Notes under the pieces: model-generated | What the model was told of the DNA's origin: nothing | What the model saw: the letters and a program-made list of their open reading frames with translations, nothing else | Database searches by the model: none | Translations under genes and position numbers: made by a program | Source: an uncultured Acidobacteriota bacterium | GTDB lineage: Bacteria; Acidobacteriota; Vicinamibacteria; Vicinamibacterales; CAVVIG01 | NCBI GenBank assembly: GCA_963722395.1 | Contig: CAVRLS010000013.1 | Location: 129,896-193,895 of the forward strand | DNA: 64,000 nucleotides | Direction of reading: 5' to 3' | Part shown: one piece after another, positions 1 to 64,000 of the stretch | Layout: every line of letters begins with the position of its first letter | Numbering within the stretch: position 1 is the stretch's first letter

Positions 1-2
1 CC

Positions 3-311
3 TGGGGCACCGGGGTTCGCCGTGCGCCCGGGACGCCGTCATGGGGCTGGAACCAGGCGGTTGTCTCGAAGGTACAGGTGCCGTTGCTGATGGTGGCCGG
101 CATACACGACGGCCAGGTGCCCGCCGAACGGGTGCGTCAGCTCTACACCGACTACGGCGCTCCCGAGAAGGTGTTGATCGACCTCGGCTGCTCGTCGCAC
201 AACGCGATGTGGGAGAAGAATCACCTCATCCTGTTCAAGGCGACGCTCGAGTGGCTCACCACCGGCACGGTGAACGGCCAGAAGCAGGGCATGTTGAAGA
301 TGGGCTACTAG
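3..311 (+). CDS. alpha/beta-hydrolase family protein, C-terminal fragment (5' end outside window)
   Basis: Reading from the window edge in the frame of ORF 78..311 gives ...WNQAVVSKVQVPLLMVAGIHDGQVP...LGCSSHNAMWEKNH..., a typical C-terminal strand/His region of alpha/beta hydrolases. Confidence 0.55.
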   Translation, partial: WGTGVRRAPGTPSWGWNQAVVSKVQVPLLMVAGIHDGQVPAERVRQLYTDYGAPEKVLIDLGCSSHNAMWEKNHLILFKATLEWLTTGTVNGQKQGMLKMGY

Positions 312-326
312 TACAGATCGGCGCTT

Positions 327-677
327 ATGCCCAAGTTGACAGTCGAAGGTTTCGGGACGGTTGACGTTCCCGCAGGAAAGCGTCTGGTCCTGGCCATCCA
401 GGAGGACGCGAAGGTCGATATCCTTCACGCGTGTGGCGGCAACGCCCGCTGCACGACGTGCCGGATCGAGTTCATCGAAGGAGAGCCGACGACGCACACG
501 GCGGCGGAGGTGGAACGTCTCGCAGCGCGTGCCCTCACTGGCGTCCGGCTTGCGTGCCAGATCGTGTGCGACCACGACATGACGGTGCGCGCCATCAGTC
601 GCCTCGAAGGCAGCGGACGCCCCGACCCGGGGCCGCGGCCGCAGGACGCCATCACTCCAGAACCCCACTGGGTCTGA
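327..677 (+). CDS. 2Fe-2S ferredoxin-like protein
   Basis: Intact 116-aa ORF. Cys cluster HACGGNARCTTCRIEF ... LACQIV matches the plant-type 2Fe-2S binding pattern. Confidence 0.75.
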   Translation: MPKLTVEGFGTVDVPAGKRLVLAIQEDAKVDILHACGGNARCTTCRIEFIEGEPTTHTAAEVERLAARALTGVRLACQIVCDHDMTVRAISRLEGSGRPDPGPRPQDAITPEPHWV

Positions 678-684
678 TGCGGCC

Positions 685-1545
685 ATGAGTGGCCGTCGTG
701 CCGCGATCGCCGCCGTCTGCGCGGCGGTCGCGGCTTTCTCCTCGGTCGCCCGCTCCGCCCCCGGTCCCGTTCCGGACATTCTCGTCTCGCGGCAGCTGCT
801 CGAGTCGCAGCAGTTGCAGGTGGGCGACCTCGTCGCCCTCTCATCCGACACCTCGGGCTCACACCCTCGTTCGTTCCGTGTCGCCGGCCAGTACGAACCG
901 ACGCCGGATCCGATGCGGCTGGGCGCGGTGCGGCTCGAAGTGCGCATGCACCTGCCCGATGTCCTCGACATGACGGCGCCGTCCGACCCGCTCGAAGCCG
1001 AGTCGGTCGATGCCATCAACGTGGTGCTGGCGAAGAACGACGATGCGCGGGCCACCGCACGCCGCCTCGTCAGCCGCTGTGCCGGGTGCCGTGGCGCAGC
1101 GCACCGGCAGCGACGAGCGCCGTGCGGCGCCGTTCGTCGTGCTCGAACGCTTCCACCTCGCCATTGCCATCGTCACGGTGATCGCAAGCAGCGTGTTCCT
1201 GCTCGCGCTGATGCTGATGCTGGTCGACGAACGGCGGGCTACCGTCGGCATGCTGCGGCTGATCGGCTTCCGCCGCTCGCGCATCCTGCAGCATGTGCTG
1301 CGCGGAAGGCGTGGTCATCGCGCATCGCAGGCGCGCTGTTCGGCGTGGTGCTTTCAGTGCTGATGGAGGGCGGCATCAACCGATTCTTCCAGTGGCGTTA
1401 CGACACCGCGCTGGTGTTCGTCCACATTACGCCTGGCGTCGCGCTGCAGTCGGTGGCGGTTGCCGTGCCGCTCGGCGTGCTCGCCATCTTCGCATCGTCG
1501 TGGACGCTGCTGCGCGGCGAGGGGATCTCGCTGACCCGCCGATGA
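685..1545 (+). CDS. FtsX/MacB-type ABC permease (AttF/AttG-like); internal segment out of frame as assembled
   Basis: N- and C-termini are in the frame of ORF 685..1545 (C-terminal TM helices GALFGVVLSVLMEGG...AVPLGVLAIFASSWTLL). The FtsX core VVLERFHLAIAIVTVIASSVFLLALMLMLVDERRATVGMLRLIGFRRSRILQHVL is only readable in ORF 1010..1363, and AEGVVIA in ORF 1293... At least 3 frame switches. Confidence 0.7.
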   Translation: MSGRRAAIAAVCAAVAAFSSVARSAPGPVPDILVSRQLLESQQLQVGDLVALSSDTSGSHPRSFRVAGQYEPTPDPMRLGAVRLEVRMHLPDVLDMTAPSDPLEAESVDAINVVLAKNDDARATARRLVSRCAGCRGAAHRQRRAPCGAVRRARTLPPRHCHRHGDRKQRVPARADADAGRRTAGYRRHAAADRLPPLAHPAACAARKAWSSRIAGALFGVVLSVLMEGGINRFFQWRYDTALVFVHITPGVALQSVAVAVPLGVLAIFASSWTLLRGEGISLTRR

Positions 1546-2741
1546 GAGTCCTGGCGTTCGCGGTCAGGAGTCTGGTGCGGCAGCCGGGCCGCACGGCGCT
1601 CGGCATCATCGGCATCGCCGCTGTCGGTGCACTGCTGTTCGACATGCTGCTGTTGTCGCGCGGGCTGGTGGTGTCGTTTCGCGACCTGCTCGACAGCGTC
1701 GGCTTCGACGTCCGCGTCACCGCCACCGATTCGCCGCTGCTCGGCGGCATCCGCCTGAAGGACGCGACTGGCGCTGGCGCAGATCTGCGGCACTGCCGGC
1801 GATCGCCGAAGCCGTGCCGCTGCGAACCGCCACCGGTGAGGTCTGGCAGACCGGACGGCCGCGTCATTGGCCTGACGCTGACCGGCATGGACCCGGGCGA
1901 ACGGCGACCGTGGACGATGGTCAGCGGTGCCGACCTCGGCTCGAACCTCGACGCCGCCAGGACCTGGTGGTGAACCAGTCGCGATGGACGAGGTCGGCGG
2001 CGCGATCGGCAGAGACGGTCGACGCCTGCGCAGCGGCTGCGACTCCAGCCGTGCCGCCCTCGCCGCCGCGCACCTTCCGCATCGTCGGCGTGGCGCGAGT
2101 TCCCGTTCGACGACGAGGCGCAGCACACGGCGGCGATGACGCGCTCGGCCCTGCGCGAGGCGTGCGGCGACGATCGCGACGAGGCCGACATGCTGCTGGT
2201 GGCGTCGAGCGAGTGGAGCCGCCGACCGCTGTCGCGGCGATCAGGGCGGCGCGTCCAGACCTCGTGCCGGTCACCAACGAACAGATCGTCGCCCGGATGC
2301 AGGCACAGGGCTTCACCTACTTCCGCCAGATCTCGACGGTGCTTTCGACGATCACGATGCTCTTCGGCTTCCTGCTGATCACCGTGCTGCTCACGGTGTC
2401 CGTGAACCAGCGGCTGGCGGAGATCGCCGCGCTGCGTGCGCTCGGCTTCTCGCGCCGACGCGTCGCACTGGACGTGCTGGCGCAGCGGTGCCATGCTGGT
2501 GGGAGCGGGCGGCGTGCTGGCGCTGCCGCTCGGCTTCGCCCTCTCGCTCTGGCTCGACCGGATTCTCAAGGCGATGCCGGGCATTCCTGCGTCGATGCAC
2601 TTCTTCGTGTTCGAGCCGCGTGCGCTGGTGCTCCACGCCGCGCTGCTCGTGACGACGACGCTGCTGGCGTCGGCCTATCCGATGTGGCTGGTCGCCCGCC
2701 TGCCGATTGCGACCACGCTGCGGAACGAGGTGGTGTCGTGA
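1542..2741 (+). pseudogene. second FtsX/MacB-type ABC permease, frameshift-disrupted as assembled
   Basis: Start MRVLAFAVRSLVRQPGRTALGIIGIAAVGALLFDMLLLSRG (ATGA overlap with the upstream stop). FtsX core TVLSTITMLFGFLLITVLLTVSVNQRLAEIAALRALGFSRRRV is in the frame of ORF 1814..3433. C-terminus ...LALPLGFALSLWLDRILK...YPMWLVARLPIATTLRNEVVS is in ORF 2436..2741. Confidence 0.7.
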
Positions 2742-3433
2742 TGGAGCCGCTCATCGAGGCCCGGTCGCTCGGCAAGACGTTTCCGATGGGCGGCGGGTCC
2801 GGTGCACGCGCTGCGCGACATGTTCGCGTGCAGATTGCGGCCGGCGAGTACCTGACGATTCGTGGACCATCCGGCTGCGGCAAGTCGACGCTGCTGCACA
2901 TCCTCGGCTGCGTCGATACGCCAAGTTCAGCGGCGCGCTGCACTTCGACGGACGCGACGTCAGCGCGCTGCGCTGACCGTGCGCGCAGCGATCTGCGGCT
3001 GCGCAGCATCGGCTTCGTCTTCCAGCGCTTCTTCCTGCTGCCGATGCTGACCGCCGCGGAGAACGTCGACGTGCCGCAGGCGGAGGCCGGCGTGCCGCGC
3101 GCCGACCGGAAGCGCCGCACGGCCGAACTGCTCGACTACGTCGGGCTCGGCCACCGCGCCAATCACCGGCCATCGCAGCTGTCAGGTGGCGAAGCACAGC
3201 GTGTGGCAATCGCGCGTGCCCTGGCCAACCGTCCGCGCCTGCTGCTCGCCGACGAGCCGACGGGTGAACTCGATCGCGCCAACGGCGAACAGATCGCCGA
3301 ACTGCTCGACCGCGTGCAGGCCGACGGCACGACGGTCGTTGTCGTCACCCACGATGTGGCCCTGGCCGAGCGCGCCGCCCGGCGGCTGGTGATGCGCGAC
3401 GGTCTGATCGAACGCGAGGAGCACGCGCCGTGA
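2741..3433 (+). CDS. ABC transporter ATP-binding protein (LolD/MacB/AttE-like); two short compensated out-of-frame stretches
   Basis: Walker A GPSGCGKSTLLHILG, signature LSGGEAQRVAIARAL, Walker B LLLADEPTGELD, VVVVTHD. Near 2795-2825 and 2920-2960 the expected residues (PVHALRD; GALHFDGRDVSAL) are readable only in other frames. Confidence 0.85.
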   Translation: MEPLIEARSLGKTFPMGGGSGARAARHVRVQIAAGEYLTIRGPSGCGKSTLLHILGCVDTPSSAARCTSTDATSARCADRARSDLRLRSIGFVFQRFFLLPMLTAAENVDVPQAEAGVPRADRKRRTAELLDYVGLGHRANHRPSQLSGGEAQRVAIARALANRPRLLLADEPTGELDRANGEQIAELLDRVQADGTTVVVVTHDVALAERAARRLVMRDGLIEREEHAP

Positions 3434-4827
3434 TCCTGACGATGGCGTGGAAGTCGCTGCTTGCGCATCCCATCCGCACGGTCGTGCTGGGTGTCGGCTT
3501 CGGCCTCGGCGTGTCGGTGATGGCCACCCTGCTCGGCGTCGGCGAGGTGGTGCTCGAGCAGGCGCGTTCGCCGAAGCTGGCCGGCGGGGGCGATCTGCTT
3601 GTCACCAGCCTCGCCGGACCGGTGACGTCGGCGCGCCACGTGCTGTCGCGCGTCCTCGGCGACCCGGGCGTCGCCGCCGCGTCGCCGCGCCGCCGCGCCG
3701 ATCTGTTCCTGGTCAGGCCGGACGGGCAGGTGGTGCCGGTCGTGGCGCACGGCGGTATTCCCAGCCTGGAGCGCAGCATCGGCGACCCCGAAACTGCGGC
3801 GGTGGCGGCGTGGGTCGATACGCCGGCGGACGCGGCCTGGGCGAAGCCCGACCCGGCGGACGTGCTCCGCGCGATGGACCGCTTCCGCGCCGTACCCGAC
3901 GGCCCTGAGTCTGTCCAGCGGCCGGGGCGTGCCGCGTCGTGGGCGGAGTGGCTCTATTTCAAGGGGCGATCGGGCGACGCGCAGTTCTACATGACGTTCC
4001 TTGCCGGTCCCCGGCTGGATGGAGGGCGCCGCGTCGCTGGCGTCCGATTCCAGCTCGAACGCAACGGGATCACCGAAACCTTCGGTGCGTCGACCCAACT
4101 CGTTGAGGCCGACCTGCTGCGGAGCGCGCCGGACATGACGGTCGCCGGCGCGAGCGTCAGGCTCGAAGGGTTGCGCTATCACGTCACCATGGACCTGCCT
4201 CGGCTCGAGGCTGGTATGCCCGGCCGTGTAACCGGCGACTTCGTCGTCGAAGCGGTCCCAGGTCGATCGCTGCCGCCGATTGAGCTGCGGGGTGCGGGCG
4301 GCTGGGTGTCGGGCTACACCGTGCCGGTGATGTCGGGACCGCTGACCGGAGCAATCGTCGTGAACGGCGCCAGGGTCGACCTGAACGGCACGGGCTACCA
4401 CGATCACAACTGGGGGTTCTGGCAGGGCGTGTCGTGGCGATGGGGCCAGGTGCAGCACGAGGGCCTGTCGTTCGTCTACGGCCGGGTCATTCCGCCGGCC
4501 GACGCGGCCGATCCGGAGCGGATGCCCGGCTTCCTTGTCGCGCTCGGCCCCGACGGTCCGATCGGCTATGCGACGCGCGTGCGGATCGAGGAGACCGATG
4601 AACCAGGCACGTCGCGGCCACGGCGCATCGTCGTCACCGGACGCGCGCGCGACTTCGAACTGACGATGGACATTGCGGTCGAGAGCGTCATCCTCAACAG
4701 GGGCGGCGCACTGTCGGCCGGTCCCGACTTCCTGCAGATGCGCGCGCAGTACACCGTGAAGGGACGGGTGGGCGGGCAGGACGTCGCGTTCACGGCGCCA
4801 GGCGCTGCCGAGACCTTCCGCGAGTGA
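3430..4827 (+). CDS. AttH/CrtC (hydroxyneurosporene-synthase)-like lipocalin-domain protein with N-terminal FtsX-type TM anchor
   Basis: Intact 465-aa ORF with GTGA overlap to the ATPase stop. The N-terminus MAWKSLLAHPIRTVVLGVGFGLGVSVMATLLG resembles the first TM of MacB/FtsX permeases. The body contains GTGYHDHNWGFWQG, which I associate with the CrtC/AttH family. Confidence 0.55.
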   Translation: MILTMAWKSLLAHPIRTVVLGVGFGLGVSVMATLLGVGEVVLEQARSPKLAGGGDLLVTSLAGPVTSARHVLSRVLGDPGVAAASPRRRADLFLVRPDGQVVPVVAHGGIPSLERSIGDPETAAVAAWVDTPADAAWAKPDPADVLRAMDRFRAVPDGPESVQRPGRAASWAEWLYFKGRSGDAQFYMTFLAGPRLDGGRRVAGVRFQLERNGITETFGASTQLVEADLLRSAPDMTVAGASVRLEGLRYHVTMDLPRLEAGMPGRVTGDFVVEAVPGRSLPPIELRGAGGWVSGYTVPVMSGPLTGAIVVNGARVDLNGTGYHDHNWGFWQGVSWRWGQVQHEGLSFVYGRVIPPADAADPERMPGFLVALGPDGPIGYATRVRIEETDEPGTSRPRRIVVTGRARDFELTMDIAVESVILNRGGALSAGPDFLQMRAQYTVKGRVGGQDVAFTAPGAAETFRE

Positions 4828-4829
4828 TC

Positions 4830-4911
4830 GTCGCGGACCTGAAGGTCCGCAGCTACGATCGACGCCGAGCAGCCCCCACTTCATGACGTAGCTGCCGACC
4901 TTCAGGTCGGC
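4830..4911. repeat. REP-like double-hairpin element, copy 1 (GCGGACC-TGAA-GGTCCGC ... GCCGACC-TTCA-GGTCGGC)
   Basis: The 28-mer gtcgcggacctgaaggtccgcagctacg (4830-4857) is identical to 50663-50690. The second arm 4887-4911 is its near-perfect inverted copy. Lies between convergent genes and overlaps the last ~60 nt of the rluD-like ORF. Confidence 0.8.
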
Positions 4912-5920
4912 TGGTAGCCATCTGCAATCCGCACTCGTCCATGAGCTGCCGCAGGTCGTCTGGCAGCGGCGCCTCCACTTCGATCCGCTCCTGCGTGAAC
5001 GGATGCGCGAAGGCCACGCGCCAGGAGTGCAGCGCCTGACGCGGGAAGCGCTCGAGCGCCTTGCGGTGCTCCTCGTCCAGGCATCGTTGCCACCGCGGTT
5101 CGCCGTACTTGGGGTCGCCCACCAGCGGCCACCCACTGGCCGCCATGTGCACCCGCACCTGATGCATGCGTCCTGTCACGATCTGGCAGCGCATCAGTGC
5201 GACGGGACACCCGCTGCTGTCTGCCTGAGCCAGCCGTTCGAAGCGCGTGAGGCTGGCGAGCCCCTCGCTCGCGGTGGCGACGACGCGGCGCCGATCGTCC
5301 GGGTGACGGCGCAGTCGCAGGTCGATGCTGCCACGCTCTCGGTCGACGGGACCGTACACCACCGCCAGATACGACTTCTCGCTGAACGACGAGGTGAGCG
5401 TGCGCTGCAGCTGCGCATGTGCCTCGGGTGTCTTGGCGACGATGAGCAGGCCCGATGTCAGCTTGTCGAGCCGGCCGACGAGCGAAGGCCGCTGGCCTGC
5501 CGGCCAGTCGCTCGCGTAGTGAAGCACGACGTTCAGCAGCGATCCGCCGGTGTGGAGGAACGTGGGGTGCGAGACCACACCCGCAGGCTTGTTGACGATG
5601 AGCAGATGCGCGTCCTCGAACAGGCAGTCGAGGCGCCCGGGTTCGGCCAGTACGGGAGCGCGCGGCTGCTCATCGGGCAGTTCCACGATGATGGTGTCGC
5701 CGTGGGCGGCTCGGGTTGAAACGCGGCGCACGACCTCGCCGTTGATCGTCACGCGGCCGTCCTCGATCCAGGCCTGCACGCGCGAGCGGGTCGCCCTGCT
5801 GAGGTCGGTGAGGTGCCGCCGGATGACGAGGTCCACGCGGCCACCGGCATCGCCCCGATCGGCGGTGACGACTCGGGGTGGCAGAGGCATCTGCCATCGT
5901 ACTCGGTCAGTTGGGTCCAC
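4853..5920 (-). CDS. rluD: RluA/RluD-family 23S rRNA pseudouridine synthase (S4 domain + catalytic domain)
   Basis: Intact ORF with RVDLVIRRHL...SRSRVQAWIEDGRVTINGE (S4-like), LLIVNKPAGVVSHP, and the catalytic motif LVGRLDKLTSGLLIVAK. Alternative start at 5890 (MPLPPRV). The C-terminal ~20 codons are encoded by the REP element. Confidence 0.85.
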   Translation of the reverse strand: MDPTDRVRWQMPLPPRVVTADRGDAGGRVDLVIRRHLTDLSRATRSRVQAWIEDGRVTINGEVVRRVSTRAAHGDTIIVELPDEQPRAPVLAEPGRLDCLFEDAHLLIVNKPAGVVSHPTFLHTGGSLLNVVLHYASDWPAGQRPSLVGRLDKLTSGLLIVAKTPEAHAQLQRTLTSSFSEKSYLAVVYGPVDRERGSIDLRLRRHPDDRRRVVATASEGLASLTRFERLAQADSSGCPVALMRCQIVTGRMHQVRVHMAASGWPLVGDPKYGEPRWQRCLDEEHRKALERFPRQALHSWRVAFAHPFTQERIEVEAPLPDDLRQLMDECGLQMATSRPEGRQLRHEVGAARRRS

Positions 5921-5951
5921 AACGGGGCGCTACACTCACAGGGTGACTGCC

Positions 5952-7397
5952 ATGTCCCAGCATCAGCGGCTTGCCGCCATTGCCGCCGCCGCGATGCGCG
6001 AGCGCGGACTCGAGCCCGAGTTTCCGGCAGAGGCGATGGCTCAGGCCGCGGCCGTCGGTCCGACCCCTCCCTCGGAGCCGGTGCGCGACCTGCGTGGTCT
6101 GCCCTGGTGTTCCATCGACAACGACGACTCGCGCGATCTCGACCAGCTGTCGGTGGCAGAGCCGCTCGCCGGCGGGCGAACGCGTCTGCTGGTGGCCATC
6201 GCCGACGTCGATACGGCGGCACCGAAGGACTCGCCGATCGATCGGCACGCCGCAGTCAACACGACGTCGGTCTACACCCCGGCGCGCGTGTTTCCGATGA
6301 TTCCGCCGCGGCTATCCACCGACCTCACCTCGCTCAATGCGGACGTCGATCGGGCAGCGGTTATCGTCGAGTTCACGGTCGGTCCTGACGGCGACGTCGA
6401 ACACGACGATGTGTACGGCGCACTGGTGCGGAACCAGGCCCGCCTGGTCTACGAGGACATCGACGCGTTCCTGGCGGGGCGGGCGGAACTGCCGCCCGAG
6501 GGGCGAGCGCCCGGTGTCCGCGACCAGTTGATAGTGCAGGACGCGGCGGCGCGGCTGCTTTCGAAGCACCGTCACGAACTGGGCGCACTCGATTTCGAAC
6601 TCCAGGAAACGCGTGTTCGCTTCGCCGGCGACCATCTGGAAGGGCTGGCCGCACAGTCGCCGAACCGGGCCAAGATCCTGATCGAGAACCTGATGATTGC
6701 GGCCAACGGGGCCGTGGCCCGCTTCCTCGACCGCAACAACTCGCCGTCGATCCGCCGCGTGGTCGAGCAGCCGGCCCGCTGGGATCGCATCGTCGCCATC
6801 GCCGCCACTCTCGGGGCAGCGCTGCCGTCGATGCCCGACGCCCTGGCGCTCTCGCAATTCCTGGCCCGGCGGAAGGCGGCGGACCCGGACGATTTCCATG
6901 AGTTGTCGCACGCCGTCATCCGCCTGGTCGGTGCCGGTCAGTATCTGGTCGACACGCCGCAGACCGTGGCGCCTGGGCATTTTGCGCTGGCCGTGAAGGA
7001 CTACGCGCATTCCACCGCACCGAATCGCCGTTACTCGGACCTGTTGACCCAGCGCCTGATGAAGGCAGTGCTGCGCGGCAAGCCTGCGCCGTACTCGGTG
7101 GACGAACTGGTGGCACACGCGCGCCGCTGCACCAAGCGTGAGGACGATGCGAACCGGGTCGAACGGCAGGTGCGGAAGTCGGCTGCGGCCATGCTCGTCG
7201 CCGACCGCATCGGTCAGCGCTTCCCGGCCATCGTCACCGGCGCCTCACCGAAAGGCACCTACCTGCGGACGCTGGCGCCCCATATCGAAGGGCGTCTGGT
7301 GAAGGGTGAAGCCGGGCTCGACGTCGGCGATCGGGTGACGGTGCTGCTGTCCGCCGTGAACGTCGACCGGGGCTTCATCGACTTCGCGGTCGGCTAG
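5952..7397 (+). CDS. RNB-domain exoribonuclease (RNase II/R family) with C-terminal S1-like domain
   Basis: Start MSQHQRL inside ORF 5550..7397 (upstream part is antisense to rluD). Motifs SIDNDDSRDLDQ, VYTPARVFPMIPP, HFALAVKDYAHSTAPNRRYSDLLTQR. C-terminal FPAIVTGASPKGTYLR...DRVTVLLSAVNVDRGFIDF. Confidence 0.85.
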   Translation: MSQHQRLAAIAAAAMRERGLEPEFPAEAMAQAAAVGPTPPSEPVRDLRGLPWCSIDNDDSRDLDQLSVAEPLAGGRTRLLVAIADVDTAAPKDSPIDRHAAVNTTSVYTPARVFPMIPPRLSTDLTSLNADVDRAAVIVEFTVGPDGDVEHDDVYGALVRNQARLVYEDIDAFLAGRAELPPEGRAPGVRDQLIVQDAAARLLSKHRHELGALDFELQETRVRFAGDHLEGLAAQSPNRAKILIENLMIAANGAVARFLDRNNSPSIRRVVEQPARWDRIVAIAATLGAALPSMPDALALSQFLARRKAADPDDFHELSHAVIRLVGAGQYLVDTPQTVAPGHFALAVKDYAHSTAPNRRYSDLLTQRLMKAVLRGKPAPYSVDELVAHARRCTKREDDANRVERQVRKSAAAMLVADRIGQRFPAIVTGASPKGTYLRTLAPHIEGRLVKGEAGLDVGDRVTVLLSAVNVDRGFIDFAVG

Positions 7398-7488
7398 CCG
7401 GTTTCCGTATCAGGCGTGGCGTCCGGCTTCTGCTGCACGCCAGGCGGTATCCGATTTGCCTCTGACCTGAACATCCGGAGGTAGGCAC

Positions 7489-8055
7489 ATGGATTCGGCA
7501 ACTGTTGCGGCGGTCGTCATTGTCGGTCTGCTGGGAGCCTGGGGGGTGTGGTTTGCGGTTCGGGCCTTCGCAATCCGGCGCCGCCTGCTAGGCGACCGGG
7601 TGGTGACCTGCCCTGAAACCGGACAGCCGGTGATGGTCCACATCGACGTCGCCCTGGCCATCACCAGCGACGACGGCTCGGCGCCAGCACCACTCGATGC
7701 CTGCTCGCGCTGGGCCGCCAGAGGGAAGTGCGACCAGCCGTGCGTCTGCGCGGCGCACCTGCCGGCCAGCTTGGCGTCAGCCCTGGTGAAGGCCTGGGCG
7801 AAGGACCGGACGTGCACGACCTGCGGCGGAGAGGTGGTGGAGCACTCGTTCGTCGGCCACCACATCGCCTTGCTCGAGCCGGGCGGCCTGACACGTGAGT
7901 GGGCGGACGTCGCCGGCGAGCAACTGCCGCTCGCGCTCGCGACGTGCCTCCCGATCTGCTGGAACTGCCATCAGGCCGCGACGTTCCGCCGCCTGCATCC
8001 GGAACTGGTCATCGACCGCGGGCACCTCACCGTGCGCGCGGACCTGCCGCGATGA
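7489..8055 (+). CDS. hypothetical membrane-anchored cysteine-rich protein
   Basis: Intact 188-aa ORF. N-terminal TM helix (AAVVIVGLLGAWGVWFAV), then Cys motifs CPETG, CSRW..GKCDQPCVC, CTTCGG, CLPICWNCH. No family recognised. Confidence 0.45.
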   Translation: MDSATVAAVVIVGLLGAWGVWFAVRAFAIRRRLLGDRVVTCPETGQPVMVHIDVALAITSDDGSAPAPLDACSRWAARGKCDQPCVCAAHLPASLASALVKAWAKDRTCTTCGGEVVEHSFVGHHIALLEPGGLTREWADVAGEQLPLALATCLPICWNCHQAATFRRLHPELVIDRGHLTVRADLPR

Positions 8056-8097
8056 AACTCGGCAGCTCAAGGTCGGCAGCGACGTCCCCTACAGCGT

Positions 8098-9334
8098 CTA
8101 TCGCAGCGTCCGGAAGAACTCCCGCACATCGGTCACCAGCAACTCCGGTTGCTCGAGCGCCGCGAAGTGCCCGCCGCGCGGCATCGGCGTCCAGCGCACG
8201 AGGTTGTAGCGCGCCTCTACCCACTTGCGGGGCGGCGTGGTGATCTCCTTCGGGAACAGTGCGCACGCGGTCGGCACGGTCACCCGTCCGGTGACGGGCG
8301 GCGCCACGCGGCTTTCATAGTAGATGCGCGTCGACGAGGTCGCGGTCTGCGTCGCCCAGTAGATGGTGATGTTCGTCAGCAGGTCGTCCTTCGAGAAGCG
8401 GCTCTCGATGTTGTCGCCGCAGTCGCACCACGCATGGAACTTCTCGACAATCCACGAGGCGAGCCCGGCCGGTGAATCATTGAGTCCGACCCCGAGCGTC
8501 TGCGGCTTGGTGCCCTGGATCTGCTGATAGGCGCGCTCCTGCTCCATGACGGGCGTTCGTCTCGTTCATCAGCCTGACTTCAGCCTCCGGCACACCGTCG
8601 AGTGGATTGGCAACGCCAGCCGGCGCAGGTGTCGTGCAGAAGTTCAGGTGCAGCCCCGCCACATGTGGCGCGTCGTCGAGCGCGATGATGCGGCTGATGA
8701 TGCCGCCCCAGTCGCCGCCCTGCACGCCGTATTTCGTGTAGCCCAATCGCGCCATGAGCTTCGCGATGATGCCGGCCATCTTCTGCGGGCTATAGCCGCG
8801 CTCGGCCGGGTGCCCCGAGAAGCCGAAGCCCGGCAGCGAGATCGCGACGACGTTGAAGGCGTCCTCCGCCCTGCCGCCGTGCGCCACCGGATCGGTGAGC
8901 GGGCCGATGACCTTGTGGAACTCGTAGATCGAGCCGGGCCATCCGTGCGTCAGCGCGAGCGGCATGGCGTTGGGCAGCTTCGATTTCTGGTGGATGAAGT
9001 GAATGGTCAGGCCGTCGATCGTCGTGGTGAACTGATCGAACTGGTTCAGCTTGCGCTCCTGGGCGCGCCAGTCGAACGTGTCGCGCCAGTACTCGACCAG
9101 CGGCTTCAGGTAGCCCGGGTCCGTGCCGTAATCCCAGCCGACGTTCTGTAGTTGATCGGGGAAGCGCGTGCGCGCGAGCCGATCCTTCAAGTCGCGCAGG
9201 ACCGCGTCTGGCACGTTGATTCGGTAGGGGACGATTGCCTCACCGGCCGGCGTCGCAGCCTGCCCGGAAAGAGGAGCAACGCCCGCCGCCGCGAGCAGCA
9301 GGGCAAGGAGAGCGCCGCGCGTGATGTTCCGCAT
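8098..9334 (-). pseudogene. microsomal-type epoxide hydrolase (EHN N-terminal domain + alpha/beta fold), one frame break near 8550
   Basis: ORF 8477..9334 carries a signal peptide, then PYRINVPDAVLRDLKDRLARTRFP, HGWPGSIYEF, GGDWGG. ORF 8098..8547 continues with QIQGTKPQTLGVGLNDSPAGLASWIVEKF...GGHFAALEQPELL. The two join if one base is removed around 8549-8556. Confidence 0.85.
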
Positions 9335-9423
9335 GGGCAGAGAGTGTAGATCAGGGCGCCGGACGGCGTGCGGTCTCGTCCTGGGACTGACGCTGGTGAC
9401 CTGCGACTCCCAGCGAACGAACG

Positions 9424-10245
9424 TCAGTGCGTGAGGGAGTAGATGATGGTGTTGATGCCGAAGGCGTAGCCCGGCACCGAGAACTTCTGGAAGTAGAGCG
9501 GGTTCTCGGTTTCGCGCTCGTACGAGTCGCCGAAGTCGGTGTTGTAGGTCATCAACACCATGACGCGACCGCGATCGTCATTGACCGCCGCGATGCGCAT
9601 CGCCTCTGGCCGGCGCTCCCAGGTGCGGTTGGCGCCGTCCCAGTAGCCGATGCCGGGAATCTGCGGCACCTCGGTGGCGTTCAGCACCTGCCGGAAGATC
9701 TGGTGGTCGCGCGGCAGCTCGACGATGGGATAGCCGGCCGAGGGGAGCGATTGCCGCAGCATCGCCTCCCAGTAGTCCCACGCGTACTCGCCCCAGTAGT
9801 CGTCGGCCCACAGGAAGCCGCCCTTGAGCAGGTAGTCGCGCAGGTTCTTCGACTCCTCGGCATCGAGATACGCGCCGCCCGGCTCCGAGATCATCAGGAA
9901 CGGGCAGTGGAAGATCTCGGGCGACTTGAGGTTGATGAGCAGCGTCTCCGGTTCGCTGGTCTCGTCCATCGTCACCGGCGTGCGGGTCAGTTCGGACAGC
10001 CGAATGGACAGGTTGATGTCGGCGCGAGGCCAGTCGACATTCCAGCCGGCGCCGTCGCCGTTGCCTTGCCGGAACACGACACGGCAGAATTGGAACCCGC
10101 CGCGGAAGTCGTCCATCGTCGCGTAACGGGCAGGACGGCCGCTGTAGATGCCGCGTCCGCCGCGTCCGCCACGGCGCTGGGCAAGCGCCCCGGATGCCAG
10201 CGCAGCGATCAGCAGGACGGCGATGATGGCGGCGCGGGCCTTCAT
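9424..10245 (-). CDS. DUF4159 domain-containing protein
   Basis: Intact 273-aa ORF with a signal/TM N-terminus. FCRVVFRQGNGDGAGWNVDWPRADINLSIRLSELT...HCPFLMISEPGG...GGFLWADDYWG matches my recollection of DUF4159. Confidence 0.7.
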   Translation of the reverse strand: MKARAAIIAVLLIAALASGALAQRRGGRGGRGIYSGRPARYATMDDFRGGFQFCRVVFRQGNGDGAGWNVDWPRADINLSIRLSELTRTPVTMDETSEPETLLINLKSPEIFHCPFLMISEPGGAYLDAEESKNLRDYLLKGGFLWADDYWGEYAWDYWEAMLRQSLPSAGYPIVELPRDHQIFRQVLNATEVPQIPGIGYWDGANRTWERRPEAMRIAAVNDDRGRVMVLMTYNTDFGDSYERETENPLYFQKFSVPGYAFGINTIIYSLTH

Positions 10246-10287
10246 GGGCGTAGTGTAGCGTCAGTTGACTTGGGAGTGGGGACCGAT

Positions 10288-11256
10288 ATGAGAGCTGTGC
10301 TTGTTGAAGAGTTTGGTGGGCCAGACGCACTGATCCTGCGCGACGTTCCGAAGCCGGTACCCGGTCCAGCGGATGTCATCGTGAAGGTGGCGGTGAGCGG
10401 CGTGAACTTCATCGACGTGTACTTCCGCACCGGCCTCTACAAGGTGCCGCCGCCGGTGGCGCTCGGCAGCGAAGCGGCCGGACTGGTCGACTCGGTCGGC
10501 AGCGACGTCACCGATTTCGCACCTGGCGACCGCGTCGTCTATGTCATGAGCCGCGGCTCCTATGCCGAGTACGCGCAGGTGCCGGCAGTGCAGCTCGTGA
10601 AGATTCCCGACGTGGTGTCGTTCGAGCAGGCCGCAGCGGTGATGCTGCAGGGCATGACCGCGCATTACCTCACGCGATCCACGTTCCCGCTGAAAGCCGG
10701 CGACACCTGCCTCGTGCACGCTGCCGCAGGTGGCACGGGCGCGCTGGTGGTGCAGATGGCGAAGGCTGCCGGAGCCCGCGTGTTCGGCACGGTGTCGACC
10801 CCCGAGAAAGCGGCCATTGCCCGCGCCGCCGGCGCCGATGAGGTGATTTTCTACACCGAGCAGGATTTCGCCGCCGAGGCACGGCAGCTGACCGGCGGCC
10901 GGGGCGTCGACGTGGTGTTCGACGGCGTGGGAAAGACGACGTGCGAGAAGGGGTTCGACGCCCTTCGGCCGCGGGGCATGATGGTGCTGTTCGGCTATGC
11001 CAGCGGACCCGTGACGTCGGTCGACCCGTCGGTGCTCAACGCGAAGGGATCGCTGTTCCTGACGCGGCCCGGACTGGCACACCACATCGGTTCGCGCGAG
11101 GAACTGCTGTGGCGCGCGACGGAGGTGCTGGACATGGTGGCGCACACCACGCTGGACGTGCGCATCGATGCGACGTTTCCGCTGGCACAGGCGGCCGACG
11201 CACACCGCGCCCTCGAGGGGCGCAAGTCGACCGGCAAGTTCCTGCTCGCGATCTAG
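10288..11256 (+). CDS. qor: NADPH:quinone oxidoreductase (zeta-crystallin/MDR family)
   Basis: MRAVLVEEFGGPDALILRDVPKP..., GVNFIDVYFRTGLY, nucleotide motif AAAGGTGALVVQMAK, C-terminal HRALEGRKSTGKFLL. Only the last 323 codons of ORF 9427..11256 are used. Confidence 0.85.
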   Translation: MRAVLVEEFGGPDALILRDVPKPVPGPADVIVKVAVSGVNFIDVYFRTGLYKVPPPVALGSEAAGLVDSVGSDVTDFAPGDRVVYVMSRGSYAEYAQVPAVQLVKIPDVVSFEQAAAVMLQGMTAHYLTRSTFPLKAGDTCLVHAAAGGTGALVVQMAKAAGARVFGTVSTPEKAAIARAAGADEVIFYTEQDFAAEARQLTGGRGVDVVFDGVGKTTCEKGFDALRPRGMMVLFGYASGPVTSVDPSVLNAKGSLFLTRPGLAHHIGSREELLWRATEVLDMVAHTTLDVRIDATFPLAQAADAHRALEGRKSTGKFLLAI

Positions 11257-11279
11257 CGCGGCGGATCGTCGACCCGAAC

Positions 11280-11333
11280 GTAGTGTCCGCCTTCAGGCGG
11301 ACGTCGCGAGGTCCGCCTGAAGGCGGACACTAC
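11280..11333. repeat. REP-like palindromic element (two GTCCGCC-TTCA-GGCGGAC hairpins as a perfect inverted repeat)
   Basis: gtagtgtccgccttcaggcggac (11280-11302) and gtccgcctgaaggcggacactac (11311-11333) are exact reverse complements separated by 8 nt. Lies between convergent qor and the lipase gene. Confidence 0.85.
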
Positions 11334-11345
11334 GTCGAATGCGGA

Positions 11346-12251
11346 CTAGTCGCCGTGCCGTGCGTAATCGTTCCATATGTCGACTGCGTATCCGGCCGGC
11401 ATGTGATCGAGCAGGAACTTCGGCGGGGCGGTCGTCGAGCCTGTGCGCAGCAGCGTCAACACCTGGCGCAGGTGCTGTGCGTCGCCGAACAGCGCTTTGA
11501 GGACCTGCGACAGTGCAGGGCGCTCCAGACTCACCATTCCTGCCGCATCGATCTGCCGCAGCGCGTCTACATGCTTGTACGGAAGCGGCGCCGGCGGCGG
11601 CACCTGCGTCACGACATCGCTGTCCGCGACATAGCGCCAGGCGCGTGCGCCGAAGCGGGCCGAGAACGTCGAGGCGAATGCCCGGTTGCCGACGCGCGGG
11701 GAGCCGAACGTGCACACGCCGGCCGTCCGATCGAACCGGGCGGCGGCGAGGGTGGCGAGGGCGGCACCCAGGCTGTGGCCGGTGAACCAGATGCGGCGTG
11801 CCGGTGCCAGGGCCTCGAGCTGCGGCGCCAGCCGCGGCCACACACGATCGAGGGCGCCGAGGAAACCCAGGTGCACGGACGCGCCGGACGTGTCCCAGGG
11901 CACCAGCGCGAACCTGGCGTCATCGAAGATATCGGACGACTGATCCGGTTCGGTGCCACGAAACGTCACGATGGCGAATCCGTCGCCGGTGGCCACGTAG
12001 CCGTCCACCCCTGCCTCATTGAACGCGGCCGCCTCGAGGCCGGCGTCGCCAAATCGGGAACGGGCGTGCGCCTCGTCCCAGTACGCGAGCAGCGCCGCGT
12101 CGGCCAGCCACCACGCGTTCCGGCGGCTCAGGCTCGAGGCCGACACGTTGAACGGGTGATTCCCGGCCTCTGCAAAGTGCTGGTAGTCCGAGTCGCGCTC
12201 CGGGTGGAAGACCAGCTCGATGCGCCGAATCGGCCGCGGTTTCAGCAACAT
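11346..12251 (-). CDS. class 3 (fungal-type) lipase family protein
   Basis: Intact 301-aa ORF. Nucleophile elbow FTGHSLGAALATLAA, then FGSPRVGN. Confidence 0.75.
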   Translation of the reverse strand: MLLKPRPIRRIELVFHPERDSDYQHFAEAGNHPFNVSASSLSRRNAWWLADAALLAYWDEAHARSRFGDAGLEAAAFNEAGVDGYVATGDGFAIVTFRGTEPDQSSDIFDDARFALVPWDTSGASVHLGFLGALDRVWPRLAPQLEALAPARRIWFTGHSLGAALATLAAARFDRTAGVCTFGSPRVGNRAFASTFSARFGARAWRYVADSDVVTQVPPPAPLPYKHVDALRQIDAAGMVSLERPALSQVLKALFGDAQHLRQVLTLLRTGSTTAPPKFLLDHMPAGYAVDIWNDYARHGD

Positions 12252-12372
12252 GCGCGAAGGCTACCACGCGCTGTCGTTCGAGTCGTGTTGCTGCGCGGCT
12301 CCGCGTTAAAATCGGCGCGTCGGACAGAATTGGACAGCAATCGGCGCGATTGTCGAGTACACACTGGATGTC

Positions 12373-12744
12373 ATGAGCCGTGCCAGCGGAGTGCTGATCG
12401 TCGACGACATGCCGCAGACACGACGGTTCGTCTCCCGCATTCTCGAGCGCGAGGGGTTCCTGACCTTTGAAGCCGAGAACGGGGCCATGGCCTACGCCGC
12501 GGCGCGCTCGCATCCGGACGATATCGACGTCGCCGTGGTCGACATCGACCTGCCCGGCGCCTCGGGCGACGAGGTTGCCGCAGTCCTGAAGCGCACCATA
12601 CCCAACCTACGGGTCGTCTACATCACCGCGCACGACATCGGCGCGCTTGTCGCGTCAGGGCGTCTCTCCGACGATGCCATCGTCCTGCAGAAGCCGTTCA
12701 CGGTAGCGGCCCTCATCGACATCGTGGGCCGCAGCCGAGGGTGA
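12373..12744 (+). CDS. single-domain response regulator (CheY-like receiver)
   Basis: VLIVDDMPQTR..., phospho-acceptor context VAVVDIDLPGASG, VVYITAH, LQKPF. Confidence 0.8.
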   Translation: MSRASGVLIVDDMPQTRRFVSRILEREGFLTFEAENGAMAYAAARSHPDDIDVAVVDIDLPGASGDEVAAVLKRTIPNLRVVYITAHDIGALVASGRLSDDAIVLQKPFTVAALIDIVGRSRG

Positions 12745-12759
12745 CCAGGTCGGCGTGGC

Positions 12760-14376
12760 GTGCAGGGCAGTACGCGGCACGCTCCTTGCTCCCGGCCCCG
12801 CATCGCTTCCTCATCTTCTACTACGCGCTCGTCGGGCTCATCGTCCGCGTGCACCGGACCTCAGGCTGATGTCGCTGTGGTTGGCGGAGGGCCGTCCGGC
12901 GCCGTGGCGGCGCGTCTGCTGGCCACATGGGGGCACCGCGTCGTGCTGTTGGCGCGAGACGATGATCCTGCGCGATCGCTCGCCAACTCACTCCCGCCGA
13001 GCACGCACAAACTACTGCAGCAAACCGGCATCACCGACCTCGTCGATCGCGTCGGCTTCCGCACGTTCGGCAACAGCGTCTGGTGGGGAGAGCGCGAAGG
13101 ACACAGCGAGCCGTTCTCGTCCGACGGCACGGCGTGGGGCTATCAGGTTGAACGCGCCGACCTCGACCCGTTGCTGCGCGACTCGGCAGAGGCCGCCGGT
13201 GCGCAGGTGCTGCGCGGTGCGCGGGTGCGGCAGGTGCGAATCACGCCCGACGACGAGGTCTCGGTTGCGTACGTGCTGGGCGGGCGCGAGCTCGCGTGCC
13301 GATCCCGCCTCGTGCTCGACTGCTCGGGTCGCGCGGGTATGGTGGCGGTGCCCCACGCGCTGCGTCGGCATGTGCCCGGTGGCCGGATGCAGGCCCTGGT
13401 TGGCGTGTGGGAGCGCGAGAATCGCTGGTCAGGCTTGCACCGCACGCACACCGTCATCGAGACCTGCGACGCCGGGTGGGGGTGGTCGATTCCGACCCGT
13501 GACACCAGGCGCCATGTCGGCATCATGGTCGACGGCGGCTCCGGCGGGGTGGACAGAGGTGGGTCGCTCGAGGCGACCTACCGCATGCAGCTCGCCCGCC
13601 TGCCACAGATCGACGGACAGGTGCACGACGCAAGGCTGGTGCGCGCCTTCGCCTGCGATGCCAGCGTCTACACCGCATCGCGATTTGCCGAGCACCGCCT
13701 GCTGCTCGTCGGCGACGCAGGTGCGACGCTCAACCCGCTATCGTCCTTCGGCATCAAGAAGGCGCTCGCGTCGGCGTGGCTGGCCGCCGTCGTCGCGCAC
13801 ACCTCGCTTGGGCATCCCGAGCGCGCCGACGTCGCCCGCGAGTTCTTCTCCCGCTGGTCCTCGCAGGTGTGGCACGTCAATCTGAAGCGCTCGAGCGAGT
13901 TCGCGGCGGAGGCGCTCGCCAGACATCCGGGCGCGTTCTGGCAGGCACAGGCGTCAGCCGTTGTCGACCAGAGGGAGCTGCCGCTCGACGACACGGCCCT
14001 GTTGACCTCGACCGATGTGCGCGCGGCACTCACGCAGCTTCGTGAGCGCGACACTTTTGTGCTGTTGCCCGCCGGTGAATCGACATTCGTGTCCGCGCCG
14101 ATCGTGCGTGGGCACGTGGTTGCGATTGAGCCCGCCGTGGCGCTCGGACCGGCGCCGCGCGACGTCGTGCGCTACGTGCGCGGTGTCGATCTCGTGGCAC
14201 TTGCTGGACTTGCCCCTGCTGCGCACGATGTGCCGGCGATTGTCGAGCGGTACTGCGCCCTGCACGGAGCCGTCGCACTGCCCGACATTCTTGGCGCCCT
14301 CGCCCTGCTGCTCGCCCGCGGCGTGCTCGCGATCGACGCGCCGACCAGCCCTCTCCACGCCTCCAAACGCGATTAG
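12760..14376 (+). CDS. FAD-dependent halogenase-fold flavoprotein; candidate QhpG-type Trp-modifying monooxygenase
   Basis: Intact ORF. Dinucleotide fold DVAVVGGGPSGAVAARLLA, WxWxIP-type motif GWGWSIP, LLLVGDAGATLNPLSSFGIKKAL. The GTG start at 12760 adds an odd 35-aa S/R-rich extension, so the start is uncertain. Assignment to qhpG rests on context only. Confidence 0.6.
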   Translation: MQGSTRHAPCSRPRIASSSSTTRSSGSSSACTGPQADVAVVGGGPSGAVAARLLATWGHRVVLLARDDDPARSLANSLPPSTHKLLQQTGITDLVDRVGFRTFGNSVWWGEREGHSEPFSSDGTAWGYQVERADLDPLLRDSAEAAGAQVLRGARVRQVRITPDDEVSVAYVLGGRELACRSRLVLDCSGRAGMVAVPHALRRHVPGGRMQALVGVWERENRWSGLHRTHTVIETCDAGWGWSIPTRDTRRHVGIMVDGGSGGVDRGGSLEATYRMQLARLPQIDGQVHDARLVRAFACDASVYTASRFAEHRLLLVGDAGATLNPLSSFGIKKALASAWLAAVVAHTSLGHPERADVAREFFSRWSSQVWHVNLKRSSEFAAEALARHPGAFWQAQASAVVDQRELPLDDTALLTSTDVRAALTQLRERDTFVLLPAGESTFVSAPIVRGHVVAIEPAVALGPAPRDVVRYVRGVDLVALAGLAPAAHDVPAIVERYCALHGAVALPDILGALALLLARGVLAIDAPTSPLHASKRD

Positions 14377-14669
14377 CGCCAGTTCTGTCGGCGTCGTCAA
14401 CCGCTTCCAGACACACGTGTGCGCTTTCCCCCGCACGTCGTGCGCTGCGTCGCGCCCCGACACCTGAACGAGATGCCGCAAACAAATCGATTTCGCGCGC
14501 AATCACGCAGTGAAACACGCGCGCTCGCGTCGTTGCGCAGCACGTGGTGAATGCGTCGTGCACACCGTGGCATACCCGTTGCTCTATCACCTGCAGACGA
14601 ACTATCGCAGCGACATGTTCGTTGGCACTCATTTCAGGGCAGACCGTGAGATCGATATCAGGAGGGGGC

Positions 14670-17444
14670 ATGACACGTGTGTGGTCGTTCGTGGTTGCGC
14701 TGATGCTGGTCGTTGGGATCGGCCCGGCTCTGGCGCAGCGCACGACAGGTGAGATCTCGGGGAAGGTGATTGATGAATCCGGCGGCACGCTGCCGGGCGT
14801 CACGGTGACGCTGCGAAGCGAAGCCATGCCGGGCGCAACGCCGGTCATCACCTCCGAAACCGGAACCTACCGGTTCCCGCTCCTGCCCGCCGGCAGCTAC
14901 GACGTCGAGTACGTGCTCGAGGGCTTTGCGGGCGCCAAATACGAAGCGATTCGGATCGCGGTTGGACAGACGATCGATCTGAACGTGACCATGAAGGTGA
15001 GCGCGCTCAACGAGACGCTGACCGTGACTGGCGTCGCGCCGGTGGTGAACGTCACCACGTCGGAGGTCAGCACGAATTACAACCGCGAGTGGGTGCAGAG
15101 CGCGCCGGTCCGACGGTTCTCCTACTTCGACCTGATCAACTCGGCGCCGGGCGTCAGCGCGACGTCGAACGTCGGACAGAGCACGTCGGCGCAGTCGCTG
15201 GGCAGCAGCACGAACGAGAACCAGTACCAGATCGACGGCACGGACATCAGCTCGACGCCGTGGCCCAACACCGACGCCATCGAGGAGGTGCAGGTGCTGC
15301 AGCTCGGGTGCGTCGGCCGAGTACGGCAACGTCCAGGGCGCCGTGTTCAACATCGTCACGCGCCAGGGCAGCGAACGTGTTCCACGGCGACGCGAACACC
15401 TACTATCAGAGCGAGCGCGCTGACCGGCTCGCAACACCACCGACGGCGGTCGACAAGGGCTTCCCCTACAACCGCGACACGCTACCGCGACGGCACCGTG
15501 CAGGCGGCTGGTCCCGTTCGTTCCGGACAAGTTCTGGTTCTTCGGCTCGATGCAGTACCAGCGCGACTGGGATTCGCAGCCAGGCGTCGACCCGACGCTG
15601 CCGACCAAGAACGACTCGCGCCGCATGTTCTGCAAGTTCAACTACGACCATCAACGCGAAGCACCGGTTGATGCACGGCTACCACAACGACTACTACTTC
15701 ATTCCGGAGATCGCCGACCAGCTTCACGGCGCCGAGCACGTGTCGTTGAGCCACGGCGACAACCCGACGCCGAACGTCGTCTACACCGGCGTGCTGACGC
15801 GACAAGACGTTCATGGAGGCGCGCTACTCGGGCTTCTGGCTCAATAGCTCGGTCGAACCCGAACGAGGACGGCGTACCGCGCGTGCTGACGCGCTTCGAG
15901 GATCGAGGACACCGGCCTCATCACCGGCGGCATCACGAACTGGACCGAGAACCGCAGCTGGCAGCTGGGGCACGGCAGTCAAGCTGTCGCACGTCGTCGA
16001 CTCGTTCCTCGGCGGCAGCCACGACATCAAGATCGGGCTGCAGTACGGCAGTCACGGCAGCGACAACCTGAACGGTCCGAACGACGTCCTCACCACGTTC
16101 AGCCAGACCGGCCGGCCGACGGCGGGCACGACGCAGTTGCCGTATCACCAGGGCGCGCAGGTCTACTGGAACGGCGTCTACGTCGACGACACCTTCCGTC
16201 TCGGCGCGCGCCGTCGCTCAACCTCGGCGTCCGCTACGACCACAGTCGCGGCATCGTTCCCGTCGTTCCCGCTGCTCGACGCCACCGGCTTCCCGACCGG
16301 CGCGATGTCGGCCGCGAACGACAATGTCTACTCGTGGAACACGTTCTCGCCGCGCGTCGGCCTGAACTAGCAGGTGACCGACGTCCGGCAACACGGTGGT
16401 GAAGGCGCACTACGGCCGCTACTACAAGGCGCTCGAGCCGGGCGAGTTCCGCCGGCGCGGTGCCGTCGATCTCGCCGGCCTTCGAGCTTCGCGCTCGACG
16501 CGGCGGGCGATCGCGTCGAACTTCGTGCAGACGTCGAGCAACGCCAACCTGCGCATCGACCCGGACTTCAAGGCGCCCTACAACGACCAGTTCATGGTGC
16601 AGCTCGAGCAGGAGCTGCGTCGCCGAACCTCGGCCTGCAGGTGAACTACGTGCACAAGCGAGGCGAGGACTACGGCGGCGTGGCAGGACATCGCCGGCAC
16701 CTACGTCCAGGTGCCCTACGTCGACAACGTCGGCATCGACGCCACCGGCCAGACGGTGATGGTCTACCGCCTCACTCAGCAACCCGGCCGACCGCGTCTT
16801 CCTGCAGACGAATCCAGACGGGATGTACATGCGCTACAACGGCGTCACCGTCACGGCTGACCAAGCGCATGTCGAACAACTGGCAGGCGGTGTTCTCGCT
16901 CGTGCTGTCGAAGGCTGAGGGTCGCCTCGGCTCGAGCGCCCGCGCCACGTCGACGACCGACGCAGAGCAGCCAGGCGCGGGCACCTTCGGTCGTGAGCGG
17001 CCGGCCCGAACGACTTCGTCAACACCGACGGCCGGCTCGATCGGCGATCGTCCGGTCGTCGCCAAGCTGCAGCTGATCTACAGGCTCCCGCTGGGGCATC
17101 ATGGTCGTCGGCCAACGTGCAGCACCAGACCGGCCGCTTCTACTCGCGCCAGGTCCGCGTGTCGCGGCCTCGGCTTCCCGGCGCCGCCGACCATCAACAT
17201 GGAAGCGAACACCGGCGACCGCCGCGTGCCGGACGTCAACCTGATCGACTTGCGCGCGCAGAAGGAGTTCGACCCTCGCCGGCTCGCGAGCTTCGGCGCT
17301 GTTCCTCGACGCGCTGAACCTGACCAACAGCGATCAGAGCGAAGGCGTCGGCGTCGTCGCTCGGCACCTCGACGTCGTTCGGCGTCGCCGACGCGCTACA
17401 TCCCGCCGCGCCGCGTGCAGCTCGGCGCCAAGTTCCGCTGGTAG
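14670..17444 (+). pseudogene. TonB-dependent receptor with CarboxypepD_reg N-terminal domain, heavily frameshifted as assembled
   Basis: RBS aggaggggg, then MTRVWSFVVALMLVVGIGPALAQRTTGEISGKVIDESGGTLPGVTVTL... (frame of ORF 14544..15671). Continuation pieces ASAEYGNVQGAVFNIVTRQGS, NVFHGDANTYYQSE, MQYQRDWDSQPGVDPTLPTKNDSRRMF, HRLMHGYHNDYYFIPE, FLGGSHDIKIGLQYGSHGSDN, NANLRIDPDFKAPYNDQFMVQLEQEL and the terminal YIPPRRVQLGAKFRW are scattered over all three frames. The first break is near 15305. Confidence 0.8.
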
Positions 17445-17510
17445 CACCACGCCGCAGGCACCCGGTCAGATGCGGCATCGGAGGTCTGCACTCTTCAGAA
17501 GTCGATTATC

Positions 17511-17528
17511 GGCGGCCTGCGGGCCGCC
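17511..17528 (+). terminator. short GC hairpin downstream of the TonB receptor gene
   Basis: ggcggcc-tgcg-ggccgcc, a perfect 7-bp stem 67 nt after the stop. No U-tract, so function is uncertain. Confidence 0.3.
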
Positions 17529-17543
17529 TCGTGGAGAGTGCTC

Positions 17544-17948
17544 ATGAAGATTGTGCGAATCGGATTGCCGCGTGCTGACGTTGTCGTGAGCGGCGTGCCG
17601 GCGTTCGCCGGTGAACTGGCGGCAGCGCCGCGAAGCGGCCGCCGCCGCGGCAAGGACGCCGACACGCAGGAGACGCCCGGTCGGGACGGCGACCGAAGCC
17701 GATGGTGCTGGCCGGCGCCGCGCTGTTCGCCGGCGGCATGGCGTCGGGCTGTCTACGGCTTCATCAACAACAAGAACGGCGAGCTACTCGGAGTTCGGCG
17801 AGGCTTCGGCGAGCAACGAGAAGCTCGGGCGCCGCCGGACTGGGCGCGGCGTTCGCGGGCGGCACGATGATGTTCCTCGGCACGCCACGGCAAGCGCATG
17901 CCGTCGGTCACCGTCGGCGCCGTGGCGTCGGCGTCGCGAAGAAGGTGA
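17544..17948 (+). pseudogene. small hypothetical exported/Gly-rich protein, frameshifted as assembled
   Basis: MKIVRIGLPRADVVVSGVPAFAG... Then, in other frames: MVLAGAALFAGGMASG / VYGFINNKNGE / YSEFGEASASNEKLG / AAGLGAAFAGGTMMFLG / RMPSVTVGAVASASRRR-stop (17946-17948), 1 nt before the qhpA start. The reconstruction is tentative. Confidence 0.3.
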
Positions 17949-17949
17949 C

Positions 17950-19700
17950 ATGGTGAGATGGCGCGCCAGTCGCTGTCATGGATTCCGCGCCGTTCTGCTC
18001 GCCGGCATCGGCGCGGCCGCTGCGGCGACGTCGGCGCCGCGCAGGCGCACTGCGGCCGATGCCGGCATCCCGATCGAGAGCGAGCTCGTCAAGCAGCAAG
18101 TGCGGCGACTGCCACACGCCCGACGACCAGAAGCGGATGACCCGCATCTCGTATCGGCGCGCCACCCCGGAGAACTGGGAGCGGACGATCAAGCGGATGA
18201 TCACCATCAACAAGGCGGCGCTCGAGCGCCGCCGACGCCCGCGCGATCGTCAAGTACCTCGTCCGACCACAACGGCCTTGCGCCCGAGGAAGCGCGGCCG
18301 GTCGCGTTCGAGGCCGAACGCCGCCTGATCGACGTGCACCTACGACGGCGACAAGGACACGGCCACCGCTGCTGCTCGGGGTGCCACTCGATCGGCCGCG
18401 TCATGAGCGAGCGGCGGACGAAGGAGGAGTGGGAGGCTGCTGATCGCGATGCATCGCGGCTACTACCCGCTGGTCGACAACCAGCCGATCAACTGAACGG
18501 GCCAGGGCTTCCGCCGGTCGCGCGCGCCGTGCCGTCGCCGAGGACGCCGCCGACAAGCGCCATCCGATGGACACGGCGATCGAGCACCTCGCCAAGGCGT
18601 TCCCGCTGATCACCCCGGAGTGGACGGAGTGGACGCGCCGCGTGGCAGCCGCCAACCTCGGCGGCACGTGGGCGCTCACCGGCTAACGATCCCGGGCAAG
18701 GGTCCGGTCTACGGTGAGATGACCGGTCACGGCCGATGCCGGCCGCCGGACACGTTCGTCACCGACGACGACGCTACACGGTCGGCGAAGACCGGCGAGA
18801 CCGCGTCGCGCACCGGCAAGGCGCTCGTCTACACCGGCTTCCAGTGGCGCGGCCGCGGCGCCGACGCGGCGCAAGCCGGACGAGCCGTGGCGTGAGGTGA
18901 TGTTCGTCGAGCGCGACCGCAGCGAGATGTGGGGCCGCTGGTTCACCGGCGCCTACGACGAGATCGGCATCGACGTGAAGCTGGTGAGGCTCGGCGGCGA
19001 TCGCCGATGGTCCTCGGCACCAGCCGGCTCGCGCTGAAGACGCGGCGCCACGGCCAGCGTCACGATCTTCGGCGCGAACCTGCCGGCGACGCTCACGCCG
19101 GCGACGTCAGCCTCGGCGCCGGCATCACCGTCACGCAGCGTCGCCGTCGGCGCAACGACGCGGTGACCGTCGACGGTGACGGTGGCCGCCGACGCGACGG
19201 CCGGGGCCGCGCGACCTCGTCGTCGCCGGCGTGGTGAAGCCCTCGGCGCTGGTCGTCTACGACAAGGTCGACGGCGTGCGCGTGCTGCCGCGGGCCGGCC
19301 TGGCGCGCGTCGGCGGCGCGGTCTTCCCGAAGGGGTACCAGCAGTTCGAGGCGATGGCCTTCAACAACGGTCCCGACGGCAAGCCGAACACCAGCGACGA
19401 CTGGCACCTCGGCGCTGGTCGACGCGACGTGGAGTGTCGAGGAGTACACGGCGACGTTCGACGACGACGACCTGAAGTTCGTCGGCGCGATCGACGCGAG
19501 ACCGGCCTCTTCACGCCGAACGTCGACGGCCCGAACCCGGACACGCAGCGGCAATCGCAACAACATCGGTGACGTCTGTGGATCGTCGCCGACTACACGC
19601 CGGAACGGTGCGCGCCGAGCCGATCCGCGCGCGCGCGCAGCTCGTGCGTCGCACCTCCGGTCTACATGCGCTGGATCGGCATCGGAGGCCGGTACAATGA
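17950..19700 (+). pseudogene. qhpA: quinohemoprotein amine dehydrogenase alpha subunit (di-haem cytochrome c), frameshifted as assembled
   Basis: MVRWRASRCHGFRAVLLAGIGAAAAA (signal). First haem motif CGDCHTPDDQKRMTRISYRRATPENWERTIKRMITINKAALE. Then ARAIVKYL.SDHNGLAPEEARPVAFEAERRLID. Second haem motif CSGCHSIGRVMSERRTKEEWE. Distal pieces VYDKVDGVRVLPRAGLARVGGAVFPKGYQQFEAMAFNNGPDGKPNTSDDWHLG and GLFTPNVDGPNPD..NRNNIGDVWIVADYTPE. All three frames are used. Confidence 0.8.
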
Positions 19701-21166
19701 CACGTCTTGGCGCTCGGGAACATCACCGCTTCGAAGCCGCCGGGAAGCCGTTCGTCTATCTCGTGCCGAGCGCCGCGATCTTCGCGCTCGACGCCGGCCG
19801 CCGACGCGGTGCTGCAGGCGCTCGGGTCCGGGCCGCAGTCCCGCGACGAGCTCGCTGACGACTGTCTACCGGCCGATCTTCGGCCGACGAGGAGCTGGAC
19901 GCCACGGTCGACGAGCTGGTCACGGTGCGGGCGATCGGCCCGATCGCGCCGCCGCAGCCGATGCCGAAGATCCTGCCGCTGACAGCCGTTCCCGCTCGAC
20001 GACGATGGTGCTCAACGTGACCAACCAGTGCAACCTCGCGCTGCACCTACTGCTACGAGTACGGCGAGGACAAGATCGTCGACACCGAGAACGGCAAGAA
20101 GCCGAAGTTCATGACCGAGGAGACGGCGCGCGGCAGAGCGTCGACTTCATGCTCAAGGAGTCGGGCGACAACCAGGTGCGCCCACCTCACGTTCTTCGGC
20201 GGCGAGACGCTGATGAACTTCCCGGTGCTGAAGCAGACCATCGCCTACGCGCGGCAGCGGGCGGCGGAGGTCGGCAAGGAGGTCGACTTCAGCCTGACGA
20301 CCAACGCGACGCTGCTGCAAGCCGGAGATCATCGAGTTCCTCGTCGAGAACGACGTCGGCGTCACCATCTCGATCGACGGTCCGCCGGAGATGCAGGACA
20401 AGTTCCGCGTCTTCCACAACGGCACCGGCAGCTACGACATCGTGGCGCCGAAGATCAAGGAGCTGCTGCAGCAGCACCGCAACCGCCCGATCGGCGCGCG
20501 CGTCACGCTGACCGTCGGCAACCTCGACGTCACGCGCATCTACAGGCACCTGACCGAGGAGTTCGGCTTCCGCGAAGTCGGCTTCGCGCCGGTCACCACC
20601 GTCGTCGAAGCGCGACTACGCGCATCGACGAGCAGGGCTTCGACGACGATGCTCGACGCAGTTCCGCGCGCTGGCCGAGGAGTTCCTGGATGCGGCGGTC
20701 GAAGGGCCGTCATCACGGCTTCTCGAACGTCAAGGAGACGCTCGAGGAGATTCACAAGGGGATGAGCAAGGCGTATCCCGTGCGGCGCCGGCACTCGGGC
20801 TGATGGGCGTGTCCACCGACGGCGACGTGGCGCTGTGCCACCGCTTCGCCGGCTCCGACGACGCACAAGCTCGGCACCGTGCGCGACGGCATCGACCGCG
20901 CGGCGCAGGCGGCGTTCCTCGACACGCATCACGTCGCCGACAAGACCGACTGCAGCACCTGCTGGGCGCGCCCGGTCTGCTCGGGCGGCTGCTACCACGA
21001 GGCGCACACGCGCTACGGCGACACGACCAAGGCCAACCTGCACTACTGCGACTGGATCCGCGGCTGGACCGACGTCTGCCTGCAGATCTACGGCGAGCTC
21101 GCGGAGCGCAACCCCGCGTTCCTCGCGCAGTTCGATCGCGAGCCGACGGCCGAGAAGGTCAGCTAG
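19697..21166 (+). pseudogene. qhpD: radical SAM/SPASM peptide-crosslinking maturase, frameshifted as assembled
   Basis: MTRLGAREHHRFEAAGKPFVYLVPSAAIFALD. Radical-SAM site VLNVTNQCNLA.CTYCYEYGE. HLTFFGGETLMNFPVLKQTIAYAR, FSLTTNATLL, ISIDGPPEMQDKFRVFHNGTGSYD. SPASM end CGAG..MGVSTDGDVALCHRF and DCSTCWARPVCSGGCYHEAH..HYCDWIRGW. Pieces lie in ORFs 19666.., 20111.., 20391.., 20803.., 20879..21166. Confidence 0.85.
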
Positions 21167-21179
21167 CACCGAGGAGATC

Positions 21180-21548
21180 ATGAGACATCTGAAGGCAATC
21201 AATCAGAAGGCGGCTCGCATCGAGCAGTACGTCGAAGCGCAGCAGGAGGCGATTGCCGCCGCGGGCGACGGACGTCGTCGCGCTGCAGCGCGGCGGCCGC
21301 CGCAGCAGCCGGCCGGCCGCACATCCCGCTCGGCTGCTCGCTGGTCTTCTCGCCCGGCTGGGAAGTCGGATCGCACCGGCGGCACGGCCGGTCTCTGTCA
21401 GCCGGTCGAGCGCGACCTGTTCGACTGCCACATCGGCTGCTACTGGCCGGCGCAGGTGCCGGACCAGCTCAATCACGCCCCCGACTGGACCACCAAGTGC
21501 GCGGCCGCCCAGAAGGACTGGCGCAAGATCGACCTCGTCTTCCCGTAA
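21180..21548 (+). CDS. qhpC: quinohemoprotein amine dehydrogenase gamma-subunit precursor (CTQ/thioether peptide); internal compensated frame excursion
   Basis: RBS gaggag. Leader MRHLKAINQKAARIEQYVEAQQEAIAAAG. The core reads ..GCSLVFSPGWEV (other frame, ~21330-21366), then RTGGTAGLCQPVERDLFDCHIGCYWPAQVPDQLNHAPDWTTKCAAAQKDWRKIDLVFP. Cys/Glu/Asp/Trp spacing matches QHNDH gamma (see finding). Confidence 0.85.
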   Translation: MRHLKAINQKAARIEQYVEAQQEAIAAAGDGRRRAAARRPPQQPAGRTSRSAARWSSRPAGKSDRTGGTAGLCQPVERDLFDCHIGCYWPAQVPDQLNHAPDWTTKCAAAQKDWRKIDLVFP

Positions 21549-21568
21549 GGTCAGGAGCCGGATCAGCC

Positions 21569-22745
21569 ATGAGAGTTTCGTTCGGTTTCACACGCTGGCC
21601 GTCGCGCTCGCGCGTGTCCGCGCTGCTGGCGCCGCTCGGCGCCCAGGGCGAAGGCCAGGCGCCGGTGTCGGCCGGCAACGGCACGCTGTACGTCGGCATC
21701 GTTCCCGGACCACTTCTGGATGATCGACGAGGCCACCGCCACGATCACCGGGAAGATCCCGTTCACGTCCGGCATGCCCCGGCGCACGTCGCTGTCGCGC
21801 GATCGCACCCGCTTCTACACCGTCGAGGCGCAGCATGGAGAAGGTCGAGATCATCGACATCGCGTCGCGCAAGACGATCGACACGTTCACGCTGCAGCGA
21901 GGGCGAACAGCAAGGTCCGCATCAAGAGCGCTCGAGCCCGATCCGACGCACCGCTTCGTGATGATGGTCACCCGCACCGCGCACCGAAGCACATCGACCG
22001 CTGGGAGATCGGGCCGTCGGCGCTCGTGCAGTACGACCTCGCGCACGCACAAGATCGCGCGCACGCATCCCGTGGCCGAACGGCGAGGAGCGCGAGAACG
22101 CCAACGATCCAGTTCTCGCCCGACGGCAAGCTGATGTACCTGTTCAGCGAGCAGGACGTCCTGATCTACGAGACCACCGACGTTCACGCAGGTCGACAAG
22201 TGGGAGCTCTCGAAGCCGGTCGAGGAGGGCTTCGGCGCGCTTCGAGTTCGGTCAGATCGACGCCGTCAACGACGAGCCCGGCTTCTACACCGCGCATCTT
22301 CACACGTGCAGGATCCGGTGCAGAACCGCCGCATGATGGGCATCGGCCGCGTCAACCTGGCGGCCAAGACGGTCGACTTCTACACCCTCGGTCCGGCGAC
22401 GCAGGTCGGGCTTCACGATGGCGCCCGAGCCGCAAGGTGGCCTACGGCCTGATGTCAGCGAGATCGGCCACTACGAGTTCTGGAAGTTCGACCTCGAGGG
22501 ACGAGCGGGTCGCCGCGCGCGCCGAGTTCGAGGGCCGCCCGCGCATGTCGCTCGAAGACCAGCTCGAACGGCAAGGTGCTCTACATCTACAACGCCGGCG
22601 AGACGATCGACCTCTACGACGCCGACGACCTTCAAGTTCATGAAGACGATCGACCTCGACGGCGACATGACCACCGACATGTTCGTCGTTCCCGGTCCGG
22701 CGTCCGGCACGAGCCGACCACCTCGCGCCGAAGGTCGCACGATGA
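21569..22745 (+). pseudogene. qhpB: quinohemoprotein amine dehydrogenase beta subunit (beta-propeller), frameshifted as assembled
   Basis: RBS aggag, then MRVSF... signal. Propeller-like pieces across frames: GNGTLYVGIVPGP, MIDEATATITGKIPFTSGMPRRTSLSRDRTRFYTVEA, MEKVEIIDIASRKTIDTFTL, IQFSPDGKLMYLFSEQDVLIYETT, HYEFWKFDLE, VLYIYNAGETIDLYDAD, FKFMKTIDLDGDMTTDMFVVPGP. The exact stop is uncertain. Confidence 0.7.
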
Positions 22746-24491
22746 TCGATCCGCGACCTGCGCCGCGCGCTCCGGTTCGTGGCCCCGTACTGGCGGCGGC
22801 TGGCGCTGGTGCTGCTGCTCAGCCTGCTCAGCACCGCGCTGTCGCTTGTATCTGCCGCTGCTCTCGCGCGACTTCTTCGACCGCGCGCTGCTCGGGCGCG
22901 ACCCGTCCTGCGCTGCGTCCGGATCGTCGCTGCTGTTCGCGGGCGTCACCTCGTCGGCTTCGTCGCTCAACGTCGTCAGCGGCCTGCGCTACACGCGCGT
23001 GTCGGCCGACATCCTGTTCGACATGCGGCTGGACGATGTACCGCCACCTGCAGCGGCTGTCGCCGCGCTTCTACGCGCGCACGCGGCTCGGCGACATCAT
23101 GTCGCGCATCAACAACGACATCGGCGAGATCCAGCGCGTCGCCGCCGAGGCGGCGCTGGCCTGGGTCGGCAACGTGCTGTTCCTCGTCGGCACCGTCGGT
23201 GATGCTCGCCTGGCTCGACCTGCGGCTGTTCCTGCTGACCACGTGCACGGCGCCGTTCGGCCTCTGGGCGCTGCGTGCACTACCGCCGGCGGCTCGAGGG
23301 CAGGTCGCGCACGCTGCGCGAGACGCAGCGCCGACATCGGCAGCTTCCTGATCGAGACGCTCCAGGCGCATGCGGCTGGTCGTCACTTCGCAACGCGCAG
23401 GAGCGCGAGGTCGACGCGCTTCCGCAGGCGGAACGACGCCTTCATCGACGCGCTGATGTCGATGCAGATGGCTGTCGTACCTGTCGGGCGGCCTGCCTGG
23501 GCTGCTTCTGTCGGCGGGCACCGGCATGGTGTTCGTCTACGGCGGGCTGCGCGTGATCGACGGCGACGCTGACCGTCGGCACCTTCGTCGCCTTCATGGC
23601 CTACCAGATGCGCTTCCTGCCGCCGCTCCAGGCGCTGATGGGGCTGTACGCGAGCGTCGCGACGGCGCGGGTGTCGCTGCGGCGCGTCGCGGAGATCCTC
23701 GAGGCCCCGGTCGAGGTCGCAGGAGCGCCCGACGCCGGTGTCGCCATCTCCGTGCGCGGGCGCCTCGAGTTCGACAACGTCACGTTGTCGTTCGACCGCG
23801 GCCGTGCCGGTGCTCGACCAGCTGTCGTTCGCGGCCGACCCCGGCGAGGTGCTTGCCATCGTCGGGCCCGAGCGGCAGCGGCAAGTCGACGATCGCCGAT
23901 CTGTTGGTCCGCCTGCTCGATCCCGACGACGGTATCGTCCGGCTCGACGGCCACGACCTGCGACGTCTCCGGCTGCGCCGACCTGCGGCGCCACGTCGCC
24001 GTCGTCGAGCAGGACCCGTGCATGCTGCACGCCTCGATCGCCGACAACATCCGCTACGCCGCGCCCGAGGCAACCGACGCCGAGGTGCGGCGGCGGCGCG
24101 GCAGGCGGCGCTCGAGCCGTTCATCGCAGCCTTGCCGCAGGGCTACGACACCGTCGTCGGCGAGCGCGGCGCGGCGCTGTCGGCCGGCGAGCGGCAGCGT
24201 ATCGCGACCGCCCGGGCGTTTCTCGCCGATCCGGCGGTGCTCATCCTCGACGAGCCGACGGCGGCGCTCGATCCGGTGTCCGAGCGCGAGGTGATCGACG
24301 GGTACGAAGCGGTGATGCGCGGCCGCACGACGATCGTCATCACGCATCGGCTCGACGTGGCAAGCCGCGCCGACCGGGTGCTGGTGCTGGATGGATCGAG
24401 GCTGGTGGAGCAGGGGGCCCCAGCCGAACTGGCGCTCCGCGATGGGCGCTATGCCAACCTCTTCCCGGCGCAGCATGCGCAGGCACACTGA
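22742..24491 (+). pseudogene. qhpF: ABC exporter (fused TMD-NBD, type I) of the qhp cluster, frameshifted as assembled
   Basis: [105 protein letters not shown]. Walker A region [16 protein letters not shown] (read across a break), [34 protein letters not shown]. The last break is near 24100. Confidence 0.8.
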
Positions 24492-25176
24492 GCCGTCCGG
24501 CGCGGGCGTTCGCATTGCGGTCATCGACAGTGGCGTCCACGCCGCTCATCCGCACATAGAAGGAGTAGCGGGCGGGGTAGCGATAGGGGCGGGTGGGGCG
24601 CAGTCGGACGACTTCGTCGACCGGATCGGCCACGGCACGGCGGTCATGGCGGCCATCAAGGACCATGCTCCAGCCGCTGCGTGCTACGCCGTCCGTATCT
24701 TCGACTCGCGGCTCACTGCCTCGGCGTCGACGCTGATTGCAGCCATCGACTGGGCCATCGGCGCGCGCGTGCATCTGATCAACCTGAGCCTTGGGTCGTC
24801 CAATCCGTCGCACGAGGAGGCGTTCACCGGCGCCGTGGCACGCGCCGAGGCCGCTGGCGTCGCTCTGGTTTCCGCGCGAGACGATCAGGGCGTGTGGTGG
24901 CTGCCAGGCCGCTTGCCGGGCGTCGTGCAGGTTCAGTCCGACTGGGAATGCTCTCGCGGTGACTTGCGGGTCGTCCGCCTCGACGGGCAGCGCGTCTTTC
25001 GCGCCTCGGGCTTTGCCAGGCCGATTCCTGGAGTCGACCCTCGTCGCAACCTCCACGGCGTCAGCTTCGCGGTGGCCAACCTGACAGGCCTCCTTGCCAG
25101 AGCCATGAGTCTTGCGCCAGAGCTGTCGACTATCGCCGTGCTCGACAGGCTCGAGCGCACCGGCGTCGCTGTCTGA
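24475..25176 (+). CDS. qhpE: small subtilisin-like serine protease (QhpE-type leader peptidase)
   Basis: Intact 233 aa. Asp region VRIAVIDSGV, His region DRIGHGTAVMAAI, Ser region HGVSFAVANLTGLLA. Overlaps the qhpF stop by 17 nt. Confidence 0.75.
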   Translation: MRRHTEPSGAGVRIAVIDSGVHAAHPHIEGVAGGVAIGAGGAQSDDFVDRIGHGTAVMAAIKDHAPAAACYAVRIFDSRLTASASTLIAAIDWAIGARVHLINLSLGSSNPSHEEAFTGAVARAEAAGVALVSARDDQGVWWLPGRLPGVVQVQSDWECSRGDLRVVRLDGQRVFRASGFARPIPGVDPRRNLHGVSFAVANLTGLLARAMSLAPELSTIAVLDRLERTGVAV

Positions 25177-25189
25177 CGCGTGTGCGAGC

Positions 25190-25350
25190 GGGATGCAGCT
25201 GTCGACCTTCAGATCGCCGACAAAAGGGGCGCCGATGGTCGCACCGTTGATCGTGAGGGTCCACCACGTTGTCATACCAGCCGTAATAGGCCGGCGTGAC
25301 GCTGGCGCCGAATCCCAGCTCGGGATAGCTGGGAAGCAGCTGGGGGCCAT
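25190..25350 (-). pseudogene. internally deleted relic of a paralogue of the 25544..26434 gene
   Basis: DNA 25267-25346 aligns with 26281-26360 (..gtcgtaccagccgtcaaaggccggggtgacgct.. vs ..gtcataccagccgtaataggccggcgtgacgct..). DNA 25241-25268 aligns with 26058-26089. The ~190 bp between these blocks in the intact gene is missing. Peptide traces QLLPSYPELGFGASVTPAYYGWYDN and WWTLTINGATIG. No signal peptide, start or C-terminus. Confidence 0.7.
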
Positions 25351-25477
25351 GCCGCTGGAAACATCAATAAAACGGCGGTTTTTGATCGATTCCTGCGAGG
25401 ACGCCCAGAATGCGTGGGGAGATTTCCCCGGAGCTAGCGGGTTTTCACGTATCCGGAATCGGATAGCGATGGCGGGA

Positions 25478-25520
25478 AAGACAAAACGGGCCTCCCCGCG
25501 TCGCGGAGAGGCCCGTCTTT
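25478..25520 (-). terminator. rho-independent terminator of the 25544..26434 gene
   Basis: Minus strand: acgggcctcuccgcg-a-cgcggggaggcccgu followed by uuugucuuu. Confidence 0.7.
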
Positions 25521-25543
25521 CAGATCCAACGACTGCGGACGTC

Positions 25544-26434
25544 TTACTTGACGTTGACCTTGATCATGGCGGTCGTCCAGCAGCACGCGGTCGCGCCGCC
25601 CCCCTTTTCGGAGTAGTCGGTCAGAAGGACGTGCACGATGTAGTCGCCAGGCTTGTCGAAGGTGACCGTGCCCGAGGCCTTGCCGGCGAAAGCCTCCATC
25701 GGCTTGCCGCCCTTGCTGGCGGTGAAGTGGAAGCCCTCGGACTTCACGTTGCCGGGCCCGCGGTATTTGGTGATTTCGGCTTCGACGACCGGAGGCGTGC
25801 GGGTCATCGCCGCATTGGTGCCGCTCGAGTAAAGCGCATCGTCTTCCGCCCAGAGTTCGAGCGGCATCGGCACGTTGACCGTAGCCGTCTTCGAAATGGC
25901 GGAGGCGACCGTTGCCACCGGATTCTGGATGGCGGGGCCGCCTTCGGTGAAGCGCAGGACCGGCGGCACGTTGTACTTGCCGTTGGGTGATTCTTCGGAC
26001 GACTTCTGCGGCGTGATGTTGAAGTCGGGGCTCATGATCAGGCCGATGCGTGACGTGACGCCGTTGACCGTGAGCGACCACCACAGACGTTCGGTTGCGC
26101 CGAACGCCTTCGGGACGGTGATCGTGAACATGCCGAAGTTGCGGTTCGGCATGAAGTAGGTCGGCTGGCCTCGATCCGGATCGCCAGGCTCGAACTTGTT
26201 GTTCGGGCCGATTGGGATCTCGACATTGACGTTCCAGTTGCGGTTGTAGTAGCCGATCAGGAAGGTATGCGTGCCGTCCGGGTTGTCGTACCAGCCGTCA
26301 AAGGCCGGGGTGACGCTTGCCCCGAATCCCAGCTTTGGGCTGCTCGGAAGGAGCTGGCCCTGGGCCGAAACCATTGCACCGCCGGCGGCGAGCGCGGCAA
26401 CCGTCGCAAGGCGCAGAATCGTTCGTGAATTCAT
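25544..26434 (-). CDS. secreted hypothetical protein (partner of the PHM-like monooxygenase?)
   Basis: Intact 296 aa. Signal peptide MNSRTILRLATVAALAAGGAMVSAQG. No family recognised. C-terminal ..GGGATACCWTTAMIKVNVK. Confidence 0.6.
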   Translation of the reverse strand: MNSRTILRLATVAALAAGGAMVSAQGQLLPSSPKLGFGASVTPAFDGWYDNPDGTHTFLIGYYNRNWNVNVEIPIGPNNKFEPGDPDRGQPTYFMPNRNFGMFTITVPKAFGATERLWWSLTVNGVTSRIGLIMSPDFNITPQKSSEESPNGKYNVPPVLRFTEGGPAIQNPVATVASAISKTATVNVPMPLELWAEDDALYSSGTNAAMTRTPPVVEAEITKYRGPGNVKSEGFHFTASKGGKPMEAFAGKASGTVTFDKPGDYIVHVLLTDYSEKGGGATACCWTTAMIKVNVK

Positions 26435-26551
26435 GCTGACTCTCTACCGAAGAAGGTGTTCCGGGAGTTAATACCGAGCCGCCTGTATGTCATGCGGCAA
26501 GCGGGTCGATTGTAACCGAGGTAAAGGGCGCGGAAAACCATAAATGTCGAC

Positions 26552-26586
26552 AAAAAAGGGGACCGGAGCATTCGCTCCGATCCCCT
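26552..26586 (-). terminator. rho-independent terminator of the PHM-like gene
   Basis: Minus strand: ggggaucggagc-gaau-gcuccggucccc followed by uuuuuug, 29 nt after the stop at 26615. Confidence 0.75.
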
Positions 26587-26614
26587 TGTTCCGTCCGGCT
26601 CGGTTAGAGCGGGC

Positions 26615-28027
26615 TTACTGCTGCTGCTGGGTGGCCGCGGCCGGCTTGACGCCGTTCGTGACACCCTCGCCGTACTTCGCGACGCGCTCGGCGTACTCGG
26701 CGTCGTTCAGGTAGACGACGTTCATCCAGGCGTGCGCCATCTCGTCGACCGTGCGGTCGCCGTAACCCACCCACTGTTCCGGGTCGGGGTTGGCCTTGTT
26801 CGCCTTCGTGTTGTCGTAGAAGGCGGTGACGTGAATGATGGTGCCCTTCGGGAACACCGGCGAGGCCTCATCCTTGTAGATGTAGTTGGTCATCCAGTTG
26901 AAGTTGAAGTCCTTCACGTAGGAGATGACCTGGCTGCGGCCGTCCGGGAAGATCGCCTCGACCTGCATCGCCTTGCCACGCAGGTGGAAGTGCGGCTGGA
27001 AGTTGGTGATGATGGTGTTCTCACGCAGGACGGTGAAGCCCTCCGTGTGTGCCACCGAGTTCGGCGGAATGTCGAGACCGGCCGTGCCGTTCTTCAGGCC
27101 GCTGAAAGCCACGAGGTAGCTGCGCTTGGTCGGCTCTTCGCCCTTCTTGTAGAGCCACAGGCCGATTTCCGAACCGCCCTTGATTTCCTCGCCCATGGCG
27201 TGAACGTGCTGGTCCCAGGAGATTTTTTCACCTGGCATGATCAGCTTGCCGGTGCCGTCCAGGTAGCGGTCGTAGCCCTTGCCGATCGCCCATTCCATGA
27301 TCTGGGGACGACGGTTGACCAGTTCAGCGGCCTGCTGGGCAGGGGTGAGAGCGGCGCCGCCCGGCCGACCACCGCCGATGCCGGTGTTCACGGCAGCGGT
27401 GTTCTCGGGGTTCAGGACGTGATACGCGATCGAGTGATGGAGAATCTTGCGGGCGTTGAGGTTGGTCGGACGAATCTCGACCATCCGGACCCAGCGGGGC
27501 TCGGTGACCGGAATATCGCTGACCGGACGCCACCACTGGTCCTGCGAGACCGCAGGCATGGTGTATTCGGGCGACTTCACCACGAGGTCGGGTGCGCCGT
27601 AGCCGTCGCGCTCACCCTGCCAGAACAGCGAGGTGGCGACCGGCTTGGCCTTGAAGTCGGCCGGGTTGCCCTCGAGGGCGCCGCCGTCGACCCACGCCAC
27701 GACCGTCGCGACCTGCTCATCGGTCAGCGACATGTCGTTCTTGAACTTCGTGACGCCGACACTGCGGTCGATGTGCCACGGCGGCATCTGGCGCGATTCA
27801 ACGCGCTGCTTGATCGAGCGGGCCCACGGGCGCGCATCCTGGTAGGTGACCAGGGACATCGGGCCGATCGAGCCGGGTTCGTGGCACGACTGGCACTTGG
27901 ACTGGAAAATGGGCGCTACGTCCTTGCTGAACGTCACCTGCTTGCCCTGCTGCGCGAACGCAGCGCCGGGCAGCGCGAGGAATGCGCCGACGGCGATTCC
28001 AAGGTGGAGCTTCGAACCATGCATCAT
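26615..28027 (-). CDS. periplasmic c-type haem + PHM/DBH-like (copper type II ascorbate-dependent monooxygenase fold) protein
   Basis: Intact 470 aa. Signal peptide, then haem motif CQSCHEPGSIGPMSL. Ordered His/Met candidates KILHHSIAYH, WDQHVHAMG, FQPHFHLRGKAM and DEMAHAWM mirror the HH..H / HxH..M copper ligands of PHM. Confidence 0.6.
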   Translation of the reverse strand: MMHGSKLHLGIAVGAFLALPGAAFAQQGKQVTFSKDVAPIFQSKCQSCHEPGSIGPMSLVTYQDARPWARSIKQRVESRQMPPWHIDRSVGVTKFKNDMSLTDEQVATVVAWVDGGALEGNPADFKAKPVATSLFWQGERDGYGAPDLVVKSPEYTMPAVSQDQWWRPVSDIPVTEPRWVRMVEIRPTNLNARKILHHSIAYHVLNPENTAAVNTGIGGGRPGGAALTPAQQAAELVNRRPQIMEWAIGKGYDRYLDGTGKLIMPGEKISWDQHVHAMGEEIKGGSEIGLWLYKKGEEPTKRSYLVAFSGLKNGTAGLDIPPNSVAHTEGFTVLRENTIITNFQPHFHLRGKAMQVEAIFPDGRSQVISYVKDFNFNWMTNYIYKDEASPVFPKGTIIHVTAFYDNTKANKANPDPEQWVGYGDRTVDEMAHAWMNVVYLNDAEYAERVAKYGEGVTNGVKPAAATQQQQ

Positions 28028-28429
28028 TTAGGCTCCTCTTTCGTCTTCCTATTGCGAACGACCCGTTTACCAAACCGCACCAAACAGACGGGCGGATGAC
28101 TTCAGCGGTATCTTCTGGTCGGCGCCGGAGATCCGCAACACCGCGAATTCCCGACGACTCCCATCGAACGCCGAGGGACTTATCCCTCTGGATGCAGATT
28201 ATTCCCCCGCGACCGTTCGGGCGCAATATCCAATATCAAAGAGGGCTAAAGGAGGAGCTTGCCGGCGCGCGGGCCGTCTCGACGGCGTGGTACACTCTTC
28301 GGCCGGTACAGGTCCCGAAATATTTCGTCCGATACAGCAACCAACACGGCCACACCCGCCGTGCGCCCCCACCGGGAGGGGCACGCGCGCGCTCCGGATG
28401 TAAAGCATGGAAGGTAGGATTGTAGGGGT

Positions 28430-31252
28430 ATGACGAACTGGCAGGGGGTAACCGGGGTCAACCGCGCCTATGTGCTCGAGTTGTACGACCGGTACCTGAA
28501 AGACCCGAATGCGGTCGATGCCGAAACCCGTGCCCTGTTTGCGACCTGGACTCCGCCAGCCGAGGGGGCAGCAGACGCACCCGTGGCGCTTGGTGAGTCG
28601 GCGCTCCAGAAGGCCGTCGGCGCCGTCAACCTGGCGCAGTCCATCAGACGCTACGGACACCTCGCCGCCCAGCTCGACCCCCTGGGGTCGACACCTGTCG
28701 GCGATCCATCCCTCCTCGCGGCCACGCACGGCGTGACCGATGACGACCTCCGGGCACTTCCCCCGACGCTCATTTCCTCGCCGCTGGCCACTGGCGCGAC
28801 GAACATGCTCGATGTCGTGAACAGGTTCCGCGCGGTCTACTGCGCAACCTCCGGTCACGACTACTCGCACGTGTTCGTGCACGAAGAGCGGCAGTGGCTG
28901 CGCACGGCCGTGGAACAGGGGCAGTTCCGCGCTCCGCTCGATCCCATCGACCCGGTGTCGCTCCTCGACCGGCTCTCGCAGGTCGAGTCGTTCGAGCGCT
29001 TCCTGCACCGTGCCTTCCAGGCCAAGACCCGCTTCTCGATCGAGGGGCTGGACATGACGGTGCCGATCCTCGACGAGATCATCGGCGACGCAGGTGAAGC
29101 CGGCGCCAGCTCGATGTTCATCGGCATGGCCCATCGCGGGCGCCTGAACATCATGGCGCACGTCCTCAACAAGCCCTACGCGCAGATCCTGGCCGAGTTC
29201 AAGGACCCGCTGAAGAAGGACCACTTCCAGGAAGACATGTCCTGGACCGGTGACGTGAAGTACCACGCCGGCGCCAGCCGCGCCATCGAGCATGGCCGCG
29301 AACTGCACATGGTCGTCTCGATGCCGCCGAACCCGAGCCATCTCGAGGCGGTCGATCCGGTGGTGACCGGCATGGCCCGAGCCGCCGGCACGACCGTCGA
29401 CGCGGCCGGTCCGGCCAGGTTCGATCCCACCAGGTCGATCCCGGTCCTGATCCATGGCGACTGCGCGTTCCCAGGGCAGGGCATCGTGGCCGAAACGCTG
29501 AACCTCGCCAGACTCGCCGGCTACAACACCGGCGGCACGATCCACATCATCGTCAACAACCAGCTCGGGTTCACCGCGATGGCGCGAGAATCGTTCAGCA
29601 CCTCGTATGCGAGCGGCCTGGCGCGCGGTTTCAAGGTGCCGATCGTCCACGTCAACGCCGACGATCCGGAAGCCTGCGTCGAAGCGGCGCGTCTGGCCAT
29701 TGCCTACCGCAACAGGTTCAAGCGCGACTTCCTCATCGACCTTGTCGGCTACCGGCGTCACGGCCACAACGAAGGTGATGAGCCGGCGTTCACGCAGCCG
29801 TTGATGTATCAGGCGATTGCCACCCACCCGACCGTGCGCGAGATCTTCGCGACCGCGCTCGTGGCACGAGGGGTCGTGACGGCGGCGCAGGCCGACGGGA
29901 TGAGCACAAAGTACCTGGGCGCCCTGCAGGCCGCGCTCGATGGCCTCGAGCCAGAGGTCGACTTCGTCGAGCCGATTCCGCCCACGCCACCGTCCGGCGC
30001 CGCCGGCAGGGTGAAGACCGGCGTACCGCTCGAAGGGCTCGGAGAACTCAACAGCGCGCTGCTGGCGCTGCCCGGGGGCTTCAACGTCCACAAGAAGCTG
30101 GTGCGTGGCCGCGAGCGCCGCGCCCAGATATTCGCGGAGCCTGGCGAACGGTCCGTTGACTGGGCCACTGCCGAGGACCTGGCCTACGCCTCCATCCTCG
30201 CCGAAGGCGTCAGCATCCGCCTCACCGGTGAAGACGTGCAGCGTGGCACCTTCAGTCATCGACACGCCGTGCTGCACGACCCCGGCACCGGGAAGACGTA
30301 CACGCCCCTGCAGGGCCTGCCGCAGGCGCGAGCCGCCTTCGAGATCCACAACTCGCCGCTCACCGAACTGGCGACGATCGGATTCGAGTTCGGCTACAAC
30401 GTGCAGGAGCCGTCGCGGCTGGTCATCTGGGAGGCGCAGTACGGCGACTTCATCAACGGCGCCCAGATGATCCTCGACGAATTCCTGCTATCGGCCCGCA
30501 GCAAGTGGGGCCAGCGTCCGTCGATGGTGCTGCTGCTGCCGCACGCGCATGAAGGCGCCGGTCCGGAGCACTCCAGCGCGCGCCCCGAGCGTTTTCTGCA
30601 ACTGGCCGCCGACATCAACGTCCGCATCGCCAACTGCACGAGCGCGGCGCAGTTCTTCCACCTGATGCGGCGCCAGGCGGCGCTGCTGCTGGTCGATCCG
30701 CTGCCGCTGGTAGTGCTCACGCCAAAGAGCCTGCTGCGCCACCCGTTCATGGCGTCCACCCCGCAGCAACTTGCCGATGGCCGCTTCCACCGCATGCTGG
30801 ACGACGAGTGGGCGAGGGGGCATGCCTCCGAGGTACGCCGCGTGCTGCTCTGCACGGGCAAGATGTCGGTCGACCTGCTGACGAGCGAGAAGCGCGAGGC
30901 GGCCCGCAATGTTGCGATCTGCCGCCTCGAACAGCTCTATCCGCTGAACCTCGACGATCTCCGCACGCTGCTCAACAGCTACACGAACGCTGAAGAGATC
31001 GTCTGGGTCCAGGAAGAACCCGAGAACATGGGCTACTGGGACTTCATGCGTTCGAACATCGAAGCCGCGGCCGCGGGCCGCACGGTGCGGCTGATCGCCC
31101 GTCCCCGCAGCGCCAGCCCGGCGGAAGGGTCGTCCTCTCGCCACTCGCACCATCAGCAGATCCTGGTCGAGACGGCCCTCGCGCCGACAGCGGCGAAGGC
31201 GTCCGGGCGCTCGCGCGGCGCCAAGCCGGCTGCCGAGAAGATTGCCGGATAG
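28430..31252 (+). CDS. sucA: 2-oxoglutarate dehydrogenase E1 component
   Basis: Intact 940 aa. YGHLAAQLDPLG, MAHRGRLNIMAHVLNKPY, HGDCAFPGQGIVAETLNL..GYNTGGTIHIIVNNQLGFT, YRRHGHNEGDEP, GEDVQRGTFSHRHAVLHD, LLLPHAHEGAGPEHSSARPERFLQL. Confidence 0.95.
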   Translation: MTNWQGVTGVNRAYVLELYDRYLKDPNAVDAETRALFATWTPPAEGAADAPVALGESALQKAVGAVNLAQSIRRYGHLAAQLDPLGSTPVGDPSLLAATHGVTDDDLRALPPTLISSPLATGATNMLDVVNRFRAVYCATSGHDYSHVFVHEERQWLRTAVEQGQFRAPLDPIDPVSLLDRLSQVESFERFLHRAFQAKTRFSIEGLDMTVPILDEIIGDAGEAGASSMFIGMAHRGRLNIMAHVLNKPYAQILAEFKDPLKKDHFQEDMSWTGDVKYHAGASRAIEHGRELHMVVSMPPNPSHLEAVDPVVTGMARAAGTTVDAAGPARFDPTRSIPVLIHGDCAFPGQGIVAETLNLARLAGYNTGGTIHIIVNNQLGFTAMARESFSTSYASGLARGFKVPIVHVNADDPEACVEAARLAIAYRNRFKRDFLIDLVGYRRHGHNEGDEPAFTQPLMYQAIATHPTVREIFATALVARGVVTAAQADGMSTKYLGALQAALDGLEPEVDFVEPIPPTPPSGAAGRVKTGVPLEGLGELNSALLALPGGFNVHKKLVRGRERRAQIFAEPGERSVDWATAEDLAYASILAEGVSIRLTGEDVQRGTFSHRHAVLHDPGTGKTYTPLQGLPQARAAFEIHNSPLTELATIGFEFGYNVQEPSRLVIWEAQYGDFINGAQMILDEFLLSARSKWGQRPSMVLLLPHAHEGAGPEHSSARPERFLQLAADINVRIANCTSAAQFFHLMRRQAALLLVDPLPLVVLTPKSLLRHPFMASTPQQLADGRFHRMLDDEWARGHASEVRRVLLCTGKMSVDLLTSEKREAARNVAICRLEQLYPLNLDDLRTLLNSYTNAEEIVWVQEEPENMGYWDFMRSNIEAAAAGRTVRLIARPRSASPAEGSSSRHSHHQQILVETALAPTAAKASGRSRGAKPAAEKIAG

Positions 31253-31273
31253 ATCTCGATTCCGAAGGATTGT

Positions 31274-32518
31274 ATGCCTGCACACATCGTAGTACCCGAA
31301 GTCGGTGAGTCGATCGTCGAAGCCCGCGTGGCTCGTTGGATGAAGAACGTCGGCGACGTCGTGGCGCTGGGCGATCCCCTGGTCGAACTCGAGACCGACA
31401 AGGTCAACCTCGAAGTGCCGTCGCCGGTGGCCGGGGTGTTGAGCCGCATCGACCACCAGGCTGGTGCCGACGTCAAGATTGGCGAAGTGCTCGGCATGGT
31501 CGACGAGTCGGGCGCTGCCGCAGCGGCGCCGCCCGCGGCGGCACCGGCTGATGCGCCTGCACCGGCCGCTGCTGCTGTCGCCAAGGGCGCCGCCGAGGGC
31601 GACAAGACCCGCGCAACACCGACGGCGAAAAAGGCCGCCGAACAGAACGACGTGAACATCGCCAGCGTCAAGGGAACCGGCGTGGCCGGCCGCGTCATGA
31701 AGAGCGACGTGGAGCAGGCTGTGAAGGGCACTGCGCCGGTGAAAGCCGCCGCGTCGACGCCGGCTCCGGCTCCGGCCGCTCCGGCCGTGCGTCCGCCCGC
31801 ACCTCGCGCCGCATCCGGCGACCGCTCCGAGGAGCGGGTGCGCATGTCGAAGCGCCGCGCCACCATCGCGCGTCGCCTCGTCGAGGCGCAAAGCACCGCG
31901 GCAATGCTCAGCACCTTCAACGAAGTCGACATGTCCGCGGTGATGGCGCTGCGCGAACGCCGCAAGCTGACGTTCAAGGAGAAGAATGGCGTCAACCTCG
32001 GCCTGTCGTCTTTCTTCGTGAAGGCGGCCATCGGCGCGCTCAAGGCGATTCCGCGCGTGAATTCGGAGTTGCAGGGCGACGAGATGGTGCTGAAGCACTA
32101 CTACGACATCGGCGTCGCCGTTGGCGCCGCCGAGGGGTTGGTGGTGCCGGTGCTGCGCGACGCCGACAGGATGTCGTTCGCCGAAGTCGAGCAGCAGGTC
32201 CGCTTCTACGCCAAGGCGGCCGAGGAGGGCACCCTCTCGCTGGCCGACATCAAGGGCGGAACCTTTACCATCACCAACGGTGGCGTGTTCGGCTCATTGC
32301 TGAGCACGCCGATCCTGAATCCGCCGCAGGTTGGCATCCTGGGCCTGCACGCCATCAAGGACCGCCCGGTCGCGGTCGGCGGCGAGGTGGTGATCCGCCC
32401 GATGATGTACATCGCGCTCACCTACGATCACCGCATCATCGACGGCTCTGAGGCCGTCCGCTTCCTCGTGAAGGTCAAGGAACTGATCGAAGATCCGGGC
32501 GCGCTGCTCATCGACTAG
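31274..32518 (+). CDS. sucB: dihydrolipoyllysine-residue succinyltransferase (E2 of 2-oxoglutarate dehydrogenase)
   Basis: Intact 414 aa. Lipoyl domain [15 protein letters not shown], Ala/Pro linkers, E3-binding [33 protein letters not shown], catalytic [17 protein letters not shown]. Confidence 0.95.
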
Positions 32519-32549
32519 ACGCGCTCACGCGCTGCGCGCGTTCGCGCGT

Positions 32550-32615
32550 AGTCACAAGTCACAGATCGCAAGTCGCACGACGGGCCGGCTGGAGAATCGT
32601 CAGCCGGCCCGTCGT
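32550..32615. repeat. heptamer array (AGTCACA x2, GATCGCA, AGTCGCA) followed by a perfect 16-bp stem hairpin
   Basis: Four 7-nt units at 32550-32577. Hairpin cacgacgggccggctg-gagaatcgt-cagccggcccgtcgtg at 32575-32615. Lies between convergent sucB and the NHL gene. No U-tract. Confidence 0.7.
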
Positions 32616-32663
32616 GGCCGTCCCACCGGGCTTGACCAGCCCCTCCCGACCTTCCCACCCTCC

Positions 32664-33869
32664 CTACGGCGACACTGACGCTGCGCCGAGACCGGTGTAC
32701 CTGAACTTCTGCACCCGCTTCCCCTCGTAGCTCTCGGTGACGAAGAGATCGCCCTTCGAGTTCACCGCCAGGTTGTGCGCGCCGTAGAACTGCCCGGCCC
32801 AGTGGCCGTGACCGCCAAAGGTGCTCACCACCTGCAGCGTCTGACGGTCCAGCACGTAGATCAACTGGTTCGTGCCGTCGTTCACGTAGAGGAACTGCTG
32901 CTGCGGGTCGGTGGAGAAGCCGACGTCCCACACCGAGCCGCTGCCGAAGGTGTCCTTCGCAATCACCTGTTCACGGACGAAGGTGCCGTCCTTCCTGAAC
33001 ACCTGCAGGCGATCGTTGGTGCGATCGCAGACGTACACCAGGCCGTCGTTCGAGATGCGCACGGCGTGGACAATCCGGAACTGCGGTGCAGCCGGACCGT
33101 TCGGATCGTACTGGCTCGGTCGCACCTCGTTCTGCACCGCGCCGCTGAACGGACCCGGGAGCTTCTCGCCCTGCCGCGTGAACCAGCCATCGTCGGGTCG
33201 GTTGCCGTAGGCACCCCAGTGGCGCTTGTAGGCGCCGGTCGTCGCGTCGAAGACGATGACGCGGTGATTGACGTAGCCATCGGCGACGTAGAGCTCGTTC
33301 GCGGGCCGATCGATCGTGACGTTCGCGGGCGCACCCAGGTTCTCGGTGTCGTTGCTGCCCTGGCCCTTGCCCTGATGGCCAATCTGCAGCAGGAAGCGGC
33401 CCTGCCGCGTGAACTTCAGGATGTGCGAGTCCTTGTCGCCACCGGCACCTAGCCAGACGTTGTCCTGGGCGTCGACGTAGATGCCATGCTCGAGCTGAGG
33501 CCACTCGTAGCCGGCCCCGGGGCCGCCCCACGACGACAGCAGCGTTCCGTCTGCATCGAACTCGAGTACCGGCGGCGCCGCCTTCCAGATGGCGCGGGTC
33601 TCGTTCGGCTGCAGCGTTGATGGCCGCTGCACGATCCAGACGTGGTCGCGCGCATCGACGGCGACACCGGCCACCGCGCCGATGATCCAGCGGTTGGGCA
33701 GAGGCTTCGGCCAGAACGGATCGACCGCGAACGTGGGAACCTGCCGATCGGCTACCCGCGACTGTGCGAACGGCACGGCACGACCTGTCATCAGCAGGGC
33801 GAGTGGGAAGAACACGGACAGGAGTAGCCGGGGCCAATGGCGGCTGAGCCGCGAGCGCATGGGAAGCAT
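32664..33869 (-). CDS. NHL-repeat six-bladed propeller, peptidyl-alpha-hydroxyglycine alpha-amidating lyase (PAL)-like
   Basis: Intact 401 aa with an N-terminal signal/TM. Repeated NHL-like blades: VAVDARDHVWIVQR, HGIYVDAQDNVWL, NVTIDRPANELYVADGYVNHRVIVFD, HAVRISNDGLVYVCDRTNDRLQVF, HNLAVNSKGDLFVTESYEGKRVQKF. Confidence 0.65.
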   Translation of the reverse strand: MLPMRSRLSRHWPRLLLSVFFPLALLMTGRAVPFAQSRVADRQVPTFAVDPFWPKPLPNRWIIGAVAGVAVDARDHVWIVQRPSTLQPNETRAIWKAAPPVLEFDADGTLLSSWGGPGAGYEWPQLEHGIYVDAQDNVWLGAGGDKDSHILKFTRQGRFLLQIGHQGKGQGSNDTENLGAPANVTIDRPANELYVADGYVNHRVIVFDATTGAYKRHWGAYGNRPDDGWFTRQGEKLPGPFSGAVQNEVRPSQYDPNGPAAPQFRIVHAVRISNDGLVYVCDRTNDRLQVFRKDGTFVREQVIAKDTFGSGSVWDVGFSTDPQQQFLYVNDGTNQLIYVLDRQTLQVVSTFGGHGHWAGQFYGAHNLAVNSKGDLFVTESYEGKRVQKFRYTGLGAASVSP

Positions 33870-33922
33870 GAGCCAGAGGATACGTCAAAAGGAAATCCGC
33901 CCTCGAGCCGATATCTCACTCG

Positions 33923-35110
33923 ATGCACACCGCTGCTGACGCTGACAATCCCGCGTTCGAATCCCGGCTGTTCCCGTTCGCGGATGATACCGTCATCGAC
34001 ACTCCGACGCTCATCACCGGCCTCCTCGAGGGAGGCAAGGGCATCAGCGACCTGATTTTCTCGCCCGGCCGGCCGCCGCAGGTGGAGCAGCACGGCGAAC
34101 TGGTGCCGGTTGCCGTCCCCGGCCTCGAACTGCTGACCCCGGAGATGACCGCACGAATCGCGCGCGACCTGATGGGCGGCAATGCCCAGGTGCTCGGTTC
34201 GCTCGAGAATGACGGCTCCGCCGACTTCTCCTACTCCGTTCCTTCTCGCACCAGGTTTCGCGTCAATGCCTTCAAGCAGCGCGGCACCTACGCCATCGTC
34301 ATGCGGGTGATCGCGTCGCGCATTCCGAGCCTCGCCGAACTGAAGCTGCCGTCGGCGCTGACCGACGTTGCGTCGCTCAAGACCGGCATCGTGCTCGTGA
34401 CCGGACCGACCGGTTCGGGCAAGTCGTCCACGCTTGCCGCCATCATCGACCTGATCAACGAGACGCGTGCCGAGCACATCCTCACCATCGAGGACCCGAT
34501 CGAGTTCCTGCACACACACAAGAAGGGCACGATCCACCAGCGGCAACTGCACGCCGATACGCCCAGCTTTGCCCTGGCACTTCGCGCGGCACTGCGGCAG
34601 GCGCCGAAGGTGATCCTGGTTGGCGAGATGCGTGATCGTGAGACGGTGGAGATCGCCCTCACGGCTGCCGAGACCGGACACCTGGTGTTCTCGACCCTCC
34701 ACACCATCGACGCGTCCAAGACGGTGGAGCGCATCATCGGTTCGTTCCCGGCCTCCGATCAGCAGGTGGTGCGCACGCGCCTGGCTGGCGCCTTCCGCTA
34801 TTTCATCGCGCAACGCCTCATCCCGCGCAGGGAAGGGGGACGTGTGGCGGTGCTCGAGATCCTGAAGTCGACCATGCGTACCAGGGAGTACATCGAGCAG
34901 GGGGAGAAGGAAGGGAAGACGCTCCTCGACGCCATCAGGGACGGCGGACTCGACGGGATGCAGTCGTTCGATGGCGAAATCGAGCGGCTGGTGCGCGAGG
35001 GCGTGCTGACGGTGCCGACGGCGATGCTCTATGCCACGAATCCGGGCAACCTCGCCGTGCAGCTTGCCGACTTCAGCGAGGACTCCATCGAGTCGATGAT
35101 CGAGCGCTAG
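33923..35110 (+). CDS. pilT: type IV pilus retraction ATPase PilT/PilU family
   Basis: Intact 395 aa. ISDLIFSPGRPPQVE, Walker A VTGPTGSGKSSTLAAII, ILTIEDPIEF, Walker B/Asp box VILVGEMRDRETV, His box GHLVFSTLHT. Confidence 0.85.
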   Translation: MHTAADADNPAFESRLFPFADDTVIDTPTLITGLLEGGKGISDLIFSPGRPPQVEQHGELVPVAVPGLELLTPEMTARIARDLMGGNAQVLGSLENDGSADFSYSVPSRTRFRVNAFKQRGTYAIVMRVIASRIPSLAELKLPSALTDVASLKTGIVLVTGPTGSGKSSTLAAIIDLINETRAEHILTIEDPIEFLHTHKKGTIHQRQLHADTPSFALALRAALRQAPKVILVGEMRDRETVEIALTAAETGHLVFSTLHTIDASKTVERIIGSFPASDQQVVRTRLAGAFRYFIAQRLIPRREGGRVAVLEILKSTMRTREYIEQGEKEGKTLLDAIRDGGLDGMQSFDGEIERLVREGVLTVPTAMLYATNPGNLAVQLADFSEDSIESMIER

Positions 35111-36084
35111 CTGGCCTCGGCAAGGCGTTCGGCGAGGGCCATCACCGTGAGCGGCGATGAGCCCTCGGCTTTGTTGTTCACCAGCACGAAGACTCCACGC
35201 CCACGGTTCACGACGCGGCGCGCGATTGACACCACGTCGCGTCGCATCACCTCGTCAGGCTCCACCAGCCGGTTGTAGGGCTTGAAGCGCTCCCGCTGAT
35301 CCTCGTACCACGTGCCTGGCCGCAGCAACAGGCGCACAACGCTGAACGGCAGCGCCTCTGGCGGCAGCAGTTCGGCCTGCGCACCTGGCGTCGGCATCGC
35401 ACTCCAGTAGTTGTACACATGGGCCGCGCCGTGGCGGGCAAGCAGGTCCCCATAAGCCGGTGTGAGCAACCGCTCATCACGCAGCTCGACTGCGTAGTCG
35501 AAACCCGCTGGCAGAGCGCCAACGAATCGGTTGAGGCGCCCGTGGAACTCCGCCGGTTCCATCCGCATCGTGCGCGGGAACGGCGGAAACTCCAGGATGA
35601 TCGGCCCGGTGTGCGGCCGGAACACCGCGTCGCAGGGACGCAGCAGGTCGTCGACCAGCCGCTCGACCGAGAGGAAGTCGGGGTTCGGCGTGGGCCGCGA
35701 GGGGTGACCGAGCGACACCGCCGTGACCGACGCCGGCGCCTTGAAGCAGCAGCGGAAGCCGTCGGGCAACTGCGCCGCATACGCCTGCAGGTCGGCCGCC
35801 GGCATCGGGGCGTAGTAGCTGCGGTCGACGCCAACGGTCGTGAGCAGCGGGTGGGTCGCGTACTCGCGCAGTCCCTCGCGGGCGAGTGTCGTCTGCGGGC
35901 GCGCCCCCGAGTAGACCAGTCCCTTCCAGCCGGGGAAGCTCCACGAACTGGTGCCGAAGTGCACGCCAGCGGGCATGCGAGCCGCCAATGCCGCGGCGGC
36001 CTGATGCGTGCGCTCGAGCTGGAGCGTCGACGGATCGGGTTCCTCTGCCGGCGCGGCGTCGAAGAGCGCGAGTTGATCGATCAT
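35107..36084 (-). CDS. DUF72 (UPF0759) family protein
   Basis: HFGTSSWSFPGWKGLVY, LREYATHPLLTTVGVDRSYY, GPIILEFPPF, FDYAVELRDERLL, HVYNYWSAMP. Start chosen at MIDQLALFD (36084); the longer ORF extends to 36228. Confidence 0.7.
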   Translation of the reverse strand: MIDQLALFDAAPAEEPDPSTLQLERTHQAAAALAARMPAGVHFGTSSWSFPGWKGLVYSGARPQTTLAREGLREYATHPLLTTVGVDRSYYAPMPAADLQAYAAQLPDGFRCCFKAPASVTAVSLGHPSRPTPNPDFLSVERLVDDLLRPCDAVFRPHTGPIILEFPPFPRTMRMEPAEFHGRLNRFVGALPAGFDYAVELRDERLLTPAYGDLLARHGAAHVYNYWSAMPTPGAQAELLPPEALPFSVVRLLLRPGTWYEDQRERFKPYNRLVEPDEVMRRDVVSIARRVVNRGRGVFVLVNNKAEGSSPLTVMALAERLAEAS

Positions 36085-36244
36085 GGCTGCACACAGCACC
36101 GGGCTTGCGTTGAGACCACGGCAATTCGATTGTAAGCGCCCGGCATAGTGACGACCGGCATTTCGCCACGTGTCGATTCCCGGCAGGCTGAATCGACCAC
36201 CTGAGTGGGATACCATGCGGCGTCCCACTCAGGAGAGAGACCGA

Positions 36245-37363
36245 ATGAGTTCAGTGCGAGTGCTGGTTGGAACGCGCAAGGGCGCCTTTGTCATCACGGC
36301 TGACGGGGCACGGAAGAACTGGGACATCCAGGGGCCGTTCTTCGGCGGCTGGGAGCTCTATCACCTCAAGGGTTCGCCCGTCGACCCCAATCGCCTCTAC
36401 GCCTCTCAGGGCAGCGGCTGGTTCGGGCAGCTGATTCAGCGCTCGAACGACGGCGGCAGGACGTGGGAGCCGATGGGCAACGCCTTCACCTACGAGGGCG
36501 CCACAGGGAGCCACGAGTGGTACGACGGCACGCCGCATCCTTGGGAGTTCAAGCGCGTCTGGCACCTCGAACCGTCGCTCACCGACCCTGACGTCGTCTA
36601 CGCCGGCGTCGAGGACGCCGCGCTCTTCCGCACCACCGACGGCGCGACAAGCTGGCACGAACTGCCCGGATTGCGGAACCACGGCTCCGGCTCGAAGTGG
36701 ACGCCTGGCGCCGGCGGCTTGTGCGTGCACACGGTGATCCTCGACCCGGCCAACCCGCAGCGGCTGTTCGTTGCCATCTCCGCGGCCGGCGCCTTCCGCT
36801 CGGAGGATAGCGGCGAGAGCTGGAAGGCGATCAACCAGGGGCTGCGGTCGAACCATATCCCCGATGGCACGGCCGAAATCGGTCACTGCGTGCATCACGT
36901 CGCGCAGCACCGGGCGCGTCCCCATGTCCTCTTCATGCAGAAGCACTGGGACGTGATGCGGAGCGACGATGCCGGCGACAACTGGGTGGAAGTGAGCGGC
37001 AACCTGCCAACCGACTTCGGCTTCCCGATCGACATTCACGCCCACGAGCCGGACACGATCTACGTCGTGCCGATCAAGAGCGACTCCGAACACTACCCGC
37101 CAGACGGCAAGCTGCGTGTCTATCGCAGCCGCAGCGGCGGCAACGAGTGGGAAGCGCTCACCACCGGCCTGCCGCAGCAGGACTGCTACGTGAACGTGCT
37201 GCGCGACGCGATGTCCGTCGACACGCTCGATTCCTGCGGCGTCTACTTCGGGACGACCGGCGGCCAGGTCTACGCGTCACCCGACGGTGGCGATACCTGG
37301 TCGGCCATTGCGCGCGACCTGCCGCCAGTGCTCTCGGTCGAAGTCCAGACGCTGACCGCCTGA
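36245..37363 (+). CDS. BNR/Asp-box repeat beta-propeller protein (sialidase/Sortilin-Vps10-like fold), cytoplasmic
   Basis: Intact 372 aa, no signal peptide. Asp-box-like motifs: [60 protein letters not shown]. Confidence 0.7.
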
Positions 37364-37665
37364 TGCCGGGCATCAGGGTGGTACTGCCGCACCACCTGCG
37401 CACCCTTGCGCAGGTCGGCGGCGAGGTGGTCATCGACGTCGACGGACCGGCCACCGTCCGATCGGTCCTCGACGCGATCGAGGCGACCTATCCCGTCCTG
37501 CGTGGCACGATCCGCGACTACGGCACGTTGAAGCGACGCCCCTTCCTGCGCTTCTTCGCCTGCGAAGAGGATCTCTCGCTCATGCCGCCCGAGACGCCGC
37601 TGCCAGCGCCGGTGGTGGCGGGTGCGGAGCCGTTCTACGTGATCGGCGCCATCGCCGGAGGCTGA
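37363..37665 (+). CDS. MoaD/ThiS-family ubiquitin-like beta-grasp protein ending in Gly-Gly
   Basis: 100 aa. Start overlaps the upstream stop (TGATG). [48 protein letters not shown]... ending ...[10 protein letters not shown]-stop. Confidence 0.65.
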
Positions 37666-37689
37666 GCGCCGCTGCGTGCGGCGCAGGTA

Positions 37690-38199
37690 CTACGCCCCGA
37701 GAACGTCGAGCGGCAGTGGGCTGGCGCTCGACGCGCCGTCACCGGCCAGCATGCGCCGCGCGTAGCCAGCCTGGCCCAGGTGAAAGGCGGTGTGCGCCAC
37801 GAGGTGCATCAGGAAACGCCCGCGCGTCGTGCGCAGGCCGTTAGGTGCGCCCGGCATTGGCTGGTCCAGTTCCGCGTCGCTCAGGCGCACAAGTGTGCCC
37901 TGCACCGCGTCGATCGCGGCGGTCAGCGCACGATCGACCTCCTCACGTGTGCCGCTGCGCGTCGCGAACTCGGCCTCGCGATTGCGCACGAATCCGGTGC
38001 CTCCGAGGAGCGCGCCGACGAAGTGCTGCAGGCTGCCGGCGACGTGCAGGGCCAGGTTGCCGGCGGCGTTGGTCACGCCCGGCATGGTCTGCCAGAGCGT
38101 GGCATCGTCGGCATGGAGCGCTACCTCGCGGCGGAATCCTTCGAGGTCACGGGTGAGCAGCAGGTTCAGGTCATCGACGTGAGGCATGCGTGCGAGCAT
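37690..38199 (-). CDS. DinB-superfamily (DinB_2/DUF1572-like) metal-dependent protein
   Basis: Intact 169 aa. NAAGNLALHVAGSLQHFVG ... FLMHLVAHTAFHLGQAGY matches the His triad pattern of the DinB four-helix bundle. Confidence 0.65.
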   Translation of the reverse strand: MLARMPHVDDLNLLLTRDLEGFRREVALHADDATLWQTMPGVTNAAGNLALHVAGSLQHFVGALLGGTGFVRNREAEFATRSGTREEVDRALTAAIDAVQGTLVRLSDAELDQPMPGAPNGLRTTRGRFLMHLVAHTAFHLGQAGYARRMLAGDGASSASPLPLDVLGA

Positions 38200-38207
38200 A
38201 CCCCGCG

Positions 38208-40238
38208 CTAGACGTCGGCGCGCATGATGATGAAGGCTTCGAGTGCGCCCTCATCGGCTTGCGTGAACCTGATGCCCGCACGGATACCGGCTGGTACCCG
38301 TCCGGATGCGGGCTCCTTGCGCGCCCAGATCACTTCGCCGAGACAGAGAAGCGTGTGCGGGTCCTGCGGCAGTTGGACGCGCACGGCGTCACCGGCCTCG
38401 AGCGTCGCGGTGGTTCTGACGCCGCAGCCGCCAACCGACAGGTCGCACAGCACGCCCGCAACCCCGTTTACCTTGATGTCGATGCGCGACGTAAAGGTGT
38501 AGCGGGTCGAGAGGCGGACGCTCTCCCAGCCATCCTGGTCGAGGGTGATGGCCCCGTCACCCGACTCCTCGACCCGATCCTCGTCGAAGGTGAGCTCAGT
38601 CACCTCGCCGTCCTCATCGTCGGCCGCCTGTGCCTGCGCTCTGGCTGGTCCGGTGCGGGTGGTGGTGAGCTGCTGCCTGAGGTCCTCGAGTTCGCTCGAG
38701 GCCTCGGCGACGCGGCGCTCGGCGCCCGAGACCGCCTGTCGCAGATCGGCTGTGGTCATGCGCTCCGTGTCGAGCGCCAGGGAGAACGCGTCGCGCTCGC
38801 GTTCGACGATGGCGACGCGCTCGCCGGCCTCGATCGCCGCTTCCTCGGCGTGGGCCCGAGCCTGCTCGAGGGAAGCGAGGCGCTGCTGGACGGCGACGAG
38901 ATTGCTGTGGACACGTGCCGCGTCCTGTCTCGCCTGTTCGAGCTCAGCGTATTGGCGCTGCAGGTCGGCCGCGAACTGGCGCTCCTGGGCCAGCGCCTCC
39001 GCGGCAGCGTCGGCTGCGGCCTGCGCGGTCGAATGGGCCATGCGCAGATCCGCGGCGGGCTGCTCGGCGTCCGCTGCTGCCTGGAGCAGCGTGGCGACCG
39101 CCTGCTGTTCGCCCTCTGCCGCGGTGCTCCCCGCAGAAATGGCGTGCCGGAGGTCGGCTGCGACACTGCGTTCCGCGTCGAGCAGGTGAGTGAGCGAATC
39201 AACCTGTGCCAGCAGCTCGGCTCGGGCCTGCCGCTCCGTGGCCAGTTCCGCGGCGGCGCTGGCCACGGCAGCGCGCTGTGCCGCTTCGGCCTCCGCTGCC
39301 TGTGACAGCGCTCGCTCTGCGGCGTCCAGTTCGATGCGCAGGCGGTCCTGCTCTCTCGCGCGCTCGGCGAGTTGCGGCTCCTGCTGTCGCAGGCAGGCCT
39401 CCGCATACGAGCGTTGTTCCGCGGCCGTGCACGCCGCTGCCTGCTCGCGAGTTACGGTTTCGTGGGCCGCTTCCAGCTCGCGTTCCAGCGCCGCGATCCG
39501 GTCGCCGCTCACGGCACGCTCGGCATCGAGGGAGGTGACCGTGACACGGGTGGCGGTCAGTTGCTGCTCCACCTCCTCGACGCGCCGCTTAGCCTCGGCG
39601 AGTTGGCGTTCGAGCTCGCCCGCATGGACAGCCGATGTTTGCGCAGCAGCGAGTTGCCGCTCCAGGCTGGCCGCACGCTCGACGGCGTGGGTGCGTTCGA
39701 TTGCGGCGCGTTCGGCCGCGTCGCCCTCCTCCAGCACCCTGGCCTGCGCGTCGGTCACCTCGCGCTCGAGGCGCGTAATGGTGCGATTGAGAGCGCCACG
39801 CGAGGCGCGCTCAGCTTCGAGCAACTGTGTCTGCTCGCGCGCCGCCTGCAGGACGGCGTGCTTTTCGGTTTCGAGGAGGTCGAGCCGCGTCTGGACCCGA
39901 TCGAGGTTCTTGCGCAGTTCGGAGGCGAGCTTCCGCTCGGCTTCAACGGCGGCGAGGTTGCGGGCCTCGGCCTCGAGCATCGAGGCTTCACCGTCGCTCC
40001 TGATCTGGAGGCAGGCGCGGGTGGCGGCCGCCTGCGCTTCGGACGTGGCGAGGCGCGCCAGCTCGACGATGAGGCCGGTGAGCGAGGCGGCGCGCGACGG
40101 ATCGGCCAGGGCGGCGTCGAGCTCGGCGAGCCGGACGTCGATGGTCGCACGCAACGCATCAAGCTGTCGCTGGGCAGATTCGAGCAGGCGGACGCCTCCT
40201 GCATCGCGTCGCGTCTCCAGGCCGCTTGCCGCCTTCAT
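38208..40238 (-). CDS. large coiled-coil protein with C-terminal PilZ (c-di-GMP-binding) domain
   Basis: Intact 676 aa. About 570 aa of A/E/R/Q/L-rich heptad-like sequence. C-terminus WESVRLSTRYTFTSRIDIKVNGVAGVLCDLSVGGCGV carries the RxxxR and DxSxxG PilZ motifs. Confidence 0.75.
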   Translation of the reverse strand: MKAASGLETRRDAGGVRLLESAQRQLDALRATIDVRLAELDAALADPSRAASLTGLIVELARLATSEAQAAATRACLQIRSDGEASMLEAEARNLAAVEAERKLASELRKNLDRVQTRLDLLETEKHAVLQAAREQTQLLEAERASRGALNRTITRLEREVTDAQARVLEEGDAAERAAIERTHAVERAASLERQLAAAQTSAVHAGELERQLAEAKRRVEEVEQQLTATRVTVTSLDAERAVSGDRIAALERELEAAHETVTREQAAACTAAEQRSYAEACLRQQEPQLAERAREQDRLRIELDAAERALSQAAEAEAAQRAAVASAAAELATERQARAELLAQVDSLTHLLDAERSVAADLRHAISAGSTAAEGEQQAVATLLQAAADAEQPAADLRMAHSTAQAAADAAAEALAQERQFAADLQRQYAELEQARQDAARVHSNLVAVQQRLASLEQARAHAEEAAIEAGERVAIVERERDAFSLALDTERMTTADLRQAVSGAERRVAEASSELEDLRQQLTTTRTGPARAQAQAADDEDGEVTELTFDEDRVEESGDGAITLDQDGWESVRLSTRYTFTSRIDIKVNGVAGVLCDLSVGGCGVRTTATLEAGDAVRVQLPQDPHTLLCLGEVIWARKEPASGRVPAGIRAGIRFTQADEGALEAFIIMRADV

Positions 40239-40278
40239 CGTGTCGTGTATCGGCGTCTGACCGATAAACAGTTAGGAG

Positions 40279-41493
40279 ATGGAGAGTCAGGCGGACATCG
40301 TGGCTGCCGCGGAGACCCTGCGGACCTGGGTGCGAGGACAGCGCGCCTCGTGGACTGCAGGTGATGTGGCGGTAATGGAGCCGCGCGTGGCGATAATGGC
40401 GCCCGCGCCGCAGCCCACGCTGGCGCTTCCGGTGGCTGCACCTCCAGCTCCGGTCGCCGCGCCACTACCTGCGCCAGCGCCCGCCGCAGAGCCGTCCACC
40501 CAGTCCGAGCGGCCAGCCGCCTGGCCGTCGCCATCCTATCCGGGTGGTGCGACGGTCATTGTTGCGGAGATCTCGATCGTCGAGCGGACATGGTTCCGCG
40601 CCGCCCTCGCAGCGCTGCTGATCCTGTCGATCGGCGGCGGCTACATGGTCATGTCGCGCCGGGCGCCAGATGCCATCGGAGCGGCGGCGTTCGCATCGAC
40701 ACCCGACGGCTCCGAGGTGTTCGTCGACGGCGCACCTGTTGGACGCACACCGGTCCGCGTCGAGCTGACGGCCGGCACACACACGGTCGAGTTCACGATG
40801 AACGCCGCCACGCGCTCGCAGAAGATTGCCGTCGAGCAGGGCGGCGAAGTGCCGGTGATGGTGGACTGGCGGCAGAAGGCGATCGGCAGTCTCCAGGTGA
40901 ACTCCACGCCGACTGGTGCGAAGGTCAGCGTCGACGGCAAGCTGCGCGGGCAGACGCCGCTCACCCTGAGCGACCTGCCTGCCGGTTCGCACACCGTGCT
41001 TATCGACAGCAGCGAAGGCGCGGTGCGGCGCAGGGTCCAGGTATCCGAGGGCGTCACCGAAACGCTGACCGAGTCGATCTATCCCGGATGGCTCCACGTG
41101 TCGTCACCGATCGAGGTAACGATTCTCGACGCCGGCAAGCCGGCGCTTCTCGACGACAGCAACCGCGTGCTGCTCAAGCCGGGCGCCCACACCGTGCGCA
41201 TCGAGAACCGTGAACTGGCCTTCAGCCAGACACAGCGGGTGGAGATCGAGCCCGGCGGCACCACAAGGATTGCGATCGAGGTGCCGGCGTCGACGCTGAC
41301 GGTCACCGGATCGACCGGCGCCGAGGTATTCGTGGACGGCGTGAAGGCGGGCGAGACACCGCTGACCGAATTCACCGTGACGCTCGGCACGCACGACGTC
41401 ATGGTGGTCGACAGGTCCGGCGTCACGCGGCACGCGTCGGCGAAGGTCACCACGAAGCCGCTGCAGCTGGAAATCAGCGTCGAGCGGCCGTAG
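40279..41493 (+). CDS. membrane-anchored PEGA-domain repeat protein
   Basis: Intact 404 aa, RBS aggag. Pro/Ala-rich cytoplasmic N-terminus, TM (FRAALAALLILSIGGGYMVM), then repeated PEGA-like modules: STPDGSEVFVDGAPVGRTPV, STPTGAKVSVDGKLRGQTPL, TGAEVFVDGVKAGETPL. Confidence 0.75.
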   Translation: MESQADIVAAAETLRTWVRGQRASWTAGDVAVMEPRVAIMAPAPQPTLALPVAAPPAPVAAPLPAPAPAAEPSTQSERPAAWPSPSYPGGATVIVAEISIVERTWFRAALAALLILSIGGGYMVMSRRAPDAIGAAAFASTPDGSEVFVDGAPVGRTPVRVELTAGTHTVEFTMNAATRSQKIAVEQGGEVPVMVDWRQKAIGSLQVNSTPTGAKVSVDGKLRGQTPLTLSDLPAGSHTVLIDSSEGAVRRRVQVSEGVTETLTESIYPGWLHVSSPIEVTILDAGKPALLDDSNRVLLKPGAHTVRIENRELAFSQTQRVEIEPGGTTRIAIEVPASTLTVTGSTGAEVFVDGVKAGETPLTEFTVTLGTHDVMVVDRSGVTRHASAKVTTKPLQLEISVERP

Positions 41494-41639
41494 GCCGCGC
41501 GTCAGTGTCGCCCCGGCCGCACAGGGTCGCTTCGGGACGAAGTATGTCGCGCGATGGCGAGCAGATGACGTAACCTTGCGGCCACTGGTTGTCCGCCTGT
41601 GGCGGGCCGCTACGCCCACGTTCACAGGAGGTTCCGCGC

Positions 41640-42197
41640 ATGATTCGCACCACCACCGCTCTCGTCCTCGGCTCACTGGCTCTCGCCGGCAGCGCGTTCG
41701 CACAGGCACCCGCGTCGGCCGATCCCTACGCGGCCATCGTCGCCGCCGCTCCGCTCAACCAGCGCGAAGGCGCCACGGTCATCAAGTGGAAGCCGGACTT
41801 CACCTACGACACCCTGAAGAAGGGCACGAACCGCACGGTCTGCTACGACCGGTCGGGTTTTCCGCTGCAGCAGGCGTATTCGATGGAGTGCACGAGCATT
41901 GCGAACCTCGATCGCGTCGCGCAGAACCTGAAGGCTGAAGCAACCGGCGACAAAGCGAAATCCGAAGCGATGCTGGCCGACATGGAGAAGAACGGCACGC
42001 GCGTGAAGCCGGAGTACGGCTCCGTCTGGTTCCACATGAGGGGACCGGACAAGGATCACGTGCGTCAGCACATGACCGTTGCCCTCCCGGGCGCGACCAC
42101 GGCAACCACCGGCCTTCCCGACAAGGCAACCCAGGGCGGCGCGTGGATCATGAACGCCGGCACGAGCACCGCGCACCTGATGGTGCCTGGAGAATAG
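41640..42197 (+). CDS. secreted hypothetical protein
   Basis: RBS caggagg. MIRTTTALVLGSLALAGSAFAQAP signal peptide. 185 aa, no family recognised. Confidence 0.5.
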   Translation: MIRTTTALVLGSLALAGSAFAQAPASADPYAAIVAAAPLNQREGATVIKWKPDFTYDTLKKGTNRTVCYDRSGFPLQQAYSMECTSIANLDRVAQNLKAEATGDKAKSEAMLADMEKNGTRVKPEYGSVWFHMRGPDKDHVRQHMTVALPGATTATTGLPDKATQGGAWIMNAGTSTAHLMVPGE

Positions 42198-42264
42198 TCG
42201 CACGTCACACGTCTGAAGCGGAGGTCCGGACTCTCGTCCGGCTTCCGCTCCAACCCGAGCCGCC

Positions 42265-44175
42265 ATGACTGCCCACCTCGGCGCCGCCGTCGCTCTTGCC
42301 ACTGCCATCGTCGCTGCGCTTGCAACTGCGGTCCAGGTAGATCCGTGCGAGCTCACCTACACGCCGATCTATCACATTCAGGGCAGCGGCCCGAGTGTCG
42401 CGCTGACCGGGACGCAGACTACGAAGGGTGTCGTGGTGGCCGACTACGAAGGCGCAAGCCCGGCGTTGCGCGGCTTTTTCATCCAGGATCTCGTCGGAGA
42501 CGGCAACCCGGCAACCTCTGACGGTCTCTTCGTCTTCGAGGGCTCGAACGCGAACACGGTTCGCATCGGCGACATCGTTCGCGTCACGGGTGCCGCCGGC
42601 GAGAATCAGGGACAGTCGCAGATCAGCGTCGGCACGATCACGGCGTGCGGCGTCGGGTCGGTTTCGCCCGTCGACGTGCGGCTGCCGCTGGCCTCCCCGG
42701 AGGCGCTCGAGGCGTACGAGGGCATGCTCGTTCGTTTCCCCCAGACACTGACGGTGACAGAGCACTTCCAACTGGGGCGGTTCGGCCAGGTGACGCTGTC
42801 GAACGGCCGGCTCCAGCACCCAACCGCTGTCGTAGCGCCCGGCGCGCAGGCGCAGGCCATGCACGCACGGAACGACCTGAACCAGATCATCGTCGATGAT
42901 GGGTCGCAGGCACAAAATCCCGATCCGCTGATCTTCGGCCGCGGCGGCAACCTGCTATCGGCCACGAACACCCTCCGCGGCGGCGACACCGCGACGGGCG
43001 TCGTCGGCGTCCTGACCTACACGTGGGGCGGCAACAGCGTCAGCCCCAGCGCCTATCGTCTCCGTCCGGTGAATGCGCTTGGCGGCACCGTGACATTCGT
43101 GGCTGGCAACCCGCGCCCTGCCGCGGCGCCGGACGTCGGCGGTCCGGTGCGCGTGGTCGGCATGAACCTGCTGAACTTCTTCAACACGTTCGATGGCTTG
43201 CCCGACACCGTCGACAACTGCCGCACCGGAGCGAACGGCGCGAGCACCAACTGCCGCGGCGCCGACACCCAGGCGGAGTTCGACCGCCAGTGGCCCAAGA
43301 CGGTGGCAGCCATCGCAGCGATGCATGCTGACGTGATCGGCGTGAACGAAATAGAGAACGACGGCTACGGTCCGGCCAGCGCGCTGCACTTCCTCGTCGA
43401 CAGGCTGAACGCCGCGACCGAACCTGGCACCTATGCCTTCATCGACGTGGACGCGCGCACCGGGCAGGTGAACGCCATGGGCACGGACGCCATCCGCGTG
43501 GCGATGCTGTACAAGCCGGCGGTGGTGACACCGGCCGGCGCCACGGCGACGCTCAACAGCTCGGCGTTCGTCACCGGCGGCGACAGCGCCGAGCGCAACC
43601 GCGCCTCGCTGGCACAGGCATTCACGGTGAACAGCAGCGGGGCAACCTTCATCCTCAACGTCAATCACCTCAAGAGCAAGGGGTCGGCGTGCGACGCGCC
43701 CGACGCGGGCGACGGCCAGGGCAACTGCGCCCAGGTGCGGGTGAACGCCGCGAACGCGCTCGCGGCCTGGCTGGCGTCCGATCCGACCCGCACCGGCGAC
43801 CCCGATGTGCTGATGGTGGGCGACTACAACTCGTATGCGCAGGAAGACCCGATTACGGCGTTGAAGCGTCGCGGCTTCACAAACCTGATCGAATCCGTGC
43901 TCGGTTCCCGCGCCTACTCGTATGTGTTCGGCGGGGAGTGGGGATACCTCGACTACGCGCTGGCGTCGGCGTCGCTCGTGCCGCAGGTGAGCGGCGTCGC
44001 CGAGTACCACATCAACAGCGACGAGCCGAGCGTGCTCGACTACAACACGGACTTCAAGTCGCCGGGACAGGTTGTCAGCCTCTACGCGCCCGACGCGTTC
44101 CGCATCTCGGACCACGACCCTGTGGTGGTCGGTCTCACCCTCACCGCAGCACGACGATCTGCCGACCCCCGCTAG
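42265..44175 (+). CDS. ExeM/NucH-family extracellular endonuclease (EEP fold)
   Basis: Intact 636 aa with a signal peptide. IYHIQGSGPSV..GVVVADYEG....GFFIQD, GENQGQSQISV, VVGMNLLNFFNT, VIGVNEIENDG, NHLKSKGS, MVGDYNSYAQEDP, YLDYALAS, SDHDPVVVGL. Confidence 0.8.
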   Translation: MTAHLGAAVALATAIVAALATAVQVDPCELTYTPIYHIQGSGPSVALTGTQTTKGVVVADYEGASPALRGFFIQDLVGDGNPATSDGLFVFEGSNANTVRIGDIVRVTGAAGENQGQSQISVGTITACGVGSVSPVDVRLPLASPEALEAYEGMLVRFPQTLTVTEHFQLGRFGQVTLSNGRLQHPTAVVAPGAQAQAMHARNDLNQIIVDDGSQAQNPDPLIFGRGGNLLSATNTLRGGDTATGVVGVLTYTWGGNSVSPSAYRLRPVNALGGTVTFVAGNPRPAAAPDVGGPVRVVGMNLLNFFNTFDGLPDTVDNCRTGANGASTNCRGADTQAEFDRQWPKTVAAIAAMHADVIGVNEIENDGYGPASALHFLVDRLNAATEPGTYAFIDVDARTGQVNAMGTDAIRVAMLYKPAVVTPAGATATLNSSAFVTGGDSAERNRASLAQAFTVNSSGATFILNVNHLKSKGSACDAPDAGDGQGNCAQVRVNAANALAAWLASDPTRTGDPDVLMVGDYNSYAQEDPITALKRRGFTNLIESVLGSRAYSYVFGGEWGYLDYALASASLVPQVSGVAEYHINSDEPSVLDYNTDFKSPGQVVSLYAPDAFRISDHDPVVVGLTLTAARRSADPR

Positions 44176-45929
44176 CTGGTTCGATGATGGTGGAGCAGCA
44201 GGTCGAGGGCATCGCTCATCGAGCCGGCGCGGGTGATCTCGCCAGCGTTGATGAAGAAGATCTCGTCGGCGTTCTCGATGGTGTTCAGCCGGTGGGCAAT
44301 CACCACCTTCGTCGTGCGGGCGGGCAGTTCGCGCAGGATCTGCTCGAGTAACTGCTCGGTCACTGTGTCGATGTTCGCCGTCGCCTCGTCGAGGATCAGG
44401 ATTTCGGGCTCGCGCAACACGGCGCGCATGAAGGCGATGAGCTGCTTCTGCCCGAGGCTCACGCCCTCGCCTCCCGCCGTCACCTCGGTGCCGAGCCCCT
44501 GCTCGAAGCGGGAGAGCAGGCCGTCGAAGTTCTTCGACGCCAGTAGCGCCGTGAGCTGGTCTTCGGGCAGCTGCTGCAGTGTCTCGCTGCCATAGACGAT
44601 GTTGTCGCGGATGGTGCCGGTGAAGAGGAACGGCTCCTGGAGGATGAAGCCGATCCGTTTCGCACGCTCCTCCGGGGTAAACGTGCGGATGTCGCGGCCG
44701 TCGAGCAGCACGCGCCCAGCGGTGGGGTCGTACAGACGTGCCATCAGCGAGGCGGTGGTTGTCTTGCCGCCGCCGGTCGGGCCGACCAGGGCGTAGGTCT
44801 TGCCGTGCTCCAGCGTGAACGTGGCATCACGCAGCACCAGTCGGTCGCTGGTGTAGCCGAATTGCACGTGGTCGAAGGTCATCACGGCGTGGTCGTCGCC
44901 AGGCTCCGGTGGCAACTGCGGCAAATTCGACTCCAGTGCGAGCACTGCCGAGATGCGGTCGAAGCTGGCCATCGCCAGCTGGAACGACGACCAGACGGCG
45001 GCGAGCTGCCGCATCGGCATGTAGAAGCTGTTGACGTAGAGCAGGAAGCCGATGAGCAGGCCGATCGAGAACTGGCCCGCGGTAATCAACTGGAAGCTGT
45101 AGGCCAGCACGATCAGCTGTGCGCTGGTCATCGCGAGGCCGTAGAGCGGCATGAACACCGTATTCGCCACGCCTGCACGCAATGAGGCGGCGTAGTTCCG
45201 CTCGTTGGCGGCGGTGAACTGCTGCTGGAAGTAGTCGACGCGGTTGAACGCGACGATGACCCGGAAGTTGCTCATGCTCTCCTGGATCTCGCCGCTGAGC
45301 GCGCCCAGCGACTGCAGACCGGCCGCATTGCGTGCCTTCACCATCGGCCCGGTGGCGCGGGTGATGAGGAATACCACCGCCGCCGGCACCAGCGCGGCAA
45401 GGCCGAGGCGCACGTTGAGCGACACCAGGAACAGGGCAGCGCCGGCCATCAGGAACAGGTTCGCCGCCAGCTGCACGAGCATCTGCGCGAAGAAGACGTT
45501 CAGCTTGTCGGTGTCGTTGTTGATGCGGGAGATGAGGTCGCCCGCCTTGTTCTGGTTGAAGAAGTCGAGCGGCAGCTGCTGCAGCTTGGTGAAGATGGCG
45601 TTGCGCAGGTTGAACAGCACCCGCCGGCCGACCATGCCCATCTGCAACGTCTGCACGTAGGTGGCGGCGAGGCCGATGACGTAGGCCACCAGCAGCAGGC
45701 CGGCCGACCGCAGCACACCTGCGAAGTCGCCGGTGCGGATATAGGTATCCACCGTGTGGCCGATGAGCCACGGCGCGACGAGCGCCGCCACCGACGCGAC
45801 GATCGTCGCCACGAAGGCCGCGATCATGCTCCGCTGCTGTCCGTCCATGACCGGCGCGAGGCGGCGCAGCGCGGCCATCACGGACGGAGTGGCCTGATTG
45901 TCGCCGCCGCTAAGCCTGTACGGATTCAT
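44172..45929 (-). CDS. ABC exporter half-transporter (TMD-NBD), second subunit of a heterodimer pair
   Basis: Intact 585 aa. Walker A LVGPTGGGKTTTASLM, LSLGQKQLIAFMRAVL, ILILDEATANID, VVIAHRL. An alternative start at 45878 would remove the 20-nt overlap. Confidence 0.85.
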   Translation of the reverse strand: MNPYRLSGGDNQATPSVMAALRRLAPVMDGQQRSMIAAFVATIVASVAALVAPWLIGHTVDTYIRTGDFAGVLRSAGLLLVAYVIGLAATYVQTLQMGMVGRRVLFNLRNAIFTKLQQLPLDFFNQNKAGDLISRINNDTDKLNVFFAQMLVQLAANLFLMAGAALFLVSLNVRLGLAALVPAAVVFLITRATGPMVKARNAAGLQSLGALSGEIQESMSNFRVIVAFNRVDYFQQQFTAANERNYAASLRAGVANTVFMPLYGLAMTSAQLIVLAYSFQLITAGQFSIGLLIGFLLYVNSFYMPMRQLAAVWSSFQLAMASFDRISAVLALESNLPQLPPEPGDDHAVMTFDHVQFGYTSDRLVLRDATFTLEHGKTYALVGPTGGGKTTTASLMARLYDPTAGRVLLDGRDIRTFTPEERAKRIGFILQEPFLFTGTIRDNIVYGSETLQQLPEDQLTALLASKNFDGLLSRFEQGLGTEVTAGGEGVSLGQKQLIAFMRAVLREPEILILDEATANIDTVTEQLLEQILRELPARTTKVVIAHRLNTIENADEIFFINAGEITRAGSMSDALDLLLHHHRTS

Positions 45930-47664
45930 AGTGCTGCGTGCTCCGCTGCGAGTCGTAGATCTGGACGTATTCCGGGCAGGTGTCCATCAGCTCGGCGTGC
46001 GTGCCCGACGCCAGCACTTCGCCTTCCATGAGCAGCACGATCTGATCGTAGTGCTCGACCGGAGCAGTCTTCTGCGTGACCGACAGCAGCGTCAGTGCGG
46101 GGTAGTTCGCCTGGACGTTGTCGAGAATTTTCCGTTCGGTGGCGGTGTCGACGCGCGCCGTGAAGTCGTCGAGCAGCAGCACGCGCGGGTTCAGCGCCAG
46201 CGCGCGCGCCAGCATGATGCGCTGCTTCTGCCCGCCCGACAGGCTGGTGCCGCGCTCCGATACCACCGTGTCGAGTCCCTGTGGCAGCGAGGCGACGAAG
46301 TCGGTCAGCTCCGCCGTCGCGATGGCCGTGGCGAGGTCCTCGTTGCGCACGGTCTTCGAGAACCCGATATTCTCGCGCAGCGTCAGGTTGAACATCGTCG
46401 CGTCCTGGAAGACGAAGCCGACCTGCTGGTGCAGCGTCTCCTTGTCGTAGTCGCCGAGCGGCCGGCCGTCGTAGGTGATGCGTCCCGCATCGGGCGCGAC
46501 GAGCCCGGTGAGCAGGTAGAGCAGCTGCGTCTTGCCCGCCGCCGTCGGTCCGATGATCGCGGTGCGGGTGCCGGCCTTGACGCTGATCGAGACGTCCTTC
46601 AGGGCTTTCTTCTCACCGAACGACAGCGTGACGCCTTCGATGGCAAGGTCGCCGTGCAGCGTCGTCTTCAGCGTGCCGGACGAGAGCGGCGAGGGCGCCG
46701 TCAGCACCTGTGCGATGCGGCCGTACGAAGCGCCCGCCTGCGCCATGACGTTGGTCATGAACCCGATGAGGATGACCGGGAAGATGAGGATGGCGAGGTA
46801 GCTGTTGAAGGCCGTGAAGTCGCCGAGCGACATGACGCCGCCGATCACGAACCGGCCGCCAAGCGTCAGGATGGCGAGCGTCGCCAGGTTCGTGCAGAAC
46901 ATGATGATGGGAATGAGGCTGGCGAACAGCCGCAGGATGCCGAGGCCGATATCACGAGACTTCGTGTTGGCCGCCAGGAACTTGTCGTACTCATTGTGCT
47001 GCGAGTTCACGAGGCGAATCAGGGCAGCGCCGAGGATGCTCTCGTTGATCACCTTGTTCAGCCAGTCGACCGCCTTCTGTGCCTGGCTGAAGAGCGTCCG
47101 CACGCGCCCCAGCACGACGCGGAAGGCGACGGCGATGACCGGCAGCACCGCCAGCACGGCCAGCCCGAGTGTCCAGTTGATTGACAGCAGCAGGATGCTG
47201 GCGCCGATGATCAGCACGACCGACGACACGATCGACCCGACCGCCTGCGATACGAACAGCTTCACGGCGTCGACATCCGACGTCAGGTTCGTGAGCAGCG
47301 TGGCGGTGGTGGTTCGCTGGATGTAGGCCACATCCTGCGTCGCCAGCCTGGCGACGATGCGGGTGCGGAGGTCTCGCGCCACACGCTCGGAGGCCAGCGT
47401 CTGCGCGATGTTCTGGCCGTAGGAGAGCACGAAGATGCCGAGGGCCACGGCAATGAACTCGACCACCAGCCCCCCCGGCACCGTACCGCTGGCGGCGAAC
47501 GTATCGATGGCCCTCGCGATGAGCTGCGGCACGACCAGGTTGAGGCCGTTGGCGGCAATGGTGAGGCCGACGATGGTTGCGACGGTGCCGCGATACGGCG
47601 TCAGGAGTGGGAACAGGCTTGGACCCGGCGTGCCGCGCCTGCGAGCAGGAGAGTGTTCAGCCAC
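45910..47664 (-). CDS. ABC exporter half-transporter (TMD-NBD), first subunit
   Basis: Intact 584 aa. Walker A IIGPTAAGKTQLLYLL, LSGGQKQRIMLARAL, LLLDDFTARVD, LLSVTQK. Confidence 0.85.
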   Translation of the reverse strand: MAEHSPARRRGTPGPSLFPLLTPYRGTVATIVGLTIAANGLNLVVPQLIARAIDTFAASGTVPGGLVVEFIAVALGIFVLSYGQNIAQTLASERVARDLRTRIVARLATQDVAYIQRTTTATLLTNLTSDVDAVKLFVSQAVGSIVSSVVLIIGASILLLSINWTLGLAVLAVLPVIAVAFRVVLGRVRTLFSQAQKAVDWLNKVINESILGAALIRLVNSQHNEYDKFLAANTKSRDIGLGILRLFASLIPIIMFCTNLATLAILTLGGRFVIGGVMSLGDFTAFNSYLAILIFPVILIGFMTNVMAQAGASYGRIAQVLTAPSPLSSGTLKTTLHGDLAIEGVTLSFGEKKALKDVSISVKAGTRTAIIGPTAAGKTQLLYLLTGLVAPDAGRITYDGRPLGDYDKETLHQQVGFVFQDATMFNLTLRENIGFSKTVRNEDLATAIATAELTDFVASLPQGLDTVVSERGTSLSGGQKQRIMLARALALNPRVLLLDDFTARVDTATERKILDNVQANYPALTLLSVTQKTAPVEHYDQIVLLMEGEVLASGTHAELMDTCPEYVQIYDSQRSTQHYESVQA

Positions 47665-47811
47665 AGAGGGCTAGTGTCCCACAAGACGGGCTGGTAGTTA
47701 GTACTCCGAACGGTGAAGGCGTCGCCAGCTGCCTCGAGCTGGGCTGGTCCGATCGCGACACGCTTGTAACCGCCGCGTGTGGGGAGTAGCCTCGGGTTCC
47801 TGAGGTGTGAC

Positions 47812-48237
47812 ATGAGGACCATCCGCGACGTCATGCGTCCGTTCTTCCTCTACCGGCTTGTGCCGGCCGCGTCCGTGTCCGAGGCTGTCCGCCTGATGGC
47901 AGACAACAACATCGGTATCGTCGCCGTCATCGAGGGCGACGCGCTGGTGGGGGTCCTGTCCGAGCGCGATGTCGTTCAGCGAGTGGTGGCACGCGGGCTC
48001 GACCCGCGCACAACGGCAGTGGCCGACGTGATGACGAGCGAGGTCGTGCTCGGCGATGAGCACGAGGACTGCCGGCTGGCGATGCTGAAGATGGATCGCG
48101 CCAACATCCGCCATCTGCCGATCGTCAGGGATGGGCGGGTGGTGTCGATGCTGTCCGTGCGCGATCTGATGCGGGCGGAGCTGGCAGAGGCGGGGAGCGA
48201 ACTGGAGTTCCTGCGCGCGTATCTGTCTCAGGGATAG
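47812..48237 (+). CDS. CBS-pair domain protein
   Basis: MRTIRDVM..., two CBS-like repeats (NNIGIVAVIEGDALVGVLSERDVV; ANIRHLPIVRDGRVVSMLSVRDLM). Confidence 0.75.
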   Translation: MRTIRDVMRPFFLYRLVPAASVSEAVRLMADNNIGIVAVIEGDALVGVLSERDVVQRVVARGLDPRTTAVADVMTSEVVLGDEHEDCRLAMLKMDRANIRHLPIVRDGRVVSMLSVRDLMRAELAEAGSELEFLRAYLSQG

Positions 48238-48240
48238 AGA

Positions 48241-48310
48241 GTGCAGATTGCAGAGTGCTGGTTGCTGATTGCTCTTCGAATCAACAATGTGCACTCTGCA
48301 ACCTGCACTC
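48241..48310. repeat. inverted pair of heptamer arrays (GTGCAGA/TTGCAGA/.. vs TGCACTC/TGCAACC/TGCACTC)
   Basis: Five 7-nt units at 48241-48275 and three inverted units at 48290-48310. The 18-nt arms gtgcagattgcagagtgc and gcactctgcaacctgcac are complementary with one mismatch. Lies between convergent genes. Confidence 0.7.
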
Positions 48311-48314
48311 GTCA

Positions 48315-49035
48315 TCAGTCGCGCGGAGCGGCCGGCGCGGCAGGAGCCGCTGGGGCAGCCGGCGCAGCGCCGCCGCTGACCCCCGGCGTCGGCACTGCCG
48401 GCGGTACCGTGCGGAGCAGTGACGGGTAGACCCAGCCTGCTGGCAGGACGCGGTCCGGATCGGGGCGGTAGCTGAGGTACTCGACGTGGTCGGTCACGCC
48501 GCTCCACCCGTGCGCCACCTTGTTCGGGATGATGATGATGTCGCCAGGGCCGACCCTGCGGCTGTAGGCGCCGGGGCCGGCGATGCCGTTGCCGCTCGGG
48601 CCGTTCATCACGTTCGGTACGCCTGCTCCGGCACGCTGGTTCAGGATCAGGCCACCAGTGGTGAGCACGCCCGAACCCGAGGTGATGTAGTAGATCTCGG
48701 GTGTGTAGTCGTGCCAGAGCACCGGGACCGGATCACCGGGCTTCTCGTTGGTTGGCCCGCGGCGGATGATGCCGACGCCGAGGTTGTACTTGCCCATGTC
48801 GACGACGCGCAGTTGCCGGTCGGCCGGGCTCGGCGGCGAGTTCTTCAGCACGTAGTCGATTTCGGCTTTCGTGATGTCGAACGCGTAGGCCGGCGCGTCA
48901 CCAGCCTGAATCGGCACCGCCGGCGGCGGGTATACCGGCCTGGCCGGCGTCGCGGGCGCCTGCGCGCCCAGTCACTGCACCATAGGTCACCACGGCGGCA
49001 AGCGCCGTGACCGCACCAATCATTCCCTGCTTCAT
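48315..49035 (-). pseudogene. secreted cupin-domain protein, single frame break near 48960
   Basis: RBS gaggagg, then MKQGMIGAVTALAAVVTYGAVTG (ORF 48898..49179). After a 1-nt shift: ..APATPARPVYPPPAVPIQAGDAPAYAF... (ORF 48315..48917). Cupin core GDIIIIPNKVAHGW. C-terminal (AAP)n tail. Confidence 0.7.
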
Positions 49036-49115
49036 TGGACCTCCTCGGTCGTCTCGCAAAAGTGCCGGACTGTTATACACCTGCGGCGGCATGAGGCTTC
49101 GGGCTTCCGGACGAA

Positions 49116-49157
49116 CGACCAACGACCCACGACCAACGACCAACGACCAACGACTAC
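49116..49157. repeat. heptanucleotide tandem array (CGACCAA)n, 6 units
   Basis: cgaccaa cgaccca cgaccaa cgaccaa cgaccaa cgactac. Confidence 0.9.
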
Positions 49158-49168
49158 CGAGTGCTACG

Positions 49169-49285
49169 ATGCCGGACATGTTCCTGAGCGGCCTGCTCGT
49201 GCTTCTGCTGGCGGCGATCGTCGTGGCCGCCGTCTTCGGTCTCCGATCGCTGCGCGCCTTCGTCCGCGCGTTGTGGCCGCACTAG
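49169..49285 (+). CDS. possible 38-aa single-TM mini-protein (speculative)
   Basis: MPDMFLSGLLVLLLAAIVVAAVFGLRSLRAFVRALWPH. Hydrophobic helix plus a basic tail. No convincing RBS. Flanked by the two direct heptamer arrays. Confidence 0.2.
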   Translation: MPDMFLSGLLVLLLAAIVVAAVFGLRSLRAFVRALWPH

Positions 49286-49330
49286 AGGCTCACGATATCG
49301 TCATGGCCTGGCTTGCGTGGGCCACACCAA

Positions 49331-49365
49331 CCGCCAACGACCAACGACCAACGACCAACGGTCAT
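49331..49365. repeat. heptanucleotide tandem array (CGACCAA)n, 3 perfect + 2 degenerate units
   Basis: ccgccaa cgaccaa cgaccaa cgaccaa cggtcat. Same orientation as 49116-49157. Confidence 0.9.
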
Positions 49366-49389
49366 GTGGGCGATAATCGATCGTTCCCC

Positions 49390-50624
49390 ATGCCCACTCA
49401 GCCGCAGACCCGCGTTCTCCACATCGACATCACCGGCCACGACCATCCTGGCGTCACGCACTCGCTGACGGCGATTCTCGCGCGTCGCGAACGTCCGCAT
49501 CCTCGACATCGGCCAGGCGGTCATTCACGACGCGCTGGCGCTCGGCCTGCTGGTCGAGCTGACCGACGAGATGAAGTCGTCGACGCTGCTCACCGACCTG
49601 CTGCTCGAGGCGCATCGGCTCGGCGTGCAGATTCGCTTCACGGCGGTCACCGACGACGAGTACGACGCGCTGGGTCCAGGCGCAGAGCAAGGGCCGCTAC
49701 GTCGTCTCGGTGCTCGGACCGGCGCTGACCGCGGCGCACCTCGAGGCGGTCAGCGGCGTCATTGCCGCGGCAGGACCTGAACATCGACCGCATCGACCGC
49801 CTGTCGGGCCGCGCGCCGCTCGACGAGCACGGCCTCGGGCGCATCTGCGTCGAGTTCTCCACGTCGGGCGTGATCCGCAGCGACGACGACATGCGCACGG
49901 CGCTGATCGGCGCTGACGCAGGACTTCGACGTCGACATCGCGTTTCAGCACGACACCGTCTACCGCCGCAATCGCCGCCTGGTCGCCTTCGACATGGACT
50001 CCACGCTGATCCAGACCGAGGTGATCGACGAACTGGCCCGGCTGGCCGGCGTCGGCGACCAGGTGTCGCGCGCATCACCGAGGCGGCCATGCGCGGCGAG
50101 CTCGACTTCCAGGCCAGCTTCCGCCGCCGCGTCGCGCTGCTCAAGGGGTTGCCCGCGTCGGCGCTGCAGCACGGTCGTCGACGACGGCGCCACTGATGGA
50201 CGGCGCCGAACGGCTGATCGCCACGCTGCGCCGCCTCGGCTACAAGACCGCCATCCTCTCCGGCGGCTTCACCTTCATGGGCCGCGAACTGCAGCGCCGG
50301 CTCGGCATCGACTACCTCCACGCCAACGAGCTCGACATCGTCGACGGCGTGGTCACCGGCGAGGTGCGCGGCGAGATCGTCGACGGCGAGCGCAAGGCGC
50401 ACTACCTGGCGGAGATCGCGCCGCGCCGAAGGGCTGAGCATGGAGCAGGTGATTGCGGTCGGCGACGGCGCCAACGACCTGCCGATGCTGCAGCCTGGCC
50501 GGGCTCGGCATCGCGTTCCACGCCAAGCCGGTCGTGCGCCAGAGCGCCCGCCAGGCCATCTCCGACGCTGGGGCTCGACGGCATTCTCTACCTGCTCGGC
50601 GTCCGCGACCGCGACACGCTGTAA
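49390..50624 (+). pseudogene. serB: phosphoserine phosphatase SerB (ACT-like N-domains + HAD domain), frameshifted as assembled
   Basis: MPTQPQTRVLHIDITGHDHPGVTHSLTAILA. Pieces in other frames: NVRILDIGQAVIHDALALGLLVEL, MKSSTLLTDLLLEAHRLGVQIRF, LNIDRIDRLSG. HAD motif I LVAFDMDSTLIQTEVIDELA, ITEAAMRGELDFQASFRRRVALLKGL, KTAILSGGFTFMG, VIAVGDGANDLPML, GIAFHAKPVV. Confidence 0.85.
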
Positions 50625-50662
50625 ACCCTCAGGACGTAGCCGCGCACCGTCAGATGCGCAGT

Positions 50663-50729
50663 GTCGCGGACCTGAAGGTCCGCAGCTACGCACCGCAGCC
50701 GTACGGTATCTGCCGACCTTCAGGTCCGG
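50663..50729. repeat. REP-like double-hairpin element, copy 2
   Basis: 50663-50690 is identical to 4830-4857. The second hairpin gccgacc-ttca-ggtccgg is at 50712-50729. Lies between convergent serB and the SBP gene. Confidence 0.8.
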
Positions 50730-50744
50730 GACGACCGACCGTCG

Positions 50745-52427
50745 CTACTTGGCCCAGCCGATGTCCTCGTATGCCCAGTCCGCGAAACCGAACGCGCCGA
50801 AGTTGACGAGGTTCGAGCGGGTGACGACGATCTCGGGGCGCTGGTAGAGCGAGAGCGAGTGGACGATGTCCCAGATCTTCGCATCGAGCCGGTTCGCCAG
50901 TTCAGCCGCTTTCGTGCGGTCGATTTCGGCGTTCGCCTCGTCGAAGAGCCGGTCGATCTCCGGGTCGCCGATGCGTGAGTAGTTCTGCTGGATGTCCATC
51001 TCGCCGTCGGCTCCCCTGGTTGGCGTGGCGTAGATCGACCGCGCCGAACTGATCGGGTACGACGTTCCGATCCACGAGAACACCGTGACATCGAACTGGC
51101 CCGGGCGGATGTACTTCTCGAAGAAGTCGGGGCTGGGCACGGTGTTGATGATCAAACGGATGCCGACCTGCGCCAGCATGTTCTGCATCAGCTCGGTTTC
51201 CTGCTTCGAGGTGCTGACGGCGCTTGGGATGATCGCCACGATCTCGAGCGGCCTGCCGTCCTTCATGCGGACGCCGCCCTGCATCTTCCAGCCTGCCGCC
51301 TCGAGCAGTTGCTTCGCGCCCTCGGGGTTGTAGGAGCCAACAGCGCCCGAGTTGTCCCGGTAGCCCTCCTGGTTCGACATGAAGATGTGGTTGCCGAGTG
51401 GTTCGGCCTTGATGCCGAGCGGCGCCAGCAGCGCACGGGCGATCGCCTGCCGGCTGATCGCCATCGCCATCGCCTGCCGCACGCGCACATCGCGCAGGTT
51501 GCCGCCGGTGCCGTTCACCGTCAGGTGCCGGAAGTTCGGCCCGCCGGCCATGCGGATGTCGACCCCTTCGATGTCCTTCGCGCGGTTGTACTTGTTGACG
51601 TCCGGGCCGACGTCCATCGCATCGATCTCGCCGTTTGCCACGGCGTCGATCTGCGCGTCCGGATCGATGGCGCGATAGACGATGCGATCGAGCTTGGCGG
51701 GCTCGCCCCACCAGCGCTCGTTGCGGACCAGCGTGATCGTCTTCGACGTAACGTCGATCGACCCGAGCTTGAACGGCCCGCCGGTGGTGAGCGGACGATC
51801 CTTCCAGCCGTCGTTGAAGATCTGCGGGTCCTTGTTGGTGGAGGCTGGGTAGATCTGGCTGAACACACCGGGCCAGTCGGCGTACTTGTTCCGGAAGGTG
51901 ACCACCACCTCGCGCTCGTCGGTGCCGCGCTCGACACTCTCGATCGCTTCCCAGCCGTTGGCCGACGCGATTTGGTAGCGCTTGTCGGTGCCGTTGTTCG
52001 ACCGCCACTGCCAGTGGAAGTCTTCCCACGTCATCGGCGTCCCGTCATACCAGGCCGCCTTCGGGTTGATCCGGAAGGTGACCACCTGCTTCGGCTCGAG
52101 CACGATGGTCGGTTCCGAGGCCAGCAGCGAACGGCTCCAGACCGGATTGCCAGCCGCATCGGCGTAGTAAGCCGACGGCGTGAGCACCTTGCTGACGTCC
52201 GACGCGGCCACCTCGGTGCCGTCGATCTGGTGATAGTTGAAGTTCGGCGGCATGTTGTCGATCGGCCACGTGAAGGTGCCGCCGTCGCGCACCTGATCGC
52301 GCGGGGTCAGGCGAATCTGGTTCTGCTTCGCCCCCTGCGACTGCATCGGGCCATTGTCGGCGCGGGCGCCGCAGGCCGACGCGAGCACGGCGACGCACAA
52401 CCATGTGCCGAGTCCGAACCGCTTCAC
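50745..52427 (-). CDS. ABC transporter substrate-binding protein, family 5 (peptide/nickel, OppA/DppA-like)
   Basis: Intact 560 aa from a GTG start (VKRFGLGTWLCVAVLASACG, lipoprotein-like); GTGA overlap with the ATPase stop. The first ~100 codons of ORF 50745..52727 belong to the upstream ATPase tail read in another frame. Confidence 0.85.
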   Translation of the reverse strand: MKRFGLGTWLCVAVLASACGARADNGPMQSQGAKQNQIRLTPRDQVRDGGTFTWPIDNMPPNFNYHQIDGTEVAASDVSKVLTPSAYYADAAGNPVWSRSLLASEPTIVLEPKQVVTFRINPKAAWYDGTPMTWEDFHWQWRSNNGTDKRYQIASANGWEAIESVERGTDEREVVVTFRNKYADWPGVFSQIYPASTNKDPQIFNDGWKDRPLTTGGPFKLGSIDVTSKTITLVRNERWWGEPAKLDRIVYRAIDPDAQIDAVANGEIDAMDVGPDVNKYNRAKDIEGVDIRMAGGPNFRHLTVNGTGGNLRDVRVRQAMAMAISRQAIARALLAPLGIKAEPLGNHIFMSNQEGYRDNSGAVGSYNPEGAKQLLEAAGWKMQGGVRMKDGRPLEIVAIIPSAVSTSKQETELMQNMLAQVGIRLIINTVPSPDFFEKYIRPGQFDVTVFSWIGTSYPISSARSIYATPTRGADGEMDIQQNYSRIGDPEIDRLFDEANAEIDRTKAAELANRLDAKIWDIVHSLSLYQRPEIVVTRSNLVNFGAFGFADWAYEDIGWAK

Positions 52428-54589
52428 AACACACCCCTTGCTTCCGCCCAGTGGCACGCGTCCAGATGATCGGCCGAGCCGGTGCGCGGTGCCAGCGCTG
52501 GCGACTGCTCGACACAAGTCTGGCGCTGCGCGTCGGTCAATTCCAGCGCGAACGTCTGGCAGCGCGTCCTGAACCGGCAGCCCGACGGCGGGTTGGCCGG
52601 GCTTGGCAGGTCTCCCTTCAAGCACGATGCGAACCCGCTGCCGTTCCTTGCGCGGATCCGGCAGCGGGATCGCCGACAGCAGCGCCTGCGTGTACGGATG
52701 CGCAGGGGCGTCGAACACCTCGTCCACCGACGCCGGTCTCGATGATGCGGCCGAGGTACATCACCGCGATGCGATCGGCGATGTGGCGCACGACGGCGAG
52801 ATCGTGCGCGACGAAGAGATACGACAGGCCGAGCTGCGCCCGCAGCCGTTCGAGCAGGTTGATGACGCCGGCCCGCACCGACACGTCGAGCGCCGACACC
52901 GGCTCGTCGAGCACCAGCAGCTTCGGCTCGAGCGCCAGCGCCCGCGCAATGCCGACCCGCTGACGCTGCCCGCCCGAGAACGCCTGCGGATAGCGGTTCA
53001 CGTGTTCCGGCTGCAGGCCGACGAGCTGCAGCAGCTCGCGGACGCGGCGCGAGACATCCTCGTCGGCCACGCCGTGCGCACGCAGCGGCTCGGCCAGGAT
53101 GTCGCCAATCGGCAGGCGCGGGTCGAGCGACGCCATCGGGTCCTGAAAGACCACCTGCAGATCGCGCCGGATGGCGAAGCGATCGGCGCGGGTCATCGAC
53201 GCCGTGTCCTTGCCGAGCACCTGGATGCTGCCCGAGAGCGGCTTCTCCAGGTTCAGGATCTCGATGATCGTTGTCGTCTTGCCGCAGCCCGACTCGCCGA
53301 CCAGTCCCAGCGTTTCACCTTCGCGGATGTCGAAGCTGACGCCGTCCACCGCACGCACCTCGCCGACCTTGCGGCGCAGCACCACCCCCTTCATCAGCGG
53401 GTAGGCCTTCACCAGGTCGCGCACAGCCAGCACCGTGGCGCGTGTGTCGACCCCACCCAGTGGGCGGGCCGAGGCAGGTGGAGCAGGCGCCACGAAGATG
53501 TCGCGGCTGCTCAATCCGCGCCGCTCGATGTCGTCGCGGAAATGACACGAGGCCCGATGACCATCAGGCCTCGGATCGTTGGTCATTGGTCGTTCGTCGC
53601 TGGTCGCGTCAGTACCTAGCTGCGGGCCATCAGGTCCGCCGTCGCGGATGATCGGCAGCAGCGCCGGCTCGACCTCTGCACAGATGTCCTGTCGCATCGG
53701 ACACCGCGGACGGAACGGGCAGCCGGACGGCAGCGCCACCATCGACGGCGGCGTGCCTTCGATCGGCGTCAGCGGCTGGTGCTCGCCGCCATCGGCGCGC
53801 GGGATCGAGCCGAGCAGGCCGAGCGTGTACGGCATCCGCGGCGTGTAGAACACATCGTCGACCGTGCCGGTCTCGACGATGGTGCCGGCGTACATCACGG
53901 CCACGCGGTCGGCGACGCCGGCGATGACGCCGAGGTCGTGGGTGATCAGCACGATGGCCGCGCCGGTCACCGTGCGCGCCGTCTGCAGCACGTCGAGAAT
54001 CTGCGCCTGGATGGTGACGTCGAGCGCCGTCGTCGGCTCGTCGGCAATGATCAGCGCCGGGTCGTTGGCGATGGCCATCGCAATCATCACGCGCTGACGC
54101 ATGCCGCCGGAGAACTCGTGCGGGAACGCCGTTGCCCGCTGCTGCGCGTTCGGGATGCCGACCAGCTCGAGCAACTCGACGGCGCGGTCCTTCGCCGCCG
54201 CCTTGCTCACCTGCTCGTGCACCAGCACCGCCTCGGCGATCTGATCGCCGACGGTGTAGACCGGCGTCAGCGCCGACAGCGGGTCCTGGAACATCATCGC
54301 GATCTGCTTGCCGCGGATCGCCGACAGCTCCGCGTCCGACCGCCCGATCAGCTCCTGACCGTTGAACCGCGACCGATCCGCTCACCTGCGCGTGGCCGGG
54401 CAGCAGGTTCATGATGGCCAGCGACGAGACCGACTTGCCCGAGCCCGATTCGCCGACGATGCCGAGCAGTTCGCCGGCGCGCACGTCGTAGCTGACGCCG
54501 CGCACCGCGCGGACGAGTCCCGACGTCGCTGCGGAACGTCACCGACAGGTTCGGTCGACCGACAGCGAGGCGGCTTCCTGCCGCGGCAT
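52424..54589 (-). pseudogene. fused double ATPase (OppD-OppF in one polypeptide) of the peptide ABC transporter, frameshifted at both ends as assembled
   Basis: NBD1: [55 protein letters not shown]2: [45 protein letters not shown]. Tail [12 protein letters not shown] and SGCRFRTRC are in two other frames. Central 559 codons are intact (ORF 52618..54297). Confidence 0.85.
53572..53606. repeat. degenerate heptamer array (TTGGTCA/TTGGTCG...), inverted orientation, inside the ATPase CDS
   Basis: cggatcg ttggtca ttggtcg ttcgtcg ctggtcg. Translated in frame on the minus strand as ..[13 protein letters not shown].. Confidence 0.75.
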
Positions 54590-55538
54590 CAGGCGACGCG
54601 CCCTGGCGTGTTCGGGTCGAACGCGTCGCGCAGGCCGTCGCCGACGAGGTTGATCGCCAGCACCAGCACCACGAGCAGACCGGCCGGGAAGTAGAACTCC
54701 CACGGGAAGGTGAGCGCGGCGTCCGGCGTAGTCGCCGATCAGCGTGCCGAGCGACACGTCGGGCGGCTGCACGCCGAAGCCGAAGAACGACAGCCCCACC
54801 TCCGCGAGGATGAGCGAGCTGACGTTGATGGTGGCGTCGATGATGAGCAGCGACGCCATGTTCGGCAGGATGTGGCGGAAGATGATGCGCCAGCCGGGCA
54901 CGCCCATGAACCGCGCCGCCTGCACGAACTCGCGCTCGCGCAGCGACAGCGTCATGCCGCGGACGATGCGCGCGGTGACCATCCACTGGAAGGCGGCGAG
55001 CAGCACGACGAAGATGAGCCACGTGCTGGCCGCGGAACGACGGCGACAGGATGGCGATGATGAGGAACGCCGGCAGCACCATCAGCAGGTCGATGAGCGT
55101 CGAGCAGCGCCGTGTTCACGACGCCGCCGAAGTAGCCGGCGAACGCGCCGACGATGGCCGCCAGCGCCGTGGCCATCAGCGCACCGAGCAGCCCGATGAC
55201 CAGCGACTTCTGCATGCCGCGCATCGTCAGCGCGAACACGTCGAACCCGTTCTGCGTCGTGCCGAACCAGTGCGAGCCGCCCGGCGGCTCGAGGAAGGCG
55301 TTGAAGTCGAGCTCGGTTGTACTGCCAGGGACTGACGATACGGACTGAGGTACGCCAGCGCGAACAGCAGGATGACGATCGCGAGGCCGAACAGCGCGAG
55401 CCGCTGGCGGAGGAAGCGGCGCCGACCAGTCGCAGGCGTGAGGCTGCCGCCTCTTCGTACGGGCTGTGGGCCAGAACCCGAAAGAGTGCCGGTCTGCAGG
55501 CCCGGCGCAGGTCCGTCGTCTGGCACGGCGGTGGCCAT
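54589..55538 (-). pseudogene. peptide ABC transporter permease (OppC/DppC-like), frameshifted as assembled
   Basis: MATAVPDDGP...[114 protein letters not shown]. Pieces lie in several frames. TGATG overlaps at both ends. Confidence 0.8.
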
Positions 55539-56524
55539 CAGACGCGGACCCGCGGGTCGAGCGCCGCGTAGGCGAGGTCGGACAGGAACCCGGCGATGAG
55601 CACCAGCACGCCGACGAAGAGCGTGACGCCGGCCACCGAGTTCACGTCGTTCTTGGTGACCGAGTTCGACGAAGAACTCGCCCATGCCGTGCCAGCCGAA
55701 CAGCCGCTCGGTGAACGTGGCGCCGACGAAGAGCAGCGCGAACTCGTAGGCGAAGAAGGTGGCCATCGGGATGAGCGCCGTGCGCAGCCCGTGCTTGATG
55801 AGCGCGCGCGACCGGCTCAGCCCCTTGGCGCGCGCGGTGCGCAGGAAGTCGCTGCCGAGCACGTCGAGCATGGCGTTGCGCTGGTAGCGGCCGTAGAACG
55901 CCACGGCAATCACGATGAGGACGAGCGAGGGCAGCACCAGGTGCGCCAGCCGGTTCAACACGCCGGCCATGGTCCACGGGTCGAGCCCGGGCGTCATCTC
56001 GCCGGTGGTGTAGAGGAGTCGCCGGTGAAGCCGAGCAGGTTGTTGATGCCGATGCCGGCGTTCTTGAAGAGGACGCCGAGCACGACGGCGGGTATGGACA
56101 GCGTGACGAACGAGAAGACGGTGAGCAGGCGATCGGAGAGCTGGTACTGCTTCACCGCGCCGTAGGCACCGGCGGCAACGCCGAGGAACGTGCCGACGAG
56201 TGCGCCCATCAGCACCAGCCGCAGGCTGACCCACATGCGCCGACCGATCTCGTCGTTCACCGGCTGGTTGTCGACGGTGCGCCCGAGATTGCCGCGCAGC
56301 AGATCGCCGGCCCAGCGCCGGTAGCGCGTCAGCACCGGCACCTTGTCGTTCATGTTCAGCTGATCGAGCGTGGCGTCCACCACCGCGGCAGGCGGCGGCG
56401 GATTGCGCCCTTCGTATCGCGCCCGCGGGTTCAGCTGGGTGGCGGCGAGGACGTACGCCGCCGAGGTCGCGATGACGACGAGGCAGACGAGGTAGAGCAG
56501 ACGTCGAAGGAGGAAGCCGGCCAT
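55538..56524 (-). pseudogene. peptide ABC transporter permease (OppB/DppB-like), frameshifted as assembled
   Basis: MAGFLLRRLLYLVCLVVIATSAAYVLA... (ORF 55994..56524), then LNRLAHLVLPSLVLIVIAVAFYGRYQRNAMLDVLGSDFLRTARAKGLSRSRALIKHGLRTALIPMATFFAYEFALLFVGATFTERLFGWHGMGEFFV (frame of ORF 55227..56234). The C-terminus is in a third frame. Confidence 0.8.
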
Positions 56525-56629
56525 CCTGTCGACATGTTACATGCGGACCGCGTGAAGTGCCGCCCGCCGGTCTTGAGCGTCCGGAACGCCCGCGACCGCA
56601 TGCTACGATGCCCGCCTCGAGGAGACTTC

Positions 56630-57349
56630 ATGCATCGACGTGTCCTGTGGCCGCTGCTCGCGGCAACCCTGCTCGTCCCGTCGGCGCTGGCCGCTGTCGG
56701 CAAGCCCGGATATCCCGACCGCATCACCTGGAACGGCGTCACCTGGCAGGTGAAGACCAGCAACGCCGCCGTCGGACCTGGCCCGAACATCTTCGACAGG
56801 TCGAACGTCTGGGTCGACAGCCTCGGCCTGCTTCACCTGCGTATTGCAAGGAATGCCAGTGGCAAGTGGACCAGCGCTGAAATCATCGGTCCCGTCACCT
56901 ACGGCTACGGCACCTACACGTTCACCCTCGCCTCGCGCGTCGATACGCTCGACCCGAATGTCGTGCTCGGGCTGTTCACCTGGAGCGACAAGGCGCGTTA
57001 CGCGAATCGCGAGCTGGATATCGAGTTCGCCAGGTGGGGGAGCGCGACCGATCCCACCAACGCACAGTATGTTGTCCAGCCGTATGACAAGGTGAACCAC
57101 CTGCGCCGATTCACACAGCCGGCCGACGCCGCGTCGACGCACCGGTTCACCTGGCGCAAGGGAGAGGTGAATTGGGAGAGCCACGGCACGAGCGGTGACC
57201 TGATCGACAGCTACACCTACAACGGCTCGGACGTGCCGCTGACCGGCGACGAACGGGTGCACCTGAACCTCTGGCTCGTCGGCGGCGCCGCGCCGACCAA
57301 TGGTGCGCCGACGGAGGTGGTGCTCAGCTCGTTTGCGTACGTGCCGTAG
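56630..57349 (+). CDS. secreted concanavalin-like/GH16-like beta-sandwich protein
   Basis: RBS gaggag. Signal MHRRVLWPLLAATLLVPSALAAVG. Then WQVKTSNAAVGPGPNIF, GYGTYTFTL, LGLFTW, NRELDIEF (the ExDxE-like region of GH16 is only partly matched). Confidence 0.5.
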   Translation: MHRRVLWPLLAATLLVPSALAAVGKPGYPDRITWNGVTWQVKTSNAAVGPGPNIFDRSNVWVDSLGLLHLRIARNASGKWTSAEIIGPVTYGYGTYTFTLASRVDTLDPNVVLGLFTWSDKARYANRELDIEFARWGSATDPTNAQYVVQPYDKVNHLRRFTQPADAASTHRFTWRKGEVNWESHGTSGDLIDSYTYNGSDVPLTGDERVHLNLWLVGGAAPTNGAPTEVVLSSFAYVP

Positions 57350-57362
57350 CGCACCCCACGGC

Positions 57363-58129
<767 letters not shown>

Positions 58130-58133
<4 letters not shown>

Positions 58134-59662
58134 CGGCGCTGTTCTCGTTCTGGGCGGGTCACGCCGGGGAACTGGCGCTGCTCACACGCCAGCATCTGGT
58201 GCTGGTGCTGGTCTCCACGCTGGCGGCGGTGATCGTCGGCGTGCCGGCCGGAATCCTCGCCGCGCGTCGCCCCGGTGTCGGGCGCGCAGTCCTCCTTGCC
58301 GCCAACGCACTGCAGACGGTGCCCAGCCTGGCGCTGCTCGGCTTCCTGCTGCCGCTGCCGGTGATCGGCGGGCTCGGCCCGCGCACCGCATTGGTCACGC
58401 TGTCGATCTACGCCCTGCTGCCCGTCATCCGCATGACGGTCACCGGCATCCGCTCGGTCGACCCCGCGGTCGTCGATGCCGGCGTCGCGATGGGCATGAC
58501 CGACGGCCAGTTGCTCCGGCTGGTGCAACTGCCGCTGGCCCTGCCGTCCATCGTTTCGGGCATCCGCGTGGCGACGGTCATTGGTGTGGGCACCACCACG
58601 ATTGCGGCGGCCGTGGGCGCCGGCGGCCTTGGCGAGTACATCTTCCGCGGCCTGTCGATGGTGGACACCACCACGATCCTGGCTGGCGCCGTGCCCGCTG
58701 CGGGGCTGGCGCTGGTGGCCGACGGCCTGCTGGCCCTGCTCGAGCAGCGCCTGCGCCTGGCGCCAATCACGTCGCGTGCCGCGAGGCGACTGGCCGTCGC
58801 CGTCGTGGCCGTGCTCGCTGTGGTTGCGGCGGTGACGCTGCTCGCCCGGCCGGCCGGCGACGTCGTGGTGGTCGGCTCGAAGAACTTCACCGAGCAGATC
58901 ATCCTCGGCGAACTCGTCGCGCAGGCGATCGAAGCTGAAGGCGGCGTGAGGGTGGAGCGGAAGCTGAATCTCGGTGGCACCTTCGTCGCCGATCGCGGAC
59001 TGCGCACCGGTGAACTCGATGTGTATGTCGAGTACACCGGCACGGCCGTCACCGCCGTCTTCCACGAAGACGTGCCGCACGATCCGGCACAGGCGTTCGA
59101 ACGGGCGCGGTTGCGCTACGCCGAACACGGTCTGACAGTGCGACCGTCGCTCGGCTTCAACAACACCTTCGCCATTCTTGTCCGGTCGGACGATGCGCAG
59201 GCACTCGGCCTTGAGTCGGTGGACGACCTTCGGCGCGTGTCCGATCGGTTCACCCCGGGGTTCGGCTACGAGTTCCTGCAGCGCGACGATGGGTATGCGG
59301 GGCTGACGCAGGCCTACGGCCTCAGCTTCGCCCGTCCGCCGCGCGGCATGGACCTCTCGCTCATCTACCAGGCGCTGGCCGAGCGGCAGGTGGACGTGAT
59401 TGCCGGCGATGCGACGAGCGCACTGATCGACGCGTTCCACCTGACGGCGCTCGACGATACGCGCCAGTACTTTCCGCCCTACGACGCTGTGCCGGTCGCA
59501 CGAGCCGCCACGCTGCTGCGTCATCCGGCTGTCGGACGCGCGCTCGACCGGCTGGCCGGCCGCATCTCCGACGCGCAGATGCGCGGGTTGAACGCTGCGG
59601 TTGATGTGCGTCACGAGGATGTGTCGACGGTGGTGCGGACCTTCCTGTCGACCCTGCCGTGA
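58130..59662 (+). CDS. fused ABC permease + substrate-binding domain (osmoprotectant type)
   Basis: Intact 510 aa with a GTGA overlap. N-terminal BPD-type permease (LQTVPSLALLGFLLPL..., AAAVGAGGLGEYIFRG), an extra TM, then an OpuBC/OsmF-like SBP (VVVGSKNFTEQIILGELVAQ...GFNNTFAILV...FPPYDAVPV). Confidence 0.8.
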
Positions 59663-59683
59663 CGGTGCGCAACCGCGAACGCA

Positions 59684-59910
59684 CCAGCCGTGCAGGCTCT
59701 TGTAAACCTCGACCTGGGCCGGCCGGCCTGCCTTCGTGAACGCCGCCTTCAAGGTGTCCGTCGCAGCGGGCTGCCGCTGGTCGTCGTTCGAGGCCACGGC
59801 AACGTAGAGGCGGGCGCGGATCTTCGGGATGAGCAGATGCGGGCTGTTCGGCGTCTCGGTCACCAGACCACCGCCGTGAAACGAGCCGACCGCGCCACGC
59901 GGCTCGGCAC
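59684..59910 (-). pseudogene. relic fragment of a dienelactone-hydrolase paralogue
   Basis: Minus-strand reading ..PRGAVGSFHGGGLVTETPNSPHLLIPKIRARLYVAVASNDDQRQPAATDTLKAAFTKAGRPAQVEVYKSLHGW aligns with residues ..DRVGAVASFHGGGLVTQNPDSPHTQAAKTKAQFLVAIASNDDQRSPNDKNVLRETFAAANVPAEIEVYQNAAHGW of 62060..62923. Truncated at both ends. Confidence 0.75.
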
Positions 59911-59922
59911 GCCGCCGCGGTG

Positions 59923-61889
59923 CTACTGCGGGCGCACCGCGTAGGCCACCAGTTCGGTCGTCACCCCGCTTCCCACGGCAGTGACGATGAACTGGCGTCC
60001 ACCAGCGAGGTAGGTCATCGGTGCAGCGGCGGGGCCCAGCGGCAGCGTCTTCTCCCAGACCAGTTCGCCGCTTCGTTTGTCGAAGGCCCGGATCATCTGT
60101 GGTTCCGGTGCGAGGTTGGTGAGCGGTCTGCCACCAATCGGAAGTGCGTTGCCTCGCCCGAGGTTGCCGAGGAACTGGGTCACGAACAGCAGCGACGGTG
60201 TGGCCAGCAGGCTGCTGCGGCGGCCGTTGCCAAGGGGACCGAGCCCCAGTCCAGCCAACAGCGGGTGGTGACGCGGACCATCGCCAATCGGCACCTGCCA
60301 CACGATGCGCCCCTCGTTCAGGTCGTAGGCGGTGAGACGGCTGTAGGGCGGCTTGTAGAGCGGGATGCCATCGAGTGAGGGCAGTGCGCCAGCGGCACTG
60401 CGCCGGTAACGCATGTTGCCGCCGTTGGTGTCGCCCTTGTCCAGGCCGACGATAGCCGGCGAGGTGAGCGATGGCACGTACAGAAAGCCGGCGGCCGGAT
60501 CGACGGCCGCACCGCCCCAGTCCGCACCCCCGACATCGCCAGGCATCTGGATGTTGCCGCGTTCGGTGGGCGGCGTGAACAGCGGACCGCGGTCCCACTG
60601 CTTCAACGTGTCGAGGGCGAGCGTCCGCAACTCCGGCGTGAATGCCACGATGTCGTCATCCGAGAACCCCTGTCTGTCGAATGGCGGTGGTTGCGTCGGG
60701 AACGGCTGTGTCCGCGACGTCTTCTCGCCGGGCACGGTTGACTGCGGCACGGGCCTTTCCTCGATCGGCCACAGCGGCTCGCCGGTCGTCCGATCGAACA
60801 CGTAGACGAAGCCCTGCTTGCTGACCTGTGCGACCGCCTTGATGCGTCGGCCGTTGCGCACGACCTCGACGAGGTTGGGCGCAGCGGGGAGGTCGTAGTC
60901 CCACAGCCCGTGGTGCACGGCCTGGAAGTGCCAGACGCGCTTGCCCGTCGTGGCGTCGAGGCAGACGAGGCTCTCGGCGAACAGGTTGTTGCCAGGGCGA
61001 TGGCCGCCGTAGAAGTCGTTGGTCGGCGTGCCGAACGGCAGGTAGACGTAGCCAGTCTCCTCGTCCACCGTCATCATCGACCACACGTTCGTGTTGCCGG
61101 TGTACTCGGCGGAGCCGTCCTCCCACGTGTCGTAGCCGAACTCGCCCTCTGCGGGAATCGAGTGGAATGTCCACAGCTTCTCGCCCTGTTCGGGCGTCGA
61201 AACCGATGATGTCGCCGCGCGGCTGTTCCTTCAGCAGCGGCCGATCGACGATGTTCGCGCCGGAGATGATGACGTTGCTCACCACGACCGGCGCGGAGTT
61301 CATCGCGTAGTTCTCGAGCGGCTTCACGAAGGCGAGTCCGTCGGCGACGCGCACGCGGCCGCCGTCGCCGAAGTCGGGATCGGGCTTGCCGGTCTCGGCA
61401 TCGAGCGACACCAGCTGCGCGTCGTGCGTGCCGGTGATGATGCGCTTGCGGTTACCGTCGGTCCAGTAGGCGGACCCACGATGGGTGAAGCCGAGATTTG
61501 TCGGCCGGCCGAGCTTCCACGTCTCCGGGATCGCAGGTCCAGATTGTGCGGCCGGCGATCGGGTCGAGGGCGGCGACGATGCCGAGCGACGTCGTGGTGT
61601 AGAGCACGCCGTTCACCAGCAGCGGCGTGTCCTGGTAACCGTATGGACGTGCCGGGTTGGTCTTGACGATCTCGTTGTCGGGCGTACTCCAGCGCCACGC
61701 CACCTCGAGCCGGCTGACGTTCGCCCGCGTGATCTGGTTCGCCGACGAGTACTTCGAACTCGCTGCGTCGCTCGCGTAGTGGCGCCACTCGGTGGCGGCG
61801 ACCTCGGACGGCTGGGGGCGCTGCGTGAGGGCGACGACAGCCGCGGTTGCCGTCAGCAGGGCGGCAAGCGTGAGAGGGGCACGTTGCAT
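59923..61889 (-). pseudogene. PQQ-dependent dehydrogenase (8-bladed quinoprotein, glucose/alcohol dehydrogenase family), a few frame breaks as assembled
   Basis: MQRAPLTLAALLTATAAVVALT signal, EWRHYASDAASSKYSSANQITRANVSRLEVAWRW, DTPLLVNGVLYTTT (ORF 61452..62108). THDAQLVSLDAETGKPDPDFGDGG (ORF 60656..61411). Intact 387-aa C-terminal part in ORF 59923..61086 (NVWSMMTVDEETGYVYLPFGTPTNDFYGGHRPGNNLF..., GGADWGG). Breaks near 61090-61210 and 61500-61560. Confidence 0.8.
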
Positions 61890-62059
61890 CAGTACAAAAC
61901 CTCTGGATGCCTGGGGTGCGCGGTGGCGCCCCAGCAGTTCGAGGATTCTGCCATAGCAGGCCGGGCCGGCTGAAGACAGATCCGGGGGCCGCGTAGTGGG
62001 TATAGTGTTCGCTCGTTCCCAATTGCGGCGACGACCCATCTCAGGACACAGGAGCATCC

Positions 62060-62923
62060 ATGTGCGATCAGGACCACTACGACGACGACCTTCGCGACTT
62101 CGAGGCACGCGGCATGGTGACGCGACGCCAGTTCGGCATCCTGCTCGGCGCGGGCATGCTCATGGCTCTGCCGCGTGTGGCCGGGGCGGTCGCCGTGACT
62201 GAATCGGACGTGACCATCACCACGCCAGACGGAACGGCGGACGGCTACTTCGTGCATCCGGCGAGCGGTACCGCGCCGGCCGTGCTGGTGTGGCCCGACA
62301 TCTTCGGGATGCGACCGGCATTCAGGCAGATGGGCACGCGGCTGGCGGAGTCGGGCTATGCGGTGCTGGTCGTGAATCCGTTCTACCGGACGAAGAAGGC
62401 GCCAACCGCCGAGAGCGGCGCAGCCACACCGATCCCGTCCCTGATGCCGCTGGCGCAGACGCTGAATGCCGCGACGCACACGACCGATGCCAGGGCGTTC
62501 ATCGCGTGGCTCGATCGACAGCCGTCTGTGGCGAAGAACCGCAAGATCGGCACGCAGGGATACTGCATGGGCGGACCGATCGCGTTCCGCACCTCAGCGG
62601 CCGTCCCTGACCGAGTCGGGGCCGTCGCCTCCTTTCATGGCGGCGGACTCGTGACGCAGAACCCCGACAGCCCGCATACGCAGGCGGCGAAGACGAAGGC
62701 GCAGTTCCTCGTCGCGATCGCCTCCAACGACGACCAGCGGTCACCCAACGACAAGAACGTGCTGAGGGAGACCTTCGCCGCCGCCAATGTGCCGGCTGAG
62801 ATCGAGGTGTACCAAAACGCGGCGCATGGATGGTGTCCGCCGGACTCCGGCGTGTACAACGAACCGCAGGCTGAGAAGGCGTGGAGCCGGCTGCTGGCGC
62901 TCTACGCTAAGGCGCTCGCCTGA
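62060..62923 (+). CDS. dienelactone hydrolase family protein with Tat-type signal
   Basis: Intact 287 aa. TRRQFGILLGAGMLMALP (twin-arginine-like), PAVLVWPDIFG, nucleophile GTQGYCMGG, FHGGG, AAHGW. Confidence 0.8.
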   Translation: MCDQDHYDDDLRDFEARGMVTRRQFGILLGAGMLMALPRVAGAVAVTESDVTITTPDGTADGYFVHPASGTAPAVLVWPDIFGMRPAFRQMGTRLAESGYAVLVVNPFYRTKKAPTAESGAATPIPSLMPLAQTLNAATHTTDARAFIAWLDRQPSVAKNRKIGTQGYCMGGPIAFRTSAAVPDRVGAVASFHGGGLVTQNPDSPHTQAAKTKAQFLVAIASNDDQRSPNDKNVLRETFAAANVPAEIEVYQNAAHGWCPPDSGVYNEPQAEKAWSRLLALYAKALA

Positions 62924-62952
62924 CACACGGCGGGGGCGTCACCAGGAGCGAT

Positions 62953-62986
62953 GAGGGTCGGTGCCGGCGAACCGGCGCCGACCCTC
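62953..62986. terminator. GC-rich hairpin between convergent genes
   Basis: gagggtcggtgccgg-cgaa-ccggcgccgaccctc (15-bp stem, one G-U). No clear U-tract. Confidence 0.4.
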
Positions 62987-63016
62987 GTGTTGAGGGGTGG
63001 GGCTGCCTGTGCGAGT

Positions 63017-63592
63017 CTACTGCGCCGGCTTCGCGCGACCGACGAACGCGCCGCGCGCGACGATCTTGCCGTCCATTGCCTTCTCGATGTCGGCGCGCGT
63101 GGCCCCTGCCTGCAGTGCAAGCGGGGCATTCAGCGCGTACACCTGGAAGACGTAGTGGTGGAACGGGTGGCCGGCTGGCGGCGCCGGACCCATATACTGC
63201 GGTCCGCGCATGCTGATCTGAGCTGCGCCAGACGGAATCGGGCCACCTTCCGGAATCGACGTCGTGGCTGCCGGAATGTTGTAGACCACCCAGTGCGTGA
63301 TGTCGCCGGCCAGGTTGCCCGCTGGTATGGCCACGTCGACGTCGTGCATGATGAGCACGTACGCGGCAGTCCCCTCGGGAGCGCCGCTCCAGCTCAACTG
63401 CGGCGAGATGCCCTGCCCGCCGGCGTACTTCGCCGGAATCTCACCTCCATCCGCAAACGACGTCGAAGTGACGGTCAACATCGACAAGCTGGGACGACGG
63501 GCCTGCGCCGGCGCCTGGGCCGACGCGACGGTCACGGTAAGGCCGATCAGTGCAACAGCACCCAACAGGTGCCCTGTCAAACGTGTACGCAT
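63017..63592 (-). CDS. YbhB/YbcL-family PEBP (Raf-kinase-inhibitor-like) periplasmic protein
   Basis: RBS aggagg. MRTRLTGHLLGAVALIGLTVTVASAQAP signal. SPQLSWSGAPEGTAAYVLIMHDVD, THWVVYNIP, GPAPPAGHPFHHYVFQVYAL. Confidence 0.8.
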   Translation of the reverse strand: MRTRLTGHLLGAVALIGLTVTVASAQAPAQARRPSLSMLTVTSTSFADGGEIPAKYAGGQGISPQLSWSGAPEGTAAYVLIMHDVDVAIPAGNLAGDITHWVVYNIPAATTSIPEGGPIPSGAAQISMRGPQYMGPAPPAGHPFHHYVFQVYALNAPLALQAGATRADIEKAMDGKIVARGAFVGRAKPAQ

Positions 63593-63662
63593 GTGTCTTC
63601 TCTCCTCCTGAGGCCTGTACCTGTAGATCAGCGGCCGACGGTGTATAAACGTGCAGTCTCGA

Positions 63663-64000
63663 ATGGCCGAGGAGGAACGCGTGCGGAATGCCCACGGATT
63701 GACCCTTGCCGCGGTGATCATGGCTTTGCTGATCGGTGGATGGAATGTCTCGCCCGAGGCTGGGCAGGCGCCGCGACCAGCCGCGCCAGCCAGTCCGCCC
63801 TGTGGCCCCGGACAGCCGGCCTCGAGCAAGAGTGTGGACAAGGCGTCGCGCTGTTTCGAGATGCGCACCTATACCGTGCAGGAGGGGAGCTCCATCGAAC
63901 TGCTGCACAACCGTTTCCGCACCGCCACGTCACGGCTGTTCCTGAAGCACGGCATGCAGATCATCGGCTTCTGGCAGCCCGTGGCGACGCCGACCGCGCT
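63663..64000 (+). CDS. NIPSNAP-family protein, N-terminal part (3' end outside window)
   Basis: Own translation: MAEEERVRNAHGLTLAAVIMALLIGGW...CFEMRTYTVQEGSSIELLHNRFRTATSRLFLKHGMQIIGFWQP, running off the window. The F-E-x-R-x-Y start is typical of NIPSNAP domains. Confidence 0.55.
   Translation, partial: MAEEERVRNAHGLTLAAVIMALLIGGWNVSPEAGQAPRPAAPASPPCGPGQPASSKSVDKASRCFEMRTYTVQEGSSIELLHNRFRTATSRLFLKHGMQIIGFWQPVATPTA

Follow-up and report, generated by a model that had tools for sequence, protein, structure and literature searches.

Dense, sharply bounded frame breaks in a soil acidobacterial contig: probable local consensus errors rather than gene decay

The question raised by this locus is why recognisable protein sequence hops from frame to frame in some genes, while others close by are read through without any break. 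The window analyzed here is a stretch of 64,000 nucleotides, and the contig that holds it, 1.0 Mb long, belongs to a Vicinamibacterales metagenome-assembled genome from a soil bacterium. An earlier note on this DNA had described the breaks as extremely clustered, and had preferred a poor local consensus to ancient pseudogenes as their cause. Frame breaks were located by a 7-state codon-usage Viterbi path together with a frameshift-aware protein-to-DNA alignment against intact orthologues from 10-12 relatives, the closest of which are about 84-88% identical in DNA and represent a strain other than that of the window. The two approaches agree that the clustering is real, with about 176 frame breaks gathered in a few sharply bounded patches, and they recover all the break positions previously listed, those at 61190/61533 by the Viterbi path only. 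As judged from the sequence and its comparison with relatives, and in line with the preference of that note, these breaks are in all likelihood local consensus errors of the assembly, and neither mutations nor gene decay.

Broken patches and intact stretches

The first patch (A, 1075..2971, + strand) holds 17 breaks, namely 13 one-base insertions, 2 two-base insertions and 2 one-base deletions, spread over two permease genes (FtsX permease 1, 685-1545; FtsX/MacB permease 2, 1542-2735) and an ABC ATPase gene (2741-3433). Permease 1 is clean over its initial 390 nt and the ATPase over its final 460 nt, as deduced from the intact orthologues of 285, 396 and 228 aa in L069 and L070 and from the Viterbi hops. 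An isolated one-base insertion follows at 8548 (- strand), in an epoxide-hydrolase-like gene (8101-9376), where the orthologues of L002 and L069 call for a single event and the Viterbi path hops at 8549/8550.

The largest patch (B, 15306..24092, + strand) carries 131 breaks (100 one-base insertions, 16 two-base insertions and 15 one-base deletions), evenly dense at a mean of one event per 67 nt, or 7.4 per 500 nt; the Viterbi path makes about 95 + strand hops between 15304 and 24085. All its genes lie on the + strand, starting with that of a TonB-type outer-membrane protein (14553-17441), whose breaks begin at 15306, and a small gene (about 17500-17990). These are followed by the genes of QhpA (to 19693), the radical-SAM protein QhpD (about 19698-21166), QhpC (to 21545), QhpB (to about 22700) and the ABC exporter QhpF (to 24479), in which the final break is found at 24092. 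The main content of the patch is thus a predicted qhp operon, identified through the Pfam domains of the L063-L066 orthologues, the full-length alignment of the repaired window proteins and a Peptidase_S8 domain in the window itself; QhpB is identified by position and homology only. The reference qhp operon, that of the quinohemoprotein amine dehydrogenase of Paracoccus denitrificans and Pseudomonas putida, shares with it QhpA (Dehyd-heme_bind and Qn_am_d domains), QhpD (radical SAM), QhpC (QH-AmDH_gamma), QhpB, the exporter QhpF, the subtilase QhpE and a flavoprotein like QhpG, whereas the window copy is part of an acidobacterial island of accessory genes, which also encodes a TonB-type outer-membrane protein. 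In any case, the operon is the mere content of the patch and not the finding. The L063-L066 orthologues of its five broken qhp genes are intact (566, 482, 119, 378 and 575 aa), and a MAFFT alignment of QhpF reveals that each inserted base is absent in 9/9 relatives.

Further downstream, a one-base insertion at 48970 (- strand), placed at 48969-48972 by comparison with L021, L023 and L046, interrupts a cupin-like gene (about 48333-49139) whose Pfam Cupin matches are weak and under the curated cut-offs. Patch C (49486..50564, + strand; 9 one-base insertions and 1 two-base insertion, 10 breaks) falls in a gene (about 49390-50621) for a SerB-type phosphoserine phosphatase, with ACT and HAD domains found by Pfam on the repaired protein, and its break positions are identical with L020, L021, L022, L023 or L046 as the reference. 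On the - strand, two one-base insertions (52622..52731, from six relatives) affect the 3' end of a fused oppD/F ATPase gene, and patch D (54373..56019) adds 12 breaks (9 one-base insertions, 1 two-base insertion and 2 one-base deletions) over the 5' end of oppD/F, oppC and oppB, in agreement with the Viterbi hops. Between its two broken ends oppD/F is clean for 1.6 kb (52732-54372), and the adjacent gene of the substrate-binding protein (SBP, 50748-52394) shows no coding-region event, as the earlier note had maintained; oligo_HPY and SBP_bac_5 are the respective domains. Finally, two +1-direction hops at 61190/61533 (- strand), seen in the Viterbi path only, divide a PQQ-dependent dehydrogenase gene (59924-61872), whose three pieces, once joined, match Pfam PF01011 over 595/595 profile positions (E = 7e-186). 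Repeated Viterbi hops mark 1077-2973, 49164-50746, 52428-56017 and 61191-61534 as well.

On the other hand, the 24.9 kb from 24093 to 48969 contain no frame break in about 18-19 genes, among them qhpE/S8 (24475-25176) and those of a 296-aa protein, a cytochrome c, sucA and sucB, which bears out the intact run of 24 kb already noticed. Its 14 testable genes show no coding-region event against the relatives, and from 24.6 to 48.9 kb the Viterbi path changes state at gene boundaries only. The coding sequence of the region 24.5-48.9 kb totals 22 kb and should hold 65 events at the window-wide rate, but none was found (P about 1e-28), so that automated detection gives no break density like that of the patches in this region. 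Control genes (qhpE/S8, the 296-aa protein, cytochrome c, sucA, sucB, an NHL protein, SBP, a 459-aa protein, RNase II and others) are likewise free of events within their coding regions, with a few isolated calls upstream of starts, at alignment ends. Comparison of the relatives with each other, for the five qhp genes of four genomes, also gave no event in 20 gene-by-genome comparisons, the orthologous loci being intact throughout. The transitions are steps: the event rate is 0 over 6.7 kb, rises to a uniform 1.5% from 15306 and returns to 0 for 24.9 kb past 24092. Patch edges fall inside the TonB-type, QhpF, FtsX1, ABC and oppDF genes, sparing 390-750 nt of these genes, and the affected loci, five in number, are unrelated to one another. 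Scanning the window against Rfam and for tRNAs gave no match.

Event spectrum and position of the extra bases

The frameshift-aware alignment yields 137 one-base insertions, 20 two-base insertions and 19 one-base deletions, that is, 157 insertions versus 19 deletions (89%, about 8:1), all of 1-2 nt. Between 15 and 35 shifts per patch gene are needed to follow the relatives' orthologues. The reading frame cycles +1, +1, +1 and usually returns only after three insertions; the compensating pairs reported before are the exception. The net-zero length change formerly ascribed to several genes holds for the small gene (0) and roughly for FtsX1 (+3 nt), but most genes are longer (QhpA by 32 nt, the TonB-type protein by 29, QhpD and QhpB by 20 each and QhpF by 13). 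The claim of no extra stops was nearly right, as over 8.8 kb the repaired frames contain just one or two, such as TAG for TAC near 16370; this scarcity is uninformative, because at such a high GC content a +1 insertion leads into a frame where only one codon in 131 is a stop. Every shifted segment fully keeps its codon-usage signal, as well as its conserved motifs.

This spectrum bears directly on whether the amine-dehydrogenase operon, Opp, SerB and the others are real pseudogenes that gained indels once selection was lost. As in the decay of pseudogenes of Ca. Burkholderia leaf-nodule symbionts and others, several frame-disrupting indels coexist with a still recognisable orthology (PMC6054270); the genes are partly accessory, with the qhp island missing from L002, and the one or two in-frame stops would also fit. 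However, bacterial pseudogenes show an insertion to deletion ratio of about 0.76 (insertion share 0.43), indel sizes following a power law that reaches tens of nt, and some 4.6 indels each, with 3-10 per gene in natural sets (PMC6054270), whereas the window has its 8:1 excess of 1-2 nt insertions at 15-35 per gene. The events are private to the contig, and their insertion share departs from 0.43 with P = 1e-37. The sparing of several hundred nucleotides of the same genes by the patch edges, the codon-usage signal preserved in every shifted segment and the involvement of SerB, which is no obvious accessory gene, also speak against decay.

The substitutions that accompany the breaks point in the same direction. 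Window-private non-synonymous changes are 3-5 times commoner in the patch than in the flanks, which could favour decay, and at the second codon positions invariant in relatives window-private changes amount to 3.4% in the patch versus 0.6% outside. This excess is at most 2.8%, against an indel rate of 1.5%, which gives no more than about 2 substitutions per indel, whereas bacterial mutation-accumulation data show about 10. In its spectrum, transversions exceed transitions and G<->C changes are frequent, without GC-to-AT bias, while in the flanking genes transitions prevail and GC-to-AT changes stand at 51:7. The substitutions are thus too few per indel and too unnatural in spectrum for real decay. 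The excess is not relied on here as a sign of decay: it is explained in part by short undetected out-of-frame stretches, e.g. 22953-22962, and by the generally higher divergence of the island, whose intact qhpE likewise reaches no more than about 80% identity with its nearest orthologues. Taken with the indels, real pseudogenes appear very improbable.

The position of the extra bases was then considered for the 74 well-placed insertions, which distribute among codon slots as 31/27/16, many of them in codons invariant in every relative. Only 14 duplicate a neighbour, or 23 when ambiguous cases are included (19-31%), when about 51% would be expected, and this rules against homopolymer slippage, natural or technical; the insertions avoid homopolymers, an association which the earlier note had proposed to check, and this is a further point against decay. 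The inserted base is nearly always unlike both neighbours, and 53% of the insertions that do not extend a run create a CpG versus 25-28% expected. No sequence motif or methylation site common to the insertions was detected within 6 nt on either side (<=0.07 bit everywhere). A link to GC content was dismissed, given that two clean regions, 38-41 kb and 57-60 kb, equal the patches in GC content (0.70), and so was a link to gene or island boundaries, patch B lying inside the island (12.7-25.3 kb) yet matching no edge of island or gene.

A variant of the artefact explanation would be that mixed reads of co-occurring related strains or species were used in polishing, producing a hybrid consensus with extra bases. 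The strain-variable nature of the qhp island (relative L002 lacks the region corresponding to 12.7-25.3 kb), an inserted base that differs from both neighbours as if two alleles had both been emitted, and the raised level of window-private substitutions in the patch are all consistent with it. Nevertheless, the insertions show no tie to polymorphic wobble sites: 16 of the 74 separate the first base of a codon from the second, and many interrupt codons that are the same in all relatives, so the emission of both alleles of a SNP at wobble sites was rejected as a general cause. Moreover, sucA and sucB, whose conservation among relatives is no lower and which cross-mapping could reach just as easily, are clean, and the patch edges (15306/24092) do not match those of the island (about 12.7/25.3 kb). 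This variant is therefore regarded as rather unlikely, though the least improbable of the alternatives.

Other genomes and the origin of the patches

Similar patterns are found in the qhp operons of other genomes. Thus, L073 (1.37-Mb contig_5187) shows 60 insertions versus 9 deletions in a sharply bounded 7-kb patch, L074 (4.23-Mb contig_9645) shows 36 versus 4 in a patch extending into unrelated genes, and L071 (contig_31) shows 5 versus 1. From their contig_N names and lengths of 1-4 Mb, we infer that the three are long-read assemblies, and this recurrence carries an ascertainment bias, as the loci were found through a search for QhpF fragments. The qhp operons of L009 and L011, also contig_N-named, are clean, and therefore assemblies of this type are not always affected. 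The relatives' orthologues in short-read assemblies are all intact, with full-length gene calls in L063-L066; a pattern seen in unrelated contigs of 1-4 Mb and in no short-read assembly further weakens the case for pseudogenes. Among 5.8 billion proteins, no near-identical intact QhpD from the same population was found (best match of the repaired full-length protein, 81%), nor a near-identical intact QhpF (76-78% at best for a repaired segment of 180 aa, over most of the query), and for this reason the repaired QhpD and QhpF sequences stay predicted. An exact-protein look-up retrieved a 2.2-kb Logan contig of run ERR12037361 encoding a protein identical to the 296-aa protein of the window; by gene spacing, the end of this contig corresponds to about position 24354, outside patch B.

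The number of event positions shared between genomes is about double the chance expectation (e.g. 15 versus 7.8 expected, or 4 versus 0.84), which may reflect a placement bias of the alignment method. If the extra bases were truly in the DNA, this weak coincidence would instead be a site preference, and one would have to admit either a localised insertion-only mutation in kilobase tracts of several soil Acidobacteria or a decoding tolerant of dense +1 sites, a scenario to which we give even less weight than to decay. Fainter still is the prospect of recoding, in which real insertions would be bypassed by repeated +1 ribosomal frameshifting or by base removal at the RNA level. It could draw on that same coincidence, and on the perfect coding signal and conserved motifs of the shifted segments, and it shares with programmed +1 frameshifting (prfB, Euplotes genes) one extra base to skip for a conserved protein. 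Known programmed shifts, however, need a defined shifty motif that is conserved in orthologues, whereas the sites in the window have no common motif, the extra bases are missing from the orthologues, most sites are not shared between genomes and the patches disregard gene boundaries. Furthermore, more than 130 frameshifts in one operon would leave no yield at any known frameshifting efficiency.

Consensus error thus remains by far the preferred reading. Indel errors that fragment genes are known from long-read (nanopore or PacBio) assemblies and MAGs, where IDEEL-type tests measure them; Watson & Warr 2019 reportedly described them too. When soil metagenomes are assembled from nanopore reads, no more than 57-70% of the predicted proteins are full length, and kilobase regions without read support have been reported (PMC13087279). 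The window resembles these cases in that indels of non-3n length split conserved genes that are whole in the short-read assemblies of relatives; such errors are frequent in soil long-read MAGs, and kilobase regions with poor read support have been described. It differs in the error class, since long-read consensus errors are mainly associated with homopolymers and deletions outnumber insertions in nanopore assemblies (PMC12007338), whereas the window has 89% insertions, mostly outside homopolymers, at a density of up to 1.5% in a sharply bounded 8.8-kb patch. With 157 insertions versus 19 deletions, few of them run-extending, this class is unusual for a nanopore or HiFi consensus. The most likely pathway implies that contig stretches of 0.1-9 kb would carry uncorrected noise of single-molecule reads, mainly one spurious extra base per 70-230 nt, while the remainder is accurate. 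Such patches would arise where very few reads, or badly aligned ones, underlay the consensus, or where polishing left out a step. For the largest one, low coverage of a strain-variable island would be a plausible reason, given that one close relative has no qhp island.

Consequences for annotation and for the organism

The practical value of these data is that of a quality-control warning. Automatic annotation of the contig will give about 15 pseudogenes or dozens of gene fragments, and protein databases already hold many QhpF-like fragments of 108-315 aa, from contigs of up to several Mb. The combination of kilobase patches and insertion-only errors outside homopolymers, recurrent in several public contigs, may serve as a signature for automatic flagging. 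As for the bacterium itself, if the breaks are artefacts the qhp operon, the Opp transporter, SerB, the FtsX/ABC exporter and the PQQ dehydrogenase would be expected intact, which on sequence grounds is very likely the case, and the breaks probably hold no biology worth pursuing. It would be a mistake, in metabolic or pangenome work, to read them as the loss of amine oxidation, peptide uptake or serine synthesis in the lineage.

Distribution of the frame breaks

Frame changes along the window were first located with a Viterbi path through six coding frames and a non-coding state, using codon log-odds for which 12 long window ORFs served as the training set. The + strand has about 95 changes within 15304-24085, with repeated ones also in 1077-2973, 49164-50746, 52428-56017 and 61191-61534, and from 24.6 to 48.9 kb the path changes frame at gene boundaries only. 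BLASTN comparison with 19 relatives gave 15-45 gaps per kb of a length not divisible by three in 15-24 kb, and a few per kb, mostly intergenic, elsewhere. Single events were called by a purpose-written local protein-to-DNA aligner that allows insertions and deletions of 1 and 2 nt, with the orthologous proteins of relatives as queries. It detected 17 events in 1075-2971 (FtsX1, FtsX/MacB and ABC ATPase), one at 8548, 131 in 15306-24092 (TonB-type outer-membrane protein, a small gene and QhpA/D/C/B/F, hereafter patch B), one at 48970, 10 in 49486-50564 (SerB-type) and 14 at 52622/52731 and 54373-56019 (oppDF/C/B). Two more, at 61190 and 61533, come from the Viterbi path only, and joining the pieces around them yields a full-length match to Pfam PF01011 (E = 7e-186). 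All the places listed in the earlier note are thus recovered.

The same aligner found no event inside the coding regions of control genes (qhpE, the 296-aa protein, cytochrome c, sucA, sucB, the NHL protein, the SBP adjoining oppDF, the 459-aa protein, RNase II and others), apart from which there are a few isolated calls at alignment ends that lie upstream of start codons, and none in 20 gene-by-genome comparisons of the relatives with each other. The 22 kb of coding DNA within 24.5-48.9 kb would carry 65 events at the mean rate and carries none (P ~1e-28). This confirms the clustering as real and shows it to be extreme, and the clean stretch of about 24 kb, as well as the intact sucA and the intact SBP gene beside the broken oppDF, stand as described before. 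Events are spaced evenly inside patch B, averaging 7.4 per 500 nt (variance 3.7) with a mean gap of 67 nt; its segments 16200-16600 and 23250-23500 are predicted to contain 5 and 6 extra bases. The event rate behaves as a step function: zero for 6.7 kb, 1.5% from 15306 onwards, and zero again for the 24.9 kb past 24092. The patch edges fall within genes: the first 750 nt of the TonB-type gene, the last 390 nt of QhpF, the first 390 nt of FtsX1, the last 460 nt of the ABC ATPase and a 1.6-kb middle stretch of oppDF are all clean.

Nature of the extra bases

The 176 events comprise 137 one-base insertions, 20 two-base insertions and 19 one-base deletions in the window. With mostly insertions, the frame steps +1, +1, +1 and is back after three, which resembles a hopping between frames. 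The breaks are mainly unpaired (157 insertions vs 19 deletions), and the compensating pairs reported earlier as many are the exception. Net-zero length applies only to FtsX1 (+3) and the small gene (0), whereas QhpA (+32 nt), the TonB-type protein (+29), QhpD (+20), QhpB (+20) and QhpF (+13) are lengthened. Shifted segments do show little stop signal, as had been noted, but this is uninformative and needs no explanation, since in the intact genes here the frame entered after a +1 insertion meets a stop once per 131 codons.

For 74 events, the extra base was placed without the reading frame, by deleting each candidate in turn and counting nucleotide matches to all relatives. These insertions occupy all three codon slots (31/27/16), often within codons identical across all relatives (TAC GCC ATC to tacgAccatc; AGC GAC to aCgcgac), and in a MAFFT alignment each extra base of QhpF is present in the window and in none of 9/9 relatives. 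The inserted bases (G 24, C 24, A 13, T 4) are near local composition, and no sequence motif was detected at any position within 6 nt on either side. Homopolymers had been raised as a possible setting of the indels; however, run extension is rarer than chance, as only 14 of the 74 insertions, or 23 with ambiguous cases, duplicate a neighbour, compared to about 51% expected (P = 1e-8 to 4e-4). Moreover, 27 of the 51 unambiguous non-run insertions create a CpG (25-28% expected, P = 1.5e-4). Homopolymer avoidance together with a twofold CpG excess is thus the signature of the patch B insertions.

Relatives, the qhp island and the question of decay

The window has a GC content of 62-71%, and its nearest public relatives are metagenome-assembled genomes of Vicinamibacterales (Acidobacteriota) with about 77-89% DNA identity; tRNA and Rfam scans of the window returned no tRNA and no Rfam family. 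Some syntenic loci with 77-89% DNA identity to the window carry the labels 'Bifidobacterium breve HRS-HS13-bin-114' (L007, L018 and L069, CALQBJ02...) or 'uncultured Bifidobacterium sp. binchicken_co276_76' (L010 and L014, CAYLTD01...), a taxonomy that looks wrong.

In orthologous loci of relatives the genes are unbroken and the extra bases are confined to the window; in short-read assemblies (contig names k141_, NODE_ or scaffold), QhpA/D/C/B/F are all full-length (566/482/119/378/575 aa). A near-identical intact copy from the same population was not found in the protein collection with either repaired QhpD or a repaired QhpF segment. Recoding, as a reading of these breaks, has a negligible probability, and genuine pseudogenes are very improbable. 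Curated real bacterial pseudogenes show 396 deletions and 300 insertions (ratio of 0.76), with power-law indel sizes and about 4.6 indels per pseudogene (PMC6054270), whereas the 157 insertions and 19 deletions of the window are all of 1-2 nt, at 15-35 per gene, and the insertion share differs from the natural one with P = 1e-37.

Decay would also bring many neutral substitutions. Where all relatives agree, changes private to the window reach 4.2/3.4/5.3% at codon positions 1/2/3 in patch B and 1.4/0.6/5.4% in its flanks. The position-2 excess of <=2.8%, or at most about two substitutions per indel, serves as an upper bound only, because short unrecognised out-of-frame stretches and a greater general divergence of the island both contribute to it; intact qhpE also has just ~80% identity to its closest orthologues. 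The excess has an unnatural spectrum, with more transversions than transitions, frequent G<->C changes and no GC-to-AT bias, whereas the flanks show more transitions than transversions and a GC-to-AT count of 51:7 (P = 0.005 and 4e-6).

In this lineage the qhp cluster has the character of an accessory island, since one relative (L002, JAYTXA010000014) entirely lacks the region corresponding to ~12.7-25.3 kb of the window (12700-25340), with the qhpG-like flavoprotein gene, the TonB-type outer-membrane protein gene, qhpADCBF and qhpE. Beside qhpE, relatives have two to three tandem copies of a gene pair, one gene coding for a cytochrome c of 470 aa and the other for a protein of 296 aa. In the window (25269-25466 and 25544-28027) there is a single pair, together with a 75-nt remnant of the second 296-aa gene (25269-25343) and the spacer (25343-25466). 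The Logan assembly of run ERR12037361 includes a contig with an identical 296-aa protein and the same 368-nt spacing, which makes it probable that the single copy is genuine rather than the product of an assembly collapse.

Recurrence and likely origin of the patches

When the repaired QhpF segment of 180 aa was used as a protein query, most hits were truncated pieces of ABC transporters (108-315 aa), and many of these lie on contigs of 0.1-4.4 Mb. Genes split by frameshifts in assemblies of this type therefore seem to be a common source of fragments in the large protein collection. Four fragment-bearing loci were fetched. Their qhp operons show 5 insertions vs 1 deletion in L071 (ena:ERZ25039504:contig_31, 400-7300), 60 vs 9 in L073 (ERZ25039600:contig_5187, 1900-8700) and 36 vs 4 in L074 (ERZ25039490:contig_9645, 1800-14800); in the fourth, L072, gene calls are also split. 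In the first three loci G or C again makes up most of the inserted bases, and most contexts listed show no run extension. Frame hops end sharply at ~8.7 kb in L073, with the following 5 kb clean, and run on into unrelated genes in L074. The contig_N names and sizes of 1-4 Mb suggest that these three are long-read assemblies. As the loci were found by searching for fragments, that qhp is involved reflects ascertainment; the qhp genes are clean in L009 and L011, which also have contig_N names, and in short-read assemblies. Event positions are shared between genomes about twice as often as by chance, which may reflect context dependence or a placement bias of the aligner. The loci nevertheless establish insertion-type noise, arranged in kilobase patches, as a recurrent property of some public megabase contigs.

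Insertions outside homopolymers may be akin to the non-cognate ('stick') insertions of PacBio continuous long reads. In nanopore soil assemblies the share of predicted proteins that reach full length is just 57-70%, and stretches of kilobase size that no read supports are a recognised class of error (PMC13087279), while typical long-read consensus errors are homopolymer-linked, with deletions dominating in nanopore assemblies (PMC12007338). The window agrees with this picture in general but differs in detail, its breaks being insertion-dominated and for the most part not linked to homopolymers.

The private insertions, their 157:19 spectrum and the recurrence in L071, L073 and L074 support the artefact interpretation of the earlier note, whose core is confirmed and whose details are corrected; judged from sequence comparison, the breaks are very probably an artefact rather than biology. 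In the patches the consensus would derive from single-molecule reads that were too sparse or poorly aligned, or the patches would have been missed by polishing, and spurious extra bases would survive for this reason. Low strain-specific coverage is plausible for the largest patch, which lies inside an accessory island, although its edges do not match those of the island. A pile-up of mixed strains is a possible variant of the artefact, but it leaves unexplained both the insertions inside invariant codons and the clean, highly conserved sucA and sucB. As an artefact, the breaks would be of low biological interest, and their chief value would be to call for caution with this contig and comparable ones.

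Follow-up and report, generated by a model that had tools for sequence, protein, structure and literature searches.

The window, by which we mean the whole 64,000-nt stretch of DNA that was analysed, contains a gene cluster for quinohemoprotein amine dehydrogenase (QHNDH). The cluster genes, at 12760-25176, were identified via orthologues with known Pfam domains. All six neighbours expected around qhpC (qhpA, qhpB, qhpD, qhpE, qhpF, and qhpG) were found, with qhpC lying between qhpD and qhpB (Table 1), and the host of this complete cluster is a Vicinamibacterales-like acidobacterium. A second qhpC copy was looked for in the window, and none was found. In the pathway described for this enzyme, QhpC is made with a leader, and the radical-SAM protein QhpD installs three Cys-to-Asp/Glu thioethers. 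QhpG dihydroxylates Trp43, QhpE cuts off the leader, and QhpF exports the crosslinked peptide, which joins QhpA and QhpB, with the CTQ cofactor being completed (PMC7876137).

Table 1 Genes, frame segments, and surplus bases of the qhp region (positions in the window)
Feature	Position	Strand	Remarks
qhpG-like FAD monooxygenase	12760..14376	+	intact, 0 frame breaks
TonB-dependent-receptor-like outer-membrane protein gene	14568..17444	+	clean to 15305 (~245 codons), then 34-35 breaks
indel-dense patch	15306..24089	.	~8.8 kb, ~120 frame breaks, nearly all +1
small gene, 140-aa protein	17544-17953	+	6 frame breaks; no Pfam match
qhpA (dihaem alpha subunit)	17950..19690, approximate	+	~26 frame breaks
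qhpD (radical-SAM thioether synthase)	19697..21166, start approximate	+	18 frame breaks
qhpD stop codon TAG	21164-21166	+	
Shine-Dalgarno-like GAGGAG	21171..21176	+	4 nt upstream of the qhpC ATG
qhpC as assembled	21180..21548	+	122-codon ORF plus stop; true product needs four frame changes
leader N-terminus MRHLKAINQKAARIEQYVEAQQEAIAAAGD (M...GD)	21180..21269	+	frame 1; fits the family motif M(K/R)HLKxxNxKAxRIE
surplus base (+1)	21270	+	GACG before DVVALQ, relatives GAC/GAG (Asp/Glu); found in DP alignments, MSA, and family alignment
DVVALQRGG	21271..21297	+	frame 2; DVVALQ invariant in the family leader
PPQQPAG	21297..21317	+	frame 1; P41, Q42, Q43 invariant in alignment A1
PHIPLGCSLVFSPGWEV	21317..21367	+	frame 3; leader end and mature subunit start, with Cys7 and Glu16
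surplus G (+1)	21368	+	between GTC and GAT; absent from JGI contigs L081, L082
remaining mature core DRTGG...DLVFP	21369..21545	+	frame 1; Cys27, Asp33, Cys37, Cys41, Trp43, Asp49, and the clade-specific fifth Cys
qhpB (beta subunit)	21570..22725, end approximate	+	20 frame breaks
qhpF (ABC exporter)	22700..24491, start approximate	+	15 breaks, last at 24089; C-terminal 130 aa clean
qhpE (subtilisin-like leader protease, Peptidase_S8)	24475..25176	+	intact, 0 breaks

Between qhpG and qhpA lie a gene for a TonB-dependent-receptor-like protein, with CarboxypepD_reg, Plug, and beta-barrel domains, and the small gene for a 140-aa protein. This arrangement is kept in the orthologous loci L003, L038, and L039, which suggests a putative uptake component linked to the amine dehydrogenase genes. 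Downstream of qhpE, the minus-strand region 25544-28027 encodes two proteins, one of 296 aa with no Pfam match and one of 470 aa in which a cytochrome c motif is weakly matched. The window has a single copy of these two genes, whereas L029, L038, and L059 have them as a tandem duplication.

The frame path of qhpC and its corrected core

The assembled frame-1 ORF at 21180-21548(+) reads much as the original prediction described it, with a leader-like start followed by an Arg/Ala/Pro-rich stretch and then by ...DRTGGTAGLCQPVERDLFDCHIGCYWPAQVPD...DLVFP and a stop. The prediction had also placed part of the mature protein out of frame and proposed a one-base join, and both were borne out: GCSLVFSPGWEV is read in frame 3 at 21332-21367, and dropping base 21368 makes this stretch run into DRTGGTAGLCQP at 21369. 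The 71-aa core joined in this way gave gapless alignments with the two gamma subunits of known structure, over residues 6-76 of each: 1JMX chain G (Pseudomonas putida; E 1.2e-21) and 1JJU chain C (Paracoccus denitrificans; E 1.4e-21). The window protein also shares an N-terminal leader with them. All eight crosslink residues (Cys7, Glu16, Cys27, Asp33, Cys37, Cys41, Trp43, and Asp49) are conserved in register in the corrected core. The spacing given in the prediction is therefore correct, and its numbering agrees with the published crosslinks of the QHNDH gamma subunit, namely Cys7-Glu16, Cys27-Asp33, and Cys41-Asp49, with Cys37-Trp43 forming CTQ (PMC8172795; PMC7876137).

The corrected core matched Pfam PF08992 (QH-AmDH_gamma) with 116.3 bits (E 6e-34; profile positions 4-74 of 75), and the assembled ORF matched it with 91.4 bits (E 3.8e-26; profile positions 11-74 only), the curated cut-off being 25 bits. 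Cys7 and Glu16 are absent from the assembled frame-1 product, and the full crosslink register appears only after frame correction. Judged by the gapless alignment, the PF08992 match, and the qhp neighbours, which together back the QhpC-type reading first proposed, the frame-corrected 21180-21548(+) encodes a QhpC (QHNDH gamma-subunit) precursor. The locus is a genuine and presumably functional qhpC, coding for the precursor of the quinohemoprotein amine dehydrogenase subunit that bears CTQ. The gene family is already known, and public databases contain annotated copies from Vicinamibacterales (e.g., P0004, 'MAG: quinohemoprotein amine dehydrogenase subunit gamma [Vicinamibacterales bacterium]'). 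The annotated copies have the same leader motifs and core, and the operon architecture of L001, L003, L029, L032, and L038 equals that of the window. However, the annotated QhpC of Vicinamibacterales is read in a single uninterrupted frame, whereas the window copy needs four frame changes.

A comparison with sister genomes, which had been proposed as a check, was run on two sets of sequences. First, 80 orthologous loci were fetched, almost all from MAGs labelled Vicinamibacterales or Acidobacteriota, with cores that share 87-97% identity with the window core. At least 70 of the 80 have one uninterrupted precursor frame of the form M(K/R)HLKxxNxKAxRIE...DVVALQ(R)GG.PPQQP..PHIPLGCSLVFSPGWE(A/V)DRTGG.... 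Second, a homologue search with the reconstructed precursor gave 2350 matches, the best of which was only 87% identical, so that a same-strain reference is absent. In an alignment of 13 of the best of these 2350 homologues (alignment A1), DVVALQ, G39, P41, Q42, Q43, H48, P50, G52, and C53 were invariant, and all 13 have a single uninterrupted frame.

Because the invariant DVVALQ is read in frame 2 and the invariant PQQ in frame 1, the path through qhpC runs 1→2→1→3→1, with four events and not two: +1 at 21270, -1 or +2 at ~21297, -1 or +2 at ~21317, and +1 at 21368. Bases 21297 and 21317 are each common to two neighbouring frame segments (PPQQPAG with the segment on either side). This means that the two middle events are either both -1, with GGCCCG read as GGCCG, or both +2. 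Over its full length, the 122-aa precursor reconstructed along this path shares 83-88% identity with the 13 family members in the alignment. What the prediction had set aside as a single out-of-frame block of junk is thus mistaken, as DVVALQRGG is read in frame 2, PPQQPAG is truly in frame 1, and PHIPLGCSLVFSPGWEV is in frame 3. A path with three insertions (frames 1→2→3→1, giving AAAAAGRPHIP) was also tried and was rejected, as it would destroy the family-invariant P-Q-Q that is intact in frame 1.

The frame-1 ORF might instead be translated as it stands into a variant gamma subunit, one without the Cys7-Glu16 crosslink and with a long Arg/Ala/Pro-rich linker, given that it is open from ATG to stop and passes the PF08992 threshold. 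However, the segment that such a variant would lack is perfectly encoded in frame 3, DVVALQRGG is encoded in frame 2, and the reconstructed precursor shows full-length family identity. Furthermore, an exact look-up of the assembled 122-aa product returned no record, and no such linker was seen in any of the orthologous loci examined or in the best homologues that were aligned. We regard a variant product of this kind as extremely improbable.

In an exact-pattern scan of JGI metagenomes, two contigs (L081 and L082) were found to carry CCCGGCTGGGAAGTC joined to GATCGCACCGGCGGCACGGCC without the extra G of 21368. Their flanks match the window at this site over 15+21 identical nt; overall they are only 75-85% identical to the window, and they are informative only for site 21368. 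The original argument that the indels are artefactual or extremely recent is upheld by these flanks and by the uninterrupted orthologues. Exact look-ups were also made with the neighbouring intact proteins for another same-strain assembly, and only the 296-aa product of 25544-26434(-) matched. This product occurs on a contig of more than 1 Mb and on a 2.2-kb Logan contig (ERR12037361) whose mapped end lies at window position 24354, outside the patch.

The proteins of the window clade differ from the known gamma subunits in several features. Their leader is ~46-47 aa long, compared with 28 in Paracoccus QhpC (PMC7876137). In the window it spans 21180-21331, ahead of the mature core, and it carries the clade-specific invariant motifs DVVALQ and P-Q-Q. 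The P-Q-Q motif stands just upstream of the mature N-terminus, and the motifs may be recognition elements for QhpD or QhpE. In addition, a fifth Cys is invariant in the clade, at a position that is Ala in the two solved structures. This residue lies at 21498-21500 of the window, in ...TTKCAAAQKDWRK... (mature position 61), and is invariant in all 80 loci and in alignment A1. It stands in C-x5-D spacing to the conserved Asp of QKDW, which equals the spacing of the Cys27-Asp33 thioether, and it may belong to an additional crosslink made by QhpD or else remain a free thiol. The window protein ends in ...DLVFP, and its host is an acidobacterium, whereas the hosts of the solved structures are proteobacteria.

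Indel-dense patches and the signature of the surplus bases

Frame breaks were counted with a custom frameshift-aware protein-to-DNA alignment that used orthologous proteins as references. tblastn without composition correction was dropped, since high-GC alternative frames gave long spurious alignments; a GC3 frame plot was too noisy for strand calls, and a codon-usage Viterbi was used in its place. We found that qhpC lies within a patch in which a surplus base occurs about every 70 nt. Both edges of this patch fall inside genes, at 15306 in the TonB-dependent-receptor-like gene and at 24089 in qhpF, and not at the operon edges; the flanks are clean, and no frame breaks were detected by the frameshift-aware alignment in the minus-strand genes downstream of qhpE. 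The original prediction had explained the broken frame by a single compensated pair of indels. The return to the starting frame holds, but the single pair does not, as qhpC has four events and the 8.8-kb patch around it ~120. That the frame comes back is coincidental, a by-product of the indel density and not compensation.

Further patches were called by the codon-usage Viterbi at ~595-2915, 49474-50708, and 52616-55664, the last over minus-strand genes, and no patch was called by this method at 26-48 kb of the window. At 49474-50708(+), a gene for a SerB-like phosphoserine phosphatase (ACT and HAD domains) is split over ~12 frame segments. When the frames were stitched, its HAD domain matched profile positions 1-188 of 189, and an ABC ATPase was likewise restored from the frames of these patches. 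The 595-2915(+) patch breaks an ABC permease/ATPase pair and the 52616-55664(-) patch an Opp-like ABC transporter, and the shift direction in these two patches fits +1 DNA insertions on both coding strands.

Once the frames are corrected, no stop codon remains in qhpD, qhpB, or qhpF. Their identities to L029, the closest short-read relative, are 85% (over the C-terminal 315 aa of qhpD), 81%, and 79%, respectively, and that of the intact qhpE is 78%. The patch has a dN/dS ratio of 0.17-0.31 and the clean flanks have one of 0.11-0.16, with dS being equal inside and outside. The dN values are somewhat higher in the patch (0.09-0.16 vs 0.04-0.08 in the flanks), which may come from codons misaligned at ~43 junctions. 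The lack of stops, the normal identities, the equal dS, and the low dN/dS together imply that the corrected frames have been under selection for essentially the whole divergence.

A comparison with seven relatives gave 49 insertions private to the window (43 of 1 nt, 5 of 2 nt, and 1 of 3 nt) and only 3 private deletions whose length is not a multiple of three. A homopolymer is extended by 6 of the 43 single-base insertions, compared with 51% expected (p = 7e-7). Most informative is the inserted base itself: in 38 of these 43, it equals an allele seen in relatives at the column directly beside it, the window having another base in that column. By chance, 14-18 ± 3 such matches would be expected, and 38 was not reached in any of 2000 randomisations. 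Examples are the GACG before DVVALQ, a CATC that stands against CTC (Leu) or ATC (Ile) in relatives, and the GTCG at 21365-21368, a site with Val or Ala in the family. A consensus that put down the two alleles of a variable site one behind the other would give this pattern, and we know of no mutational process that would. It should be noted that the closest relative available shares 84% DNA identity with the window, and at this distance the inserted base is often ambiguous. Among 24 unambiguous cases, the adjacent variable site falls at codon position 3 in 12, a proportion below that of typical within-species SNPs and a point against an artefact.

If the indels were real, the qhp cluster and its neighbours would have been inactivated very recently by a burst of +1 insertions, leaving a young cluster of pseudogenes. 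Such an inactivation is in keeping with the frames being broken in the deposited sequence and with the modestly raised dN of the patch. However, the patch begins and ends in mid-gene, nonsense codons are absent from the corrected qhpD, qhpB, and qhpF, and dN/dS in the patch is well below 1. The excess of insertions over deletions (~48 to 3) and the avoidance of homopolymers also speak against it, since bacterial indel spectra are known to us with the opposite pattern. In addition, recent inactivation of the qhp region does not account for the copying of the neighbouring allele in 38 of the 43 insertions or for the similar patches that break the SerB-like gene and transporters elsewhere in the window.

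A different way to accept the assembled DNA as correct is to invoke programmed frame changes, with ribosomal recoding or RNA editing restoring the frame and yielding a functional QhpC. The protein is perfectly conserved across the frame junctions, and reading returns to its original frame, both of which such a mechanism would provide. Nevertheless, it would have to act four times in 100 nt of qhpC and ~120 times in 8.8 kb, and on genes of both strands. No common slippery or stimulatory motif was seen at the junctions by eye, and the orthologues use one frame for the same protein. To our knowledge, no bacterial recoding system of such density exists, and programmed frame changes can hardly be credited here.

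The same signature in Nanopore-only MAGs

The same Viterbi run was applied to all 80 loci, and reference-based alignment agreed with it. Dense, patchy, insertion-like breaks were found only in loci of the Microflora Danica (MFD) long-read MAGs (L018, L023, L039, L041, L051, L071, and L072), at 1-3.3 calls per kb, whereas loci from short-read MAGs had three frame-break calls or fewer each. These seven loci are from GTDB species representatives that are MFD Nanopore MAGs. The MFD MAGs are Nanopore-only and were made with metaFlye and one Medaka round from soils of high microdiversity (PMC12313526). Like the window, the MFD loci show kb-scale patches with mostly +1 insertions that do not extend homopolymers, although the MFD locus nearest to the window has only 82% DNA identity to it. 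The adjacent-allele signature was present in the four MFD loci tested (25/32, 19/26, 13/19, and 13/19), and the short-read control locus had a single private insertion.

In L039, L041, L071, and L072, the dense patch ends at ~12.8-13.1 kb in locus coordinates, near the end of qhpF, as in the window. This end point, shared by patches of several independent MAGs, is counter-evidence to an artefact, and breaks over the same operon in several related MAGs likewise lend something to real inactivation. On the other hand, among the 80 loci only the Nanopore-only MAGs have dense breaks, and short-read MAGs of the same clade do not. Taken with the evidence from the patch itself, this makes an inactivated qhp cluster very improbable.

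The broken qhpC frame is, with high probability, a consensus artefact that arose in a mixed-strain long-read metagenome assembly. We infer that the window was derived from a Nanopore-type long-read assembly and that mixed strains were the cause; this reading draws on the assembled sequence and not on the reads. The agreement of the inserted base with the adjacent-site allele of relatives in 38 of 43 cases suggests that both variants of a SNP were written out consecutively. The long reads behind the consensus would stem from at least two closely related strains. At each site of difference, the consensus would keep the alleles in tandem instead of choosing one, leaving a +1 beside the polymorphic site, and occasionally a base would be dropped instead. 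Four such events in qhpC would then happen to restore the starting frame and so imitate a compensated frameshift. In the short-read MAG ASF_11, two separate qhpC loci (L057 and L059) were found, which points to paralogous qhp operons in some Vicinamibacterales. Such paralogous operons may add to the mis-assignment of reads in a long-read consensus.

The surplus bases could also be truly present in the DNA of the population, as a local +1 burst beside polymorphic sites that very recently silenced qhp and the other patches. Aberrant heteroduplex repair between two diverged alleles, for example, would leave both in tandem. We rate this as very improbable.

Under the preferred reading, a mixed-strain consensus artefact, the combination of neighbour-allele copying, homopolymer avoidance, and kb-scale patches would be usable to flag and repair mixed-strain consensus regions. 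Counts of pseudogenes, frameshifts, or 'recoding' in such assemblies should be filtered for this pattern. QhpC and the qhp maturation pathway are already well described, and their biology is little changed by our analysis. Read at face value, the window and several public Nanopore-only MAG loci would present the qhp operon, the SerB-like gene, and several transporters as pseudogenes, which is almost certainly wrong.

Follow-up and report, generated by a model that had tools for sequence, protein, structure and literature searches.

The animal peptide-amidating enzyme PAM consists of two halves, the peptidylglycine α-hydroxylating monooxygenase (PHM) and the peptidyl-hydroxyglycine α-amidating lyase (PAL). 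PHM and dopamine β-monooxygenase (DBH) are ascorbate-dependent animal enzymes with a common two-domain β-sandwich core. In fungal LPMO systems with cellobiose dehydrogenase or an AA12 PQQ-dehydrogenase, a cytochrome domain feeds the copper monooxygenase, and particulate methane monooxygenase (pMMO) works with a PQQ methanol dehydrogenase and cytochrome cL. We found no published characterisation of a haem-fused PHM-like enzyme. Here we describe a bacterial gene pair (26615–28027 and 25544–26434) that probably encodes such an enzyme, namely a hitherto uncharacterised copper monooxygenase of the periplasm that has two subunits and receives its electrons through cytochrome c.

The window, that is, the whole stretch of DNA analysed, comprises 64,000 nt from an uncultured soil bacterium of the Acidobacteriota (Vicinamibacterales; CAVVIG01; GCA_963722395.1, contig CAVRLS010000013.1, positions 129,896–193,895 of the forward strand). 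Its list of ORFs contains the three genes of interest where the original prediction had placed them, all on the minus strand: the putative cytochrome c/PHM-like dicopper monooxygenase (26615..28027, 470 aa), the partner protein encoded downstream of it (25544..26434, 296 aa) and a PAL-like NHL β-propeller (32664..33869, 401 aa). Sequence reading identified Sec-type hydrophobic signals with AxA-like ends (AFA/QQ, VSA/QG and PFA/QS) in all three proteins. The plus-strand ORFs sucA (28430–31252) and sucB (31274–32518), encoding 2-oxoglutarate dehydrogenase E1 and E2 and assigned using Pfam matches of the orthologues in the related loci L002, L170 and L173, lie between the monooxygenase and PAL-like genes (sucAB, 28430..32518) and are outside the system.

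The partner gene had been described as lying behind its own terminator. Directly 3΄ of the stop codon of the 470-aa ORF, a terminator-like hairpin (26556..26587, minus strand, read from 26587 to 26556) with a 14-bp stem containing 9 G-C pairs is followed by TTTTTTG and separates the monooxygenase gene from the partner gene; the two proteins thus need not be produced in equal amounts. A weaker hairpin is located 3΄ of the partner gene (25486..25499, minus strand). Both are pattern matches from a consensus scan, complemented for the former by sequence reading, and the number of terminator-like sites (3 found, 2.2 expected from shuffles) did not reach significance; what stands out is solely where the hairpin at 26556..26587 lies and how strong it is.

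Domain architecture and metal ligands of the monooxygenase

By sequence, family profile and modelled fold, the 470-aa protein comprises a signal peptide (residues ~1–25), a mono-haem class I cytochrome c domain (~30–125) and a two-domain PHM/DBH catalytic core consisting of a CuH-type (~145–300) and a CuM-type (~305–445) β-sandwich. In Pfam searches with the protein alone, the cytochrome c match was weak and Cu2_monoox_C was reached at E = 0.12, yet a family profile built from 50 relatives (30–47% identity) matched human DBH (4zel; E = 1.1e-11) and rat PHM (1phm/1opm; E = 3.7e-9), covering both catalytic domains in each case. Cu2_monoox_C was also matched individually by 26 of the 50 relatives. 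The AlphaFold (AF2) model had a pLDDT of 87.8 and a pTM of 0.85, and in a Foldseek search with this model the best 31 matches were all DBH or PHM (probability 1.0). Together with the ligand conservation described below, these results bear out the original assignment of a haem c domain joined to a PHM-like domain.

We evaluated residue conservation in two alignments, one of the 50 relatives (30–47% identity) and one of 88 sequences (A3); all codon positions given here are on the minus strand. The haem c attachment motif C45-Q-S-C48-H49 (27881..27895) contains the only two cysteines of the protein; C45, C48, H49 and the proposed axial haem ligand Met81 (27785–27787) were invariant in both alignments. 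In HMMER alignments to 1opm/1yjk and 4zel, H197-H198 (27434..27439) corresponded to the PHM CuH ligands H107/H108, and H274 (27206–27208) to H172, the third CuH ligand; H197 and H274 were invariant and H198 was at least 90% conserved among the 50 relatives, and all three were invariant in A3. In profile alignments, H346-F-H348 (26984..26992) corresponded to the CuM ligands H242/H244 and M430 (26738–26740) to M314; H346 and H348 were invariant, and M430 was at least 90% conserved among the 50 relatives and invariant in A3. The ordered ligand set HH...H...HxH...M that had been read from the sequence is therefore retained, with six residues that align with those of PHM. H276, which belongs to a further possible HxH at 274–276, was not conserved. 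We infer from these residues that the protein binds copper and haem. The suggestion that the haem replaces ascorbate as electron donor follows naturally from the haem motif and Met81, which are invariant across the family.

The six ligands appear in the same order as in PHM (1PHM/1OPM) and DBH (4ZEL), HH...H for CuH and HxH...M for CuM, with similar spacing, at an overall identity of only ~13–16%. Unlike PHM and DBH, the 470-aa protein is bacterial and predicted to be periplasmic, has an N-terminal c-type haem domain that may take the place of ascorbate, contains neither disulfides (its two cysteines being those of the haem motif) nor a DOMON domain, and is accompanied by a separate partner of 296 aa that it requires or retains. 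In addition, the PHM residues R240, N316 and Y318, which bind the peptidylglycine carboxylate, are replaced by Q344, H432 and W434. As a result, peptide amidation as such is unlikely for this enzyme.

The 296-aa partner protein

The description of the 296-aa protein as secreted and without a known family agreed with our results: a signal peptide was read from its sequence, searches of Pfam and NCBIfam gave no match, and each of its 1,866 homologues was unnamed or 'hypothetical'. Its AF2 model (pLDDT 80) contained two β-sandwich domains after the signal peptide, for which a fold search returned only generic Ig/CBM-like matches and no recognised enzymatic fold. No conserved His or Met was found among the partner homologues. 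A vicinal Cys284-Cys285-Trp286 (25577–25585, minus strand) was conserved as CCW in 80% of members, and CC was absent in ~20%, including the fused protein P0136.

We examined 80 species-level loci obtained as the best matches to the 470-aa protein, and found that the partner gene adjoined the monooxygenase gene in 68 of them, following it directly in 53 and preceding it directly in 15; these loci are phylogenetically related, so that the counts are not independent. In five of 150 representatives (P0124, P0136, P0137, P0138 and P0172), partner and enzyme were fused; the fusions occur in both orders, and one splits the two domains of the partner around the enzyme. This conserved adjacency and these gene fusions show that the 296-aa protein is a subunit-like partner of the enzyme. 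Its importance had been underrated in the original prediction: in the nearer relatives of this enzyme it is a real obligate partner. Some loci contain two or three enzyme genes without a partner gene. Distant relatives in Blastocatellia (~35% identity) form tandem arrays without it, indicating that the partner is dispensable in parts of the superfamily. The most likely role of the partner is substrate binding or presentation, which is a guess because conserved metal ligands and an informative fold match are both lacking.

PAL-like and PQQ-type genes near the module

The 401-aa protein has a signal peptide and NHL repeats (Pfam), and its likeness to PAL proved firmer than had been claimed. A family profile matched PAL (3fvz) in one full-length stretch (E = 2e-18), and hhalign of the NHL family with PAL gave a probability of 99.2% (E = 8e-20, 279 columns, 25% identity). 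In rat PAM numbering, for which the PAL sequence was checked against 3fvz, R82, H128, Y199, H268, R283 and H365 correspond to R533, H585, Y654, H690, R706 and H786, so that the three Zn histidines (H585, H690 and H786), the catalytic Tyr (Y654) and both Arg (R533 and R706, which in PAL bind the substrate carboxylate) are all present. Among the NHL proteins of monooxygenase loci, R533, H585 and R706 were retained in 20/20 and H690 in 19/20; in a sister NHL type, Y654 is His and H786 is Glu. These sequence comparisons show that the protein is a genuine PAL homologue with the Zn/Tyr/Arg set of a carbinolamide lyase. It differs from PAL in being secreted, stand-alone and unfused to a monooxygenase, in having Asn and Gly in place of D787 and M784 and a ~20-residue insertion between Y199 and H268, and in belonging to a much expanded bacterial family whose genes often form tandem arrays.

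The proposed link between the PHM-like and PAL-like genes was only partly sustained. Although both genes are on the minus strand and separated by 4.6 kb, sucAB intervenes on the opposite strand, with sucB and the PAL-like gene running towards each other, and the PAL-like gene is outside the monooxygenase transcription unit. The gene order recurs only in L170 and L173, whose cytochrome-PHM and partner proteins are ~93% identical to those of the window, too close for the shared order to be informative on function. A PAL-like gene was present in 16 of 84 monooxygenase loci, and the other 68 had none within 10 kb. In 8 of these 16, however, it was located ≤700 bp from the module, compared with 1.5 expected (0/20,000 simulations), and the loci in which such a gene abuts the module are L014 (743 bp), L026, L036, L053, L054, L075, L077, L080 and L083, with five of the nine genes on the same strand. 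The two folds have thus come to lie side by side repeatedly, but in a minority of lineages. Conversely, neither a monooxygenase nor a partner gene was found in 105 flanks (≥1.2 kb) of 80 PAL-like loci, and the tandem arrays of PAL-like genes suggest independent roles. The monooxygenase system is therefore not defined by a PAL-like gene, which is here a separately transcribed neighbour.

PQQ-type dehydrogenases, among which was a match to TIGR04528 ('acido-empty-quinoprotein'), were present within 10 kb in 23/84 monooxygenase loci. Eight were ≤700 bp from the module, compared with 3.2 expected (P = 0.006), and 7/8 of these share its strand; they are enriched beside the module similarly to PAL-like genes. 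Both families are expanded in these genomes, which raises the rate of chance proximity; the positional test within flanks controls for gene density.

Proposed reaction, alternatives and family spread

In the reading we favour, the large subunit joins a cytochrome c with one haem to a PHM/DBH-type core with two separate predicted copper sites, as the results above show. The haem would take single electrons from the periplasmic pool, consisting of soluble cytochromes of the c type, joined in some lineages by an adjacent PQQ-type dehydrogenase, and would pass them to the CuH site (H197, H198, H274), a task performed by ascorbate in animals. O2 would bind at the CuM site (H346, H348, M430), where a C–H bond of the substrate would be hydroxylated; because the PHM carboxylate-binding residues are replaced, this substrate is presumably not a glycine-extended peptide. 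The 296-aa tandem β-sandwich protein would bind the enzyme. Where a PAL-like gene abuts the module (~10% of related loci), cleavage of a C–N bond by the lyase after hydroxylation is plausible. The fungal LPMO systems offer an analogy: there too a haem domain supplies a copper oxygenase outside the cytoplasm with electrons one at a time, and these come ultimately from a dehydrogenase acting on sugars or alcohols; the parallel here would be the adjacency of PQQ-type dehydrogenases, a matter of gene context alone. LPMOs have an unrelated fold with a histidine brace rather than two PHM-type copper sites, and their haem is of type b and on the dehydrogenase, whereas here it is of type c and on the oxygenase. 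The analogy with pMMO, which is embedded in the membrane and has an unrelated fold, is that a PQQ enzyme in the periplasm could oxidise the product of a copper monooxygenase, the electrons being returned via c-type cytochromes.

We regard it as rather unlikely, although deserving some weight, that the two proteins carry out successive steps here, as in PAM but in a bacterium and without ascorbate, with the PHM-like enzyme hydroxylating a carbon beside an amide or amine N and the PAL-like propeller cleaving the carbinolamide to an amide or amine and an aldehyde such as glyoxylate. Both proteins carry export signals and, the PHM substrate binders aside, retain their catalytic residues, including R533 and R706; the same-strand spacing of 4.6 kb retained in L170 and L173 and the nine abutting genes, five of them on the same strand and eight of them ≤700 bp away, far more than uniform placement gives, are consistent with it. 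Against this stand the intervening sucAB, the closeness of the relatives that share the order, the 68 monooxygenase loci and 80 PAL-like loci in which the other gene was not found nearby, the separate PAL-like arrays and the loss of R240, N316 and Y318. The same loss might suggest that the PHM fold and its metal sites serve another periplasmic role, such as oxidase activity, the scavenging of peroxide or superoxide, electron transfer or the handling of copper, and the 75–95% conservation of the protein across Vicinamibacterales, its high copy number, as in core redox proteins, and the thioredoxin-like fusions and 'thiol-disulfide isomerase' names among relatives would fit this. We nevertheless consider such a role improbable, because even relatives with 30% identity retain complete CuH and CuM sets, including the Met that marks the O2-activating site, and, to our knowledge, every characterised protein of the PHM fold with both copper sites is a monooxygenase.

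Similarly improbable in our view is that the 296-aa protein is itself the substrate, with the enzyme hydroxylating a side chain, for example in Cys-Cys-Trp, to form a cofactor or cross-link, as MauG acts on methylamine dehydrogenase and MbnH on MbnP. The strict one-to-one pairing, the joint duplication of pairs (C-P-C-P in L002, L006, L170 and L173), the conserved CCW and aromatic residues, and the absence of both metal ligands and a recognised enzymatic fold could be explained in this manner. However, stable fusions in both orders, one of them split around the enzyme, favour a permanent subunit; CC is missing in ~20% of partners, the fused P0136 among them, and a partner gene is absent from some loci with two or three enzyme genes. 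A permanent two-subunit monooxygenase remains our preferred reading.

The monooxygenase family comprised 1,570 clusters at 50% identity (E ≤ 1e-30), with as many as three tandem paralogues per locus. Thioredoxin-like domains are fused to some relatives, and some are named 'thiol-disulfide isomerase' by a source. The close relatives L002, L006, L170 and L173 each contain two monooxygenase/partner pairs, and the second pair has been deleted in the genome studied here: compared with L170 (blastn), two deletions remove cytPHM2 and most of partner2, and a remnant of the second partner gene persists at 25249..25343 on the minus strand (tblastn, 25 aa at 84–92% identity). In an independent Logan contig, the partner gene is likewise followed directly by an S8 peptidase gene, without the second pair.

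Family, predicted fold and putative metal ligands of the enzyme

The cytochrome-c/PHM-like enzyme (470 aa, positions 26615–28027, minus strand), its partner (296 aa, 25544–26434, minus strand) and the PAL-like NHL protein (401 aa, 32664–33869, minus strand) are all encoded by ORFs located where the original prediction had placed them. Each of the three begins with a Sec-type signal peptide, as read from the sequences, and the nearest database relatives belong to MAGs of Vicinamibacterales (Acidobacteriota).

Searches with the enzyme sequence alone were uninformative. A phmmer search of the PDB returned no match and NCBIfam gave nothing, the Pfam family Cu2_monoox_C was matched below threshold (E = 0.12, 12.2 bits against a cut-off of 23), and the matches to cytochrome c families were weak (22.5 bits for Pfam Cytochrom_C, with a cut-off of 21.3). 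A family profile was therefore required. A word-indexed search with the enzyme yielded 7,968 significant matches, of which the best 120 were 74–95% identical to it, and when representatives clustered at 50% identity were searched exhaustively, 14,604 proteins passed E ≤ 1e-3, 8,444 of them E ≤ 1e-10 and 1,570 E ≤ 1e-30. We assessed conservation by aligning 50 full-length representatives that share 30–47% identity with the enzyme. Only 17 columns were invariant in this alignment, including C45, C48, H49, M81, H197, H274, H346 and H348, and H198 and M430 were at least 90% conserved. C45-x-x-C48-H49 is the predicted haem attachment motif, with M81 as the likely axial ligand; the CxxCH motif, the distal Met, the helical domain and the signal peptide are those of class I c-type cytochromes, for which haem binding is predicted.

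The profile of the 50 sequences matched both catalytic domains of human DBH (4zel, E = 1.1e-11) and of rat PHM (E = 3.6e-9). In the profile alignment, H197/H198 and H274 correspond to the CuH ligands H107/H108 and H172 of PHM, and H346/H348 and M430 correspond to the CuM ligands H242/H244 and M314. The three His of the putative CuH site and the two His and one Met of the putative CuM site are thus all present, and each is invariant or at least 90% conserved. Moreover, 26 of the 50 relatives matched Cu2_monoox_C unaided (E < 0.01), and some relatives already carry this label in the source databases, so that homology to PHM and DBH is not new to curators.

An AlphaFold2 model of the enzyme, built on 88 sequences (pLDDT 87.8, pTM 0.85), displays a helical N-terminal domain (helices 33–44, 62–78 and 103–114) followed by two beta-sandwiches. 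When this model was compared with the PDB using Foldseek, the top 31 matches were DBH and PHM (probability 1.0, E down to 8e-12), and the profile and Foldseek both recovered the two-domain beta-sandwich core of PHM/DBH-type monooxygenases. The profile, the predicted fold and the ligand conservation bear out the earlier claim of a c-type haem combined with PHM-like ligands, and confirm the enzyme as a predicted member of the PHM/DBH fold that is fused to a haem c domain and has both putative copper-ligand sets intact. An assignment to PHM proper (EC 1.14.17.3) is not supported: R240, N316 and Y318 of PHM, which we take from the literature on the 1OPM structure to bind the carboxylate and backbone of peptidylglycine, are replaced by Q344, H432 and W434. 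The enzyme has no cysteines beyond the two of the haem motif and therefore lacks the disulfides that its animal relatives have. From the fused, invariant haem c domain we infer that the electron donor may be other than ascorbate.

Other architectures were observed among database proteins of the enzyme family. In the set comprising P0128, P0223, P0245, P0249, P0251, P0253, P0271 and P0132, we found chains with an N-terminal thioredoxin-like (AhpC/TlpA-type) domain joined to the cytochrome-c/PHM unit, as well as chains with two complete cytochrome-c/PHM units; P0132 also contains EF-hand segments. The thioredoxin-like fusion is a possible origin of the name 'thiol-disulfide isomerase' used by a source. 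Several relatives of ~550 aa possess a C-terminal extension, with DUF3471 in P0298.

The partner protein and organization of the module

The partner had been described as belonging to no known family, and indeed neither Pfam nor NCBIfam yielded a match. Its homologues numbered 1,866, every one of them unnamed or annotated as 'hypothetical'. The monooxygenase alignment was used to retrieve 80 genome loci at species level. A partner homologue was located directly downstream of the enzyme gene in 53 of them and directly upstream in 15, and adjacent partner and enzyme genes were always on the same strand. Loci without an adjacent partner were mostly partial matches or contig ends. Using hmmsearch with the partner profile, we further identified five database proteins in which enzyme and partner are fused, in the order partner–enzyme (P0124), enzyme–partner (P0136, P0138 and P0172) or with the enzyme between two partner domains (P0137). 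Because adjacency is conserved and fusions occur in both orders, these results are strong evidence that the enzyme and the partner work as one unit.

The AlphaFold2 model of the partner (pLDDT 80) consists of two beta-sandwich domains, for which a Foldseek search of the PDB found only generic Ig-like, CBM-like and GH-accessory beta-sandwiches with low TM scores. A role as copper chaperone was dropped as a lead, because no His or Met is conserved across 75 diverse partners and the Cys-Cys-Trp motif (284–286) is kept in just 80% of them. We favour a role in substrate binding or presentation over the rival explanation that the partner is itself the substrate of the enzyme.

The enzyme and partner genes are separated by a strong terminator-like hairpin (26587–26556), where a terminator had been proposed, and the two genes may therefore be expressed at unequal levels. 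No Sigma-70-type promoters were detected from 25100 to 28500, and no riboswitch or other known RNA was found from 24500 to 34500 at E ≤ 0.1. Close relatives (loci L002, L006, L170 and L173) contain two consecutive enzyme–partner pairs. The window has lost its second pair: two deletions have eliminated the enzyme gene of that pair and the greater part of its partner gene, of which a 95-nt remnant is found at 25249–25343 (minus strand). An independent Logan contig contains the same junction, with the partner gene directly followed by the S8 peptidase gene.

Distant relatives from Blastocatellia (~35% identity) form arrays of three or four paralogues that lack this partner. Three tandem monooxygenase paralogues with no adjoining partner gene were also observed in a Vicinamibacterales genome (L001:9998-14788), which encodes partners elsewhere on the same contig (U0Q55_14530 and U0Q55_14545), and four such paralogues were observed in an unclassified JGI metagenome contig (L167:8001-14666).

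The PAL-like protein and its association with the module

PAL is a six-bladed NHL-type propeller. We constructed a profile from the NHL protein of the window and six homologues from monooxygenase loci. This profile matched rat PAL (3fvz) in one full-length stretch (profile 22–337, PAL 17–318, E = 2e-18), and TRIM-type NHL domains matched it repeat by repeat only. For hhalign, a rat PAL sequence, in which 304 of 306 aligned residues agreed with 3fvz, was used in corrected form, and the comparison gave a probability of 99.2% (E = 8e-20) over 279 aligned columns. R82, H128, Y199, H268, R283 and H365 correspond to R533, H585, Y654, H690, R706 and H786 of rat PAM, respectively, and are invariant in all seven homologues. 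From the PAL structure literature, we take H585, H690 and H786 to be Zn ligands, Y654 to be catalytic, and R533 and R706 to bind the substrate. H128, H268 and H365 would accordingly be the Zn ligands of the window protein, and Y199, R283 and R82 the counterparts of the catalytic Tyr and the two substrate-binding Arg. D787, of the structural Ca2+ site of PAL, corresponds to N366, a position that varies among the relatives; the remaining ligands of this site are backbone carbonyls. These alignments identify the NHL protein as a genuine homologue of PAL and a candidate lyase, in agreement with its original description as PAL-type.

These residues were kept to different extents in 20 NHL proteins of monooxygenase loci. 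R533, H585 and R706 were kept in all 20 and H690 in 19, and Y654 was kept in 13, of which 12 also had H786. In six of the 20, His takes the place of Y654 and Glu that of H786. A second PAL-like type adjoins the module in five loci (L028:20248-21291, L056:18489-19652, L075:8664-9776, L077:5039-8146 and L083:11377-14492); here R533, H585, H690 and R706 are kept, the catalytic Tyr654 is replaced by His and the Zn ligand H786 by Glu, which suggests a different metal site or chemistry.

The original prediction linked the PHM-like and PAL-like proteins. In the window, sucA (28430–31252) and sucB (31274–32518) lie on the plus strand between the enzyme gene and the PAL-like gene, and the latter converges on sucB. 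The order PilT-like ATPase, PAL-like gene, sucB, sucA, enzyme and partner recurs in two relatives of ~93% identity (L170 and L173). We then examined 84 monooxygenase loci, and found that a PAL-like gene was missing within 10 kb in 68 of them and that the other 16 held 19 such genes. In 8 of these 16 loci, the nearest PAL-like gene was at most 700 bp from the module, compared with 1.5 expected under uniform placement in the same flanks, and none of 20,000 simulations reached eight; this placement test is independent of the PAL-like copy number per genome, and some of the loci are related (L053/L054 and L077/L083). Within ~750 bp of the module there were nine cases, five of which were on the strand of the module.

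From the PAL side, we used the PAL-like alignment to collect 80 loci from metagenomes (46–84% identity), whose flanks total 565 kb and include 105 that are 1.2 kb or longer; none of the 80 had a monooxygenase, partner or sucAB near the PAL-like genes. Tandem arrays are frequent among PAL-like genes; in several soil metagenome contigs, paralogues close to that of the window occur in such arrays of three or four (L115:4597-9774, L144:304-6852, L103:1280-4640 and others), which shows a large expansion of this family independent of the monooxygenase. The joint encoding or regulation that characterizes bifunctional PAM was not observed in the window, and juxtaposition was seen in ~10% of loci. PAL-like and monooxygenase folds are thus recurrently juxtaposed in some lineages and are not an obligate pair, and there is no sign that they are co-transcribed in this genome. 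The observation on which the original prediction was based is confirmed; its interpretation is partly supported, in that the juxtaposition recurs, and not in the sense of an obligate or co-transcribed pair.

Other neighbouring genes and the proposed periplasmic chemistry

Genes for PQQ-type beta-propeller dehydrogenases were found within 10 kb in 23 of the 84 monooxygenase loci (Pfam PF01011, E down to 1e-186, below all NCBIfam subfamily cut-offs). In 8 of these 23 loci, the gene was at most 700 bp from the module, compared with 3.2 expected (P = 0.006), and seven of the eight were on the same strand. Periplasmic PQQ-type enzymes commonly hand electrons to c-type cytochromes, and the PQQ-type dehydrogenases, a family expanded in Acidobacteriota, are therefore candidate donors to the fused haem, as judged from gene context. 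An operon-like, same-strand arrangement of a PQQ-type gene beside the module was observed in L050:6825-11242, L058:5692-10609, L024:9653-14337, L081, L069, L066 and L028, with the PQQ-type gene preceding the partner and enzyme genes in L050 and following them, in the same order, in L058. The window also contains a PQQ-type homologue at ~59900–61820 (minus strand), 32 kb from the module, which is 38–46% identical to module-adjacent ones elsewhere. It matches as three separate pieces with coordinates overlapping by a few bases, and a frameshift is possible.

The domain architecture, the conservation of the haem and copper ligands, the association with the partner and the recurrent neighbours are shown by the present results. 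In the most likely scheme, the haem c domain would accept single electrons from periplasmic carriers and reduce CuH, and CuM would activate O2 and hydroxylate a C-H bond, with the partner contributing to substrate handling. In some lineages only, the PAL-like lyase might cleave the hydroxylated product, and the PQQ enzyme might supply or recycle electrons. On the widest reading, the enzyme, the partner, the PAL-like lyase and a PQQ-type dehydrogenase would form a self-redox-balanced periplasmic pathway of oxidative C-N cleavage. The copper enzyme would hydroxylate a carbon beside nitrogen using two electrons, the PAL-like enzyme would split the carbinolamide, and the PQQ enzyme would oxidize the freed aldehyde and return two electrons to the haem. 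Such a pathway would be an ascorbate-free bacterial counterpart, possibly an ancestor, of the PHM-then-PAL chemistry of animals, and would mine organic nitrogen for soil Acidobacteriota. We regard this widest reading as improbable.

PHM, DBH and tyramine beta-monooxygenase are regarded as eukaryotic, ascorbate-dependent enzymes. Reviews of PAM evolution (2019) and of PHM chemistry (2025) make no mention of prokaryotic homologues, and a full-text search of incomplete coverage found no literature on the bacterial cytochrome-c/PHM-like enzyme, the partner or the PAL-like linkage. A 2025 paper on a bacterial hydroxylase–lyase pair named PAL as the only similar lyase activity known to its authors, and reported no sequence homology between the lyase of that pair and PAL (PMC12508155). 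The group of bacterial proteins to which the enzyme belongs is very large (1,570 clusters at 50% identity, E ≤ 1e-30); its members keep both copper-ligand sets of animal PHM and DBH, and have two additions that the animal enzymes are not known to possess, a predicted covalent haem as a built-in electron entry and a dedicated partner subunit. What we rate as new is this haem-fed, two-subunit bacterial form of PHM/DBH-type copper monooxygenases. If correct, it would provide a bacterial model for the still-debated long-range electron transfer from CuH to CuM and for the open and closed states, in a disulfide-free protein whose haem could be used as a spectroscopic handle. It would also point to an oxygenase activity that has gone unrecognised in Vicinamibacterales and in other Acidobacteriota abundant in soil, and the juxtaposition with PAL-like genes would make PHM-plus-PAL chemistry outside eukaryotes directly testable.

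Several other neighbours were rejected as partners of the module. TonB-dependent receptors (12 loci), 'AHHS' proteins (8) and ABC ATPases (9) were neither consistently close nor specific, and several seemingly conserved neighbour 'families' proved to be shadow ORFs that overlap the gene of the monooxygenase in high-GC DNA. An S8 peptidase and an ABC transporter were likewise rejected as a system of peptide maturation serving the monooxygenase; they are qhpE and qhpF in an operon for quinohaemoprotein amine dehydrogenase (18064–25158, plus strand), which lies directly beside the partner gene. All genes of this operon are represented: the alpha subunit comes first, followed by the radical-SAM maturase, the gamma subunit, the beta propeller, the ABC exporter and, last, the S8 peptidase. 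Four of them (alpha, radical-SAM, beta and ABC) match their counterparts in the intact operon of the close relative L170 only in several pieces, in different frames and at 40–75% identity, whereas the genes neighbouring the operon are intact and 92–93% identical, which indicates either decay or local mis-assembly of the operon. It is missing at the equivalent place in L173. Finally, secreted proteins of ~145 aa were observed 1–9 kb from the module in eight loci (L011:7114-7557, L029:8396-8821, L042:4443-4916, L055:13672-14109 and four more). Their mature forms are predicted to start with His-His (signal ...ALA/HHS...), a feature that recalls, by analogy, histidine-brace copper proteins.

Follow-up and report, generated by a model that had tools for sequence, protein, structure and literature searches.

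What are tandem arrays of 7-nt units doing beside and within bacterial genes, and do they serve those genes at all? The question is raised by a 64-kb stretch of DNA (the window; GC content 67%) whose host is probably a soil acidobacterium of the Vicinamibacterales (Acidobacteriota). An earlier reading of its letters (the sequence-only reading) had likened the arrays to the STRRs of cyanobacteria, for one of which (STRR2; Mazel 1990) the consensus is reportedly TTGGTCA, near-identical to the TTGGTCG of the window. Cyanobacterial STRRs are made of heptamer units of several families, lie in intergenic regions and form hairpins from inverted arrays (PMC2670836), and the likeness was borne out on each of these points. 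The window differs from the cyanobacterial case in its host, a high-GC probable acidobacterium and not a (heterocystous) cyanobacterium, and in one copy that lies in frame within a protein gene.

Period-7 arrays in the window

Five period-7 arrays had been claimed, of which TRF and a periodicity scan confirmed four as real and far above chance, with 32550–32577 at chance level (Table 1). In the scan (periods 4–15, 64 kb), the only runs scoring ≥16 were those of period 7 and its double 14, and Markov shuffles of the window gave no run of that score in the same scan. The two-unit pattern CGACCAACGACCAA with up to two mismatches matched the window 12 times versus 0.53 expected, and every match fell within three CGACCAA arrays, which a degenerate-unit scan found to be exactly three in the window; they are packed within 4.5 kb, and the fourth array has another unit. 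Cyanobacterial STRRs, by comparison, are highly repetitive and reach about a hundred copies in a genome. The (CGACCAA)n array read at 49116–49157 was recovered by TRF and, at 49109–49157 with 7 units, by the degenerate scan, its same-orientation companion read at 49331–49365 spans 49324–49360, and the inverted array read at 53572–53606 was found at 53576–53606 in degenerate form. The exact TTGGTCA noted at 53579–53585 is present there, the remaining units being TTGGTCG or variants. For the arrays at 48238, 49110 and 49326, the position given in the sequence-only reading (gene ends, upstream of serB) proved right; for that at 53576, which is enclosed by a long open reading frame, it proved wrong.

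The four arrays combine a 5–11-nt unit with a length beyond chance, as long simple repeats do, and 32550–32577 does not. The AGTCACA-type array proposed at the latter position is a two-unit duplication without a TRF call at score 30, and two-unit heptamer duplications occur in the window at chance frequency (11 observed, 7.7 expected, shuffle maximum 12); it is at most a weak candidate. It is flanked by the stop codon of sucB at 32518, the E2 identity of which comes from Pfam, and by a strong terminator-like hairpin at ~32577–32617 that is visible in the fold.

Table 1. Heptanucleotide arrays and neighbouring features, by position in the window
Feature	Position	Strand	Units or composition	TRF call of period 7 (copies, matches)	Evidence
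Weak candidate	32550–32577	+	AGTCACA AGTCACA GATCGCA AGTCGCA (two perfect and two degenerate units)		
CBS-domain gene	47779–48237	+			Pfam E 6.5e-18
Hairpin, left arm	48238–48273	+	AGAGTGC AGATTGC AGAGTGC TGGTTGC TGATTGC	48238–48273 (5, 78–80%)	TRF period 7
Hairpin, right inverted arm	48279–48310	+	..GCACTCT GCAACCT GCACTC		Inverted repeat
Cupin-like gene	48315–49036	-			
Promoter-like motif of cupin-like gene	49072–49081	-	GGTGTATAAC		
Composite direct array	49088–49157	+	GGCTTCG GGCTTCC GGACGAA, then CGACCAA units (two variants), end CGACTAC	49110–49154 (6.4, 92%)	
38-codon ORF	49169–49285	+			
Direct array	49324–49360	+	ACACCAA CCGCCAA (CGACCAA)x3 CG	49326–49360 (5.0, 89%)	TRF and degenerate scan
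OppD/OppF-like fused ABC ATPase gene	52618–54297	-			
8-nt direct repeat, two copies	53561–53568 and 53627–53634		CCTGATGG (ccatcagg on the + strand)		
In-frame insertion, 66 nt (22 codons)	53569–53634	-	Array and part of one REP-like palindrome		
Degenerate array	53576–53606	-	CGACCAG CGACGAA CGACCAA TGACCAA CGA	53576–53606 (4.4, 79%)	TRF, translation, protein alignment
REP-like motif copy	53617–53639				

A heptamer hairpin between convergent genes

The left arm of the hairpin begins immediately 3′ of the stop codon of the CBS-domain gene, and its right arm stops 5 nt short of the stop codon of the convergent cupin-like gene, so that this array is both intergenic and hairpin-forming, as STRRs are. 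An inverted arm with an 18-bp stem had been proposed at 48241–48310; the stem proved to be real and longer, with arms of 32 nt each (48239–48270 and 48279–48310) that are 84% complementary and 8 nt apart. The predicted RNA fold of 48232–48318 has energies of −46.4 (+ strand, z −7.95) and −50.5 kcal/mol (− strand, z −8.56), and none of 200 shuffles was equally stable. The sole Rfam match of the hairpin was a sub-threshold hairpin.

The stem-loop is probably a transcript-end hairpin for termination or 3′ protection, a function deduced only from position and structure-preserving turnover. It has no U-tract. Downstream of the cupin gene, heptamer hairpins with differing units were found in the orthologous loci L120/L121, L122–L124/L157, L126, L134, L155 and L158, and REP-like palindromes or a classical terminator were found instead in L125, L129, L137 and L139; only 40% of the orthologous 3′ regions folded with z below −2. 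Inverted copies may arise locally and give long stem-loops whose arms pair in several registers, and the stem-loop at 48238–48310 would fill a site held in relatives by REP-like palindromes or terminators. REP and REPIN sequences share the placement of hairpins at the 3′ ends of convergent genes (PMC3116915), to which the window adds inverted doublets of a 23-nt palindromic motif.

Turnover of arrays in relatives

Period 7 exceeded its neighbouring periods in the window and also in two sets of other loci. In 858 kb of loci seeded with CGACCAA, 233 period-7 arrays were detected versus 1–17 for any other of the periods 2–13; 106 of the 233 carry other units, about one-fifth of these being variants of CGACCAA. 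In 366 kb of unseeded orthologous loci, which are metagenome contigs, 19 period-7 arrays were detected versus 0–4 for each of the periods 4–12, and both among the loci with the CGACCAA unit and across 80 orthologous loci period 7 outnumbered every other short period by a wide margin, in a broad range of units. The 7-nt period stays constant from one unit to another, the arrays occupy spacers beside genes, the corresponding spacers of relatives hold other units or lack arrays, and copy number shifts by whole 7-nt units. Copy-number variation between strains, which the sequence-only reading had proposed to look for, was present in relatives: the near-identical contigs L122 and L123/L157 are exactly one 7-nt unit and one substitution apart in 168 nt, in an array that forms a hairpin arm at the 3′ end. 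A near-identical strain of the window itself was looked for and none was found.

We consider it reasonably probable that the arrays are STRR-type heptanucleotide simple-sequence repeats that evolve fast, are largely non-coding and do not form a dedicated genetic switch. We infer that slipped-strand mispairing in the 7-nt register would lengthen and shorten them, and polymerase slippage has been proposed for heptanucleotide long simple repeats, as summarized in two papers (PMC4679880, PMC4692102). Slippage alone meets two difficulties. Stepwise slippage into a single-copy housekeeping gene requires frameshifted intermediates, so that a second, en bloc mechanism is needed, and three arrays of one unit in 4.5 kb together with about one-fifth of variants call for copying or a unit preference beyond slippage.

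Direct arrays near the cupin-like gene and serB

The composite array lies ~11 nt upstream of the promoter-like motif of the cupin-like gene, which is conserved across orthologs, and ends 12 nt ahead of the ATG of the 38-codon ORF. Folded as RNA, this array shows exceptionally little structure (z +2.6 and +2.2). Upstream of the cupin gene, the site of (TTGGTCG)n in the window is taken in L122 by a (CCTCYGN) array and is free of arrays in the others. The second direct array precedes the start codon of serB (49390) by 30 nt and lies just before a conserved ATAATCG motif; L134 aligns over the serB start region but without an array there. The direct (CGACCAA)n arrays may be pictured as unstructured spacers upstream of promoter-like motifs, with a sequence-specific role that would be small or absent.

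The arrays had also been read as potential contingency or slippage sites, at which gain or loss of a 7-nt unit switches the adjacent gene, as upstream of hmw1A in Haemophilus influenzae. We regard this as very improbable. It would agree with the whole-unit copy-number polymorphism in relatives, with two arrays near promoter-like motifs, with a unit that is not a multiple of three and with the documented Haemophilus precedent, likewise a 7-nt simple repeat near a promoter that changes by whole units, which is part of the promoter/5′ UTR of the gene for a surface adhesin and tunes how strongly that gene is expressed (PMC8262952, PMC12721329). Unlike the hmw1A repeat, the window arrays belong to a soil organism and are found upstream of the promoter-like motifs that precede metabolic genes, neither inside these motifs nor in a leader that links promoter to start codon. 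The switch claim lacks support, as no intergenic array separates promoter elements or falls in the 5′ part of a coding sequence. Phase variation typically concerns surface or restriction genes, and the neighbours here (cupin-like, CBS, serB and peptide ABC transporter) are not surface, antigenic or restriction-modification genes. The sole coding copy in the window is degenerate and lies mid-gene within an in-frame insertion, the polymorphic array of the relatives is an arm of a 3′-end hairpin, and perfect arrays occur in housekeeping genes such as dnaG, murD and nrdJ, whose switching would kill the cell.

An in-frame copy in an OppD-like ATPase gene

The degenerate array sits in the middle of the OppD/OppF-like gene, whose closest named homologs are from Vicinamibacterales, as part of an insertion that preserves the reading frame and is absent from all of the 12 closest homologs (66–81% identical) in the protein alignment. 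A copy of a REP-like 23-nt palindromic motif, which forms inverted doublets elsewhere in the window, adjoins the array. One copy of the 8-nt direct repeat lies just outside the insertion and the other makes up its last 8 nt, and the insertion boundary is ambiguous by 8 nt because of this repeat. The 66 nt of array and palindrome most likely came en bloc through microhomology-mediated template switching and not unit by unit.

The frame of this gene also bears on whether sequencing or assembly errors in an error-prone long-read assembly produced the arrays, to which we assign a near-negligible probability. The same 5 kb does contain many single-base frame breaks (in serB, the N-terminus of the cupin-like gene and the C-terminus of the ATPase), but all of them are outside the arrays, including the 13 single-base gaps of serB against L134, and the idea that the arrays are hot spots of assembly error lacks support. 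Moreover, the OppD-like insertion maintains the frame, and like arrays occur in hundreds of independent assemblies of differing technologies, among them isolates and short-read metagenome contigs.

The CGACCAA unit in other genomes and genes

CGACCAA in three or more copies was detected at no fewer than 119 loci in the genomes of other species, mostly Acidobacteriota and Chloroflexota, plus cyanobacteria. With heptamers already reported to be widespread, the arrays are not, as had been thought, unexpected outside cyanobacteria. A single 247-nt array of the cyanobacterium Laspinema (L062) mixes TTGGTCA and TTGGTCG units, and the unit of the window is therefore a variant of a cyanobacterial one.

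In protein genes of other genomes, nine equivalog matches cross CGACCAA arrays, full-length in MtaB, MurD, PurL, NrdJ (twice), DnaG and Der, and split in MnmG and SelD. These matches and the OppD-like gene have repeat DNA in frame within conserved genes whose protein is otherwise intact, and insertions of this sort are the hallmark by which Rickettsia palindromic elements are known (PMC10969869). The latter are ~150 bp long with a conserved sequence per family, whereas the heptamer arrays lack both a fixed sequence and fixed ends and are not known to be paired with a transposase. All six reading frames of CGACCAA are free of stop codons, and each sense frame translates into the hydrophilic peptide RPTTNDQ, which is why the unit can persist in coding loops if the insert length is a multiple of three.

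The arrays might instead belong to small mobile elements that are non-autonomous (REPIN-, MITE- or RPE-like) and served by an enzyme encoded elsewhere in the genome, which we think unlikely. On that reading, the coding copies are transposition events. The OppD-like insertion, with its REP-like palindrome, array and flanking 8-nt direct repeat, would suit such elements, as would the REPIN-like inverted doublets of the palindrome (PMC3116915), the coding copies that must have arrived en bloc, the other repeat-derived sequence that adjoins arrays in L017, L035 and L109, and the precedent of in-frame palindromic insertions in Rickettsia (PMC10969869). However, the flanks of 135 arrays are not conserved, having an information content of ~0 beyond partial units even within one genome, so that neither a conserved sequence nor defined ends are apparent, ten other coding insertions showed no consistent flanking direct repeat, and the extra 30 nt in the NrdJ of L064 are essentially a bare 28-nt array.

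Sequence-specific cis-regulation, in which a protein or small RNA binds CGACCAA (or UUGGUCG) and controls the neighbouring genes, is in our view a decidedly unlikely explanation. One unit occurs three times within 4.5 kb and also in many phyla, its C-rich, G-poor and unstructured strand suits single-strand binding, and start codons or promoter-like motifs immediately follow arrays in the window and at many loci, where ~30 of 78 ORF-embedded arrays were no more than 150 nt from the upstream ORF end according to crude, GC3-based gene calls; such a role has been proposed for the TAACTGA heptamer repeats of Beggiatoaceae (PMC4679880). Against this, orientation relative to transcription is random, with 20 sense versus 17 antisense arrays between co-directional genes, and relatives at 88–94% identity have no arrays or other units at the same spots. 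The great diversity of units at a fixed period, the presence of CGACCAA within coding regions of unrelated housekeeping genes, and the equal frequency of a scrambled heptamer of the same composition in viral contigs (5 versus 5 loci) likewise speak against a sequence-specific role.

A more far-reaching reading, which we hold to be doubtful, is that (CGACCAA)n and its relatives are cross-phylum, ‘frame-proof’ selfish simple repeats that spread en bloc and repeatedly invade single-copy housekeeping genes. If so, they would spread by dedicated or templated copy-paste and not by stepwise slippage, through one mechanism common to Acidobacteriota, Chloroflexota and cyanobacteria, RPTTNDQ linkers would have been repeatedly inserted in MurD, DnaG, PurL, NrdJ, Der, MnmG and the OppD-like gene, and (CGACCAA)n would be the simple-repeat counterpart of the Rickettsia palindromic elements.

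Relation to known heptanucleotide repeats

The arrays belong to an already known, poorly understood class of bacterial heptanucleotide repeats. As summarized in PMC4679880 and PMC4692102, the survey of Mrazek, Guo and Shah (2007) found heptanucleotides to be the most abundant class of long simple repeats in most of the bacterial genomes surveyed, and its repeats likewise have 5–11-nt units, lengths beyond chance and mostly intergenic positions. The ten genomes richest in 5–11-nt repeats are, according to these summaries, from Burkholderia, cyanobacteria, Actinobacteria and Xanthomonas, and the summarizing passages make no mention of Acidobacteriota or Chloroflexota. Coding units of that class are summarized as tending to multiples of three, whereas here a 7-nt unit lies in frame in housekeeping genes.

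The GGGAATC / GGGGATT repeats of Xanthomonas and Nostoc are also heptameric and intergenic, with some inverted pairs between convergent genes, and likewise vary widely in length and sequence among close relatives at the same intergenic sites; their units are G-rich and quadruplex-forming (PMC4692102), whereas CGACCAA, with a single G in each unit, is unstructured. Another heptamer direct repeat that spans distant phyla and is mostly intergenic is TAACTGA, described from Beggiatoaceae, cyanobacteria and Bacteroidetes, which is often located just upstream of start codons and intermixed with other heptamers, as here (PMC4679880). It differs in having forward stop codons and an orientation preference, in contrast to the stop-free and unbiased CGACCAA.

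Heptanucleotide arrays in the window

Tandem Repeats Finder (TRF), applied to the whole window, and a periodicity scan over periods of 4-15 nt, which scored at least 16 only at periods of 7 and 14 nt against no run of at least 16 in first-order Markov shuffles, bore out four of the five loci at which the sequence-only reading had claimed 7-nt arrays. The fifth (32550-32577) was not upheld, because TRF did not report it and two-unit heptamer duplications occurred in the window at chance frequency (11 seen versus 7.7 expected). The two-unit pattern CGACCAACGACCAA, allowing up to two mismatches, had 12 matches versus 0.53 expected, all inside three arrays, and a degenerate-unit scan of the 64 kb found no CGACCAA copy beyond these three.

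Arrays, hairpins and neighbouring features in the window
Feature	Position (strand)	Particulars
GCGGACCTGAAGGTCCGCAGCTA copy	4833-4855 (+)	inverted doublet with next copy
GCGGACCTGAAGGTCCGCAGCTA copy	4889-4911 (-)	
Weak AGTCACA duplication	32550-32577	two perfect and two degenerate units
Stem-loop	32577-32617	GC-rich, at least 17 bp (CGACGGGCCGGCTG...CAGCCGGCCCGTCG)
CBS-domain gene	47779-48237 (+)	
Array, unit AGATTGC or TGCTGAT	48238-48273	TRF period 7, 5 copies, 78-80% matches
Gene-end hairpin	48238-48310	arms of 32 nt, 84% complementary
Cupin-like gene	48315-49036 (-)	
Frameshift-dense block, cupin-like N-terminus	48898-49036	
Motif GGTGTATAAC	49072-49081 (-)	
Composite array	49088-49157	GGCTTCN twice, GGACGAA once, then CGACCAA units
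TRF array within it, unit GACCAAC	49110-49154	period 7, 6.4 copies, 92% matches
38-codon candidate ORF, MPDMFLSGLLVLLLAAIVVAAVFGLRSLRAFVRALWPH	49169-49285 (+)	hydrophobic
Array upstream of serB	49324-49360	TRF 49326-49360, period 7, 5.0 copies, 89% matches
Frameshift-dense block, serB	49390-50690	
GCGGACCTGAAGGTCCGCAGCTA copy	50666-50688 (+)	inverted doublet with next copy
GCGGACCTGAAGGTCCGCAGCTA copy	50707-50729 (-)	
OppD-like gene	52618-54297 (-)	
Frameshift-dense block, ABC ATPase C-terminus	52618-52760	
Array, unit TCGTTGG	53576-53606	reverse complement of CGACCAA-type unit; TRF 4.4 copies, 79% matches
GCGGACCTGAAGGTCCGCAGCTA copy	53617-53639 (-)	

The weak AGTCACA duplication adjoins a strong, conventional terminator-like hairpin, which lies 3' of sucB between convergent genes.

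Placement and the gene-end hairpin

Placement at gene ends or upstream of serB, as first proposed, held for the hairpin and for the arrays starting at 49088 and 49324, but not for the array at 53576-53606, which lies inside a long minus-strand ORF encoding fused OppD/OppF-like ABC ATPases. The serB start codon is 30 nt downstream of the array at 49324. On the minus strand, the composite array precedes the motif GGTGTATAAC by about 11 nt; on the plus strand, it lies 12 nt ahead of the 38-codon ORF, which is flanked on both sides by direct CGACCAA arrays. This ORF had no Pfam match and was absent in L134, the closest relative sharing the serB-cupin arrangement. Nearly all orthologs of the cupin-like gene (L120-L145) shared a conserved promoter-like motif, GGTGTATAA(C/A) and then GGCAC, about 35 nt before the GAGGAGGT ribosome-binding site; its counterpart in the window is GGTGTATAAC. 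The sequences upstream of this motif were unrelated to one another. A promoter and terminator scan of 47.6-49.6 kb gave no sigma-70-like site or U-tract terminator at the arrays. The GC content of the window was 63-71%, with a mean of about 67%. Judged by the closest named homologs of the ATPase and by the orthologous loci described below, the DNA most likely comes from Vicinamibacterales (Acidobacteriota), not from a cyanobacterium.

The hairpin, previously claimed at 48241-48310, proved to be longer. It occupies the spacer between the stop codons of the CBS-domain gene and the convergent cupin-like gene, with folding energies of -46 and -50 kcal/mol for the two strands (z about -8). An Rfam scan of 30-56 kb with E up to 1 gave no match at family thresholds; one miRNA-like match on the hairpin, below these thresholds, was rejected as chance.

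Turnover at orthologous sites

We compared 80 loci of the cupin-like gene among metagenome contigs (65-94% identity). The closest relatives, L120 and L121 (93-94% identity, same CBS neighbour), carried a different 3' hairpin made of GCAATCT- and GGGGAAT-type units. At the same 3' position, L122, L123, L124 and L157 had a long hairpin with arms of GAATTGA-type and TTCTCAA arrays, L126, L134, L155 and L158 had heptamer hairpins of further different units, and L125, L129, L137 and L139 had REP-like palindromes or a classical terminator instead. In these orthologous spacers the hairpin was kept while its heptamer unit was swapped; 3'-end hairpins are retained despite sequence turnover, and replacement between relatives is rapid. 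The copy-number variation anticipated from the window alone was found in relatives: over a stretch of 168 nt, L122 differed from L123 and L157 by just one substitution and the gain or loss of a single 7-nt unit, which is direct evidence of whole-unit length change. For the window itself, exact-protein look-ups matched neither the CBS protein nor the E2 (sucB) protein, and no near-identical strain came up. The further suggestion that the arrays are contingency loci, switched by gain or loss of units, does not fit their position or the class of their neighbouring genes.

Upstream of the cupin-like gene, L122 had a (CCTCYGN)x5 array exactly at the spot of the window array, and most other orthologs had none. 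In L134, which shares the serB neighbour of the window, neither the two CGACCAA arrays nor the small ORF was present. Its serB-cupin spacer (L134:5600-6000) was instead occupied by repeats of another type, namely GTGGCGTCCACGCGCACT-like copies of about 20 nt in tandem, along with small palindromes of the sequence GGCTTCAGCC. Given that arrays at orthologous sites differ or are absent, they are lineage-specific and short-lived, yet recurrent at the same kinds of position. The relatives with no array or with other units, together with a balanced orientation between co-directional genes (20 sense versus 17 antisense among the listed loci, by GC3-based calls), weigh against a regulatory site that would act on RNA in a sequence-specific way.

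A frameshift-dense block covers serB, the N-terminus of the cupin-like gene and the C-terminus of the ABC ATPase. Relative to the 84%-identical serB of L134, the window gene had 13 single-base gaps, 11 of them extra bases in the window, and the other two genes each changed frame near one end. As the reading-frame pieces were still well conserved, the block looks more like sequencing error than decay. All four solid arrays fall within the same 5 kb as this block, but none of them contains a break; the profile of frame-switch density along the window was not discriminating. All 13 serB gaps fell outside the arrays, contrary to the sequence-only view of the arrays as assembly-error hot spots, and this, along with the recurrence of arrays across many independent assemblies, speaks against the arrays themselves being sequencing or assembly error.

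Spread across phyla

An exact scan for (CGACCAA)x3 with one genome per species detected at least 119 loci; none of those listed overlaps the window. Among the matches listed, Acidobacteriota (Terriglobia, Vicinamibacterales and Thermoanaerobaculia) and Chloroflexota (Chloroflexia, Roseiflexaceae, Candidatus Ribeiella danica with six loci, and Promineofilum) dominated, and the others came from Planctomycetota, Bacteroidota, Gammaproteobacteria, one Gemmatimonadetes MAG and three cyanobacteria. The 858 kb of listed loci contained 233 period-7 arrays, 127 with the seed unit and 106 with other units, versus 1-17 arrays at each other period from 2 to 13. In 366 kb of orthologous loci, taken with no repeat selection, there were 19 period-7 arrays versus 0-4 per period (4-12). 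The period is fixed and the unit is free. Many of the listed loci also contained inverted array pairs predicted to form hairpins.

In the cyanobacterium Laspinema, units of TTGGTCA and TTGGTCG are intermingled in one array of 247 nt, which then passes into AAATGAC units. The sequence itself thus supports the cyanobacterial parallel drawn in the sequence-only reading. Five viral-contig loci matched (CGACCAA)x3 and five matched a scrambled heptamer with identical base composition; in this weak comparison, a hexamer control (at least 120 loci) was swamped, probably by coding-sequence repeats, and an octamer gave none. Since the scrambled heptamer was equally frequent there, the cross-phylum spread of CGACCAA may not be special to that unit.

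Heptanucleotide repeats are an already-known kind: for decades they have served as fingerprinting targets in cyanobacteria, and many bacteria have more of them than of any other long simple repeat. To our knowledge, there is no agreed account of where they come from or what they do. The present case extends the phenomenon, with a unit near-identical to the cyanobacterial one, to the abundant soil phyla Acidobacteriota and Chloroflexota; a limited literature search found no description of heptamer repeats in either phylum, nor of in-frame heptamer repeats inside housekeeping genes.

Coding copies and mechanism

The arrays are placed in spacers, and about a quarter of the CGACCAA-family arrays among the listed loci were deep in ORFs (19 sense and 6 antisense), as assigned by a crude GC3-based gene call. 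The length of the spanning ORF was dropped as a test of intergenic placement, since high-GC DNA and stop-free arrays yield long spurious ORFs. CGACCAA is free of stop codons in all six frames, and because 7 and 3 have no common factor it encodes the same cyclic peptide, RPTTNDQ, in every sense frame (LVVGRWS in antisense). As they lack stop codons, arrays in high-GC genomes can lead to gene calls being merged or split.

When ten ORFs whose in-frame arrays encode RPTTNDQ-type peptides were searched against NCBIfam, seven had a single full-length equivalog match spanning the array: MtaB (L007), MurD (L050), PurL (L051), NrdJ (L064 and L107, at different sites), DnaG (L080) and Der (L109). MnmG (L017) and SelD (L035) were matched in pieces split at the array, and an acylase-like ORF (L077) had a weak partial match only. 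In-frame coding copies are tolerated; in the NrdJ of L064, the extra 30 nt are essentially a bare 28-nt array. Candidatus Ribeiella danica carries an entire hairpin in frame in both MurD and PurL, where the array is followed by an inverted arm. HPERSEAKPNAVEGPCVS occurs twice in a Terriglobia MnmG (L017:915-3191, - strand; residues ~180-195 and ~640-655) beside heptamer arrays, and SLRAG-type stretches adjoin the arrays in SelD (L035) and Der (L109). Such repeat-derived peptides beside arrays suggest that coding regions have received composite insertions of repeats. The Rickettsia palindromic elements are a known case of repeat DNA inserted in frame within conserved genes (PMC10969869).

We consider it probable that the arrays belong to the STRR-type class of heptanucleotide simple repeats (short tandemly repeated repetitive sequences), shaped by slippage, inverted duplication, a REP-like role and en bloc arrival in coding regions. 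Arrays would grow by slippage in the 7-nt register; polymerase slippage was proposed for heptanucleotide repeats by Mrazek and colleagues, according to summaries of that work (PMC4679880, PMC4692102). Local inverted duplication could produce stems pairing in several registers, and arrays of the hairpin type may act at the ends of transcripts much as REPs do, a function also suggested for STRRs (PMC2670836). An in-frame 7-nt repeat in a conserved housekeeping gene gives a handle on mechanism in that stepwise slippage cannot produce it: as single 7-nt additions break the frame of a single-copy gene, the coding copies would have arrived en bloc, perhaps via microhomology-mediated template switching. 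A spreading, frame-proof selfish simple repeat seems unlikely.

In-frame insertion in the OppD-like gene

In an alignment with 12 homologs, the window ATPase had 22-24 extra residues in a variable stretch just before a conserved H-x-x-x-C-H motif; its closest named homologs were from Vicinamibacterales MAGs (72-81% identity). The corresponding DNA is an in-frame insertion of 66 nt, composed of the array and part of one copy of the palindromic motif GCGGACCTGAAGGTCCGCAGCTA, with an 8-nt direct repeat CCTGATGG at its boundaries, one copy just outside and the other at the insert end. Only this insertion has the look of an inserted element. Spread of the arrays as mobile elements is opposed by the flanks of 135 arrays, which had no conserved sequence even within one genome, and by the ten coding insertions, which had no consistent flanking direct repeat.

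GCGGACCTGAAGGTCCGCAGCTA is a 23-nt self-complementary dispersed motif with five copies in the window versus 0 expected. The OppD-like insertion takes in part of the fifth copy at one of its ends, and the other four copies form inverted doublets just beyond gene 3' ends, an arrangement that resembles REPINs (PMC3116915).
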